From positions 1 to 43,488 of IMG/VR virus record IMGVR_UViG_3300020045_008791: a stretch of 43,488 nucleotides of DNA; one strand, 5' to 3'. Under the pieces are notes generated by a model. That model worked only from the letters and a program-made list of their open reading frames with translations. It was not told the origin of the DNA and did no database searches. Positions within the stretch are counted from its first letter, which is position 1; every line of letters begins with the position of its first letter. The stretch is from a virus. Lineage: Duplodnaviria > Caudoviricetes. The position numbers and the translations under genes are program-made. Below are positions 1-43,488 of the stretch, piece after piece.

Positions 1-121
1 TAACGAGCGCACTCCTTTAACTTTATCTATGTTGGCAAACATGTTCTTACCGTCATTGTCGAGCAAATATTCATGAAGAGCGCCGATGTTTGACCACTCG
101 ATCAAACCTTTATTCGGCTTA
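1..121. repeat. Terminal direct repeat, copy 1 (circular assembly overlap)
   Basis: 1-121 is identical to 43368-43488; it lies inside a coding sequence that reads through the junction. Confidence 0.95.
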
Positions 122-137
122 AAGTAGAAAACTTTGC

Positions 138-572
138 TCATTCGAGTTGGATTGTTTCCACATCACCATCCTCGACATCATCGTCCTCGACCTGAACTTC
201 TTTCCCAGCGGAGATGTTTGAGATATCAATGTAATTTATAGCCCCACTCTTTTTCATTTCCAGTATTACTTCATTACCGGGTTCAATCTCTGCAAAGTGC
301 TGGATAAAATATGATAAAGACCCATCCTTGCCAAACTTTTTAACATTGTAAATCTTTTCCTCGCCACTCTCGACAAAAAGATAACGAACGTAATCCTTTT
401 TTGACGTACCATCATCTAGCTTGTATTCCTTGCCTAAAGTTTCTTTGTCGGCCTTGAACGTTACCTTATGTGGCCCAGTGGGTTTTACGCCACCTCCGGG
501 AAGTTTCTTGCCAAGCCTTAGCTTTTGACGGATACCTAGATCAGCCATCAGTTTTTTACTCAGTATACTCAT
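138..572 (-). CDS. Hypothetical protein, possibly ssDNA-binding
   Basis: 144 aa, basic and beta-rich body with an acidic C-tail (VEDDDVEDGDVETIQLE), directly downstream of the exonuclease. Confidence 0.45.
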   Translation of the reverse strand: MSILSKKLMADLGIRQKLRLGKKLPGGGVKPTGPHKVTFKADKETLGKEYKLDDGTSKKDYVRYLFVESGEEKIYNVKKFGKDGSLSYFIQHFAEIEPGNEVILEMKKSGAINYIDISNISAGKEVQVEDDDVEDGDVETIQLE

Positions 573-574
573 GT

Positions 575-1543
575 TTATATTTTTACTTCTAGTAATTTCA
601 AAACATCGAACCCAGCTTCAGACATCTCAGCTATGGCCGCCTTGTTATTGTCGGTCATCTCCTTCTTGTCGCGTAACCTTCCGATAACTCTATTCCACCT
701 TTCAACGATTGAATCATACTTGTCGTCAAACGTGGCCTGATCCGCAAAGCCGTAATTTCTAGTGAGGTATCCTGAGTATGCAACATTGAAGTTCTTGCTG
801 AACCTCTCCGTTTCCTTTTCAAAAACGATCGGTGCTTCCTTTGGAGGTTCTTCTTTGCGGTTATAGTAGTTAGCCATGCGTCCGATTTTCTCTTTGTAAG
901 CGTCCAGTAACCGTGGGTCGTCTGGCATTACCATAACTTCTGCCATACGCAAATCGTCTTTGGATATGTAGAGAACTATCGCAGGTTTCTTTTCATTATA
1001 AGCATAGTGAAAAGCTTGCAGATCGTGTCCAGCAAGGGCTTTCTCTGCTGCATAGACCTTTTCAATCCCGAATGAGGATGTACTTTTGACCTCAATAATT
1101 TGCTCGGGTAATCCATCTGGGTATCTTTCCCTAAAGTAACCCAAGATACTACTTGTCGTTCTGGTAAAGATTTCTGGCAGTTGCCACTTTTTCAATTCCT
1201 CGATGGCCTGTTCATACTTAGGAACACCTCCGGCCAAGTGGTCAAGTTTACCTGAAACTTCAAGCCCAAATTCATTATTTCCTATCCATTTCTGGCTTTC
1301 CTTGTAGATACCACAGCGACGCAATATCAGTTCTACTATCCACTCGAACAAATTACCTGCCTCAAACTTCCTTTTCGATCGGGCATCAAATGGATTACTA
1401 GGCTCAACGCCAATCATTTTGAGGTATATGTCCAGATCAGACTTGCCTAGTTCACTAGCCCAAATCTTGGCTCGCGGCACGGTTGGCCTCTCCTCTTTTT
1501 GCTCAAGACAATCGTTCCAGACTTTTGAGAATGACCAGATCAT
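575..1543 (-). CDS. PD-(D/E)XK (Cas4/RecE-like) exonuclease
   Basis: IWASELG, GNLFE, SGKLD, EVKST and HDLQAFHY motifs in the expected order. Confidence 0.75.
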   Translation of the reverse strand: MIWSFSKVWNDCLEQKEERPTVPRAKIWASELGKSDLDIYLKMIGVEPSNPFDARSKRKFEAGNLFEWIVELILRRCGIYKESQKWIGNNEFGLEVSGKLDHLAGGVPKYEQAIEELKKWQLPEIFTRTTSSILGYFRERYPDGLPEQIIEVKSTSSFGIEKVYAAEKALAGHDLQAFHYAYNEKKPAIVLYISKDDLRMAEVMVMPDDPRLLDAYKEKIGRMANYYNRKEEPPKEAPIVFEKETERFSKNFNVAYSGYLTRNYGFADQATFDDKYDSIVERWNRVIGRLRDKKEMTDNNKAAIAEMSEAGFDVLKLLEVKI

Positions 1544-1722
1544 AGCGATTGTTTAGACTTTTCTAAAGTGTCAATCATACTTTCGACGGTCATGTCAAAA
1601 TCCACATTTATAAAGTCGCTCTTATCATAGGACATTCGTCGTATTACAGAGCTTCTTTTGTCAGATGAATCATTCGGTTCGACTATTATAGTTATTAGGA
1701 ACTCGTTAGGATTTGTACTCAT
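1540..1722 (-). CDS. Hypothetical protein
   Basis: 60 aa, coupled to both neighbours by ATGA overlaps. Confidence 0.7.
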   Translation of the reverse strand: MSTNPNEFLITIIVEPNDSSDKRSSVIRRMSYDKSDFINVDFDMTVESMIDTLEKSKQSL

Positions 1723-1820
1723 AGTGATAATCCGATTATCAAACCTAGTAAAACTATCAAACCTATGGCACTAGACCTCACTCTATTGTTATCAATCCCG
1801 TAACGTTGTTTGTATGTCAT
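1719..1820 (-). CDS. Small membrane protein (33 aa, not in ORF track)
   Basis: MTYKQRYGIDNNRVRSSAIGLIVLLGLIIGLSL; ATGA overlaps at both ends. Confidence 0.65.
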   Translation of the reverse strand: MTYKQRYGIDNNRVRSSAIGLIVLLGLIIGLSL

Positions 1821-2017
1821 TTGTTTTTCTCGTTAATCTCGTCATTTTGACTGTTTATATACCCTATAAACTCATCGGCTGTTAATTTGAGTAACCAAGT
1901 CTCGAAGTGATGTGTCATCTCATCATTATTACCAGAATATATTTTACTGTGCTCCATTCTTAGAAAATTCTCAAACGAGGTAATTTTCTGTGAAACTCTG
2001 TATTGTCTCTTCCTCAT
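1817..2017 (-). CDS. Hypothetical protein (start uncertain)
   Basis: 66 aa in the early operon; stop coupled to the next ATG. Confidence 0.6.
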   Translation of the reverse strand: MRKRQYRVSQKITSFENFLRMEHSKIYSGNNDEMTHHFETWLLKLTADEFIGYINSQNDEINEKNK

Positions 2018-2093
2018 GTTCTTCTTTTTGACTGAATAAATCTGCCGCTAACGACATCGGCATTTTGAACTCAAACTGATCTTCTTGAGTCAT
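1971..2093 (-). CDS. Small acidic protein (40 aa, not in ORF track)
   Basis: MTQEDQFEFKMPMSLAADLFSQKEEHEEETIQSFTENYLV; first ATG after an A-rich leader downstream of the early promoter. Confidence 0.5.
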   Translation of the reverse strand: MTQEDQFEFKMPMSLAADLFSQKEEHEEETIQSFTENYLV

Positions 2094-2230
2094 TGTATTC
2101 TATGTATTTTTTGTTAACCTATAAGTTGAGAATTGAGAGTAACGATATAACCAGTTCGTATGTATTGCTACTTAGTCACCAGTTAGTCGTCCTTCCGATT
2201 CCCATTATCAGACTGTCGCCTGACCCATTT

Positions 2231-2275
2231 AATATAGCAGATACATTTAATATAGCAAGTCCTAACTGTGGATAA
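2231..2275 (-). promoter_or_regulatory. Leftward early promoter with DnaA box
   Basis: TTATCCACA (2275-2267), 8 nt, TTGCTA, 16 nt ending TGC, TATATT; the TGCTATATTAAATG motif is tandemly duplicated here. Confidence 0.7.
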
Positions 2276-2286
2276 CTTTTTACCTA

Positions 2287-2314
2287 TTGACTAAGGGCTA
2301 AAGTGTGATAATGT
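2287..2314 (+). promoter_or_regulatory. Sigma70-like promoter
   Basis: TTGACT-16 nt-TAATGT with TG at the extended -10. Confidence 0.5.
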
Positions 2315-2371
2315 AAAAATGTTCCCTATAGAACATGAGTTTATCTCTTGATTCTTATAAAATATATATTT

Positions 2372-2406
2372 AAGCCATTCCCCAAGTCGGGGAGTGGTTT
2401 TTTGTT
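2372..2406 (+). terminator. Rho-independent terminator
   Basis: AAGCCATTCCCC-aagtc-GGGGAGTGGTTT stem followed by a T-tract. Confidence 0.8.
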
Positions 2407-2763
2407 CGGTTTATAACGGTGAGGGTCGGGTGGGAATAGAAAGGTCTTTACCCTCTCTTATATTCAACTGTATGGTATCCCTTATATCTGGTTACAGTGA
2501 TAGTTACCTTTGTGTCTCTCTCGCTTCCTCGGTATTACCTCTTGGATAGGAGCGCACTTGCCCTAGTAACTGGAGCTTTACCCAATTCATAACGTATGAG
2601 TCATCGGTATGGGAGTCCTTATTCTGCGTTCACCCTATGTGGGTTTAGCTCGATCAGCAGACACTGGAACTTAGTGAGGAGCTTAAACAAAAATCGCCAC
2701 CCCAGTGATGGGTGAGGCGGCTATTTCTGCTCACGAACCCCATCACAGGTTCACGATGTAATC

Positions 2764-2791
2764 ATCATACACGATATACGTCTTAGTGCAA
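2764..2791 (-). promoter_or_regulatory. Leftward promoter into a non-coding region
   Basis: TTGCAC-16 nt-TATGAT on the minus strand. Confidence 0.55.
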
Positions 2792-2800
2792 ATATCATAC

Positions 2801-2845
2801 TTATCCACATGCCGTCTTGATTAGTTTTATCCTATCTGCTATAGT
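2801..2845 (+). promoter_or_regulatory. Rightward promoter with DnaA box
   Basis: TTATCCACA, 7 nt, TTGATT, 17 nt ending TGC, TATAGT. Confidence 0.7.
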
Positions 2846-2887
2846 GAATAGGCCTACAGGAGAAAGTTATAAGTAACAAATTAAGAA

Positions 2888-3463
2888 ATGAAAATACAAT
2901 TTTACAAACGCGATCAAAACGGTCGTTTCAAGGGAACGTGGATACAAAAGACCATACATAGAACTATACAGGCCACCAAACTGGTTATATTCGCGACTGT
3001 GGTACTTTCCCTTACAGGGTGGGCGATTCTATCAGGTATCCACTTGTCACCCCATATAACGCAAGCTAGCGCGCCGGGCGTGATAGATGTTTCGGAAAGA
3101 TTATTCAAGGATAGGGTAGAGGTACTGAAAAATAATATCATTGACACATTGGCTCAATGTGAAAATAAGGGGTACACAGCTGACGGAATTCAGATGATAC
3201 TTGATACCAACCACAAAGCATCCATCGGGCCTCTTATGTTTCAGGTTGATACGGTTATCCATTATCACAAGTTGAGAACCAATGAGAAACTAACTAAGAA
3301 GGATGCAATAATTCTAGCTCTGGATGAGAGTAGGGCTAAAGACTTGGCGAAGTATGTACTCTTTGAGACTCCAAATATGGCCGGTAAAGATTGGGTGAAC
3401 TGCAATAAAAAGTATGGGCTTGATGAACAAATCAAGATTATTAAAAAGATCGCTAACTTATAA
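2888..3463 (+). CDS. Membrane-anchored lysozyme-like/transglycosylase protein
   Basis: TM helix, then LAQCE (catalytic Glu position), SIGPLMFQ and WVNC motifs. Confidence 0.55.
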   Translation: MKIQFYKRDQNGRFKGTWIQKTIHRTIQATKLVIFATVVLSLTGWAILSGIHLSPHITQASAPGVIDVSERLFKDRVEVLKNNIIDTLAQCENKGYTADGIQMILDTNHKASIGPLMFQVDTVIHYHKLRTNEKLTKKDAIILALDESRAKDLAKYVLFETPNMAGKDWVNCNKKYGLDEQIKIIKKIANL

Positions 3464-3465
3464 CT

Positions 3466-3552
3466 ATGAAAGAACCAAATGTGTTAGAAGTATTCGGAGT
3501 AGTGATTGCTGTTGTTGCATTGATTGCGATAATTCTCGCTTACATCGGGTAG
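3466..3552 (+). CDS. Small membrane protein (28 aa, not in ORF track)
   Basis: MKEPNVLEVFGVVIAVVALIAIILAYIG, starting 2 nt after the upstream stop. Confidence 0.6.
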   Translation: MKEPNVLEVFGVVIAVVALIAIILAYIG

Positions 3553-3597
3553 TTTTCCACAACTTAGCATTTACTTTTCGGGTCAGTGTGCTATATT
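3553..3597 (+). promoter_or_regulatory. Promoter with DnaA-box-like site, probably leaderless
   Basis: TTTTCCACA, 8 nt, TTTACT, 16 nt ending TGC, TATATT, 6 nt, ATG (3604). Confidence 0.6.
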
Positions 3598-3603
3598 AAA
3601 TCC

Positions 3604-3840
3604 ATGAAAAAAGTAGTCGTCTTGATGGTGGTGTTGTTTGGTTTATTCTCACCCGTGACGTATGCTGCGGTCTCCTATTTACGATTCTTTAATGAAATGA
3701 TGGTAAATAAAACATCAGTCTTTGTTGAAGTTTGTCGCTTTGCCAAGCCGTCTACGAGAACAGGTGAGTCGCAATATCTGGCTAGCGTGCCACAAGAATT
3801 AAGAACGTTGTGTGAAGATTATTACTCATCAGAAAAATAA
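3604..3840 (+). CDS. Small exported protein
   Basis: Start moved to ATG 3604; signal-peptide-like MKKVVVLMVVLFGLFSPVTYA; two Cys. Confidence 0.65.
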   Translation: MKKVVVLMVVLFGLFSPVTYAAVSYLRFFNEMMVNKTSVFVEVCRFAKPSTRTGESQYLASVPQELRTLCEDYYSSEK

Positions 3841-3843
3841 CAA

Positions 3844-5553
3844 ATGGATAAGACATCAGAGCCGGTTATCGGCGCAGAAGCTCGTAAGAAGATCCTTGCC
3901 GGTGTGAATAAGGTTTACAACGTGGTGCGACTAACTCTCGGCCCAGAAGGGCGTAACGCTCTTCTACCAAGGACATACAATCGTGGGCCACGAAACACCA
4001 ATGACGGTGTGACTATCGCCCAGAATGTGCGTCCCAAGGATGAATACGAGCAACTGGTATCCGAGTATTACAATGAGGGATCGAAGAAAACTAACGAATT
4101 GGTTGGTGATGGAACGACAACTACGGCTGTAATTGCCGGCTTTTTGACTAATCAGATACTGACTGAACTGACGGCCAAGGATATTCCGTCAGCTTCACTC
4201 GTTGGATCAAAGACATCGAGAAAGGGTGTTCGTGCTCTCAGGCAGGAAATGAAGGACGCAAAAGACAAAGTAATCGCTGAAATCAAAGCGATTGCCAAGC
4301 CCATTAAGACGTTAGCTGATCTGGAAAAGATAGCGATTGTTTCAATTGGTAAGGAAGATGAGGGTGTAGCAAAAACTGTAGCAAAGCTAGTCTGGGAAGT
4401 TGGTCGGGATGACGCAGGGAATTTTATAGATAACAACATTGACGTTGTTGAAGGATACAAGGGAGAAGTTGAGACTGAGATCACAAAGGGTATGAAGTTT
4501 TCTGCAAAAGTAGCTCACTCAGCTTTCGTAAATAATCCCGGCAGATTTGAAATGGTAGCAGAAGACGTTGCTGTATTCATAACTAACTACAAACTGGATA
4601 ATCCCTATGAAGTTGTTGGAATCTTGGAAAGAGTTAAGGTTGCAAAAATTGCTATATTCTCTCCAGATTTCTCGCCGGTTGTTATCAAATCTCTCATCGA
4701 GACTACTAAGGGCGGGTTATTTTGTTATCCAATAAAATGTCCGGCATTAAGGACAGAAGTTCTAAAGGACTTGGCCGTATACACGGGTGCGACCGTAATA
4801 GACAAGGACACGGGAGCTAAATTAGCCAATGTTCAAGCCACGGATCTAGGCTTTGCTACTCGCATTATCGTCAAGGACACAGAGAACCGAGAGGATGCGA
4901 CCCTTAGAGGTGGTCGAGGTGAATTAAAGAAGGTTGGCGATGTAAATGCCATTACGGAGAGAATCGAAACTTTGAAGTCCCAACTCAAGGAAGCTAGAAA
5001 TGACGTTACCCGCATCACGTTAGAGAAACGTATAGCAAGTCTCTCATCTGCTGTGGGTATTATCCGAGTAGGAGCAACCACTTCAGCCGAGGGTCTATAT
5101 CTAAAACTCAAGATTGAGGATGGTGTTTACGCATGTAAGGCCGCTCTACAAGAAGGTTATGTTGAGGGTGGTGGTAAATGTTTGAAGAAGATTGCCGAGA
5201 AACTTGAGAAAAATATATTAACTGATGCGCTAGTTGCTCCGTACGACCAGATTCAAAAGAACGCCGGCGGACAATTAGAGATCGGAAAAGAAATCATTGA
5301 CCCGGCCAAGGTTGTGAGACTTGAAGTCGAACACGGGGTATCTGTGGCCTCAATGCTTATCACTGTAGAGATTCTATTACCTGAAACTAAGGAAAAAATG
5401 CCGGGCGATGGTTATGCAGATATTGCTAAGGCAATCAGTCGATATTCGTATTACTGGGCTAAACATCAAGGGCTACTCAAAGCCTCAGAGGATGAAGCTG
5501 AGGCGGATAGGGATAAGGAGTTTGAAAGAGTAATGTTAAATGATAAGGGATGA
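3844..5553 (+). CDS. groEL: GroEL-family chaperonin (divergent)
   Basis: TLGPEGRN, TNDGVTIA, GDGTTT, LEKRIASL, KIEDG and IIDPAKVVR motifs; 569 aa; no GGM tail. Confidence 0.95.
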   Translation: MDKTSEPVIGAEARKKILAGVNKVYNVVRLTLGPEGRNALLPRTYNRGPRNTNDGVTIAQNVRPKDEYEQLVSEYYNEGSKKTNELVGDGTTTTAVIAGFLTNQILTELTAKDIPSASLVGSKTSRKGVRALRQEMKDAKDKVIAEIKAIAKPIKTLADLEKIAIVSIGKEDEGVAKTVAKLVWEVGRDDAGNFIDNNIDVVEGYKGEVETEITKGMKFSAKVAHSAFVNNPGRFEMVAEDVAVFITNYKLDNPYEVVGILERVKVAKIAIFSPDFSPVVIKSLIETTKGGLFCYPIKCPALRTEVLKDLAVYTGATVIDKDTGAKLANVQATDLGFATRIIVKDTENREDATLRGGRGELKKVGDVNAITERIETLKSQLKEARNDVTRITLEKRIASLSSAVGIIRVGATTSAEGLYLKLKIEDGVYACKAALQEGYVEGGGKCLKKIAEKLEKNILTDALVAPYDQIQKNAGGQLEIGKEIIDPAKVVRLEVEHGVSVASMLITVEILLPETKEKMPGDGYADIAKAISRYSYYWAKHQGLLKASEDEAEADRDKEFERVMLNDKG

Positions 5554-5732
5554 TGAATAAGAAGAAACAAAAGGTGTTCGTTGTCAGAAAATATGTCATG
5601 GCCAGTAATGCTGAGGAAGCCTTGAGGAAGGAAAAACAGGTTAAGCCTGACGACTGTTGGCTTGATGATGATTACAAAAAGACTATGTATCAAGATCTGA
5701 AGCCGGCAATGGGTTTCAGGGTGAATACATGA
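5550..5732 (+). CDS. Hypothetical protein
   Basis: 60 aa, ATGA-coupled to groEL; no GroES motifs. Confidence 0.7.
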   Translation: MMNKKKQKVFVVRKYVMASNAEEALRKEKQVKPDDCWLDDDYKKTMYQDLKPAMGFRVNT

Positions 5733-5764
5733 CATTAGGATTTTTGTTCTTTACGATGAATATT

Positions 5765-5905
5765 ATGGGTGGAATAATAACTGGGTTGGCACTGTATGCG
5801 GTTCGATATAGAGCTTATGCGGTTGTTGGGGTGCTAATGACCATCATGGGACTAATCTTGATGATTGATATATACATTTTGACTTGCACATTTATCTTGC
5901 TATAA
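5765..5905 (+). CDS. Small membrane protein (46 aa, not in ORF track)
   Basis: MGGIITGLALYAVRYRAYAVVGVLMTIMGLILMIDIYILTCTFILL; TACGAT -10 lies 7 nt upstream; TAATG overlap with next ORF. Confidence 0.5.
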   Translation: MGGIITGLALYAVRYRAYAVVGVLMTIMGLILMIDIYILTCTFILL

Positions 5906-6111
5906 TGGTAATAATAAAATCACTAAAAGTTCATACAGATAAGGTTGGTCACGGTTATTATCATCGAGTCCACCGTAAGAAGAAAAAGAAATTCAAAGCT
6001 GTTAAACTCATGAGATTCAAGAAAAAATTACTAGAAGATAAATATAAAATAGATGCCACTCTCATCGGCCGCAAGGCAAAAGTACGGAATGAAGAAAATC
6101 AAGAAAGTTAA
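5905..6111 (+). CDS. Small, very basic protein
   Basis: MVIIKSLKVH...RKKKKKFK; start moved to the coupled ATG at 5905. Confidence 0.5.
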   Translation: MVIIKSLKVHTDKVGHGYYHRVHRKKKKKFKAVKLMRFKKKLLEDKYKIDATLIGRKAKVRNEENQES

Positions 6112-6142
6112 AAGGGCTAAGAAAGCTCGAAAGATTTACTAA

Positions 6143-6253
6143 ATGAGTTATGTTTGTGCCAAATGTAAGAAGACAGTAGGACAAATAATGTTTGACAACA
6201 TTAAGAAGATTTGGCTCTGTGTGAAATGTTTTTATAAAGACGAAAAGAAATGA
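6143..6253 (+). CDS. Small zinc-finger protein (36 aa, not in ORF track)
   Basis: MSYVCAKCKK...WLCVKCFYKDEKK has two CxxC pairs; ATGA overlap with TerS. Confidence 0.6.
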   Translation: MSYVCAKCKKTVGQIMFDNIKKIWLCVKCFYKDEKK

Positions 6254-6654
6254 GTACAGAAATTGAAAAACTTGAAAACGGCGAAAAATCAACATGGGGC
6301 GGTAAACGTCCTAATTCTGGTCGTAAACCTTTAATGGACAAGGAACAGCTTGAAGAAGTGAAAGCTCTCATTGCTCAACATGGTGCAGAAGAAGATAACA
6401 TTAGTGTGAGCAGTTCCGACAATGCAATTGAGAAGGGAATAAGAGTTATCGGTCTTTTGAATAAGTTATACGCATTAGGAATTGCAGGAAACGTACCAGC
6501 CGCAAAAGAATATCTCGACAGAGTAATGGGTAAGAGCAAAGAATCAATAGATCACACATCTGGAGGTGAAAGAATAAACGGTGTTGTAATCTTACCATCC
6601 AAAAATGAAAATACATTGGCAACCCCAGCCGAAACAAGCAATAGCTCTAGCTAG
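6250..6654 (+). CDS. Putative terminase small subunit
   Basis: WGGKRPNSGRKP N-terminus, AAKEYLDRVMGK...IDHTSGGE C-terminus; immediately upstream of TerL. Confidence 0.7.
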   Translation: MSTEIEKLENGEKSTWGGKRPNSGRKPLMDKEQLEEVKALIAQHGAEEDNISVSSSDNAIEKGIRVIGLLNKLYALGIAGNVPAAKEYLDRVMGKSKESIDHTSGGERINGVVILPSKNENTLATPAETSNSSS

Positions 6655-7930
6655 GGTTGAAGATGAGATTCTTTATGGTGGAGCAAGAGGCGGAGGAAAA
6701 ACAGACGCTGGTCAAGTATGGCTTTTATACGACAAAGATCATCCTAAATATCGAGCACTTGTAGTCAGAAAGAATGCAGATGATCTAAGAGATTGGATTG
6801 ATCGAGCGAGATATATGTATTCAGGTGTCGGTGCTGTGATTGTTGGTAATCCACCAGAAATACGATTTCCTAACGGTGGAGTGATAAGAACGGGGCACTT
6901 GAAGGATGAGAATGCATACACAAAATACCAAGGACATGAGTATCAACGAGAACTCATTGAAGAGTTGTCACAAATACCCAGAGAAAAAGACTATCTCAAA
7001 CTGATCTCGTCATGTCGCTCATCTGTTCCTGAATTGAAGCCTCAAGTGTTTGCAACTACAAATCCTGATGAACCGGGAATTGATTGGATTCGAGCTAGAT
7101 GGAACATCCCAGAAGTTCCTGATTTCGATAAGGTGTACTCGAACCTAACTCCAGAAGGACGTAGGCTTGTATTTATTCCAGCAAAGTTAGAAGACAATCC
7201 TCTTTTAATGAAGAGTGACCCGAACTATTTGAAGTTCCTTGAGTCACTCAAACGTACAGACTATGAACTCTATGAGGCATGGAGACATGGTAATTGGAAA
7301 GGTTTTGGTGTTGAGGGTGCATACTATCGCGATCAGACTCTTAGAGCTGAGGCTGAAGGAAGAATCACAAGTGTGCCCTATGAAGAAATGCTACCGGTTC
7401 ATACATGGTGTGATCTTGGAATTGGTGACAGCTTCTCAATTGGTTACTTTCAAATTGTAGGAAAAGAATGGCACATGATTGACTACGATGAGTTTGAGGG
7501 CGAGTCGCTTGGGTTTGCGATTAAGAAGATGGAAGAGAAAGGATATAAGTATGGCGAGCATCATGCGCCGCATGACATTGAGGTGAGGGAATTAGGAACT
7601 GGAAAGAGTCGTTGGGAAGTTGCAAAAGGATTGGGTGTTAAATACAAGATCAGTCCTAAGTTACCTGTCTCTGACGGTATCAATGCTGTGAGGATGCGCT
7701 TTTCAACGGTATGGTTTGATAACGTTAAGTGTGAGCTTTTCCTTAAAAGAATCAGACGTTATCACAAAGAATTTGATGACAAGCGTGGCGTGTTCAAGGA
7801 TACTGCCGTACACGACGTGAACTCACACGCAGCCGACATGTTCCGCTATTGGGCAACAGAAAAAGACATAAGTTCCGTTGGTTTTACAACGGCCGCGCCA
7901 TCCTATGTTGGGTATAACAGACGTGCTTGA
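6605..7930 (+). CDS. terL: Terminase large subunit
   Basis: Walker A YGGARGGGKT, Walker B ELIEE, ATTNP, nuclease DLG and SHAADMFRY. Confidence 0.95.
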   Translation: MKIHWQPQPKQAIALARVEDEILYGGARGGGKTDAGQVWLLYDKDHPKYRALVVRKNADDLRDWIDRARYMYSGVGAVIVGNPPEIRFPNGGVIRTGHLKDENAYTKYQGHEYQRELIEELSQIPREKDYLKLISSCRSSVPELKPQVFATTNPDEPGIDWIRARWNIPEVPDFDKVYSNLTPEGRRLVFIPAKLEDNPLLMKSDPNYLKFLESLKRTDYELYEAWRHGNWKGFGVEGAYYRDQTLRAEAEGRITSVPYEEMLPVHTWCDLGIGDSFSIGYFQIVGKEWHMIDYDEFEGESLGFAIKKMEEKGYKYGEHHAPHDIEVRELGTGKSRWEVAKGLGVKYKISPKLPVSDGINAVRMRFSTVWFDNVKCELFLKRIRRYHKEFDDKRGVFKDTAVHDVNSHAADMFRYWATEKDISSVGFTTAAPSYVGYNRRA

Positions 7931-7950
7931 CAATAAAAATATGTTATACT
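7927..7950 (+). promoter_or_regulatory. Possible extended -10 promoter for the head genes
   Basis: TGT-TATACT; a TTGACA is present but only 12 nt upstream. Confidence 0.4.
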
Positions 7951-7971
7951 TGTGTGCAATAAAACTCCAAA

Positions 7972-9927
7972 ATGCTAAGCGAAACACTTTACTCAGCTAA
8001 TACTCCGGTTTCCAGTTATCAACCTTCAAAGGAAATTTCTGACTTTACAAAACTTGTCAAAGATGATTACTCGCAAGGTGTAGAAATCCTAAACAAGCCG
8101 TGGGTTGAACTCAATGATCTCTCTGTGATCGAAAGAATGAATCGAGACCAGAGAACTTTCAATGCGTTTGTGGATGAAAACATTGAAGATCCTAAAGAAG
8201 CGTGGAAGTGGCGTGGCACACGTTCCAAGGCTAGAAACAAGGCTATTGCCATGCACGCACAGCTTACTGCTGGCTATATCATCCCGATGTTTATGGCCCA
8301 GAATGAGAATGACGAGGAAGATCGTGATTTCTCTGATTGTATGAGAGACATTGCCGAATGGATGGTAGAGAATTCAGATTACAAACAGTCATTTCTCACA
8401 ACAGCCATGATGATGTTGGTCAACCCTGTAACTTACATGGGTGCAGAATATGCTCAGGTCTATCAAACAGTTAAAGAGAAAACAGAGAGTGGTTGGTCTA
8501 AAAAAGAAATATTGGACGAAGTACATTCCGGTTTCAAAGCACCAGTTTACTCGGCTGACGAAATTCTTATCACCAATGCTCATGTTCAACCAATTCAAAG
8601 ACAGCGAGCTATAGTCAAAAGACGTTACATTGATTACTCTGATGCCAAAGCTAAATACGGAGACCACGAGAACTTTGAATTTGTAAAACCCGGACAGAAA
8701 TCAATTTATTCAAGTGATGAGGGTCTTTTCTATGATGTGAAGGATGACGCTCACCCGACTCTAGTCGAAGAATGCACGCATCTCAATCGTCGTGACGACT
8801 CGGGTGTGTGTTTTATCGGAGGTATCTACCTCGGAGACTCGGATGTTGAGCATAATCCTATTAAACACAGAGACAATCGTGGTGCGCCCAAATACAACGT
8901 TATCCCATTCGGCTATCAGCGAATTAACGAACACTTCTTTTATTACAAGTCTCTGATGAACTCACTTCACTGGGACAATCAGCTGTTGGATGCTCAATAC
9001 GAAATCGGAATGAATAGACTGTTTTTGGAAACAGAAATGCCGATTATCATCTCTGGCGCAGAAAAGGTAGATAGCGATATTGTTTTCCCCGGTGCTGTTA
9101 CGTCGTTCTCATCGCCAGATGTTAAATCGACACCAGCTATTCCGCAATCGAACATAGGCAATCTATTCGCTGGCATGTCTCAGTCTGAAAAGTCCATTGA
9201 TGAGGCTACGGTTTCCGATGTTACGGGCGGTCAATTACCTTCAGGAGATCAGAAAGCCACGGGTATTGCTATTGCCGAACGAAATGCAAAAACATTACTC
9301 AAGGGTGTCGGTAACTCACTTGGTATATCTATCACAGAATACGGAGGGTTGATGTCTGATATTGCTGTGAATCACCTGACAGTTCCACAAGTTGCTGAAG
9401 TAGCCGGTGTACAAGGCAAGATGAAATATCCAACATTCATTCTCGATAACAAGCAAGTTAAGGGCAAGAATGTATCCAAGGTTCTACGTTTTGATGATTC
9501 TCTTTTGGGTGCTGAAATGACAGATGAAGAGAAAGAGAAGGCTGAAATATCACTCGCTGAGGAATCAGGTTATCCGAACGATGATAAGTCCATCTACAGG
9601 ATCAATCCCGAACTCTTTAGGAGAATGAAATACCTCACAAAGGTAGAACCATCCGTAATGTTTCCTAAGAACGAGGAGTATCAGCAGGCTATGTATAGTC
9701 AGATATATAATCAGTTTGCTCCTAATCCATTTGTGTCACTTGAGGCGTTGACCCGAAAGACTTTGTATCAATATTTCAGAGGTGAAACCGAGGACGTTAT
9801 GCAGAAACCTGAAGAGGTAATGCCACCAATGCCGGGAGCTGAGACACCAACACCAGCAGGTGGGTCGATGGCAGGTAACGTGGCTGTGAATAAGGGGCTT
9901 TCCTCTGGAATGACAGGTGTGTTATAA
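7972..9927 (+). CDS. Portal protein (podovirus-type)
   Basis: 651 aa following TerL; FYYKSL, IVFPGAV and KATGIAIAERNA resemble P22-like portals; Pro/Met/Gly-rich tail. Confidence 0.8.
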   Translation: MLSETLYSANTPVSSYQPSKEISDFTKLVKDDYSQGVEILNKPWVELNDLSVIERMNRDQRTFNAFVDENIEDPKEAWKWRGTRSKARNKAIAMHAQLTAGYIIPMFMAQNENDEEDRDFSDCMRDIAEWMVENSDYKQSFLTTAMMMLVNPVTYMGAEYAQVYQTVKEKTESGWSKKEILDEVHSGFKAPVYSADEILITNAHVQPIQRQRAIVKRRYIDYSDAKAKYGDHENFEFVKPGQKSIYSSDEGLFYDVKDDAHPTLVEECTHLNRRDDSGVCFIGGIYLGDSDVEHNPIKHRDNRGAPKYNVIPFGYQRINEHFFYYKSLMNSLHWDNQLLDAQYEIGMNRLFLETEMPIIISGAEKVDSDIVFPGAVTSFSSPDVKSTPAIPQSNIGNLFAGMSQSEKSIDEATVSDVTGGQLPSGDQKATGIAIAERNAKTLLKGVGNSLGISITEYGGLMSDIAVNHLTVPQVAEVAGVQGKMKYPTFILDNKQVKGKNVSKVLRFDDSLLGAEMTDEEKEKAEISLAEESGYPNDDKSIYRINPELFRRMKYLTKVEPSVMFPKNEEYQQAMYSQIYNQFAPNPFVSLEALTRKTLYQYFRGETEDVMQKPEEVMPPMPGAETPTPAGGSMAGNVAVNKGLSSGMTGVL

Positions 9928-9956
9928 TTTATCCATTAAAAACTAAAACAAAATAA

Positions 9957-10394
9957 ATGAAAGTCGGTGAATATAGTTTAATCAATTCTGACAAGGTGGA
10001 ACGTGCCTTGAACGGAACGCCGCAAGCAAACGGGGTGGCTATCGGTGGTGTGGGTGCAGGTGCGTATTTCGAGGACTTATGGAAAAGGGATGGCAAGGAG
10101 CTTTCAGAGACAGAAGTCTCAGAACTCAATAGAAGGCTTTTGGCTGAGTACGACAAGTTAGGTGGCTGTATAAAACGTGGTGATGACAAAGTAAAGACTG
10201 GTTCTTTCTATGATTTTAGTGCACGTAAGCCGAGAGTTGAGCCCCAGATAGTATTTACTTACATTGTGAATGGAAAAAACATCGACGTTGCTGATGGTGT
10301 TCAATTGCCGGGTATGGTCGTAGCGGCGAAGGTTATGGCTGAAGAGGCAAAGAAGACTAAGAAGTCCAAGAGGACGAGAGATGTTGATGAATAA
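9957..10394 (+). CDS. Hypothetical head-module protein
   Basis: 145 aa with an A-rich leader, between portal and scaffold. Confidence 0.7.
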   Translation: MKVGEYSLINSDKVERALNGTPQANGVAIGGVGAGAYFEDLWKRDGKELSETEVSELNRRLLAEYDKLGGCIKRGDDKVKTGSFYDFSARKPRVEPQIVFTYIVNGKNIDVADGVQLPGMVVAAKVMAEEAKKTKKSKRTRDVDE

Positions 10395-10734
10395 CGAGGA
10401 GCAGACAATTCTTCAGAAGTACTTGATTGGGTTTCTAGTGGGTGATGTGTTCAATACAGTGAGAGAGGAGGATGTTCTCAAGATACATGCACCTAATGCT
10501 TGGGAGCACAAAGGTAAGGCGTTAACAGAGGGTCAGGTGAAAGCTCTTAGACAAGAAGCCGATATCTTTAGGGAATCAGCACTGTGGCATATCCTAAAGG
10601 ATGAATTGAAGTGGCACGCTTATCAGAATGGCTACATTAAAGCTAAAACTGAGGCTGACATGATTTCGAGTAAGGTGCTTGAGTATCTGATCGGCGTGAT
10701 TGATAACAAGTTACAGAAGATGTCCGTGATATAA
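10381..10734 (+). CDS. Hypothetical head-module protein
   Basis: 117 aa helical protein (ESALWHILK) in the slot usually seen before the scaffold. Confidence 0.7.
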   Translation: MLMNNEEQTILQKYLIGFLVGDVFNTVREEDVLKIHAPNAWEHKGKALTEGQVKALRQEADIFRESALWHILKDELKWHAYQNGYIKAKTEADMISSKVLEYLIGVIDNKLQKMSVI

Positions 10735-10742
10735 GAGTGATG

Positions 10743-10925
10743 TTCATTAAAACTGAAAACGAAGGTGCTCGGCGAGGAGCAACGAGGTCGTTCTGCTAGG
10801 TTATCCATTCTCGCCAATGGATGACCGACTAGAGCGACTTCACCAGAAGTCGTTTTCTCGTACTAGGCGAATCCTAGATGTCCCGAAAGGACTAATTTAT
10901 GCCCACGGAGAGCTGTATCTCCGAT
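10743..10925 (+). ncRNA. Structured RNA leader with predicted kissing loops
   Basis: Multiple stems with G-U pairs on the + strand; loops GGCGAG (10771-10776) and CTCGCC (10810-10815) are complementary. Confidence 0.6.
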
Positions 10926-10931
10926 GTCTAT

Positions 10932-11681
10932 ATGACTCCAGAAGAACAAAAGAAGGCCGAGACTGCTAAAGCTGAAGCCGAAGCCAAAAAAGCAGAGGAA
11001 AAAGCAGATGATTCAGAAAAATCCGATGAAGAGGACGCTGAATCTAAGGACACTGACAAAGCACCCGATTATAAAGCTCTATTGGAGGAGGAGAAACGAA
11101 AGAGGGAAGATGCTGAAAAAGCTCTTGCTGAAAAACGATTCAAATCCGCAGAGCGAAAGCGACAAGAAGAGGAAGGCGAAGAGTCTGAAGAAGAAAGCGA
11201 GGAGGATAAACCCGTAACTCGCAAAGAACTTCAAGATCTCGTCGAGCGAACCCGGTCATCAACCTTCAAGGAACTCCAAGCTGATCGTATTAGCGATATA
11301 GCCAAAGGACTTGCAGATTCAGATGCTGAGGCCGAACTCATTGTTGAAATACACAAGAACCGAATCTTTCCATCTCACCTTTCATTAAAGGAACAGTTGG
11401 AAGAGTCGCACGCAATTGCCAATAGAAAGAAGCTAGTATCGAAGAACAGCGAGCTTAAACGTGCTTTAGCTAGTCGAGAAAACGCTTCTAACGATGCCGC
11501 TGGTACTCATCGTGACGGTATGGAAAGTACAGCTCCAAAGAAGTCAGCACAAGATGTTGAATCTTACAAGCGAGCAGGTTTCATCTACGACTCGAAAACG
11601 AAGGATTACAGGAAGAAGTTGCCAAGTGGCAAGATTCTTGTTAAAGACCCTCGTACTAAAGCGACATACATAGCTAAATAA
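10932..11681 (+). CDS. Putative capsid scaffolding protein
   Basis: Acidic disordered N-terminus plus coiled coils, upstream of the capsid genes; ATG 10932 preferred to 10899, which lies in the structured leader. Confidence 0.75.
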   Translation: MTPEEQKKAETAKAEAEAKKAEEKADDSEKSDEEDAESKDTDKAPDYKALLEEEKRKREDAEKALAEKRFKSAERKRQEEEGEESEEESEEDKPVTRKELQDLVERTRSSTFKELQADRISDIAKGLADSDAEAELIVEIHKNRIFPSHLSLKEQLEESHAIANRKKLVSKNSELKRALASRENASNDAAGTHRDGMESTAPKKSAQDVESYKRAGFIYDSKTKDYRKKLPSGKILVKDPRTKATYIAK

Positions 11682-11786
11682 TCGGAATTACGACGCATTA
11701 AAAGCAACGTTATGCTCTTGTGGCATAACAAAGTAATTCACTGGAAATGAAAGCTAGCAAACTAGCGGAATTTTCCTTTTACTCAC

Positions 11787-12317
11787 TTGGCACGAGCAGA
11801 TCTAAAAGTCATTGGCCCAGCCGCTATTTTCGCAAAGTTTGTTACATCAGGCGGAACAGCAATTCAGGCTGGCGAACCATTGCACAGAGTGGGCCACTCC
11901 TATACTTCAGGTGTATCTGATGTCAATACAATCGTATTGGCCGCAGCTGACACCCCAGTTATCGGAACTCACTCATTCGCAGGAGTTGCGAACGAAAACT
12001 CAGAGAACGCAGCAGCAGGTACTACAAACACCCAGTATCTCAATACAGCCGTTCCCGTTCCTTCAGTTGGAAGGATTCGCGGAAAGGCGGAGACACCCGG
12101 ATCAGTAGACACTGCTTCAGAGATGAATGGTTTTGTTGGAGATGTGACTCTTATCGACTACAACGCAACAGGCGCGGCCGATGGAGGACAACTCTACACC
12201 ATTAAAGAAGTAGCCTCAGCAGATACGTCAGGTCTTGAAATTGTTGGCGGAAACGTTGCACTTCAGACAATTGATGTAGTTGTTGACGGACGAGCATTCA
12301 GGACAGATGTTTCATAA
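11787..12317 (+). CDS. Putative capsid decoration/cement protein
   Basis: 176 aa, A/G/T-rich beta protein (AIQAGEP...FAGVA) between scaffold and MCP; TTG start. Confidence 0.7.
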   Translation: MARADLKVIGPAAIFAKFVTSGGTAIQAGEPLHRVGHSYTSGVSDVNTIVLAAADTPVIGTHSFAGVANENSENAAAGTTNTQYLNTAVPVPSVGRIRGKAETPGSVDTASEMNGFVGDVTLIDYNATGAADGGQLYTIKEVASADTSGLEIVGGNVALQTIDVVVDGRAFRTDVS

Positions 12318-12396
12318 TCTATCTTATAGGGTAGGTTTTTATTAAAGTAAAAACGGAAGTCTGAAATATTAAAATAATAAGGACTTCTGCACAAAC

Positions 12397-12443
12397 TTGA
12401 ATCCACAAGGAGGTCACACAGGACAACTTTCATCAGATGCGGT
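12397..12443 (+). CDS. Major capsid protein, exon 1
   Basis: TTG AAT CCA...GAT GCG GT| gives MNPQGGHTGQLSSDA(V); ends in the U of the intron P1 wobble. Confidence 0.75.
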
Positions 12444-12667
12444 TAATTTCAGCTAGGCCGCACTCTACAGCAATGTAGATGACTAAAATCTTCTCTAATC
12501 AATGGCGAACACCCAGAAGTGGGCAACGCTCAACAAGCGAAAGCAGTTGCAGAGACTAAGTGAGAAGAATCCTCAGTCGAGGAATATGCAATAGTCCGAC
12601 CTATGGTCATAACAAAAGGAAGCCATAGAGATAAGCAGAAATGACTTATCCGCAGTACATTGAAAAC

Positions 12668-12696
12668 TTGATTAAAACACACCAACAAGGTACAGT
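12668..12696 (+). promoter_or_regulatory. Intron-internal promoter for the HNH gene
   Basis: TTGATT-17 nt-TACAGT, then 6 nt to ATG 12703. Confidence 0.55.
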
Positions 12697-12702
12697 ACAT
12701 TC

Positions 12703-13290
12703 ATGATCACCTGTCCATTTTGCGATAAAGAATTTAAGCGAGTCTATCCCAAATGGACTGAAGAAAAAAAACGTCAACGTCGTTTTCAGCCAGCTTGGTT
12801 AAAAGCCAAGGACATCTTCACTGACTACAATAATGGGTATGCAATTAGGTGGCTTGTGCGGAAATACGGGGCAGATAAACGCACGATAAGGAAAATCCTA
12901 ACTGAGAATGGTGTTAAAAAGTTTAGGGGAAGAAAGGGTATTCAGGCATGGAATAAGGGGAAAAGTAATCCTCATTCTCTGGGTTCCAAAAATGTTAACT
13001 GGAAAGGCGGGGTCACCCCATTAAATATGAAAGTAAGAAGGTGCCCACGCTATAAATTCTGGGTTGGTGAAATTATGAAAAGGGATAACTTTACTTGCAA
13101 ACTTTGCCAGAAAGGAGGTGGGGACTTAGAAGTTGACCACTACCCTGTAATGTTCCGTGATATAATGGTACAAATCTCCTCCTTTGAGGAGGCTCTTGAA
13201 AGTCAAATATTATGGGATACGAATAATGGCCGAACACTGTGTAAGAATTGCCACAACAAAACAAAATCAAGTTTCAATAAATTGAAGTAA
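12703..13290 (+). CDS. Intron-encoded HNH homing endonuclease
   Basis: AWNKG and NVNWKGG DNA-binding-type motifs; RDNFTCKLC...EVDH...NNGRTLCKNCH. Confidence 0.9.
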   Translation: MITCPFCDKEFKRVYPKWTEEKKRQRRFQPAWLKAKDIFTDYNNGYAIRWLVRKYGADKRTIRKILTENGVKKFRGRKGIQAWNKGKSNPHSLGSKNVNWKGGVTPLNMKVRRCPRYKFWVGEIMKRDNFTCKLCQKGGGDLEVDHYPVMFRDIMVQISSFEEALESQILWDTNNGRTLCKNCHNKTKSSFNKLK

Positions 13291-13297
13291 CAAATTG

Positions 13298-14213
13298 CCA
13301 GACCGAAATTGACGGAGTTGCATACGAAAGATACCAGCGCACACAGCAGCCCGGTTATCTTTCAGCAACCGACTCATTCTTCTTCAAACAGTCTAATGAA
13401 CCTCTCCTAGCTTACACGTGGGATGAGGACTCAAATGTTGGTGCATTTGATGAGACAGACGAACAGGAGGAACTTACAAACACCGATACATTCATTGGTA
13501 ACACCAAGACCAAGAGAATGCAGAAATGGACGAAGCAGATCCCAGTTTCTATGGAATGCTTTAGGGCAGACCATGTCGGAAAGAGGCAGAGGATTGGTGA
13601 GCAGATGGGCGACAGAGCACGTCTCACACAGGATAAGAAGGCAATTCTTAATACCTATGGGGATGCGTTCTCTGGATCAATCAACACGACTCCAGACGGT
13701 CAGGCTCTTGCATCTAACTCTCATACCACGCTCAAGAGTGTCACAGTAGACAACCTTGAGACAGCAGCACTTGATTCTGATGGTCTTTGGACCACAGTTC
13801 AGAGTCTTGCCAATCAAAAGGCACAGGACGGTGAGGCTGGATCTTATGTCTTTGAAGGTCTAGGTGTTCCTTTCATTCTCTACAAAACCGCAAAAGAGAC
13901 TCTGGCTTCAGAACTCGTACCGGGATCAGGAGAGAACCAGATCAACATCTACGACACGGATTATGGAACAGTACGAATTGCTGCTTCTATTTTCCTCGGT
14001 TCTACATACAATTCGAACTCGAATGCAAACACGTCATATCACGTTATTTCAGGTAATCACATGGTAAACCGTAAGGTTCACATGGATTTGAGCACAACTC
14101 TTATCTTGCCTGAGTACACCGCGAATGACTCGTATGCTTATCGAGGCCGATTCCTTGAAGCTCACTTCCCAGAGACATTTTCTGGCTATGTAGGCAACAA
14201 CGGAACAGCATAA
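13298..14213 (+). CDS. Major capsid protein, exon 2 (spliced product 320 aa)
   Basis: Open frame from |C CAG ACC GAA (QTEIDG...) into the tracked 13518 ORF; TPDGQALASNSH and LETAALD motifs resemble HK97-fold capsids; position in head module. Confidence 0.85.
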
Positions 14214-14238
14214 TTACTACCACCTAATCACAATCACC

Positions 14239-14754
14239 ATGAACAAAACAACAGTAGTTTGGGTGGGTCTGATTGTGGTAGCACTTATCGCAATCGGCGG
14301 TTACATGTATCCAGAGGCCCAGAACATTCTTGGCGGGGGTACACGTTTCCCGAACGGACTTAGCGCAGATCGTACTGCACCTATAGATGGGCAAGTACGC
14401 GGAACGACTCTTACGATTACTGGAGCATCAACATTTGGTTCAGCTGGAACGGCAGTTACCGCACTTGAGTTCGGTACTTGCTCACCTTCTTTTCCGAGTG
14501 CTGATTTGGCTGCTTCAACAACAGCAACTGGTATTTGTACTGATTCTTCTGTTACAACATCGGATAAGTTTCTTGCAACTCAACGATTTACAGGCGCAAC
14601 GACAGGACTTCCATCATTGGGACTCTTTCCGGTGCTTAATGTGATCGCTACAACGTCCGGACAATACGGAATCGTTGTAACAAACTTTACTGGTGCGGCT
14701 TCAACTTCCATAAACGCGATTTACAGGACTTATTCAGTTCAAGTCACTCGTTAG
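14239..14754 (+). CDS. Head-module protein with N-terminal TM/signal helix
   Basis: MNKTTVVWVGLIVVALIAIGGY, then GTRFPNGL and a Thr-rich beta domain. Confidence 0.7.
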   Translation: MNKTTVVWVGLIVVALIAIGGYMYPEAQNILGGGTRFPNGLSADRTAPIDGQVRGTTLTITGASTFGSAGTAVTALEFGTCSPSFPSADLAASTTATGICTDSSVTTSDKFLATQRFTGATTGLPSLGLFPVLNVIATTSGQYGIVVTNFTGAASTSINAIYRTYSVQVTR

Positions 14755-14803
14755 TCCGTTTCCTTTGCCCGTCACTATCGAGGCGGGCAACGATGAGCGG
14801 ACT
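14755..14803 (+). promoter_or_regulatory. Long hairpin without U-tract (processing or stabilising element)
   Basis: GTCCGTTT..TTGCCCGTC-loop-GGCGGGCAA..GAGCGGAC at the head/tail boundary. Confidence 0.5.
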
Positions 14804-14840
14804 ACAAATTAAAAAAATAATTATAAGTTAGATTAACAAA

Positions 14841-15398
14841 ATGAAAAAAATTACATTAGTAACAATAGCAATCGGACTGGTCATTGCTATTGGCTTTCGC
14901 GTACATAAAGTTAGTGCGAATCCATCATACTTTGTTCCTACCGCACAAACAGCCACAGCCACAACTTCACCTGTATTCTTTCAAGCAGCTACTGCCACAA
15001 CAACCGTGGCTATCTACGACAGTTGGTATGTAGATACTTTAGGAGACTATAGGGCGGTAGACAGTGCTGCGCTTCTTCTAAGATTAGGAGCTACAACAAC
15101 TCCTTCATTCCACATTGTATACGAATACTCTCGCGGTGTAGAGGGATACAATTGCACAACGCAACCAACATTCTGTGAGTGGTATGCAGACAATTATGAG
15201 TCTAGCTCGACGGCTTTTCCCGGAAGAGACATCACCATTTCTAACGTGAAGACAATCACCGGTGCAGCAGGAACTACGACAAAGATCGTGAACATCCCGA
15301 TTCCAACAAGATATGTGAGAGTCACTGCTAAGGTAACAGGTGCACCGGGTAACGTATGGGCGCAGATTATACCGACTAAAGAACTTGCAGGAAAATAA
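14841..15398 (+). CDS. Beta-sandwich virion-module protein with signal peptide
   Basis: MKKITLVTIAIGLVIAIGF...VSA; C-terminal IPTRYVRV strand. Confidence 0.7.
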   Translation: MKKITLVTIAIGLVIAIGFRVHKVSANPSYFVPTAQTATATTSPVFFQAATATTTVAIYDSWYVDTLGDYRAVDSAALLLRLGATTTPSFHIVYEYSRGVEGYNCTTQPTFCEWYADNYESSSTAFPGRDITISNVKTITGAAGTTTKIVNIPIPTRYVRVTAKVTGAPGNVWAQIIPTKELAGK

Positions 15399-16594
15399 TG
15401 GCATTACACACTGTCTCACAACTTAAAGATGCAGTGGTAAGGAGGTTACCGGGTATTCAACTCGGTTCTACAATGGACGTGGATGGATATCTTGAGGACG
15501 CGGCACGAGCCATGCTTCTTGAGACGGACATTCCAGAGGCTAGTGCAAGAGAGGCTATAACGTTATACGACGGTGTGTATGATTACTCGGTAAGTCAATC
15601 TATATTTGGACAGAGTGTTATTGATCTTGTGCCACAGGGAAACTTTAGGACTCCATCGGACACAACTAGGAGGATAAACAGACAAGAATTTGATCGTTAC
15701 AAGAAGAGAGGTGGTGCGGGATCGAGGATAAGCTTCATTTATGACAATGGTGCCCCTATTGCTCGAATCGAGTCAGCGAGGCCACAATCGTTAGTAGTTG
15801 TAGACTCAATGCAAGAATCTGACGATTGGACAGCGGCCGGCAGCGCGTCAGGACTTGCTGAGGATACTGCTGATTATTATGAATATCCACACTCGCTCAG
15901 GTTTACTCTTACGGGTTCTTCAACTGGAACACTAACGAAGACAATCTCTGCGCTGAGTGTGAGTAATTATGAGAATCTAGGAGTTGTATTTCTTGCAATA
16001 AAGACACCATCAGCATCAAGTCTGACATCAGTCACATTAAGGATTGGATCAGACGCATCGAATTACGACGAGGTTACGGCCACAACAGGTTTTCTCGGAG
16101 CGTGGCAAGCTGATAAGTGGCTATTGGTTAAGTTTGATATGAGTACTGCCGCATCAACTGGAACTCCAGATTGGAGTGCCCTTGATTATGTTCAATTGAG
16201 GATCGCTCACACCGCAACAATGACGAATTTTCGAGTTGGTGATCTATTCATGTCCCTACCTTCACCACATGAGTTTGTTTATCCAACGGCTGCAATATGG
16301 AAAGCTGGTAGTGCAAATCCGTCACAAACAATTACGGCTAATTCGGATACGATACTTCTCAGTGATCCGGCCTTTCAGCTTTTGGCAGAACAGAGTGCTT
16401 ACGAGATAGCTTCAGGAAAGGGTAAATCTGGTGCTGGTCTTGCTAAGGAGATACATGCAGAGCTGTATGGTTCAGGACGGGATGTTGGCAAGTATGCGAA
16501 ATATCGTGCAGAGAATCCATCACAGCGATTAAAAGAAGTTAACACCTATTCGGGTTCGGCTAGGAGGTTGGCCCGACAATTTAGAAGTGGCTGA
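15398..16594 (+). CDS. Putative head-tail adaptor
   Basis: HTVSQLKDAV N-terminal helix and ITLYDGVYDYS; inserted beta domain; position before the nozzle. Confidence 0.6.
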   Translation: MALHTVSQLKDAVVRRLPGIQLGSTMDVDGYLEDAARAMLLETDIPEASAREAITLYDGVYDYSVSQSIFGQSVIDLVPQGNFRTPSDTTRRINRQEFDRYKKRGGAGSRISFIYDNGAPIARIESARPQSLVVVDSMQESDDWTAAGSASGLAEDTADYYEYPHSLRFTLTGSSTGTLTKTISALSVSNYENLGVVFLAIKTPSASSLTSVTLRIGSDASNYDEVTATTGFLGAWQADKWLLVKFDMSTAASTGTPDWSALDYVQLRIAHTATMTNFRVGDLFMSLPSPHEFVYPTAAIWKAGSANPSQTITANSDTILLSDPAFQLLAEQSAYEIASGKGKSGAGLAKEIHAELYGSGRDVGKYAKYRAENPSQRLKEVNTYSGSARRLARQFRSG

Positions 16595-18875
16595 TAAATT
16601 TCAACTTGTAGGAGACGAGCAGCTTCCATTCGGAGGCTATAACTCATGCACCGACAAGACGAAAGTTCCAGTGAACTCCCTTATTCGTGGCTCGTACAAT
16701 GTCTACAAGAAACGTTCAGGCAATTGGGCTAACAGACCCGGATTAAAGAAGCGAGGTTCGGCTGATGATGAGTCAACTGGTATCGTCGCATCTTACGAGT
16801 ATAAGAACTTCTATGGTCAAGAACGTAATTTAAGAGTAAAAGATGAGACATCCGAGGGCGCAGGTGATGCTAAACTTCAAGTAGAATTTGACTCAGCTTG
16901 GTATGATCTCAAGATATTTACTACTCTAGCTAATCCAGCGTTAACAAAGACACGTTTCGGCTTCGCCACGTGGTTCGATAGCAACTTGGATGTTTCTACC
17001 CACCCCTTCTCAGAGTTCAAGGACAGGTTAATTATGGTAAGGGGAAATGCTAAAGAAGTTCTACATTGGAGTGGTGGCATTTCTAAAGTGGGGTCTGTAG
17101 CGACTGTTAACGCAACCGTTCTTACGGTACTGCTTAACGCGGCAGGGTCTGGTTATGTCGCAGGTGATGAACTGACACTGGTTGGCGGAAACAGCGACGC
17201 AAAAATTGTTGTTGTTGCCGTAACAGCTGGTGCTATTACGGCTGGTTACTACATTTCAAGTCGAGGTTCTAATTATGCGGCGGCAAATGGAGTCGCTGTA
17301 ACTGGCGGTACAGGCACTGGTGCAACGTTTGATTTAACTGTGGGTACGTCTTACAACTTGACCAAGGCAGATACCACAACTACTTGGAAACAAGACGGCT
17401 TCGCTGACTATCCAGAGTTCAGGACGAGCAGCATCGTTGGATATCTGAAAGCTTTTGTTGGAAGCACAGAGTTTACATACGTCGGAGGAGCTGAGACGAC
17501 AACCTTAAATGGGATCACAGTGGATATCACAGGCTTCGCAGCAAACGCAATGGTGATGCAGTCAGTCTTTGTCGAGACTGCCACGGATATGTCGGAGGGG
17601 TTCAAGCCGGATTTCATTGAAGGACTTAATAATCAGATCTGTTATGGTTCATATACATCAAGAACGATACATATTGCCGCACTGGATACAACGTATAATT
17701 CGACAACCTCTACATCCGATTTAGGTTTTCTTAATTGCTTGGCTTTATCAACAGATTTAATTGTAGGTGATCCAGATTTTGCTTTGTTAGATGACGTACC
17801 TAATGGTTTTATTTCACGCAAGGGTAGTCTTTATGTGTCGGCCGGTTCAAGTGATTGGTACGAAGTAACTCCGAATACCATTCCAAGTGTCGGCGTGCCT
17901 CTCTATCACGGCCTAGCCACGAGCAAGACCGCCTACGTTGTCACTAAAGTAACTAAGTTCAAGGGTTCTGGACGCTCAGGACTTTATGGACATGAATTTA
18001 TAGATCTGTACGGTGACAATATAATTTATCTGGGTCAGGATCAGCAACTAAGAGCGGTCGGCACATTCTCAAACATCGAGGGCTCGCAATTTCCAGTACT
18101 TTCGCAGGAAGTTTACGAGGAACTTCAAGAGGAAACATTTACGAATGGTCATCTAAAAATCATTGAAGATATCGTTTATATAACAGCCCCAACAACAGGC
18201 AGGCATTGGATGTACCAGTTGAGAAGTCACGTCTCGATAGAGGGAAACTTGTCAGCTGAAAGAACATGGCATCCACCACAGGTATCTGGTATCTCGCGCT
18301 TTGCTGAAATAAGCGGAGTGACTTACGGACACTCATATCTGAACCCGATGATTTATCAGATTTGGGATACAAATCAATGGTTCGATGACGCACCAGATGG
18401 ATCGAGTGAATTAGATTACAACTGTGTTGCTAGATTTGCTTATAATAACCACGGAGCAAGATTTGAATACAAAAACTTTGATAAGTGGGCTATAGAGGGC
18501 TATAGAGCAGATGGGACACAACTCTATGGTAATGTTTACTACGAATATCAAGGGTCTTTGGACACATACGCTGTTGAGGTTGATACTGACGATAGCCCTA
18601 TAACTACCACGTTTTCGGGGTCAAGCGCATCGTCGCTTGGGGGTTCAGCGTTGGGTTCAAATCCATTGGGTTCTGGCCCGATTGAGGAATCTAGTGGACA
18701 GGAACTGTTACCGAAGATTAAAACTGTTATCGGACTACCAGACAAAGAACACGCGTGTACAGAATATGCTTTGGAGTTTTTGAGTAACACAGCGCGTTCA
18801 CGCTGGGAGATCGTGTGTCACGGTGTAAATGCTGAGTTAGCGGAAACCGAGGCAGATGAACTACTAAAAAGATGA
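16587..18875 (+). CDS. Putative tail nozzle / DNA-stabilisation protein
   Basis: PFGGYN...NV...RPGLKK N-terminus typical of P22 gp10/T7 gp12-like propellers; 762 aa; GTG start. Confidence 0.7.
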   Translation: MADKFQLVGDEQLPFGGYNSCTDKTKVPVNSLIRGSYNVYKKRSGNWANRPGLKKRGSADDESTGIVASYEYKNFYGQERNLRVKDETSEGAGDAKLQVEFDSAWYDLKIFTTLANPALTKTRFGFATWFDSNLDVSTHPFSEFKDRLIMVRGNAKEVLHWSGGISKVGSVATVNATVLTVLLNAAGSGYVAGDELTLVGGNSDAKIVVVAVTAGAITAGYYISSRGSNYAAANGVAVTGGTGTGATFDLTVGTSYNLTKADTTTTWKQDGFADYPEFRTSSIVGYLKAFVGSTEFTYVGGAETTTLNGITVDITGFAANAMVMQSVFVETATDMSEGFKPDFIEGLNNQICYGSYTSRTIHIAALDTTYNSTTSTSDLGFLNCLALSTDLIVGDPDFALLDDVPNGFISRKGSLYVSAGSSDWYEVTPNTIPSVGVPLYHGLATSKTAYVVTKVTKFKGSGRSGLYGHEFIDLYGDNIIYLGQDQQLRAVGTFSNIEGSQFPVLSQEVYEELQEETFTNGHLKIIEDIVYITAPTTGRHWMYQLRSHVSIEGNLSAERTWHPPQVSGISRFAEISGVTYGHSYLNPMIYQIWDTNQWFDDAPDGSSELDYNCVARFAYNNHGARFEYKNFDKWAIEGYRADGTQLYGNVYYEYQGSLDTYAVEVDTDDSPITTTFSGSSASSLGGSALGSNPLGSGPIEESSGQELLPKIKTVIGLPDKEHACTEYALEFLSNTARSRWEIVCHGVNAELAETEADELLKR

Positions 18876-18876
18876 C

Positions 18877-18914
18877 TTATCAACATATTATCAACAGGTG
18901 TATAAAGGTATAAT
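18877..18914 (+). promoter_or_regulatory. Promoter with tandem DnaA-box-like repeats
   Basis: TTATCAACA at 18877 and 18888 (11-nt period); TATAAT at 18909, 9 nt before ATG. Confidence 0.45.
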
Positions 18915-18923
18915 TAAAAAAAC

Positions 18924-20627
18924 ATGAAGCGCTCTATTTTTAACAAAGGATTCTTACTGGCAACGATTGCCATAGCGTTAGCCGCTGTTTCTGCGGTTGT
19001 GGCATTAAATCTAAACCTGAGATTTGCTCAGATTAGATCCTCTAGTTCCAGTACAGATGGGAAAGTGGATACATTGATTTCTCGATTGATAGATCTCGAA
19101 GGGGAGGTGGAGAATGTCGAGGGTATGTCTGAGTTAGTTGACTTGGCACTAGGCTCGTACCAACCGAGTGGTGGAAATGTATACAAGCTAGCGAATTCCG
19201 TAACTCCAAGTCAGGCTACAATAACCCTCACATCGTTCAAGGAGCCGATTTCGGAAATAAAGTATACGATGTCCATTTTGGGTTCAACTATCCAATATGG
19301 AACTCTTGATCCAAGAAATCCGAATAAATCTGAGTTTGTCTCATTCACTGGGATAACTCAAAATGCGGACGGTACGGCTACACTTACGGGTGTTGTTCGT
19401 GGGCTACCCAGATCAAACGTGGTAACAGGAGGCTGTACAGCATCTACGACATTACAGTTATCACACGGTGGACAATCTGAATTTATACTCTCAAATCATC
19501 CGTGTCAGCTCGCAGAATATCCACTCAAGAATTTTGACGATACGATTACGGGTTATTGGAATATTCCAACGCCACTTTCTAACTTAAATCCCGTAACAAA
19601 AGCTTATGTTGATTCTTTGGTTAACGGAGGTGCTGTATCGAATGCACGTGTAACTGTTCCGGGTACTGCTGGAGAAACTGTGGCAACTGGAACAATTGTT
19701 TATCTAAAGACATCCGATGGATTGTGGTACAAGGCTGGAACAGGTATTGCCGAGGCAAGTTCGACACCCCTTGGTATATCCCAAGGAAATGGAACTGTTG
19801 GAGTCGCTATCGCTGACGGTGTCCTAGTTGGTGGATTGGATCTTGGACAAAGCGGTCTTACAATCGGCGCAAACTACTTTTTGGGAGCTACGGCTGGCAC
19901 ACTAAGCACAGCGACATCAACACGCGAGATTGGTAAAGCAAGAAGTGCAACTACACTTTATGTAGATTTTGGTTATAACGCACCGAGACTTCTTGGAGCG
20001 AATACTTATCTTGGTTCAAACGTATTTGCGACATCGACAGCATCATCAACGATAATCGGAGCATTCCCGGCTTGGAATATCGGTAAGTATACACAGGTCA
20101 TAACTACAACTGGCACGAGTACGTTCAGTGTTCCGTCAGGTATAACCAGAGTCCGTGTCACCCTCTGTGGAGGCGGTGGAGGAAGCGGAGAATCAACTGG
20201 GAACGGGCCAACGGGAGGTGCTGGCGGTTGTGCTATCAAAGGGGTTGAAGTATCTGGAACGTCAACCATCACAGTATTTGTGGGCAGTGGTGGCGCGGGT
20301 GGATCTGGTGGTGGCCCCGGCCCCGGTGGAACTGGCACTTGGACTACATTTGGTGTCAACGGCTACTACTTTCACGCAACAGGTGGTTCGGGCGGCACTG
20401 GCGGTACTGGTGCTGGAGGTGCTGGCGGAACAGGGGTAAACGGAGAGATAAACTTCACGGGCGGGGCAGGTGCAGGAGGGTTCTCAGCAACAGGGTTAGC
20501 AGGTACTGGTGGTCAACAGGGAGGAGGAAATATGTTTGGTGACGGAAGCTACGGAGCAGGAGGCGACGGAATCTTAAATAACAACGGAAACGCGGGTAAT
20601 CAAGGAGTAATAATCATACAGTGGTAA
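18924..20627 (+). CDS. Tail fibre-like protein with N-terminal TM helix and Gly-rich C-domain
   Basis: LTGVVRGL, PVTKAYVD, AGETVATG...WYKA, FSVPSGITRVRVTLCGGGGG...GVIIIQW. Confidence 0.7.
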   Translation: MKRSIFNKGFLLATIAIALAAVSAVVALNLNLRFAQIRSSSSSTDGKVDTLISRLIDLEGEVENVEGMSELVDLALGSYQPSGGNVYKLANSVTPSQATITLTSFKEPISEIKYTMSILGSTIQYGTLDPRNPNKSEFVSFTGITQNADGTATLTGVVRGLPRSNVVTGGCTASTTLQLSHGGQSEFILSNHPCQLAEYPLKNFDDTITGYWNIPTPLSNLNPVTKAYVDSLVNGGAVSNARVTVPGTAGETVATGTIVYLKTSDGLWYKAGTGIAEASSTPLGISQGNGTVGVAIADGVLVGGLDLGQSGLTIGANYFLGATAGTLSTATSTREIGKARSATTLYVDFGYNAPRLLGANTYLGSNVFATSTASSTIIGAFPAWNIGKYTQVITTTGTSTFSVPSGITRVRVTLCGGGGGSGESTGNGPTGGAGGCAIKGVEVSGTSTITVFVGSGGAGGSGGGPGPGGTGTWTTFGVNGYYFHATGGSGGTGGTGAGGAGGTGVNGEINFTGGAGAGGFSATGLAGTGGQQGGGNMFGDGSYGAGGDGILNNNGNAGNQGVIIIQW

Positions 20628-20631
20628 TAAC

Positions 20632-22476
20632 ATGCCGACTCTAATCAACGGAAGAATACAATATGGAGCAGGAGAAGCATTACCCATTCAGGGTACTGCG
20701 GAGTACGGTATTGCTCAGTCTGACCCGCAATACCTCATGGATTTCAAACAGCAAAATCAAGGTGCAGCTTTTGATGACCTAGACTTACAGGGTTACAATG
20801 ATCTTCAGGAAGAAGAAAGTCCTGTGCCTGTTCTTTCAAGTACATCTGGGAAAACTGCACTGAATGAATACACAACCCAACATAAAAATGATTTGGCTCA
20901 AGGGGAAGCATCGACTAGTACAAAAGGTGTAGCGAAGAATCAACCATACGATCAGACCAAAGACCCAAAGGGTGGAATGCAAAGGGTCTTTAATTCGAAA
21001 ACGGGTCACTCAACATTTGTAGCTCAAGGTGCTCAATTAGGCCCAGATTGGCTAACGGCCGAGGAAGCAGCTGCTACAGGTATTCAAATTCCTCAAGAGC
21101 AAACTGATGACACGGGAACGCCAGACTATTCTCAGGATGAACGAACAATCGAAGAATCGTTTGCACCTCAATTTGCTAAATATGATAAGGCGTACGCAAA
21201 ACTGGCTGAGACAACTAAGGAATTGTTCGCTCAAAGAAAATTAGACGAACAGCAGGCAGCAGGTAGGACGAAAAATGCAACGGCACGATATTTGAAGTCT
21301 GCTGGTTTCGGCGGCGCGGGTGTTCAAGGTGTTCTAAGTTCCATTGAAAGAGAAGGATTGGATCGGGTCAAAAAGCTGTCCCTTGAAGAGGCATCGCTTT
21401 TGGCAGATGCGGAAGTTGCACTTGCTGACAAAAATTATGCGGTTTTTGCTGATATGAGAAAGGAGATAGCTGCTACCAGAAAAGAGAGAATAGATGCTAC
21501 CAAGGAAGTAATGAAAGAGGCTCTGAAAATACAAGAGGAACAAAAGAAAGAATTACAGGCTGAAAAGAAGTCAATCAATGATGTTCTTCTTGATGCGGCT
21601 AAGAATAATGCACCTATCGAGATTCAGAATGCCATTAGCCAAGCACAGTCTCTACCAGACGCTGTAGCGGCAGCGGGCGGGTGGTTGCAAGGTGGGTCAG
21701 GTATTGTCGGTGAGTACACGACTTACAAGCGTGATGCTGAATTACGCGGACTTACTCCGATGTCATTTGACGAATATCAGACTAGGGATGCAAATAGGAA
21801 AGTATCACTGGCGAGAGCTGCTATAAATGCGGGAGGACTTACACCTCAAGAGAATTCAACATATCTTACAATCACGAATAAATATCAGGCTGATGCGGTA
21901 ATAAATGCTGCAATCAAGGCAGGACAAATAAACACCTTAGCAGATCAGATTATTGCAGATCCAAAGAGTGCAACTAATCAACTTGCATCACTTTATATCT
22001 TTGTTAAGAATCTTGATCCAGAGTCGGCAGTTCGAGAAGGAGAATTGTCTCTAGCTAACCAGACGCAGAGTTATCTGGACAAGTTTTCTAATTCCATGAC
22101 TCGACTAGCTGAGGGTCGTGTTTTAGCTCCTGAAGCAGCAAAAGAATTGGCCTTGGCAACTAAGAAGCTTGTGGCTACATGGGAAGCTACAGCACAGAAA
22201 AAGACTAAACTTTATAAGTCACAGGCTGGTAACTCAAGTCCTAATGTGGGGACTGCTTTTAACAAGTACCTTTCAGACAGTGAATTCATGTCAGATGTCG
22301 GCACTGAGAATCTTGAAACTCAGGAGGACGCTTTTGCGCAATTAGAGACGTTCAAAGACATGAATCCTGACAAGGTGACTGAAATTGGATCTAGGATCAG
22401 TCAAATGGAATCAACCCTTGGTCGCCCTATCTCAGCGGAGGAATTTTTACAAGCATTCCCTGAATACACTCCATAA
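20632..22476 (+). CDS. Putative internal virion (ejection) protein
   Basis: 614 aa, helical/coiled coil; KNLDPESAVREGE motif; position after tail genes. Confidence 0.6.
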   Translation: MPTLINGRIQYGAGEALPIQGTAEYGIAQSDPQYLMDFKQQNQGAAFDDLDLQGYNDLQEEESPVPVLSSTSGKTALNEYTTQHKNDLAQGEASTSTKGVAKNQPYDQTKDPKGGMQRVFNSKTGHSTFVAQGAQLGPDWLTAEEAAATGIQIPQEQTDDTGTPDYSQDERTIEESFAPQFAKYDKAYAKLAETTKELFAQRKLDEQQAAGRTKNATARYLKSAGFGGAGVQGVLSSIEREGLDRVKKLSLEEASLLADAEVALADKNYAVFADMRKEIAATRKERIDATKEVMKEALKIQEEQKKELQAEKKSINDVLLDAAKNNAPIEIQNAISQAQSLPDAVAAAGGWLQGGSGIVGEYTTYKRDAELRGLTPMSFDEYQTRDANRKVSLARAAINAGGLTPQENSTYLTITNKYQADAVINAAIKAGQINTLADQIIADPKSATNQLASLYIFVKNLDPESAVREGELSLANQTQSYLDKFSNSMTRLAEGRVLAPEAAKELALATKKLVATWEATAQKKTKLYKSQAGNSSPNVGTAFNKYLSDSEFMSDVGTENLETQEDAFAQLETFKDMNPDKVTEIGSRISQMESTLGRPISAEEFLQAFPEYTP

Positions 22477-22477
22477 C

Positions 22478-24835
22478 ATGCTCACGCCGGAAGAAATAGC
22501 AAAAGTGAGGCAATCGTCAGGGGCAAGTCCCCTAGCAACTGGTCAAACACAAAACCAGTCTCTTTCAGCTCGATTAGGCATTCCAACTGCAAAACCCGAA
22601 CAGCCAAAAGACTTACTAGGTAAAGCGGCGGGAGTAGCAGAGAAGGTTCTTTCATTCACAGGCGGCAACAAGATTGCCGAGGCTCTTGGAGCACAGATGG
22701 CCAAATCAGTTAATCCAGATCAAGCGAAATATATAACCGCTCCAACAGGAAAAGAAGTTGTGGGTGATATAGTGCGAACAGCCGTAAACTTTACCCCACT
22801 AGGCAGGATCGCTAAGGGTTTTTCCTTGGGTGCAAAAGCCTTAGGACTTGGCAGTAAGGTGTCGAAGGTTTTAGGCAATGTCGGAGCAGGTGCAGCAACG
22901 GGTTATACATTCGATGTTGGCACTGGACTAGCTGAAGGCGAAGGTATTGAGGCGTTAAAACCCGGTATAGGAACGGGGATAGGCGCTGCTGTTCCATTGG
23001 CAGGGCCGGTAATAAAAGGTGTATCCAGAGTAGCCGGGGAATTTTTTGGAATTAGTACAGGGGCAGGATTTGGTAACGTCAAAAAGGGTTTTGAATCAAT
23101 GATGGCTGGCGGTGAGAAATCGGCAAGTTTTAGAGCGGGGATAACAGGTAAGACTTCTTCAGAATCTTTAGTTCAAGAAGCCAAAGACGCATTTCAGGTA
23201 ATTAAAACAAAAAGGAGAAACAATTATATAACTAGTATGAAGAATGTTAAGGAGTTTACGCAACCGTTAAGCATTTCTCCAATTGTCAGCGAAGTCGGAG
23301 ACCAACTCAAAAAGTTTAATGTCTTTGTAAAAGGAGATGGGGCACTTGATTTTTCACGATCAGCGATTCGTTTTGATAAACCGGCTCAAGACACCATTGA
23401 ACAAATTGTAAATACGATGAAAGGCTTTGGAACGAGAAAAGGGGATCGAACAGTTGTCGGTGTTGATTTACTGAAACAGGCGCTTGACGATCTCTACACG
23501 CCGTCTTCCAAGGTTCGATCATTCGTTCAGGCGGTCAAAGACACCGCTCGTTCGGTTGCGAATAAAGTACCGGGATATGAAGAAATGTCCAAGAACTATA
23601 ATGAAGCAAGTAACCTTATAAGGGATATATCCAAGGGTCTATCATTGGGGGATAAGGCTAGTGTTGATACCGCCTTCAGAAAACTGACATCGGCACTGAG
23701 ACAAAATAATGAGATGCGACGAAAGTTCGTGGCCGAATTGGATGAAGCGGCCGGTGGTGCATTAAGTTCTAAAATTGCTGGTCAACAACTTTCCGCTTTG
23801 TTACCAAGAGGCCTCGCGGGCGTACTTTCTGGCGTAGGTGGCGCAGCAAGTATTGGTTTGGGTGTAGCCGTTCTACCACTACTCAAGGTTGCAGCACTCA
23901 CGTCTCCTCGTCTCATTGGAGAGTTGGTGTCAGTCCTAGGCTTTACAGGACGAGTGGCAAAAAATCTCACGAGAGAAATTGAGACTAAATTCGGTAAGCT
24001 GAAATTCCCCGGTGATGCGATTATGGATAGGGTTGAGAAAACTCCTAGTAAACAAGGAGGCTTTGTATCTTTGGGCAAGGGTGAATCATTTGAAGACGCT
24101 GTTGCTCGTGACATTGATAACTTGATTGATAAGGCTGAAGCCAGCCTAAAAGACTTGGATACACTTTCATATCTTGAAGACATGAAAAAGAAGGTATCTA
24201 AGAAGGGATCTAAACTTACAGATGAAGAAAAGAGACTTTATAACATTACGGCTAAGGGACTGGGAATGAAGGAATTAGCTATTGAGAGTAAAGCAGGTTC
24301 TTTCAAGCAGAATTCTACAACTGGAAAGATGGAGGGATCTGTGGGCAGTGTGTCTAAAGAACTAGAATCTCTGGCAGAAGAAGCTAGGAAGTATAAGAGT
24401 GCGGAGGAGTTTGTGAAGGCACAAGGAGAACCTGTTTACCGTGGCGGGCTTGCAATCGACAAATCGCAGGTTTCCGATATGGGTATTTCGGTTGCTAAAG
24501 ATAAGGTAACTGCCGATGCATATGCTGGAAGTGATATTATTAAAGGCGGAGACAAGGGAAACATCACAGGAGGAGCAGTCCACAAGCTTTATATTAACCC
24601 TAACGCGAAAATACTCAATGCAAAGGACGCACCGAAAGACTTGGTAGATTTCTATTTGAAAGAGGGTCGGGTTACAGGTAGAGAGAAGATTGTTGATTAC
24701 GCAAAGCAGAACGGATATGACGGGGTTGATTTTTCAAAGTTTTCAGACCCAGAGACACGGGTCTTCAATCCCGATATCCTTAAAACCAAATCCCAACTCA
24801 CCGACTTCTACAACAAAGTAAAAGGTAAAAAGTAA
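22478..24835 (+). CDS. Putative ejection protein with C-terminal ART-PolyVal-like domain
   Basis: Start moved to ATG 22478; Gly/Ala-rich helices; EARKYKSAEEFV...VYRG...ADAYA...GYDGV...ETRVF...KTKSQL. Confidence 0.65.
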   Translation: MLTPEEIAKVRQSSGASPLATGQTQNQSLSARLGIPTAKPEQPKDLLGKAAGVAEKVLSFTGGNKIAEALGAQMAKSVNPDQAKYITAPTGKEVVGDIVRTAVNFTPLGRIAKGFSLGAKALGLGSKVSKVLGNVGAGAATGYTFDVGTGLAEGEGIEALKPGIGTGIGAAVPLAGPVIKGVSRVAGEFFGISTGAGFGNVKKGFESMMAGGEKSASFRAGITGKTSSESLVQEAKDAFQVIKTKRRNNYITSMKNVKEFTQPLSISPIVSEVGDQLKKFNVFVKGDGALDFSRSAIRFDKPAQDTIEQIVNTMKGFGTRKGDRTVVGVDLLKQALDDLYTPSSKVRSFVQAVKDTARSVANKVPGYEEMSKNYNEASNLIRDISKGLSLGDKASVDTAFRKLTSALRQNNEMRRKFVAELDEAAGGALSSKIAGQQLSALLPRGLAGVLSGVGGAASIGLGVAVLPLLKVAALTSPRLIGELVSVLGFTGRVAKNLTREIETKFGKLKFPGDAIMDRVEKTPSKQGGFVSLGKGESFEDAVARDIDNLIDKAEASLKDLDTLSYLEDMKKKVSKKGSKLTDEEKRLYNITAKGLGMKELAIESKAGSFKQNSTTGKMEGSVGSVSKELESLAEEARKYKSAEEFVKAQGEPVYRGGLAIDKSQVSDMGISVAKDKVTADAYAGSDIIKGGDKGNITGGAVHKLYINPNAKILNAKDAPKDLVDFYLKEGRVTGREKIVDYAKQNGYDGVDFSKFSDPETRVFNPDILKTKSQLTDFYNKVKGKK

Positions 24836-25701
24836 TGCTCACACCTCAACAAAAACTAAATCTGTTCAGAAAAGCTGGAGATAATCCCGGTGCGGCTTTT
24901 CTTGAGGCTCTCGAACTTATGAGTAAGCAGATGGAAATTAGAGTTGATGCGGCTGTAAAAGATGCAAGACAAGAAGTTGAAGAAAAACTCCTAAAAATTG
25001 AGGGTAGTCTCAGTAAGAAGGTGCCAGACTTAGTAGAAGTATTAGACTCAATAAAAGGTATGGACGGAGATGATGCTGACCCAGAGGAAGTGGCTAAAAT
25101 ATTGTTAGAGACACCCGAATTTATCCAATTAACTAAAGGAGAAAAAGGAGATACGATTAAGGGTGATACTTACGTCCTCACTGAGGAAGATAAACAAAAG
25201 ATTGCTAGTGCGACTGCTCCCGTTGCTGCCAGTCTCGTCGAAATACCTCAAGTTGTACATACTAAAACTGTTGTTGAAAAACCAATAGTCACTCAGATCA
25301 TAAAAGAGAAAGCTGTAACTGATAAGCCGATTGAAATTGCAAGTAAGCTTAATACTCTCACCGAAAAGGTCGAGAAGAATGTTATTATTGGTCTTACGGA
25401 TGAAATCAAGAAAATCTGGGCTGAGATAAGAGAATCGAGAAGGATTAAAAAAGGTGGAGGATCAGGCGGCGGTGGTATGGGTAATATACAACACGAAGAA
25501 TTTTCAACATCCTCAGCTACAACAACAGTTACGACAGCTTACAAAGTAGCCGGAAATGGCACAGCTCTTTGGGTTTATTACAATGGTCAGTTCTTAATGA
25601 AGGGAACACACTACACTGTATCGGCCGCGTCTAAGACCATTACGTTTCTGTTCACATTACAGGACAGCACCAAAATTTCAGTAACTTACATCAGAGGATA
25701 A
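24835..25701 (+). CDS. Virion-associated protein
   Basis: Coiled coil, short GxxG repeats, Gly linker and C-terminal VYYNGQ...GTHYTVS beta domain. Confidence 0.6.
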   Translation: MLTPQQKLNLFRKAGDNPGAAFLEALELMSKQMEIRVDAAVKDARQEVEEKLLKIEGSLSKKVPDLVEVLDSIKGMDGDDADPEEVAKILLETPEFIQLTKGEKGDTIKGDTYVLTEEDKQKIASATAPVAASLVEIPQVVHTKTVVEKPIVTQIIKEKAVTDKPIEIASKLNTLTEKVEKNVIIGLTDEIKKIWAEIRESRRIKKGGGSGGGGMGNIQHEEFSTSSATTTVTTAYKVAGNGTALWVYYNGQFLMKGTHYTVSAASKTITFLFTLQDSTKISVTYIRG

Positions 25702-25702
25702 T

Positions 25703-28700
25703 ATGAAAAAATATCTTTACATCTTGGCTATCATAGTAACGACCTTACTAGGAGTTTCTTATGCTAATGCTCAATATGTACTTCAAGGCCCTCAAGGTGG
25801 AACTGGTATAGGATCTGGCACAGCCGGAGATGTTGGCAAGTGCCTAAAAATTCTCTCAGTAGGGCCATTGGTCTGGAATGTTGGAACTTGTGCAGCCGGG
25901 GGAGGTGGTAGTGGAGGAACGTGGGCGACATCGAGCTCTCCAGTAGCAGGACAAAATTTCAACTATCCTATCGAAAACGATGATATTGTCCTTATAGGGA
26001 ATACATCTTCTACGACTGCTCCTTATTGGTTTGACCCGAATACTCTTGATGCGTTTTTGACAGGTTTTCGTGCGACTAGATCAACAACCACGGGTGCAAC
26101 GTCTACCACAATCTTCTCAACACTAGGCAGATTCGATAACCTAGTCTTAACTAATGCGTTGTCTATCCTTTACGGAGGTACAGGACTCACTTCTGTGAGT
26201 GCGTCTTCAACGGTCATGCAGTCAAACGGTACAGCTATTGTCTATCAAAAGTTATCACCGGGAAACTTTACTACTTCTAATGTGTCTCAATGGACAAACG
26301 ACTCTGGTTACGAGTCAGGCCTTACTGCTGGTGATGGACTCACACGAACGGTAAATGATTTTGATTGCGACACGGCAGACACGTCAACTTTTGGCTGTTT
26401 AACAGATATAGATTGGGATACGTTCAACAACAAAGTCCCGACTTCAATTACCCTCACGGCCGGTAACGGATTGACAGGTGGTGGCGATTTATCTGCTAAC
26501 CGAACTTTCACGGTGGGGGCTGGTACGGGTATTACAGTAAATGGAGACGATGTTGCTCTTACAATTCCAGTGGTGATTTCTAGTGGCGGTACAAATGCAA
26601 CGTCGTTTGGAATACTACAGACTCCTATTGTTTTTGACGGTACACGACTGGTTGCCACGACAAGTATAGGAATATCAGATTATTTTATTGCTACGACTAC
26701 TGCTACATCTAGTCTGCCAAGAGTCAGTTCGACTGGCCTCTCAACAACGTGGTTGTGTCTAACAGGAGATATATGTAGGACTACTTGGCCTACGGGTGGT
26801 GGTGCCGCTTTTCCATTTGACCCTGTAGCCAGTGGTAATGCAACCAACACGCTTCTGTATCTCTACAACGGAGTGTATGCCACCGGGTCTTCTACTCTCC
26901 AGTACGCATCAACAACTGTAACGTCCGCAACAACTTTCTGTTTTACTGGAGATGGATGTCGTACCACATGGCCTAGTGGAGGTGCTGGAGCGTACCCATT
27001 CACGCCAACTACAAATTATAATGCCGCAACCAATGCCACAACTGGCGTAGTTTGGTTCCAAAATGGATTGCAAGCGTCAACTACCTCGCAGATACAAAAT
27101 GCCTCTACAACAGGCATATCAGCCGCATTCATTTGCTTTACGGCTGATACTTGTCGAACCACGTGGCCTTCAGGGAGTGGATCTGGTTACACCTTTTATG
27201 ATAACGAGGATGTGGCAGGAACTATAAATGGTAGTAACGTCGCATTTACTATCGGTACAGCTCCAAACCCAGCGGCTGACTTAAAGCTTTTCTTAGGTAA
27301 TATCCTTCAGGTTCAGGGGATTGATTACACTCTTTCTGGTACAAATATAACCTACACAGTAGCACCGCCAATAGAACTTGCTGGATTACCGCACAAGGCA
27401 TTTTATAGAACAGCCGTAGGGGCAGGAGGTAGTTGGGCATATCCATTTATAGCCGATACTAATTATGGTGCTGGAACAAACTCCACTACGAGCGTACTTT
27501 GGTTTAAGAATGGGATACAGGCCTCAACCACATCACAGATTGCATATGCTTCAACCACTCAAGTGTCCGCAAATTCAATCTGTTTTAATAGTGATACTTG
27601 TCGAACCACGTGGCCAACAGGTGGTGGTTTCTGGCCGTTTACCGTTACAGATACGAATTATAATGTAGCTGTCCAATCTACCACCACACCTGAATGGTTT
27701 AAGAACGGTTTAATGGCATCAACTACTTCATACTTTGTTTATGCGTCAACAACCGCGTTAACAGCGGCATCGGCTAATATTCTACGACTAGATAACTTGT
27801 CGTCCGCAGGTTTTGTTAAAAGTTCAGCTAACGGAACGCTGTCGGTAGATACCAGTACATATTTGACAGGAAACCAGACTATAACCCTCACGGGTGACGT
27901 GACTGGATCGGGGGCTACTTCAATTTCGACTACCTATAACAATACTGTGCCAATTGCCAAAGGTGGTACAAATGCAACGGCGTTTGATGCACCACAAACG
28001 ATGATTACCTTTGATGGTACAAAACTCGTCTCAACGTCTAGTATTGGGTACTTTGATTATATAAATGCTACTACGACGGCTACGTCTACGTTACCTCGGC
28101 TATCTTCTACGGGACTTTCAACTACATGGCTATGTCTTACCGGCGATTCATGCAGGACGACATGGCCGTCAGCTGGTGCTGGTTCATATCCATTTAGTCC
28201 AACAACCAACTATGCAGTTAACACAAATGCTACCACTGGAGTAGTGTGGTTTCAGAACGGGTTGCAGGCATCAACTACCTCACATTTCGTCTACGCTTCA
28301 ACTACGGCTCTGTCAGCTGTAAGTATTTGTCTAACCAGCGACACGTGTCGAACCACGTGGCCTTCAGGAGGTTCAGGTACATATCCATTTTCTCCAACCA
28401 CGAATTATAACGTAGCAACTAACGCAACTACGGGAGTAGTCTGGTTTCAGAATGGATTACAGGCCTCTACTACATCGCAAATCGCTTACGCATCAACAAC
28501 AGCTCTGTCAGCTACTTCCATCTGTCTAACAGGAGACAATTGCCGCACCACATGGCCTGTTGGTAGAGGTGGTTCACCTATAAGTGGAACAACAACACCA
28601 GTTACGATAACGGCATCTACAGTTGATACATTGCAGCCTCATAATTATTTGTCTACAACTACCGATCCCTATCTTGTGTTTAATAGTAGTCCGCCAGCAG

Positions 28701-31006
28701 GAACGTGGTTTGGAATACAGATTCATAATGCGGACACGGACTTCGTAAAAAAGGTCAACTTCCCAAACAGTTATTCTCCAGCGAAGGGTAGAGTGGTAAA
28801 TTACGCGGCTGCACCGCCAAGTCTGGATACAGTCAACGGTGATCTATTCCTTCATTGGTACTACGATGGCACACGATATACGGTATTTGACGACATGAAC
28901 GGAATAGATGCTAACAACGGCACTTACAGTACTTTCTACGGAACAAAAGCTGGACAGGATGCTACGGGTGCGGAATTTTCCACCTACTTTGGTTATGGTG
29001 CTGGTCAAAATGCACCAGCCGCGGGTCAATCGGTAGGTGTTGGATATAACGCAGGTAAGAATCCGGGAGGATATGCGGGAACGTTCGTGGGGTATAGTGC
29101 AGGTGCGAACGGAGGTGGAACGTCTGCCGTTGGTCTCGGATATACAGCCCTTGCCTCTGCGGGTGTTATTAGCAAGGGAACTGGCAACGTAGCAATAGGT
29201 ACTCACGCGGCTGAAGCTGTTAACACTCTAGATGAGACTATCGCTATTGGATACCACACGGCTAATCAGTCTGGAGATATCACACACTCTGTGATTATAG
29301 GAGGACACGCTGGCCCGGGACTAAATGGAACTTCTACAAATTCGATATTTCTTGGCGCATATTCGGGAATGAATCGTAATAGCACTCTATGGATTGATGG
29401 TGAAAGCACAGGAATAAATACCATAGCCCCACTCATATACGGAGAATTTGATAATGATATTTTGACCGTAAACGGGAAACTTGGGGTTGGAACATCATCA
29501 CCATATGCCAAATTGTCTGTCCATGGTGTTACAGGTCAAACCTACACCAATACTCTGTTCGCGGTGGCAAGCTCGACTCCGACAGCTACGACCACTCACT
29601 TTGCGGTATTGGCTAACGGCAATGTCGGTATCGGAACATCATCACCGGGAACAATGTTGGGGGTAGCTGGTGTAGGTGTCTTTGGAGATAGGGTGACAGC
29701 TTCTTACTTCACCGCCACGTCCTCAGCTACATCAACCCTTCCAAGAGTATCGTCTACAGGGGTTGCGACAGATTGGTTGTGTCTAACAGGCGACTCATGT
29801 AGAGCATCGTGGCCGACTGGAGGAGGTTCGGCATACCCATTCGATCCTACAACTAACTACAATACTAACGTAAACGCAACGACAGGCCTCGTCTGGTTCC
29901 AAAATGGACTCCATGCCTCGACCACTTCGCAGATCGCCTACGCATCCACAACGGCAATATCCGCTACCAACTTCTGTTTTATAGGAGATATTTGTAGAAG
30001 CACATGGCCGTCAGGTACATCGAAATGGACAGACGACGGATCATTCACCTATCTTAACTCAACAACTGATGATTTGGTTTTAGGTTCGCTTACCGTTGCT
30101 AATGCCCCGTTCTATTGGGATGTCTCTGCAACGACCAGTTATATCGGTAATGGTGGTACGGGTGATTCAACGGTAACACTTGGCAAATCAGCCTTTGAAT
30201 GGAGTTTGGGATATGATGTGACTGATAATACCTTCGCAATTGCATCATCTACTGAACTTGGCACAAATAACGCTTTGACGATAAACAAATCTACCCTAGG
30301 GACTACACTCGTATCTCTTACACTCGGTACTGATCTAACTGTGGCAAATGGTGGAACAGGGCTATCAACATTTGGCGGAACTAACCACGTTCTATACACA
30401 ACGGCAGCCGACGCTTTAGCGTCAGAAGCCGCTTTTACCTACAACGCTGGAACAGACACCCTCACAGCAACAAATGGAACATTCTCTGGCGGAACACTTA
30501 CAGCAGCAACTCTAGCAGGAGCACTTGATGCTGGTGGGGCGACATCGTTTGAGATTCCGAATGGAACTGGCCCAACATTGGATGCGACGGGTGAAATAGG
30601 GTTCGATACTACGGATAATCAGTTACAGATTGCTACGACATCGGCAGCTACGGCTAGAGTGATACCAACTGTTCAGAAACTTTGGGCGGCAACAGTAGCC
30701 TCAACATCACCAGATTTGTTGAGTGGTGGCAGAATATGGCTACCACCTCAAAGGGATGGATTTGATGTCACAGAAATTCACTGTGCCGTTGATGGAGGTA
30801 CGTCAGTTGTAATAAACATATCTAACAGTGGAGGTACGACTGACTCAGAGACGGTAACTTGTGATGCTGATGGAGCGACAGACACTTCGATTGACACAAA
30901 TTCTGTATACGCAGCCGGCTCGTTAAATTCACTCGAAGTTGGAACAGTAACTGGAACGGTCGATTACTTAACATTTAGTGTCTGGGGTTTGATTACACGA
31001 GAATGA
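25703..31006 (+). CDS. Giant mosaic fibre/adhesin-like protein with signal peptide (1767 aa)
   Basis: MKKYLYILAIIVTTLLGVSYANA; nine C-x5-CR(T/A/S)(T/S)WP repeats; GGTG fibre motifs; YadA-head-like repeats; VGIGTSSP motifs. Confidence 0.8.
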   Translation: MKKYLYILAIIVTTLLGVSYANAQYVLQGPQGGTGIGSGTAGDVGKCLKILSVGPLVWNVGTCAAGGGGSGGTWATSSSPVAGQNFNYPIENDDIVLIGNTSSTTAPYWFDPNTLDAFLTGFRATRSTTTGATSTTIFSTLGRFDNLVLTNALSILYGGTGLTSVSASSTVMQSNGTAIVYQKLSPGNFTTSNVSQWTNDSGYESGLTAGDGLTRTVNDFDCDTADTSTFGCLTDIDWDTFNNKVPTSITLTAGNGLTGGGDLSANRTFTVGAGTGITVNGDDVALTIPVVISSGGTNATSFGILQTPIVFDGTRLVATTSIGISDYFIATTTATSSLPRVSSTGLSTTWLCLTGDICRTTWPTGGGAAFPFDPVASGNATNTLLYLYNGVYATGSSTLQYASTTVTSATTFCFTGDGCRTTWPSGGAGAYPFTPTTNYNAATNATTGVVWFQNGLQASTTSQIQNASTTGISAAFICFTADTCRTTWPSGSGSGYTFYDNEDVAGTINGSNVAFTIGTAPNPAADLKLFLGNILQVQGIDYTLSGTNITYTVAPPIELAGLPHKAFYRTAVGAGGSWAYPFIADTNYGAGTNSTTSVLWFKNGIQASTTSQIAYASTTQVSANSICFNSDTCRTTWPTGGGFWPFTVTDTNYNVAVQSTTTPEWFKNGLMASTTSYFVYASTTALTAASANILRLDNLSSAGFVKSSANGTLSVDTSTYLTGNQTITLTGDVTGSGATSISTTYNNTVPIAKGGTNATAFDAPQTMITFDGTKLVSTSSIGYFDYINATTTATSTLPRLSSTGLSTTWLCLTGDSCRTTWPSAGAGSYPFSPTTNYAVNTNATTGVVWFQNGLQASTTSHFVYASTTALSAVSICLTSDTCRTTWPSGGSGTYPFSPTTNYNVATNATTGVVWFQNGLQASTTSQIAYASTTALSATSICLTGDNCRTTWPVGRGGSPISGTTTPVTITASTVDTLQPHNYLSTTTDPYLVFNSSPPAGTWFGIQIHNADTDFVKKVNFPNSYSPAKGRVVNYAAAPPSLDTVNGDLFLHWYYDGTRYTVFDDMNGIDANNGTYSTFYGTKAGQDATGAEFSTYFGYGAGQNAPAAGQSVGVGYNAGKNPGGYAGTFVGYSAGANGGGTSAVGLGYTALASAGVISKGTGNVAIGTHAAEAVNTLDETIAIGYHTANQSGDITHSVIIGGHAGPGLNGTSTNSIFLGAYSGMNRNSTLWIDGESTGINTIAPLIYGEFDNDILTVNGKLGVGTSSPYAKLSVHGVTGQTYTNTLFAVASSTPTATTTHFAVLANGNVGIGTSSPGTMLGVAGVGVFGDRVTASYFTATSSATSTLPRVSSTGVATDWLCLTGDSCRASWPTGGGSAYPFDPTTNYNTNVNATTGLVWFQNGLHASTTSQIAYASTTAISATNFCFIGDICRSTWPSGTSKWTDDGSFTYLNSTTDDLVLGSLTVANAPFYWDVSATTSYIGNGGTGDSTVTLGKSAFEWSLGYDVTDNTFAIASSTELGTNNALTINKSTLGTTLVSLTLGTDLTVANGGTGLSTFGGTNHVLYTTAADALASEAAFTYNAGTDTLTATNGTFSGGTLTAATLAGALDAGGATSFEIPNGTGPTLDATGEIGFDTTDNQLQIATTSAATARVIPTVQKLWAATVASTSPDLLSGGRIWLPPQRDGFDVTEIHCAVDGGTSVVINISNSGGTTDSETVTCDADGATDTSIDTNSVYAAGSLNSLEVGTVTGTVDYLTFSVWGLITRE

Positions 31007-31680
31007 TTAAGCTGATTACCTACATTGTTTCAGCCATTACTCTTGTAGTTGTCGGTCTTTTTACGATTCCTTTTCAATTTACAGAAACCCGTGAGGCTCA
31101 ATTGATACTTGGCGATACAGGTGGGCCAACTGGTGCTGGGGTAGATGTGGCAGGAACGGTCACATGTTCGGACAACATGGCGTGGTCAAATCCTGCTCAG
31201 TCTCCATCCTTTCTTCAAAGTAATGATACATCCTATGTAAGTTATGAGGCTGGAAACTGGGATAACACCAATCCTACTGATGAGATAAGAGCGTCGAGTT
31301 TTGGCTTCACTACTTCTGGGACGATTGACGGTATTCAAGTGGAGGTTATTGCGTGGACTCCGGCAGGTAGTGGAGCATGGAGAGATGTAGTTCTTTTTAC
31401 CACGCCGGGGACTCCTGTTGGAGATGACAAGTCAGATGCAGCCGCACTGGGAACTACTGATCCTGTTAACACGTATAAGTCGTTCGGTGGGGCAGCTGAC
31501 ACATGGAATGCTAGTCTAACTTCGACTCAAGTAAATAGTGCCAACTTTGGAGTCAGTTTATGTTGGACGGCGACTGCAAATGACTCAAACATTCTTGTAG
31601 ATCATGTACGTATTACCGTCACTTATACAGCAGCAGTTTCAACGTTTATTAGGAAACAAAACATAATATGGTTCGACTAG
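31003..31680 (+). CDS. Beta-sandwich accessory protein with N-terminal hydrophobic helix
   Basis: TIDGIQVEV, FGGAADTW, VNSANFGV, VDHVRITVTY. Confidence 0.7.
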   Translation: MIKLITYIVSAITLVVVGLFTIPFQFTETREAQLILGDTGGPTGAGVDVAGTVTCSDNMAWSNPAQSPSFLQSNDTSYVSYEAGNWDNTNPTDEIRASSFGFTTSGTIDGIQVEVIAWTPAGSGAWRDVVLFTTPGTPVGDDKSDAAALGTTDPVNTYKSFGGAADTWNASLTSTQVNSANFGVSLCWTATANDSNILVDHVRITVTYTAAVSTFIRKQNIIWFD

Positions 31681-32114
31681 CCAAAAAATCGGCGTTTGTA
31701 TTTATAGCAGTAATAATTTTTGGGACGACATTTGCAATTGCTGCTACATTTATCATTAACAACAATATACAGGGAGATACAGCCGTTGGGATAGTAATTA
31801 CTACGGGCACTAACTTGCAAGGGATTTTAACTCAATTTTCAATTCAGAGGGAACAAAAAGACTGCTCCAACCCAGACGCGACAACGACACCAATACGTAC
31901 GTGCGAGTACATAAAGATATTTTTTGAAGGTAGGGAGGTCAGTATTTTTATAGCTATACCAGCAAGCATGATTACTCCATCACTCATCAATAAACTTTCA
32001 GGGATTCCAATTACACAGCAACTTTATTATGAAACTGGAGACGTAGATAGCAAGCTTATCCAAATGATGGAAGAACAGGGTTATGCAACTTACGCGATAA
32101 TACATGAACAGTAA
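31668..32114 (+). CDS. Exported hypothetical protein
   Basis: KKSAFVFIAVIIFGTTFAIAA signal-like N-terminus; one Cys pair. Confidence 0.65.
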   Translation: MVRLAKKSAFVFIAVIIFGTTFAIAATFIINNNIQGDTAVGIVITTGTNLQGILTQFSIQREQKDCSNPDATTTPIRTCEYIKIFFEGREVSIFIAIPASMITPSLINKLSGIPITQQLYYETGDVDSKLIQMMEEQGYATYAIIHEQ

Positions 32115-33387
32115 ATATCTTATAGCAATAATTATCGTTCTGATTGGGATACAGATATTCCCAACCAGAGTTGAAGCCGAACGTTTGTTTACAAGCGGGT
32201 TTGAAATGCAAGCTGACGTTGCTCCAGTCGATATGAACAGACAATTGGAATTTGATAACGCTGGATCGAGTTTCTGGGTGACAAAGATTCAAACAGATAT
32301 TAAGCATGGTGGGGCTGCGGCCATGAGAGCACAGGCAACATCGTCTGGGACACTCAACGATTTCACATTTGTTGCCTCACCAGTCTTGACTGATATGTAC
32401 CTTAGATTCTATTTCTATATCGCCACTTGTCCTGCAGCTGATGCTGTAATAGCAGCTTTTTGGGACACTGGTGTAGATGCGAATGAAGGAACTTTGTGGC
32501 TAGAACCAGATTGCCAACTCCACCTAACCGATGACGAGGTCACTCTTGATGGACAAGGTACTACCGTCCTGAATACTGGACAGTGGTATCGAATTGAGTG
32601 GAATTACGATGCTGGAGACCAAATGATTGTCAGGATAGACGGAGTTGAAGAAATAGATTCAGGGACTCATACCGGCGATAACGTGGACTCTATATCATTC
32701 GGTCTAAATGCCTCAACAGCAGATGTTTACTATGATGATTTAGCGATAAATGACACTAATGGATCAACCCAAACGTCTTTTCCGGGTATTGGATATGTTG
32801 TGCAAATGCAACCGAATGGCGATGGGGATAATAACAATTGTCTTAGCGGCGACTCTACAAGTATAGATGAGTTAACTCCAGATGATGATACCTCTTTCTG
32901 TCAGTTAGATGACGATGCCGGAACGGACATTTTAGACGTAGCAGTCGAAAGCTCTTCCAATGCTGGGATAGCCTCCACAGATACGGTTACATTAGTTCAG
33001 GTAGGAGCACGTTTTTCAGCATTAACAGCGGCTGCGGTTACGTGGAACGCAAGAGTCAAATCCGCATCGGGTGGTACGGTATCGAGCGGATCAACAAGAG
33101 GATCAGCGACTACAGCATATTGGACGAACGATGACGCTGTCGCTAGAACGTACTCACTTACGTCATACACTGATCCGACAACTGGAGTGGCTTGGACTCC
33201 AACTGGTACAAACTCGATAGATAATATGCAGATTGGCATACTTGGATCAGATGCGAACCCAGATGTTAAAGTCACAACATTGTGGGCAAATGTAGAATAT
33301 GTCCAAGTGGAAGTACCGTCAGAATCGACATTGAAAATTAACTATGGAACATTAAGAGTAGATAACGGGAAGGCCATTATTAAATGA
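32104..33387 (+). CDS. Exported acidic two-domain protein (LamG/lectin-like)
   Basis: Signal peptide ending VEA; FTSGFE, YLRFYFY, TGQWYRIE, YYDDLAIND. Confidence 0.65.
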   Translation: MNSKYLIAIIIVLIGIQIFPTRVEAERLFTSGFEMQADVAPVDMNRQLEFDNAGSSFWVTKIQTDIKHGGAAAMRAQATSSGTLNDFTFVASPVLTDMYLRFYFYIATCPAADAVIAAFWDTGVDANEGTLWLEPDCQLHLTDDEVTLDGQGTTVLNTGQWYRIEWNYDAGDQMIVRIDGVEEIDSGTHTGDNVDSISFGLNASTADVYYDDLAINDTNGSTQTSFPGIGYVVQMQPNGDGDNNNCLSGDSTSIDELTPDDDTSFCQLDDDAGTDILDVAVESSSNAGIASTDTVTLVQVGARFSALTAAAVTWNARVKSASGGTVSSGSTRGSATTAYWTNDDAVARTYSLTSYTDPTTGVAWTPTGTNSIDNMQIGILGSDANPDVKVTTLWANVEYVQVEVPSESTLKINYGTLRVDNGKAIIK

Positions 33388-33404
33388 TGTGCTAAAATAA
33401 AACC

Positions 33405-35480
33405 ATGAAACTTGCTAAATTAGGAATAATAACATTGATACTTCTTACGCCACTAATAAGCCACGCTCAGATAAACGGTGGTCAGCTTGGCAGATTCCTA
33501 TTCACTAACGCCACGGGTACTAACGCAACAACAACAAACTTTTCAACTAGGTTTGCATCAACTACAGACCTCTATGTCTCGTCTGCCGGTGGAACAGGAA
33601 CTAGGTGTCTCCAAGTTGATGGTGTTGGAAAGGTATCAGTGAGTGCCGGAGCTTGTGGAACAGGTGGTTTTGCCTTTCCATTTGACCCCGTAGCCGGCGG
33701 TAATGCTACTAACACACTTATATATTTCTATGGCGGTCTTTATGCCACCGGGTCTTCTACTCTCCAGTACGCAAGTACGACAGTTACCTCGGCGACTACG
33801 TTGTGTCTTGCAACAGACTGTCGCACCACTTGGCCGGCAGGTGGATCAGGTGCATACCCATTCTCACCAACTACAAATTATGGAGCGGCCACAAATGCCA
33901 CTACTGGTGTTGTGTGGTTCCAAAATGGTATGCAGGCATCGTCAACATCACAGATTGCTTATGCAAGCTCTAGTGCTATTACAGCTGATTCTGTATATAT
34001 TCCTACACAGCTTATGGTTGGCACATCTACACCAGGACAGATGGTCAGTATCCATGGTGGTATATTCTCCAACACAGCATGGAATACGGGAATTGCCCTT
34101 CCAGCGATTGTAACAGCCCTTGGTGGTGACTCCTCAATGTTTATTTGGAATCCTAAGAAAGGAGCAATACTAGCAGGGGAGCGAACGGTGAACTTGACGA
34201 CAGCTAACATGGGCGATGCCTCAACTAATTTTGGCCTCGACAACACCGCGTCAGGTTACGGTAGCTTTGCTGTAGGCGAAGGAAATCTTGTCTCTAATGA
34301 TTACTCTGGGGCAATTGGACAAGATAATATTGTTGCAGGTAATAGCTCTTTCAGTGCTGGTGAGTTAAATAATATAAGGGGTGCTCAATATTCTACAGCG
34401 ATTGGTTATCAAAATGAAACAGGGGGTGATTCTGGGACGGGTGATGAAGCTGTGGCTCTAGGTTTTCAAAATAAAGCATTTGGAGCATACTCAACTGCAA
34501 TCGGTGGTCAAAATACGGCAAGTTCTACCAATGTTGGCGGTGACACAACGGGTTCGGTTGCAATAGGAACTACTAATACAGTTACAACGGCTAATTCGGT
34601 TGCGATAGGGGATCAGAATAGTGTGGGTGGAACAAGTGACGGTAATACCGACGAATTTGCTTTTGGAGTAATGAACACTGTGGATGGTGACGGTGCATTT
34701 TCAATAGGTCGAAGAACAACGGCTACGGCTAATGGTGCAATAATAATTGGATCTAACCCTATCAATGGTGGATTGATGACAAATTCTACCGCATACTCTG
34801 TTGGAATTGGTGCATCATCAACAGTTCCAACACTCATGGTTACAAGGAGTATCGGGGCGGCTGGCACGTTTGGTAACGTAGGTATAGCCACCACATCTCC
34901 TTACCGAACCCTTTCAGTCGCAGGTATAGGAGTATTTGATGACCATGTAGACTCGAGCTACTTCACAGCTACATCTACAGCATCCTCTACTCTACCGAGA
35001 GTCGGCGCAACTGGTATAGGCACATCGTGGCTCTGCTTTACCACTTCATGTCGCACATCATGGGCATGGCTAGATTCACCTTTGGTAAACGCTGTTTATA
35101 ACACCGCCCTTGGCTCTGTAGGAGTAGGCACAACTACCCCAAAAGGTGCACAGCTTGTCGTAGCGTCATCCACGGCGGCGCAGATAGGAATATCAAGTGG
35201 TGGACTAGACCCAGAAATTAAGGTACGCCTTGTCGGGAATACTCTATACTTCTCAACATCAACACCCGGCTCTAACTCGACCACATCTCCCCCGTTCTTT
35301 GAGATACAGATAGGGGCTGGGACATTGCCGGGTATAACCATAGCCACCACCACAAGTGCGTCAACGACAATCAGAGAAGGTATTATTCAACGCCAAGGCT
35401 ATAACGCCGCGGGGGCTCTTGTTTGCGGCTTTATAGCCGGGACATCGTGGGTATGGCAATTAGGAGCATGTAATCAATAA
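33405..35480 (+). CDS. Second mosaic fibre/adhesin-like protein with signal peptide
   Basis: MKLAKLGIITLILLTPLISHA; two Cys-pair repeats; about 12 YadA-head-like S(T/V)AIG repeats; VGIATTSP. Confidence 0.8.
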   Translation: MKLAKLGIITLILLTPLISHAQINGGQLGRFLFTNATGTNATTTNFSTRFASTTDLYVSSAGGTGTRCLQVDGVGKVSVSAGACGTGGFAFPFDPVAGGNATNTLIYFYGGLYATGSSTLQYASTTVTSATTLCLATDCRTTWPAGGSGAYPFSPTTNYGAATNATTGVVWFQNGMQASSTSQIAYASSSAITADSVYIPTQLMVGTSTPGQMVSIHGGIFSNTAWNTGIALPAIVTALGGDSSMFIWNPKKGAILAGERTVNLTTANMGDASTNFGLDNTASGYGSFAVGEGNLVSNDYSGAIGQDNIVAGNSSFSAGELNNIRGAQYSTAIGYQNETGGDSGTGDEAVALGFQNKAFGAYSTAIGGQNTASSTNVGGDTTGSVAIGTTNTVTTANSVAIGDQNSVGGTSDGNTDEFAFGVMNTVDGDGAFSIGRRTTATANGAIIIGSNPINGGLMTNSTAYSVGIGASSTVPTLMVTRSIGAAGTFGNVGIATTSPYRTLSVAGIGVFDDHVDSSYFTATSTASSTLPRVGATGIGTSWLCFTTSCRTSWAWLDSPLVNAVYNTALGSVGVGTTTPKGAQLVVASSTAAQIGISSGGLDPEIKVRLVGNTLYFSTSTPGSNSTTSPPFFEIQIGAGTLPGITIATTTSASTTIREGIIQRQGYNAAGALVCGFIAGTSWVWQLGACNQ

Positions 35481-36541
35481 TGAAGAAATTACTTTTACTA
35501 GCAGTCATAGGGATAGGAATACTCGCTCTGCCTAAAGACGGGTTTGCTATAACCTGTGGCTTTGGCTCTGAAGTCGGAGCTACAGGTATGTGTAGAGGCT
35601 TTTTAACATCGACCACGACCGTAACATGGGATGTGCCTTCAGATTGGAATAATGCGAGTAACACTGTTGAGGTGATAGGCGGAGGTGGTGGAGGTGGAGT
35701 CGCAACGTCCACAACTGGAGGGGGGGCATATTCAAAACAAGCGAATATCACACTAACCCCAAGTGGCACGGTCGGGATTAGTGTTGGAGCTACAGGACAA
35801 GCGGGCGGATATCTTGAGGGTTTTGCAGGCGGCGATAGTTACCTGTGCGATTCTACGTCTAATTGTGCGTCAATCGCAGGGTCGGCTGTAAAAGTAGGAG
35901 CAAAGGGGGGCTGGAGTATCGGGGGGGAAGCGTCACTTGGCGTGGGGACGATTAAATACAGTGGAGGAACATCGCCAAGGTATGTTGGTGGGGCTGGATA
36001 CGGTGTGGCAGGTGGTGGTGGTGCGGCGGGTATGTATGGAAACGGTGGAAACGGAGGGAGTGAGGGTGCTGGTAATGGTAGCGGGGGAGGAGGTGGAAAT
36101 GGTGGAGGTTCTGATGGGGCAAACCCTGTTGGTTTAAGTGGTGGAGACGGAGGTGACAACATAGGAGGGACAGGAGGAGGGACAGGAGGAACTATCGCAG
36201 CAGATGATGCGACACCAGGTACTAACGGTGGTGGAGGTGGGGGTGGAGGCCTACAAGGAGGAGGTAACCATTCAGGCGGAAATGGCACAGAATGGGACGC
36301 AGACCACGGTTCTGGTGGTGGTGCTGGTGGAGGTAGTGGTGTTAACAGCACTGGCACGGGTGGTTTATATGGTGGTGGTGGACAGTCTATGGCCTTTGGT
36401 GGCGGCTCCGCTAATGACGGTGCTCAAGGAATTATCGTCATTTCCTATAACCCCGCAGGCGGTGCGGTGGCCGCTCCTTCCCCTTTAAGATTACTGATCC
36501 GTAGTTTATTAAATATAGGCAGTCAGCTAATAGTAAGATGA
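35480..36541 (+). CDS. Glycine-rich domain protein with signal peptide
   Basis: MKKLLLLAVIGIGILALPKDGFA; TWDVPSDWN, VEVIGGGGGG, GAQGIIVISY. Confidence 0.75.
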   Translation: MKKLLLLAVIGIGILALPKDGFAITCGFGSEVGATGMCRGFLTSTTTVTWDVPSDWNNASNTVEVIGGGGGGGVATSTTGGGAYSKQANITLTPSGTVGISVGATGQAGGYLEGFAGGDSYLCDSTSNCASIAGSAVKVGAKGGWSIGGEASLGVGTIKYSGGTSPRYVGGAGYGVAGGGGAAGMYGNGGNGGSEGAGNGSGGGGGNGGGSDGANPVGLSGGDGGDNIGGTGGGTGGTIAADDATPGTNGGGGGGGGLQGGGNHSGGNGTEWDADHGSGGGAGGGSGVNSTGTGGLYGGGGQSMAFGGGSANDGAQGIIVISYNPAGGAVAAPSPLRLLIRSLLNIGSQLIVR

Positions 36542-36864
36542 ATAAATCAGCAATAGGTATTGTCGGGGGATTAGTGGGTGCAATCATAACAGCCGTAATT
36601 GTTGTGCCAGCCGATGCACCAATAACTGAAACTAAGTATGAGAATACAGGCGCAACAAAAGGCGGTGAAGTAATAACAAAAGTGACAGCACCTATGTGTT
36701 TTCCTTTTGTCTATGAAGGCACGTCTACCGAAATGAAGGAGTATGTAAATAAAATACAGACACGGCTTGATACTGAAGTGAACATGCTAGACTTGGAACG
36801 TGACAGGCTTGAACGTCTGAAGGCTCGTTTTATATCAGATGCTAACTATATTGACGCAAAATGA
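36538..36864 (+). CDS. Small protein with N-terminal signal/anchor
   Basis: MNKSAIGIVGGLVGAIITAVIVVPADA; ATGA-coupled. Confidence 0.65.
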   Translation: MNKSAIGIVGGLVGAIITAVIVVPADAPITETKYENTGATKGGEVITKVTAPMCFPFVYEGTSTEMKEYVNKIQTRLDTEVNMLDLERDRLERLKARFISDANYIDAK

Positions 36865-37163
36865 CACGGCTAACGCCCAACTTAAACACACTCATACTTC
36901 TACTCACTATTATCGCGGCTATCGTCTCGCCCGTGCTTTATATAGGCGAGATTAAAACCAGCGTGGCCACTCAATCCACGGAGATTGCGAACATTAAAAG
37001 GGAGCTAGACGAATTAGCTGATATTAAGAAGGACATTAGAGAACAGGGTAGGGACTTGGCTACCATTAAGGGCTATTTTGACAATGGAATACTTAGGAGA
37101 CTGCAATTGGAGAACTTGAAAAGAGTCGATATATCAGAAGAAACCGCAATAAAACTACCATGA
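36861..37163 (+). CDS. TM plus coiled-coil protein (holin-like)
   Basis: One TM helix then heptad repeats; first gene of the lysis block. Confidence 0.55.
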   Translation: MTRLTPNLNTLILLLTIIAAIVSPVLYIGEIKTSVATQSTEIANIKRELDELADIKKDIREQGRDLATIKGYFDNGILRRLQLENLKRVDISEETAIKLP

Positions 37164-37930
37164 AAGAATATGGATTTATAAGGCCTGAAATACAACCTGA
37201 TAACTACGTTCTCGGATGGTCGCCCATGCCATTTGTCATAACAAAGCCAAATGGTAATTGGTTCAAGGATAGACCAACAAAAGAATTACAAAAGAGAGGT
37301 TTTGAAACGTATAACTGTACATCTTTCAATACGTTGGCGATGATTGAGGCTTACATGAAAGGAGTATTTGGTCTTACAGTCAACTATTCCGATAGATGGG
37401 TAGGGATAATCGCTGGAACTAAACCGCCGGGAAATGATCCTCATATTGTGTGTGAAGCGATACGAGAATATGGTCTCATTCCTGAAGAAATGTTACCATT
37501 CTCAGATGAGATAAAAACTGTAGAAGAATATTACTCTTTCAAGGGAGCGGATAAAGATGCTTGTTATGCAGAAGCTAAGAAGTGGAAAGAGAAATACGAT
37601 TTTATGCACGAATGGATAATGGTTGAAGATCAGACACGTGACGAGCAGATCACAAACATGCGTGCGGCACTCCGAACTTCTCCACTCGCAATCGCGGTCT
37701 ATGCGTGGGCTGAAGATGAGAGAGGTGTATACATAAAAGCTGGTCGTGAGAATCATTGGACGTTTCAATGGGGACACGAGGAGTTTATAAAAGCTGAAGA
37801 CAGTTACGAACCAACTCTAAAAGACATTGACCAAGATATAAATTTTGGTAAGAGAATTTACATAAGGGACAGGGCTGCGAAGCCGGTTAAGAGATCGTTT
37901 TGGGCATGGTTATTAAATTTATTTAACTAA
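37160..37930 (+). CDS. Papain-like (C1) cysteine peptidase
   Basis: ELQ...NCTSF, VNYSDRW, YGLIPE, ENHW, EDSY; amphipathic C-tail SFWAWLLNLF. Confidence 0.6.
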   Translation: MKEYGFIRPEIQPDNYVLGWSPMPFVITKPNGNWFKDRPTKELQKRGFETYNCTSFNTLAMIEAYMKGVFGLTVNYSDRWVGIIAGTKPPGNDPHIVCEAIREYGLIPEEMLPFSDEIKTVEEYYSFKGADKDACYAEAKKWKEKYDFMHEWIMVEDQTRDEQITNMRAALRTSPLAIAVYAWAEDERGVYIKAGRENHWTFQWGHEEFIKAEDSYEPTLKDIDQDINFGKRIYIRDRAAKPVKRSFWAWLLNLFN

Positions 37931-37931
37931 A

Positions 37932-38495
37932 ATGAGAACAAACATCCCCATAAGAATCATAGTACATCACAGTGGTGGCTTGCGTGATAATCCTTTGGCT
38001 GATACTTCGCATCATACGTTTAATGACGTGGACACATGGCACAGACATGACCCAAACGTGTGGTTGGGAGAATACTCATCTCTTGGACACGCAATCGGAT
38101 ATCACTACTTTATAGAGAAAGATGGTAAAATTACACAAGGACGTGCTGACACAGATGAGGGTGCACATTGTAAAGGGCACAACATTGATAGTATCGGAAT
38201 ATGCTTGGCTGGGAATTTTGATGTTACTTTTCCAACAAAAGAACAAGCGGAATCGTTAAAAGGTCTTTTGTCGAAAAAAACAACTGAATACAAAATATCT
38301 ACAGACAACGTAATACCGCATAGACATTTTGCAAGTAAGTCATGTTACGGCCGGAATTTGTCCGACACTTGGGCGCGTGATCTATTAAAACCAGTGTATG
38401 TATCATCGTGTGCTATTGAGAAAGAAGAGATAAAGAACCTGAAGCAAACATTGTCTTGGTATGAAAGTTTATTGCAAATGATTTGGAGAAGATGA
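37932..38495 (+). CDS. N-acetylmuramoyl-L-alanine amidase (Amidase_2 endolysin)
   Basis: IIVHHS, IGYHY, GR...GAHCKGHN.DSIGICLAGNF, HRHF..KSCYG. Confidence 0.92.
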   Translation: MRTNIPIRIIVHHSGGLRDNPLADTSHHTFNDVDTWHRHDPNVWLGEYSSLGHAIGYHYFIEKDGKITQGRADTDEGAHCKGHNIDSIGICLAGNFDVTFPTKEQAESLKGLLSKKTTEYKISTDNVIPHRHFASKSCYGRNLSDTWARDLLKPVYVSSCAIEKEEIKNLKQTLSWYESLLQMIWRR

Positions 38496-38591
38496 CTTGA
38501 ACTGAGTTTCCAGTAGAGAAGAAGCAAAATACATAATAAAGTATTCTATCCCTACTGGAATTTCGGTTTAAGCCGAAAAGCTGCTCTTTCT

Positions 38592-38732
38592 ATGCTCCAT
38601 AAAGTCGTTGTTGTCCACGACGGGGTTACATATCTTGTCGTGATGAGTTTTCAAATTCGTGATGGCTGTCTAGTCGTCACTGTTCATAGGGTAAACAAAG
38701 TTTGTGCTCTAAACCACCACAGGGTCGCCTAA
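38592..38732 (+). CDS. Small hypothetical protein (46 aa, not in ORF track)
   Basis: MLHKVVVVHDGVTYLVVMSFQIRDGCLVVTVHRVNKVCALNHHRVA. Confidence 0.45.
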   Translation: MLHKVVVVHDGVTYLVVMSFQIRDGCLVVTVHRVNKVCALNHHRVA

Positions 38733-38748
38733 ACGGCTCTCATGAAAC

Positions 38749-39009
38749 ATGAACTACACTTGTCAGGTTTGCGGTGCTCACATCGAGCGTTTTCACAGAG
38801 GAAGCCCATTTTGCTCCTCCGTCTGTTCCAGTCGGGCCGTGAAGACCATAAACCCCGTGCCTGCAGAACAAGGATCGATCGATCCATTCCCAAAACCTTC
38901 ATTTACGGCCCGTTTGGTCAGCTCCATCGCCGATACATTCAAAGCCCCTGAAGGCTACGAAGACGCGGACGGCTTTCATTACGGTCGGCCTTTAGACCCC
39001 AAGGAGTAA
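38749..39009 (+). CDS. Small zinc-finger protein
   Basis: CQVCG...FCSSVC; C-terminal APEGYEDADGFHYG. Confidence 0.65.
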   Translation: MNYTCQVCGAHIERFHRGSPFCSSVCSSRAVKTINPVPAEQGSIDPFPKPSFTARLVSSIADTFKAPEGYEDADGFHYGRPLDPKE

Positions 39010-39027
39010 GGGGGATAACTTGGGGTC

Positions 39028-39057
39028 GGGGGGTAGGGACAAACTACCCCCTTTTTT
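39028..39057 (+). terminator. Rho-independent terminator
   Basis: GGGGGTAG-ggacaaa-CTACCCCC followed by T6. Confidence 0.8.
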
Positions 39058-39112
39058 ATCCACATAAGGCAATTATAAGACGGTTCTAAGACGGTCTTAG
39101 GTATGCTATTAT
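39056..39112 (+). promoter_or_regulatory. Promoter with DnaA box
   Basis: TTATCCACA, 19 nt, TTCTAA, 17 nt ending TGC, TATTAT; TAAGACGGT repeated twice across the -35. Confidence 0.5.
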
Positions 39113-39122
39113 TTCAGTAAAC

Positions 39123-39272
39123 AATTTGCCGTTGTGTGTTGGGCTTCACGAGTTTCAACTAACTTTTCAAAGCTTATAAAATATAGAATAAACGCATGTG
39201 TAGCCGACATCTACACTTCTCCGCTAGATTGGGATATGCCTAACTATCCCACCTAGCACACAGTGGCAAATT
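39123..39272 (+). ncRNA. 150-nt fold-back structured RNA
   Basis: 21-bp closing stem 39123-39143/39252-39272 with four G-U pairs; inner hairpins GTGTAG/CTACAC and TGGGATA/TATCCCA. Confidence 0.65.
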
Positions 39273-39294
39273 CATTAGTAACTAATCTAATCAT

Positions 39295-39483
39295 ATGTTT
39301 TCACAAGAGTATATTGCGGCCCTTGCCATAGTAGTAGTGGGAGTATTAAAACTGTTCAAAATTGATGTGGGAACAGAGGAGATCAGTGCGGCTATAGTGG
39401 GACTTGCTGGTATCTGGGTAATGATACGCCGTTTCAACAAAGGTGATATTACAGTACTGGGTGCACGTAAGACTGTTAAATAA
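39295..39483 (+). CDS. Putative holin
   Basis: 62 aa, two TM helices, basic C-tail (RRFNKGDITVLGARK). Confidence 0.6.
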   Translation: MFSQEYIAALAIVVVGVLKLFKIDVGTEEISAAIVGLAGIWVMIRRFNKGDITVLGARKTVK

Positions 39484-39486
39484 ACA

Positions 39487-39861
39487 TTGTTTACACTACC
39501 ACCGGTTTTACCGCCTCCTAACAACGAGGTAATAATCCAAGTTTTATTAGAAGAATTTGGGCCTACTTTGATGCCAATTGCATATCAAATTGCCCGTTGT
39601 GAGTCTGGCCACAAACAGTATGAGTTAAATGGAAGTGTTCGCAGAGGTCGAGTCAATCCGAAAGACATCGGTTTTTTCCAGATTTCAGAGACTTATTGGC
39701 TCGATACTTCTATTAGACTCGGATATGACATACATACATTTGAGGGTAATCTAAAAATGGCGAAATACATATATGACCAAAAGAAAAGTTTTGATGACTG
39801 GAAGCACTCAGGTAAGTGTTGGGAACGATCAAAAGTCACGCAACTGCTTGCTTTGAGATAG
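39487..39861 (+). CDS. Lytic transglycosylase (SLT-like)
   Basis: IARCESG, DIGFFQI, NLKMAKYIY, W..S.KCW. Confidence 0.8.
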   Translation: MFTLPPVLPPPNNEVIIQVLLEEFGPTLMPIAYQIARCESGHKQYELNGSVRRGRVNPKDIGFFQISETYWLDTSIRLGYDIHTFEGNLKMAKYIYDQKKSFDDWKHSGKCWERSKVTQLLALR

Positions 39862-39863
39862 GC

Positions 39864-40193
39864 TTAGTCTAGAGGTATCAAATATGCGCTACAAGCCTCT
39901 GTAGTTTCCCTACAGTGTATTTCCACGTATCTCGGGAATACGTCGATCTTAGAGGGTATTTGAGCCTTATACGACCCATCATTGTCTATACCCTCGGCTA
40001 GATATTCTATAAACTGGTACTCGTCAGGGTTAGACTTAAACTTCATTATTAAAGCCACATTAACGGTAGGGGAGGCTTCCCTAGTGGGATAAGGCCACGT
40101 TAAATCAAGGGTCTGGGGTAAACTACTTGGGCTAAAATAAGCAACAGCCGTTAGAAGTATTAGTAGGAATAAGGCTATGAGTGCGGCTTTCAT
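39864..40193 (-). CDS. Membrane-anchored hypothetical protein
   Basis: N-terminal TM; NDGSYKAQIP beta domain; Cys pair. Confidence 0.65.
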   Translation of the reverse strand: MKAALIALFLLILLTAVAYFSPSSLPQTLDLTWPYPTREASPTVNVALIMKFKSNPDEYQFIEYLAEGIDNDGSYKAQIPSKIDVFPRYVEIHCRETTEACSAYLIPLD

Positions 40194-40372
40194 CCTTTTC
40201 CTTCAGTATCAGGGATTAAAGGAATAGGTGTGTAATTTTTAGATTCAATCACTGGTATTTCAGTAACATTGGAATTTCTGCGAAGGAGTGACATGGCAAA
40301 TATTGCTACCACAGCAATGAGTAGTAGTACCGCAATTACAGTTTTCAACTTGTTATTTGAGTGTTTCTCCAA
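40190..40372 (-). CDS. Small membrane protein
   Basis: One TM helix; ATGA-coupled. Confidence 0.6.
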   Translation of the reverse strand: MEKHSNNKLKTVIAVLLLIAVVAIFAMSLLRRNSNVTEIPVIESKNYTPIPLIPDTEGKG

Positions 40373-40408
40373 GGTGATTTAAGTGATTGAATTATACATA
40401 ATATACGA

Positions 40409-40618
40409 CTATCTAGCCATCTTTGATTCACTTATTATAAAGGCTTTCTTATGCTTCTTACTGGCACAAAAGTAGAATGGCCGCTTATACATCTTCCTTA
40501 GTTTACCTAGGCAAAAAGGGCATATACCGTCCTTCGCTCTCCATAACTCAGGTTCAAAAAGGGTTATGGGATTGTTGAATTTTAACTGTTTATATCTTGT
40601 GAATAAGTCTGGGATCAT
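40409..40618 (-). CDS. Small zinc-ribbon protein
   Basis: CPFC...YFC...H. Confidence 0.65.
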   Translation of the reverse strand: MIPDLFTRYKQLKFNNPITLFEPELWRAKDGICPFCLGKLRKMYKRPFYFCASKKHKKAFIISESKMAR

Positions 40619-40953
40619 TTCTTAATTAGAACTATCACAGAGTCTAGGGCGAAGTTACGCTTACATTCCTTATCATCACAACATTTACCATGTCCGCCAC
40701 AATAGCTACGTGGTTCACCGCAACCCAAACAATCACTTTTACAACTGTCGCAATCACACTCCTTTTTTACATCTTCTATCTTCTTTATTAACTCTTCTTT
40801 GTAAGAGGAGAGGAGTGTGGAGATAAAGGATTTGATATTGTCATTTTCCCATGAGCCTATCATGCCAGCATTCGTAGCATGTTCAGTAAATAGTTCACTA
40901 AACTTCTCATCAAACCTCTCCTCAGCCTCTTTCTTTAATTCGTTTAGAGTCAT
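40615..40953 (-). CDS. Cys-rich hypothetical protein
   Basis: ERFDEKF...IKSFIS N-domain plus ten Cys. Confidence 0.7.
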   Translation of the reverse strand: MTLNELKKEAEERFDEKFSELFTEHATNAGMIGSWENDNIKSFISTLLSSYKEELIKKIEDVKKECDCDSCKSDCLGCGEPRSYCGGHGKCCDDKECKRNFALDSVIVLIKK

Positions 40954-41234
40954 AGAAGTTTCTTAGCTTTCGTTAGTTCTTGTAATGAGGCTTGGATGTC
41001 GGAGATAAACTTGCCATTTATTACAAAGTGTTTAATGTCATACATTTCTACCCACTTTCCGTTTTTAATTAACATCTCTAATGTCTTTATGCGATCAGAA
41101 AGGATGAAGGATTTGATGTCTTTCTTTGAGGCAATCGGCATGTGCTCATCTGTCAATTTGTCTTTGAGCCACTCAGGAGACTTAAATCGCTCATCAAAGT
41201 CGCTCATATCCTGTAGATGTTGTTGTAAGGTCAT
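40950..41234 (-). CDS. Hypothetical protein, paralogue of 40615-40953
   Basis: Shares MTL...FDE.F...IKSFI pattern. Confidence 0.7.
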   Translation of the reverse strand: MTLQQHLQDMSDFDERFKSPEWLKDKLTDEHMPIASKKDIKSFILSDRIKTLEMLIKNGKWVEMYDIKHFVINGKFISDIQASLQELTKAKKLL

Positions 41235-41257
41235 ATCTTATATATTTGTGTGAATCT

Positions 41258-41350
41258 TCAATTAAGCACCATGGCTATAATGATACAAATTGCAATTCCA
41301 TTAATTAGCATGATTAAAAAAGTCAGGGCGGTTGGATTTTGTTGTGACAT
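41258..41350 (-). CDS. Small membrane protein (30 aa, not in ORF track)
   Basis: MSQQNPTALTFLIMLINGIAICIIIAMVLN after an A-rich leader. Confidence 0.55.
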   Translation of the reverse strand: MSQQNPTALTFLIMLINGIAICIIIAMVLN

Positions 41351-41377
41351 TTTTTTATTTATATTAATTCTCACAAT

Positions 41378-41455
41378 CTTGCTCACGGGGGGGCATCATC
41401 GTTGGGCTACCCTACCCACCTTATTCTTTGTATTCGGTGGCTCCCCACGAGCAAG
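41378..41455 (-). ncRNA. GC-rich multibranch RNA element
   Basis: 13-bp closing stem CTTGCTCGTGGGG/CCCCGTGAGCAAG (G-U pairs on the minus strand only); inner CCACC/GGTGG. Confidence 0.5.
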
Positions 41456-41483
41456 GTTCTAAGAAGTAAAGAACCTCTATCTC

Positions 41484-41729
41484 TTACTCTTTCTTAGGGG
41501 AAGACTTGTCAAACTCTTGATCGAGGGCTTTTGCTAAGAATGCCTCGCCTTTTGTCATCGGAGTATTGATTCCAATACAAGTAGGGCAATCTGCCTCGAA
41601 CTCTGAAATGGAAGCCCAGTCAGCCGTTTCCGCTAGAGAAATACCGAGCTTCGCACTCTTGATTTTTAGTCTTTTATGTGTCTTAGGATAGATTCTGATA
41701 TTAACTGTCGCCGTCTGTTTGGTGGCCAT
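41484..41729 (-). CDS. Ribbon-helix-helix DNA-binding protein
   Basis: TVNIRIYPKTHKRLKIKSAKLGISL. Confidence 0.7.
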   Translation of the reverse strand: MATKQTATVNIRIYPKTHKRLKIKSAKLGISLAETADWASISEFEADCPTCIGINTPMTKGEAFLAKALDQEFDKSSPKKE

Positions 41730-41796
41730 GTATATGGATATTATTACTAATAGGCAGAGTATAGCAGTTTTCTCATTATTTCCTCATATACATCTG

Positions 41797-42009
41797 TTAA
41801 AACAATGCAACCTTGGACAGCGACTCCTCTCTAACCCAAAATGGTTTTTCAGCAGACTCGATTATCTTTACAAGTACATGTTTCTTGTTAATTCCTCTCA
41901 TACCGGATTTTCGGCCAACAGTCATGACTTTCACCACAATGGTGTTTTTGTCCCGCATCCCCGGTCGTTTAATTTCGTACCTATATATTTTTCCTAAAGT
42001 GGTTCTCAT
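41797..42009 (-). CDS. Hypothetical basic protein
   Basis: 70 aa; ATG 7 nt after a -10. Confidence 0.65.
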   Translation of the reverse strand: MRTTLGKIYRYEIKRPGMRDKNTIVVKVMTVGRKSGMRGINKKHVLVKIIESAEKPFWVREESLSKVALF

Positions 42010-42016
42010 GTCATTT

Positions 42017-42060
42017 AATATAGCAAATCTGTTTTAATAATCAAGTTGATCTGTGAATAA
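42017..42060 (-). promoter_or_regulatory. Leftward promoter with DnaA box, probably leaderless
   Basis: TTATTCACA, 7 nt, TTGATT, 16 nt ending TGC, TATATT. Confidence 0.7.
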
Positions 42061-42489
42061 CTATTTTTCTAGTATCTTGGCGGCACTAATTATTAGTTCA
42101 ATGGCTCGCTCTTGCTCAAGTTGGTTCGTAAAAGAGATCTTTTTGCCATTGATTGCTTTTATCATTTCAAGAAAGAAATCAAGATAGATCACCACCTTGG
42201 TTTCCTCCAACGGCTCTCCAAAATCTTTGAAGGCAAGTACCGGTTCACAACCGAGTGATTCTAGTTTCTTTGTCTGTCTCCATGACTCCTTGTGACTTAT
42301 ATTTTTTTGATTTTTCGCCTCGATTCCCACACTTCGGCCAAAGATCATTAACGAAGTCGAGATATCCGCCTTTTCACGATTACCAGCACCACTACCACTA
42401 TCGGCACGAGCTTTTAGATCAAGACCCTTTTCAACGATTTGGTCAGCGACGTAATTAGCGAGTATCATCCCTTTTTGACGAGTGTTCAC
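42061..42489 (-). CDS. Holliday junction resolvase-like PD-(D/E)XK nuclease
   Basis: RQKG, SGAG...KADI, IEAKNQK, W.Q...PVL. Confidence 0.75.
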   Translation of the reverse strand: MNTRQKGMILANYVADQIVEKGLDLKARADSGSGAGNREKADISTSLMIFGRSVGIEAKNQKNISHKESWRQTKKLESLGCEPVLAFKDFGEPLEETKVVIYLDFFLEMIKAINGKKISFTNQLEQERAIELIISAAKILEK

Positions 42490-42818
42490 AGTAGTCTTTT
42501 TTGTGTGATTTCTCGCTTATAAGCATCTGGAACTTTGGGATAAGGGGTGTTATCGTTCCCCACCCTTTCTTGCGTCTCAGATGATTTTTGAGCCGTTTCC
42601 GATGGTATATAAGTCGCTATGTAGACAAAGTCCTTACCATTCGAGCCGTCTGGCTTCATTGTAGGTCTAGTTTCAGTAACGAATATCCATCCTGCCTTTT
42701 TAAGATCATCAATCCTCGCTCCAAGTCTAGTGATGTAATTTAGAAGACAAAGATTTCTCGATACTTCACCAGTGGATTTCAAACAATTCACGATAAATTC
42801 TAGTTGAGATTGTTTCAT
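42486..42818 (-). CDS. Helix-turn-helix protein
   Basis: Start moved to MKQSQLEF; YITRLGARIDDLKKAGW. Confidence 0.7.
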   Translation of the reverse strand: MKQSQLEFIVNCLKSTGEVSRNLCLLNYITRLGARIDDLKKAGWIFVTETRPTMKPDGSNGKDFVYIATYIPSETAQKSSETQERVGNDNTPYPKVPDAYKREITQKRLL

Positions 42819-42819
42819 G

Positions 42820-43104
42820 TTAGTTGAAATAGCGACGTAAGAAATTAACAATTACTCTATCTCTAATGTAACACCAAGTAACTAAGTAAATGCAGAGAAA
42901 GCCAAATATACCCATAGGTATGGAAACAAGAATACTTATAGTGTTTAAGCTAGTTACAGTGAGTAGAATTGTTACAAGTAAGGTGCTCCAACATCCAAGA
43001 AACAATCCCTGCCAAACAAACTTTTCATCCCGCTTGTGTTCATAAACCTGCTTCATTTCTATGAGAATATCGTGTTCCATTCTATCTGTTCTCAGTTGTT
43101 CCAT
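42820..43104 (-). CDS. Two-TM membrane protein
   Basis: Two hydrophobic helices; TAATG-coupled to NinB. Confidence 0.65.
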   Translation of the reverse strand: MEQLRTDRMEHDILIEMKQVYEHKRDEKFVWQGLFLGCWSTLLVTILLTVTSLNTISILVSIPMGIFGFLCIYLVTWCYIRDRVIVNFLRRYFN

Positions 43105-43488
43105 TATGGTTTATAATTTACTTCTTGCATTAACTTTGGATCTGGCAGTGGCACACCACTCTCGGCCGAGATTTTATCAAGATACAGACTCATTTCACCC
43201 TTTGACAATTCAGTTGTACTACCACTCATCATGTACGATTTCTCTTTCCATTTGACTGATTTCTTTGGAAGGAATAATCCCTTGAATAATCGATGAAGCT
43301 CATCAGTGTGGTGTCCAGTTTCACGGGATATTATCTCAAGGTACGCCCACATGTAGGCATTTTGATCTAACGAGCGCACTCCTTTAACTTTATCTATGTT
43401 GGCAAACATGTTCTTACCGTCATTGTCGAGCAAATATTCATGAAGAGCGCCGATGTTTGACCACTCGATCAAACCTTTATTCGGCTTA
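43104..43488 (-). CDS. ninB: NinB-family protein spanning the circular junction (true start ATG at 141)
   Basis: RSLDQNAYMWAYL..IS, STTELSKGEMS.Y and GVPLPDP; frame continues to MSKVFYFKPNKG at 141, ATGA-coupled to the 138-572 ORF. Confidence 0.8.
   Translation of the reverse strand, partial: KPNKGLIEWSNIGALHEYLLDNDGKNMFANIDKVKGVRSLDQNAYMWAYLEIISRETGHHTDELHRLFKGLFLPKKSVKWKEKSYMMSGSTTELSKGEMSLYLDKISAESGVPLPDPKLMQEVNYKP
43368..43488. repeat. Terminal direct repeat, copy 2
   Basis: Identical to 1-121. Confidence 0.95.

Follow-up and report, generated by a model that had tools for sequence, protein, structure and literature searches.

We describe an RNA element that lies between the portal block and the scaffold/capsid block of a complete 43.5-kb virus record with terminal repeats (the whole stretch of 43,488 nucleotides is called the window here). 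Comparison with its relatives shows the element to be a conserved RNA whose pairs covary and for which two folds are predicted, each excluding the other; it is best classed as a real, undescribed RNA motif, a variant of the transcription attenuator. Our favoured reading, to which we give a probability of about 45%, is that it attenuates transcription of the scaffold and capsid genes, with a kiss between two hairpin loops that would block an antiterminator helix and thereby favour termination. Termination itself, the direction of the effect and its trigger are the parts of this model that we infer. For phages that infect uncultured bacteria with small genomes, little is known about the timing and dosage of head-gene expression. 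The element likely sets how much transcription reaches these genes, and it does so as a compact, strongly covarying RNA whose kiss appears to be wired to the terminator in the sense opposite to that of known riboswitches.

Two predicted, exclusive folds ahead of the scaffold-like gene

Along the region, a small ORF is followed by the large terminase gene and a portal-sized gene, then by ORF145 and ORF117. Next comes the element, and behind it lie a scaffold-like gene, a gene of 176 aa and the gene for the major capsid protein; ‘portal’ and ‘scaffold’ are names deduced from position and character. ORF117 (117 aa; 10381-10734, + strand) matched no Pfam or PHROG family with its window protein, and a protein search returned ORF117 itself as the sole match. 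The acidic scaffold-like gene (10932-11681, +) is named for its position between portal-like and capsid genes, and its protein gave a weak lead to Phage-scaffold clusters (Atlas). The 3′ part of the major capsid gene (13296-14213, +) is 72% identical to the capsid protein of locus L001, which matches the phrog_371 major head protein (E 1e-5). Four of six matches of the capsid profile to genome contigs carried Patescibacteria-group titles, which is weak host evidence because such contigs may be binned phages.

The predicted fold of positions 10743-10925 is a three-way junction of -66.8 kcal/mol (z -4.41; none of 200 shuffles was as stable), and all parts named below lie on the + strand. The closing stem P1 joins GAAAACGA (10755-10762) to TCGTTTTC (10850-10857). 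The short hairpin P2 (5 bp, 10766-10781) carries the loop GGCGAG (10771-10776), and the long hairpin P3 (10784-10841), built of 12 bp, a 3x3 internal loop in mid-helix and 11 bp, carries the loop CTCGCC (CUCGCC in RNA; 10810-10815). The two loops are exact reverse complements and would be the kissing partners. In the alternative fold, 10831-10841 pairs with 10846-10856 in a terminator-like hairpin of 11 bp, two of them G-U, with the U tract TTTTCTCG at 10853-10860. The tract is weak (5/8 T), and a consensus terminator scan of the window did not flag the hairpin on the + strand. Since its 5′ arm is the 3′ base of P3 and its 3′ arm is the 3′ strand of P1, the alternative hairpin excludes both stems: the 5′ strand of P1 pairs with the terminator 3′ arm plus U tract, and the lower helix of P3, which holds the terminator 5′ arm, is the predicted antiterminator.

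A sequence-only reading of this DNA had proposed P1, P2, P3, the complementary 6-nt loops and the alternative hairpin. On re-reading the letters of the window, all of these proved exact in position. The three small hairpins that it placed between the junction and the ATG are present as well. The third one (10906-10923) precedes the start codon only if the scaffold-like gene starts at ATG 10932 and not at 10899; start 10932 is favoured because M12 is kept in at least 90% of 119 aligned homologues. These hairpins belong to a separate, more widespread motif, which is treated further below. We also noticed a 19-codon open frame (10740-10799, +) that starts 5 nt past the ORF117 stop and spans P1, P2 and lower P3; it was not seen by eye in L004 or L156.

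Loop complementarity across syntenic junctions

Searches with the scaffold and capsid proteins yielded 196 loci, or 197 with the window. The 170 loci with both ORF117 and the scaffold gene were collapsed to 96 distinct junctions, and six of the 27 dropped loci were restored via the scaffold start, giving 102 junctions. A long hairpin was found in 50 of these and none in 52. Eligible for loop comparison were 32 loci whose long hairpin has a loop of at least 5 nt, and in 15 of them the loop of an upstream short hairpin is complementary to the long-hairpin loop over 5-7 bp (thresholds were chosen after examples had been seen). In 2000 draws with permuted or with shuffled loops, both nulls averaged 1.4 such loci and reached 6 at most. 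Two additional kiss loci, L158 and L089, which came through a descriptor and a covariance model in which loop pairing was not encoded, bring the total to 17 of 103 distinct syntenic junctions; 86 lack the element.

The 17 kiss loci hold 11 distinct loop pairs, all of them complementary and one with swapped polarity, and variants of the loop include GGUAAG, GGUGAG, GGCAAG, GGUUAG, GGCUAG, GGGUAU and GGUGGA. When loops from different loci are combined, 24 of 272 non-cognate pairings reach 5 bp. These statistics come from a scripted loop comparison; the loops are out of register in the model alignment. The kiss elements are 41-58% identical to that of the window, and the 13 kiss rows on a quick, midpoint-rooted tree are never sisters (13 changes), so that the kiss loci are largely independent observations. 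The two loops are spaced by 35-46 nt in all but one of 15 kiss loci. P3 has 20-33 bp in all 17, and its length spreads less in kiss loci than elsewhere (SD 8.9 vs 13.3 nt). Loss of loop complementarity among relatives had been named as the outcome that would speak against a kiss; what we found is that complementarity is conserved and that the loops covary.

Promoters vary from junction to junction. A sigma70-like promoter was detected at 15 of 103 junctions, seven of them without a long hairpin, which indicates that the scaffold/capsid block is controlled in several ways. In L089 and L122 such a promoter lies directly upstream of the kiss element, the layout of a leader attenuator. The other 15 of the 17 kiss loci lack a strong promoter-like site, the window among them (its score of 6.1 falls short of 6.6, the 90th percentile of the background; ad hoc weights). 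Relatives thus solve the same junction by kiss and terminator, by a long hairpin alone, by a promoter or by nothing, which provides a natural comparison series.

Loci with P3 only have features of their own. Eleven such leaders (L001, L002, L024, L030, L034, L143, L011, L118, L178, L006 and L146) keep conserved loops (CUCACC/AUCACC, AUCGACC, GGUCGAU) with no adjacent partner hairpin. In two of 12 P3-only loci, the loop of a post-capsid hairpin is complementary to the P3 loop 2.7 kb upstream (shuffle p 0.01): GGUGAG:CUCACC in L028 and GGUGAU:AUCACC in L130, at ~+2650 and ~+2655 from the scaffold start. This pairing is a possible long-range kiss; no such post-capsid partner loop was found in the window. 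Matches to P3 loops in upstream genes mostly fell outside hairpin loops and not at shared places, which led us to reject a distant partner there, and a partner ~540 nt upstream in L001/L002 was considered and dropped. A variant leader in L096 (~245-420) combines a promoter-like site and a strong terminator with a run of 10 unpaired nucleotides that complements the tip of P3.

Covariation of both folds and the link to a terminator

P2 and P3 together show two-sided changes at 26 of 31 pairs, including all five of P2, and 78% of their cells pair compared to 60% after shuffling and 38-51% after sliding; these counts rest on ten sequences with hand-placed structure and are therefore biased upward. 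The terminator hairpin shows two-sided changes at 6 of 9 pairs. RNAalifold on a plain MAFFT alignment recovered the terminator only, missing P3 because P3 is out of register. P1 pairing is locus-specific across the 17 loci (-6.8 vs -4.2 kcal/mol; 0/5000 permutations), and in 13 of 15 kiss loci the full-length RNA is predicted to prefer the junction over the terminator fold. P1 covaries even though its 3′ strand would still be inside the polymerase at the decision point, so selection also acts on the finished three-way junction. Counts of G-U versus A-C pairs did not discriminate between the strands (37 vs 25), and the strand of the element was assigned from the U tract and the gene direction.

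The kiss is tightly linked to a terminator. A terminator-like hairpin followed by a U tract was found at 14 of 15 kiss loci versus 3 of 35 P3-only loci (Fisher p 1e-8, uncorrected for kinship), and by eye L158 and L089 also have a G+C-rich hairpin and U tract. A stricter terminator scan found 15/17 among kiss loci, 2/35 among P3-only loci and 0/51 among junctions without a hairpin. One locus, L124, has a kiss without a U tract, and the alternative hairpin is kept in 19 of 35 P3-only loci, mostly without U tract. The co-occurrence of kiss and terminator and the covariation of both folds support the earlier suggestion of a switch for head genes.

A model of kiss-driven attenuation

We propose that P2 folds first and that the emerging CUCGCC would then be presented by an upper P3 hairpin and kiss the P2 loop. 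The kiss would stretch the 5′ strand of lower P3 as a linker, so that the antiterminator helix could not zip; the free AGAGCGACUUC would pair with GAAGUCGUUUU and the polymerase would stop. When the kiss is missed or blocked, P3 would zip fully and hide the terminator arm, allowing read-through, after which P1 would lock the full-P3 fold.

The assignment of the kiss to the terminating side is based on energies and ruler geometry. Modelled at the point of termination, 14 of 17 loci prefer full P3, the median margin being 2.0 kcal/mol; in 15 of 17, the bare loop duplex (-5 to -11 kcal/mol) is worth more than this margin. By a straight-helix ruler, the kiss is out of reach with full P3 in all 17 loci. 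With the terminator fold it is reachable in 10 of 17 by this crude ruler and fails in seven, badly so in L004. These ruler failures, the weak U tract of the window and the kiss without U tract in L124 are counterpoints to the attenuator model, as are the covariation of P1 and the alternative hairpin kept in many P3-only loci.

The kissing helix consists of Watson-Crick pairs throughout and varies in sequence, which makes a small molecule an unlikely input. More likely, the input is folding speed plus something that occupies P2; this could be a ribosome that sits at the stop codon upstream, a factor encoded by the phage or a further copy of the RNA. P2 lies at most 12 nt from the upstream stop in 9 of 15 loci, where coupling to a ribosome fits; it does not fit in the window, where P2 begins 31 nt past the stop of ORF117. 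Some override would be needed, since the terminator precedes the most highly needed virion genes, and scans of 27, 20 and 19 proteins turned up no member of an antiterminator family.

Other readings of the element

P1 is selected although it cannot form before the decision, and this keeps alive an unlikely reading in which the terminator does no more than define a 3′ end and the released RNA, refolded into the junction closed by P1, pairs through its loops with other copies. Dimers, rings or chains would result, or the RNA would pair in trans with transcripts still being made. This reading agrees with the locus-specific pairing of P1, with the greater full-length stability of the junction fold and with an intramolecular kiss that is out of reach in this fold, and the promoter-like site of L089 and L122 would yield a discrete RNA of ~110 nt. 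Short natural RNAs form assemblies of this kind (bioRxiv 10.64898/2026.07.01.735769), and pRNA loops covary likewise (PMC12670572). The general lack of a strong promoter-like site in the other kiss loci, the window too, however means no defined 5′ end; absence from 86 of 103 junctions speaks against an essential structural role, and burial of the terminator arm in P3 is left unexplained. Less likely than this is an attenuator of opposite sign, in which P3 would bend at its internal loops and a kiss inside the junction would stabilise read-through, as kissing does in guanidine-IV riboswitches. Co-occurrence of kiss and terminator, the narrower P3 length in kiss loci and the mid-helix 3x3 loop of the window would suit this reading. 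Against it, no hinge motif common to the P3 stems can be seen, the internal loops of several stems are no larger than 1x1 or 2x2, the straight-helix gap of 92-154 Å compares with a linker of 6-38 Å, and P3 wins without the kiss in 14 of 17 loci.

The lowest probability among these readings goes to P3 as an RNase III processing or mRNA-stability hairpin. After the cut, the alternative hairpin would cap the new 5′ end of the scaffold/capsid message, and kiss and U tract would merely tune cutting or add leaky termination. RNase III requires about two turns of double helix, a length that the P3 stems of all 17 kiss loci provide, and phage T7 is a precedent for such processing. Long hairpins without a kiss are common (35 of the 50 junctions with a long hairpin), the alternative hairpin is often kept in them, and the window has another long hairpin after the gene that follows the capsid gene (14752-14804). 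Several P3 stems are on the other hand interrupted every 4-8 bp, and the tight link of kiss and U tract as well as P1 covariation would stay unexplained. A role in RNase III processing or stability fits the P3-only class and not the link of kiss and terminator.

Returning to kiss-driven attenuation, we also considered that the leader may count its own copies, through junction loops that could pair only with other molecules. We regard this as improbable, if less so than a processing hairpin and more so than the opposite-sign attenuator. Accumulated terminated RNAs would kiss nascent P2 loops in trans, block the kiss in cis and open the capsid genes; alternatively, they would polymerise into a natural RNA ring. 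If true, copy counting would switch late genes with neither protein nor ligand, by means of a cassette of ~105 nt that passes from one phage lineage to another.

A copy of the element in a second phage lineage

Two of nine matches of an IMG/VR pattern scan were real, and both (L262/L263) represent one more phage with the element (48.5 bits; the pattern partly demanded the loops). It has P1, P3, the terminator and a loop spacing of 40 nt, the spacing having been left free in the pattern. The proteins of this phage have no detectable homology to those of the window. Its element follows a terminase and a portal-sized gene and precedes scaffold-like and capsid genes, which is the same operon boundary. 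Within this second lineage, one of 76 loci has the element. Its patchy distribution is thus that of a cassette bound to a single operon boundary, and may reflect repeated loss or exchange. An HNH gene (L271, 5022-5585) is likewise present in the second-lineage phage, between its scaffold-like and capsid sequences.

Two other IMG/VR pattern scans returned 0 of 44 real matches, and 5 of 14 matches at known loci with 0 of 9 others real. The element model matched none of five MAGs (incomplete genomes, no positive control), and the reads of one DNA sequencing run left the element uncovered. A mobile repeat was rejected as an explanation: the window holds one copy, and 12 of 13 terminator-bearing descriptor matches in 769 kb lie at the scaffold leader.

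Comparison with known RNAs

Rfam 15 gave no match at the gathering threshold in the window or in ten kiss loci; the best sub-threshold match was unrelated (18.5 bits vs 39; E 0.57). In phage lambda, late control runs through the terminator tR′ behind the promoter pR′, ahead of the virion genes, with the antiterminator Q. The arrangement here is alike in having a terminator ahead of virion genes, one that follows a promoter-like site in L089, L122 and L096. Unlike in lambda, the leader itself contains a predicted RNA antiterminator and a kiss, and the phage proteins scanned included no Q-like one.

The pRNA of phi29-like phages is a stand-alone essential RNA, and a pRNA-like multimer had been the other idea of the first reading. 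Unlike pRNA, the window RNA overlaps a terminator inside the head operon and is patchy among relatives; a further difference is that the window phage has an ordinary large terminase gene. A stand-alone promoter is missing in the window and present in two of 17 loci, and instead of occurring in all members the element occurs at 17 of 103 junctions and one of 76 second-lineage loci. The likeness to pRNA (PMC12670572, PMC3753930) lies in a three-way junction closed by the RNA ends, a short and a long arm and complementary, covarying loops, which pair by 3-4 nt in pRNA versus 5-7 in the family of the window element. Given the 86 of 103 junctions without the element, a pRNA-like packaging role is unlikely, and this idea is further weakened by the terminator overlap, the lack of a promoter and the lack of an Rfam match.

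Guanidine-IV riboswitches offer a comparison for the steric logic. In them, the folding of two hairpins, a kiss between loops and an intrinsic terminator are in competition while the RNA is transcribed, and as a helix grows, a linker becomes shorter and the kiss is impeded (PMC11611296). That helix is the terminator, and the kiss favours read-through on ligand binding (PMC11611296). In the window element, it is the terminator arm that would be hidden as the helix grows, the loops differ freely in sequence from locus to locus, and Rfam has no matching family; the steric logic would be the same, with its sign inverted in our favoured model. Only three columns are invariant in ten kiss sequences and none of them lies in a loop, so that no conserved guanidine-IV pocket bases are seen. 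The L5-L13 kiss of cobalamin riboswitches is likewise a regulatory loop-loop helix of 5-7 bp, and a bulge in it gives ligand dependence (PMC10907184). The interloop helix of the window is perfect, which by this analogy argues against a metabolite input (PMC10907184). manA and EGFOA are RNAs of less than 200 nt with modules able to pair between copies (bioRxiv 10.64898/2026.07.01.735769); they are other Rfam families, and the window RNA matches none.

No description of the motif was found in Rfam or in the literature searched. The word ‘kissing’ is absent from the main text of PMC10690425 and PMC5737381, and six contig ids are absent from six supplementary files of PMC10690425; the motif may be among the roughly ten thousand unnamed candidates of that study. 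The 11 loop pairs of the kiss loci could serve as orthogonal parts for RNA design.

A second motif and further features of the genome

The hairpins downstream of the junction form motif B, which is separate from the kissing element. Its first unit (10863-10899, +) reads hairpin-GAUG-hairpin-U/A run; a second, similar unit (hairpin and GAUG; 10906-10934, +) ends at the likely start 10932 and was read by eye, the strict descriptor having missed it. The pattern hairpin-GAYG-hairpin occurs in 50 of 96 junctions compared to 0.005 per 140 nt elsewhere, where it is ~100-fold rarer. Motif B is thus more widespread than the kissing element, likewise has no Rfam match and was not seen by eye in the second-lineage copy. 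An upstream ORF was ruled out as its explanation, as GACG variants occur and the frames differ in length by eye. Scaffold autoregulation is known from phage P22, and our guess is that motif B is a translational operator or initiation signal.

The major capsid gene of the window is split near codon 15 by ~850 nt (~12400-13295) with an HNH endonuclease ORF inside (12703-13290). The insert is probably a self-splicing intron; Rfam did not flag it. In several relatives (L024, L037, L055 and L109) the capsid match also begins near residue 17. The second long hairpin at 14752-14804 is imperfect, and similar hairpins were found in many relatives. A stable branched hairpin with a U-rich tail (2641-2780, - strand; -50.4 kcal/mol) lies in a long intergenic region and is a weak descriptor match. 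Farther upstream of the head genes, the window encodes a Cas4-like exonuclease (575-1543, -) and, ahead of the terminase, a GroEL-like chaperonin (3844-5553).

Follow-up and report, generated by a model that had tools for sequence, protein, structure and literature searches.

A complete tailed phage is described here whose core is made without leaders, and in which nine accessory proteins (fibres, adhesins and decorations) carry leaders that would send them through the host Sec system. The accepted view is that tailed phages complete their particles inside the cytoplasm, and their fibres normally lack Sec signals. The reading favoured here, with moderate confidence, is that these proteins are exported, disulfide-bonded and probably glycosylated appendages that are freed by a cut and join cytoplasmic cores at lysis. 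Export of the leader-bearing proteins is itself very probable, and docking of the exported parts on the virion is rather likely. A preliminary description of this DNA had proposed export and folding outside the membrane; sequence comparison strongly supports this through convergent mature N-termini, paired cysteines and a motif limited to leader-bearing fibre orthologues, and coordination of leaders phage by phage on a tree. Among the fates it had offered (docking at lysis, assembly on the membrane or display on the infected cell), docking is favoured by a virion-type fold predicted behind the cut and by anchor/fibre fusions in leaderless phages.

The window, the whole 43,488-nt stretch analysed, is a 43 kb genome with a 121-nt terminal repeat, rated 100% complete; proteins are named below by the start of their ORFs, all on the + strand. 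A terminase large subunit (PF04466, phrog_2/979) and a major capsid protein (MCP) with a weak phrog_371 match (E 0.003) and 59–83% identity across 44 loci place it among the tailed dsDNA phages (Caudoviricetes), and its size and terminase rule out a filamentous phage. No long-tail family match was found for tape measure, sheath or tube, and the portal, adaptor and nozzle slots were likewise without family or PDB sequence match. It is probably a complete short-tailed phage of an ultra-small Patescibacteria host. The preliminary description had implied a CPR host; that assignment is kept as a probable one, based on a relative phage that forms a separate 40-kb contig inside a Patescibacteria bin, an MCP match in 1 of 401 genomes of the phylum, a Shine-Dalgarno fraction (0.04–0.06) similar to that of the hosts (0.05–0.12), and two 32104 homologues that carry the name Patescibacteria.

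The ten ORFs previously listed as having a basic N-terminus and hydrophobic stretch were all recovered. Their best 13-residue Kyte-Doolittle means are 2.50–3.17, and net charge is higher ahead of the helix than behind it in all ten. The leaderless core (7972..14213; portal slot 7972, scaffold slot 10899, decoration slot 11787 and the intron-split MCP at 12397–14213) behaves as had been claimed, with values of 0.16–1.68 in portal, scaffold, decoration, the C-terminal part of the MCP, adaptor, nozzle, both ejection-slot proteins and 24835. Leader calls rest on hydrophobicity (cut-off 2.2), charge and homologue alignment. That the hydrophobic stretches arose by chance, or from wrongly called starts, has negligible probability: the cut-off does stand in for a signal-peptide predictor and places a handful of borderline proteins wrongly (about five within the held-out 18924-family set), but none of 300 portal, scaffold, decoration, MCP, adaptor and nozzle ORFs from de-duplicated relatives reaches it (maximum 2.0), and this, with the leader-state concordance and convergent N-termini described below, rules the chance reading out. 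The starts are also coupled, an upstream stop being overlapped or abutted in six of the ten, and leader character is kept among homologues though leader sequence is not.

Four of the ten ORFs lack a second ATG in their first 100 codons, and a later ATG precedes the mature domain in 14239 (codon 23) and 18924 (codon 68). Such codons would allow internal starts to bypass the leaders; alternatively the leaders might hold the proteins on the inner membrane face, and in either case assembly would be wholly cytoplasmic. The weak charge bias of the 14239 family (24 homologues in favour, 23 even and 8 opposed) is in keeping with this. It is nevertheless very unlikely, as a later Met occurs in only 18/110 homologues of 18924, 8/54 of 14239 and 5/54 in a third comparison, positive-inside bias is 66/84 and 54/55 in the two other families, and AxA sites, paired Cys and an exported-protein motif are present.

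Homologues occur in three forms, namely leaderless, with a signal peptidase I (SPase-I) site, or with a membrane anchor, a variable linker and an [L/F/V]-G site, and the first mature residue is the same in all three. A basic n-region, hydrophobic h-region and small −3/−1 residues were found in 14841, 25703, 31668, 32104, 33405 and 35480, and for these six the sites proposed earlier stand as SPase-I-type. The anchor and linker form, lacking an AxA site, is present in 14239 (ILG), 18924 (ALG) and 31003 (ILG), the linkers of anchor-type proteins being 7–74 residues long. Cleavage at the LG site is likely. No candidate for its protease was identified in this analysis, and in hosts the LG motif is at most weakly enriched (in two genomes, with 8 vs 1.2 and 6 vs 2.2, and not in four). 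In the 18924 family the domain start could be placed in 76 leader forms, which end in [LFV]G in 61 cases, in AxA in 7 and otherwise in 8, and proteins without a leader begin M-[AST]-[FY]-x-P at the very place where the leader forms would be cut; the held-out set (n = 44) gave 31 LG-type, 4 AxA, 2 other and 7 not locatable. In the 32104 family a leader is present in 55/120 members and ends directly ahead of A-R-L-W, most others beginning M-A-R-L-W. For 32104, and for the AxA forms of the 18924 family, the predicted cut falls exactly where leaderless homologues begin.

Immediately after the MCP, slot A (14239..14754) encodes a 171-aa protein, likely a head decoration, with anchor, linker, ILG (residue 32), a G-G-T-R-F-P-N-G arm and 2 Cys. 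Its family has a leader in 55/55 members and [LVFYA]G just ahead of the conserved arm in 53/55, and leaderless slot-A proteins start at the equivalent arm. Slot B (14841..15398) encodes a 185-aa protein with an SPase-I leader (VSA, residue 26) and 2 Cys. A beta-sandwich or jelly-roll is predicted for it; its single-sequence model is poor, and its Atlas neighbours are viral clusters, the nearest named being XepA and Bbp16 at lead level only. Slot-B homologues show AxA followed by NPS, with one LG form followed by NVS; homology between leader-bearing and leaderless slot-B proteins was not detectable.

When leader state was compared between the fibre and the post-MCP proteins, 36 loci had leaders on both, 17 on neither and 3 were discordant (53/56 concordant; Fisher p 3e-11; a further 13 loci lacked a post-MCP call and were excluded). 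On a tree of 56 taxa there were 3 leader-state changes, compared with at least 10 in 1000 shuffles. Leader state therefore switches per phage rather than per gene. A leaderless clade of 12 phages is nested within leader-bearing phages and, judged from the tree, appears to have lost its leaders. The preliminary description had held that homologues lacking leaders would count against export; they exist, but as whole phages without leaders, which supports the export reading rather than refuting it.

The 567-aa tail fibre (18924..20627) has a KGF n-region, an anchor, a coiled-coil linker, ALG at residue 77, 4 Cys and 5 A[ST][ST]T motifs. A type IV prepilin (class III) signal was considered and rejected, there being no Glu at +5 and KG[FYN] in only 6/110 homologues. 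Behind the predicted cut the AF2 model (pLDDT 85; matches to PF21722 and phrog_863) comprises a virion-type N-domain (79–231), a decoration-like domain (238–356) and a glycine-rich tip (384–567), which is the arrangement of a podophage fibre with a distal receptor-binding domain. The N-domain matched 8jov_1, a chain of the GP4 portal-tail complex, with Z 9.4, rmsd 3.5, 112/116 aligned and 15% identity, values that indicate likeness of fold, not of function, chain 1 being known only as a chain of that complex. The tip matched 7ypx_A (Pam3 fibre) with Z 21.5, rmsd 1.7 and 168 aligned. The docking module was found in 2/301 Patescibacteria genomes, once in a whole phage contig and once as a weak match.

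Exported proteins might never join the particle and instead decorate the infected cell, as adhesins to the cell's own host or in phage exclusion. This is unlikely, though several observations would fit it. Modules of 25703 are common to giant Patescibacteria surface-type proteins (27/201 genomes; modules of 32104, 3–4/301), which fits a cell-surface role too; 18924 and the six homologues above have the prepilin-like start; and one study interprets lectin genes carried by Patescibacteriota phages as aids to adhesion (PMC12911398). The adaptor-slot protein (15398..16594; 398 aa, no leader, inserted domain, phrog_9983 tail protein at residues 130–274) and the nozzle-slot protein (16587..18875; 762 aa, no leader, no family match), given their putative roles from gene order and, for the latter, size, also have extra domains, so a particle without the exported parts might still adsorb. 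Against cell decoration, the leaderless 18924 orthologue occupies the same slot in sister phages with the same first residue and virion-type domain, cleaved proteins lose their own anchor, the docking module is nearly absent from searched host chromosomes, and a cytoplasmic stand-alone 24835 would have no fibre body.

This last point concerns the genes that follow 18924. Two leaderless proteins, at 20632..22476 in a conserved slot and at 22478..24835 (likely ATG start, ORF open from 22385, weak phrog_788), are assigned putative ejection roles. Next is a leaderless 288-aa stand-alone anchor (24835..25701) with a coiled coil, a collagen-like stretch and a small C-terminal beta domain, followed by a 1767-aa giant fibre body (25703..31006) with the leader ANA (residue 23), 24 Cys in repeats and 22 A[ST][ST]T. 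In 8/9 leaderless-fibre loci matched, a 24835-type anchor is fused to a fibre of 515–1195 aa; in leader-bearing loci it stands alone at 244–312 aa, and the gene after it has a leader in 9/9 such loci where listed. No homology was detected between the N-termini of the exported partners and the distal region of the fused fibres, so the reading of a split long fibre rests on the anchor and gene order.

Downstream, 31003..31680 encodes a 225-aa protein with anchor, linker and ILG (residue 37) and 2 Cys, whose mature part weakly matches genes that two Caudoviricetes records annotate as tail tubular protein A (E 1e-3, 9e-3). It is followed by a 148-aa putative exported protein of unassigned fold (31668..32114; AIA, residue 25; 2 Cys) with no homologue in the fetched loci. 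The 427-aa 32104 (32104..33387; leader VEA, residue 25; phrog_14065 from residue 27) has a predicted mature start equal to that of leaderless homologues including the 'minor tail protein' gp11 of Streptomyces phage Galactica. A 691-aa fibre with YadA-head repeats (PF05658; 33405..35480; leader SHA, residue 21; 8 Cys, 11 A[ST][ST]T) and a 353-aa glycine-rich adhesin-like protein (35480..36541; leader GFA, residue 23; 4 Cys) complete the series. The 108-aa N-terminally anchored 36538 (36538..36864) probably does not belong to the set. The residue after its ADA, earlier taken as a signal-peptidase-like site, is Pro, which as a rule prevents cleavage by signal peptidase I, and the protein is probably uncleaved; it has one Cys, lacks the motif, has no homologue in the fetched loci and adjoins the lysis block (36861..38495; holin-like 36861, papain-like peptidase 37160, leaderless amidase 37932; the first two called by sequence inspection). 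No lytic family occurs among the ten leader proteins, and a SAR or secreted endolysin identity was rejected for them.

Paired cysteines and A-[S/T]-[S/T]-T were found only in the leader-bearing fibre orthologues. The motif occurs 356 times against 33 expected in 83 of these, an approximately tenfold enrichment, and 17 against 19 in 35 leaderless ones; Cys counts are even in 75/78 and 11/27, respectively. This was replicated in the held-out set (leader-bearing, 208 vs 20 expected and even Cys in 37/38; leaderless, 50 vs 28 and 22/49; p 4e-8). Within the window the motif occurs 43 times against 3.2 expected in the ten leader proteins and once against 0.5 in 13 core proteins, though it is absent from 31003, 32104 and 36538. 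The Ala is needed for the enrichment, and no enrichment of N-x-S/T was detected. In the 32104 family the motif is not enriched (30 vs 26) and the Cys difference is weak (even in 37/54 vs 35/59). Exported proteins of two Patescibacteria genomes are enriched (27 vs 5.5, 9 vs 2.2; cytoplasmic 4 vs 3.0, 3 vs 3.8), and four of six samples, including the bin with the relative phage, had no clear enrichment, so that restriction to exported proteins, as expected of an O-glycosylation sequon, holds in the phages and 2/6 hosts. DsbA-like proteins were present in 5/5 Patescibacteria genomes and PMT_2 glycosyltransferases in 4/5. Glycosylation at A[ST][ST]T is given an even chance on these counts, and no paper was found describing the motif as an O-glycosylation sequon.

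Under the favoured reading of docking at lysis, the exported proteins would form disulfides and probably acquire glycans once across the membrane, and the cut would expose the first residue seen in leaderless relatives. SPase I would release the six proteins with its sites, and 14239, 18924 and 31003 would remain tethered by anchor and linker until a protease cuts after [L/F/V]-G, a step that could time their release. The virion-side anchor 24835 would stay inside while the 25703 body is exported, and the exported parts would attach to particles built in the cytoplasm, either during lysis or directly afterwards. The tethers would also fit a membrane-scaffolded exit, with particles docking on parts held outside during extrusion or local lysis and being freed by the LG cut, or leaving uncut with a patch of lipid. 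Three virion-proximal-slot proteins do keep a true anchor and a 7–74-residue linker rather than AxA, as do most homologues of 18924 and 14239; AxA forms of these proteins also exist, however, and imply that tethering is dispensable, the phage has amidase and holin-like genes, and a free N-terminus looks needed for docking, making such an exit improbable. The boldest proposal is tentative and, taken whole, doubtful: a large family of phages of ultra-small bacteria with two-compartment virions, having cytoplasmic cores and disulfide-bonded, O-glycosylated fibres and decorations parked outside, released by an undescribed [L/F/V]-G protease and snapped on at lysis, whole lineages going over to or from ordinary assembly in the cytoplasm in one step, with A-[S/T]-[S/T]-T as a hitherto unrecognised Patescibacteria glycosylation sequon.

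If true, a secretion route adds an assembly compartment to tailed phages, bacterial viruses acquire disulfide-bonded, sugar-coated receptor-binding parts like those of enveloped viruses, and many genes labelled 'secreted auxiliary' in such phages encode particle parts. Fibre orthologues with and without leaders but with one shared mature N-terminus form a natural experiment with exact predictions, and two hypothetical enzymes, an LG protease and an A[ST][ST]T transferase, are pointed to in a phylum with a little-understood surface biology. Newly observed in this analysis are the LG site, the A[ST][ST]T motif and the clade-wide switch, and no paper was found describing a leader-dependent route of export, cutting and attachment for tailed-phage fibres.

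Filamentous phage coat proteins have signal peptides and are assembled at the membrane. Their signal-peptide-bearing virion proteins resemble those proposed here, but these phages are ssDNA and non-lytic, without capsid or terminase, and their coat stays inserted in the membrane until extrusion. Secreted and SAR endolysins are tailed-phage proteins exported by Sec with an N-terminal anchor and released at lysis (PMC6116005); they are, however, wall enzymes rather than particle parts, and SAR anchors are released uncleaved. The giant Patescibacteria surface-type proteins are exported and adhesin-like (PMC13059738), sharing modules with the phage proteins and A[ST][ST]T in two genomes, but they are chromosomal and no virion-type docking domain was found in them. 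Leaderless podophage fibres and anchors (GP4 8JOV, Pam3 7YPX, Bxb1 gp33 9D93) have the same folds, and sister phages L046, L048, L050, L059, L092, L095 and L101 have the same gene slots, first mature residue and 24835-type anchor; unlike the leader-bearing phages, both have no leader, motif enrichment or Cys pairing, and anchor and fibre are one polypeptide. The fibre gp41 of Pseudomonas podophage A1002 lacks ~30 N-terminal residues in its virion form, for which its authors suggest possible proteolysis, the term 'signal peptide' being absent from the accessible text (PMC13730344). A cultured comparison, made by leader and annotation, is Cellulophaga phage phi18:3 (KC821620), a podovirus of a Bacteroidota host. 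No paper was found discussing the leaders of its gp085–gp087, which have 0, 1 and 3 Cys, are called structural by MS/MS in the record and all begin with signal-like leaders, AxA-type by inspection, making this phage a cultured test case.

As the preliminary description had noted, ten ORFs of the window (named here by start coordinate) begin with leaders, hydrophobic N-terminal stretches of the export type, with 13-residue hydrophobicities of 2.50-3.17, against 0.16-1.68 for nine leaderless core proteins (portal, scaffold, decoration, major capsid protein (MCP), adaptor and nozzle slots among them); these calls are by hydrophobicity cut-off. Among 300 core ORFs of relatives, none reached 2.2. 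The starts of six of the ten leader ORFs overlap or touch the upstream stop, which supports those starts, and true starts downstream of the helices, raised earlier as an objection, are unlikely for 14239 and 18924, whose later ATGs are not conserved (8 of 54 homologues of 14239; 18 of 110 of 18924). Inner-face tethering or internal starts are quite unlikely as an explanation of the leaders, and an artefact is barely credible. Of the signal-peptidase-like sites originally reported, six are of the AxA type; 14239, 18924 and 31003 have a membrane anchor and linker followed by ILG, ALG and ILG, respectively (LG sites). ORF 36538 had been listed as an exported, cleaved member; proline follows its site and its membership is doubtful.

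With residues 1-360 of 18924 as query, 120 of 335 matches were listed, and among these one mature N-terminus is reached by three routes. Leaderless proteins open directly with the conserved domain, AxA forms have their site just before it, and in anchor-linker-[LFV]G forms the domain resumes after the site; the 76 locatable leader forms among the listed matches comprised 61 LG-type, 7 AxA and 8 other, the last including a leaderless protein that the cut-off had put in the wrong class. A profile search supplied a held-out set (104 new full-length proteins among its best 150), in which 44 leader forms were recognised: 31 LG-type, 4 AxA, 2 other and 7 that could not be located. Homologues of 14239 have a leader in every case (55 of 55), and in 53 the site directly precedes a conserved arm; leaderless proteins of the same post-MCP slot (A; for example in relatives L046 and L059) start at the equivalent arm. 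Between groups of the neighbouring slot B (14841), hhalign found no similarity. In the 32104 family the leader ends before A-R-L-W in 55 of 120 proteins; most of the remaining 65, several of which are truncated gene calls, start M-A-R-L-W, and a nearly identical start is found in gp11, an annotated minor tail protein of Streptomyces phage Galactica. Mainly because the N-termini converge, we infer that cleavage at the predicted mature starts is probably real and that [L/F/V]-G would be a second processing site. A membrane-scaffolded exit of the particles appears improbable.

Two signatures consistent with an extracytoplasmic location accompany the leaders. In 42 leader-bearing loci, the leader proteins contain the motif A[ST][ST]T 313 times (30 expected) and 93 of 105 have an even number of cysteines; the other proteins of these loci have 20 motifs (24 expected) and even cysteines in 82 of 247. 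Fibre orthologues with a leader gave 356 motifs against 33 expected and even cysteines in 75 of 78, those without a leader 17 against 19 and 11 of 27. Among held-out fibres the values were 208 (20 expected) and 37 of 38 with a leader, and 50 (28 expected) and 22 of 49 without, the latter group containing some five proteins with borderline leaders. The motif was first spotted by eye in the window; in an unbiased 4-mer count ATST ranks first, and the enrichment requires the alanine. No clear motif or even-cysteine signal was seen in the 32104 family. N-glycosylation was rejected as an explanation, N-x-S/T being at background (559 vs 558). In partial Patescibacteria genome samples (about 200-400 kb each), exported proteins of G250 and G202, chosen because giant proteins there carried the motif, have 27 vs 5.5 and 9 vs 2.2 occurrences; clear enrichment was not found in those of G012, G001, G249 and G233. 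DsbA-like genes occur in five of five genomes tested and PMT_2 genes in four of five; both are common in bacteria and their presence is only permissive. The exported phage proteins may well be glycosylated. A 7-kb contig (L154, G049:C40), of phage or host source, encodes one ORF of >2299 aa with 33 motifs, 14 cysteines and the cysteine repeat of the giant fibre body 25703.

Fibre and post-MCP genes share their leader state in most de-duplicated loci (36 both, 17 neither, 3 discordant; p = 3e-11), 13 loci without a post-MCP call lying outside this comparison; 13 near-duplicates had been dropped, and a whole fibre ORF was missing from 13 of the fetched loci. Since related phages share leader states, a tree was needed, and the 56 of 70 de-duplicated loci having all three markers were placed on a midpoint-rooted FastTree phylogeny. 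Fibre state changes three times on this tree, against at least 10 in shuffles, and therefore few independent events are indicated. A leaderless clade of 12 phages is nested among leader-bearing phages with L077 as sister; the joint clade has a support of 0.99 and the leaderless one alone 0.26. Another group, far from it on the tree, is mostly leaderless. The nested clade appears to have lost its leaders, a direction that depends on the midpoint root. The switch has exceptions: leaderless fibres are combined with leader-bearing post-MCP genes in L081 and L087, and L027 is the opposite. In the lineage of L072 (16794-19262) and L027, fibres have leaders, the post-MCP gene is leaderless, and the large fibre has neither cysteine nor A[ST][ST]T, perhaps reflecting a different host.

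The fibre itself appears to be split or fused according to leader state. The 24835-type anchor, which is leaderless, stands alone (244-312 aa) in leader-bearing phages, and in eight of nine matched leaderless-fibre loci it makes up the N-terminal end of a fibre of 515-1195 aa; the anchor profile was trained in part on a 291-aa ORF of L091 that does not count as an anchor. In all nine leader-bearing loci where a gene following the stand-alone anchor is listed, that gene has a leader. Distal parts of fused and exported fibres have no detectable homology, and a profile of the exported partners' N-termini did not match the fused fibres.

For 18924, a putative particle part, the predicted structure (80 sequences, pLDDT 85) comprises a long helix at the N-terminus, a further helix, a disordered segment around the LG site, and three domains. 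The match of residues 79-231 is to the GP4 portal-tail complex (chain 1; Z 9.4, rmsd 3.5, 112 of 116 aligned), that of 238-356 to capsid-decoration folds (Z up to 11.1) and that of 384-567 to the Pam3 fibre (Z 21.5); among annotated phages 18924 had no match. Of 301 Patescibacteria genomes, two contain the docking-type module of 18924, in one case on a phage contig, whereas giant host proteins repeatedly include modules seen in 25703 and 32104. Proximal parts thus have a viral look, and distal ones are common to host surface proteins too. We regard it as possible, though not probable, that the exported proteins serve cell-surface display only. Modelling of the adaptor together with three copies of the 18924 segment 79-232 was uninformative (score 0.00), the single-sequence fold of 14841 (pLDDT 47) was too poor for use, and no sequencing runs covering 14200-20700 were listed.

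Indirect evidence points to Patescibacteria as the probable host. A relative was placed in a Patescibacteria genome bin, on a contig of its own, two homologues are named Patescibacteria, and phages and candidate hosts have modules and motif in common and nearly lack Shine-Dalgarno motifs; a cluster look-up gave no host names. Hosts of the leaderless phages may belong to other, similar lineages, because these phages also lack Shine-Dalgarno motifs. Patescibacteria are not known to have an outer membrane, and the exported parts would therefore lie in the space bounded by membrane and wall. Giant fibre-like Patescibacteria ORFs (L152:5727-17372, L157:9885-20000, L155:8387-12823, L158:4574-7855) start with a MerR/excisionase-like domain and adjoin ATP synthase genes. 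LG as a general host motif was rejected, being weak in two Patescibacteria genomes and absent in four. In giant host proteins of G233:C1 (L217 region, 1371-aa ORF) and G249:C1 (1632-aa ORF), a similar domain follows AxA or anchor-linker-VLG, a pattern that mirrors that of the phages.

The window, an entire virus record, has a 121-nt terminal repeat (CheckV completeness 100%), a terminase (PF04466; phrog_2, phrog_979), an amidase and an MCP that is 59-83% identical to its counterparts in 44 viral loci; long-tail genes were not detected. Portal, adaptor, nozzle and ejection roles were assigned by gene order and size, because family or PDB sequence matches were absent. ORF 37160-37930 was judged papain-like by conserved Q, C and H residues, with no family match, and its homologues sit in the lysis block or among structural genes. 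As LG protease it was rejected, because seven of nine homologues are in leaderless-fibre phages (two in leader-bearing loci) and one has a tail resembling, by eye, a wall-binding domain. PDB sequence searches with the adaptor, MCP and 37160 gave nothing useful, and scans with 37160 or nozzle sequence alone returned no viral loci. A GroEL-like chaperonin gene (3844-5553; PF00118, phrog_5725) directly precedes the terminase genes and is kept in many relatives (48-72% identity); upstream of it are two further small leader-bearing ORFs outside the finding (2888-3463, without a family match, and about 3604-3840). The MCP gene (start 12397) is split by an 854-nt insert (12444-13297) that begins after T, ends in G and carries an HNH ORF (12703-13290); without it the MCP has 320 aa and is 84.7% identical, gap-free, to that of L001. 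The Rfam group I intron match of the insert (E 3e-4) is under the gathering score, and an HNH gene stands free just before the MCP gene in L006, L027 and L044. The decoration-slot gene before MCP is duplicated in L037 (8645-9709) and L093 (3248-4324). Behind the amidase, after a gap, 39295-39861 contains 62-aa holin-like and 124-aa lysozyme-like ORFs, recognised by eye; 38500-39290 has no clear gene.

Taken as a whole, export, cleavage and docking at lysis form the reading that we hold to be rather probable. Cores and the 24835 anchor would assemble inside the cell, and nine accessory proteins would be exported, oxidised and probably glycosylated. Six would be released by signal peptidase I and three by an LG protease, and the freed N-termini would dock at lysis or just after.

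Among known systems, gp085-087 of the cultured phage phi18:3 are listed as structural proteins on the basis of MS/MS, and each opens with a signal-like leader, although co-purification may account for that listing; in particles of A1002, gp41 is reported to be short of about 30 residues at its N-terminus (PMC13730344). The 'processed esterase' of phi24B is attributed to self-cleavage, and the accessible portion of that report mentions no signal peptide (10.64898/2026.04.10.717836); signal peptides are merely counted in the consulted section of PMC5723332. In the literature searched (main texts only, few subscription papers), exported virion parts of tailed phages were nowhere described. Sec export there went no further than endolysins (PMC6116005) and lectin genes of Patescibacteriota phages, interpreted as auxiliary adhesion genes (PMC12911398). 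New here are the anchor-linker-LG class, the A[ST][ST]T signature common to phages and hosts, leaders extending to head-decoration slots, and a clade-wide leader switch with anchor-fibre fusion.
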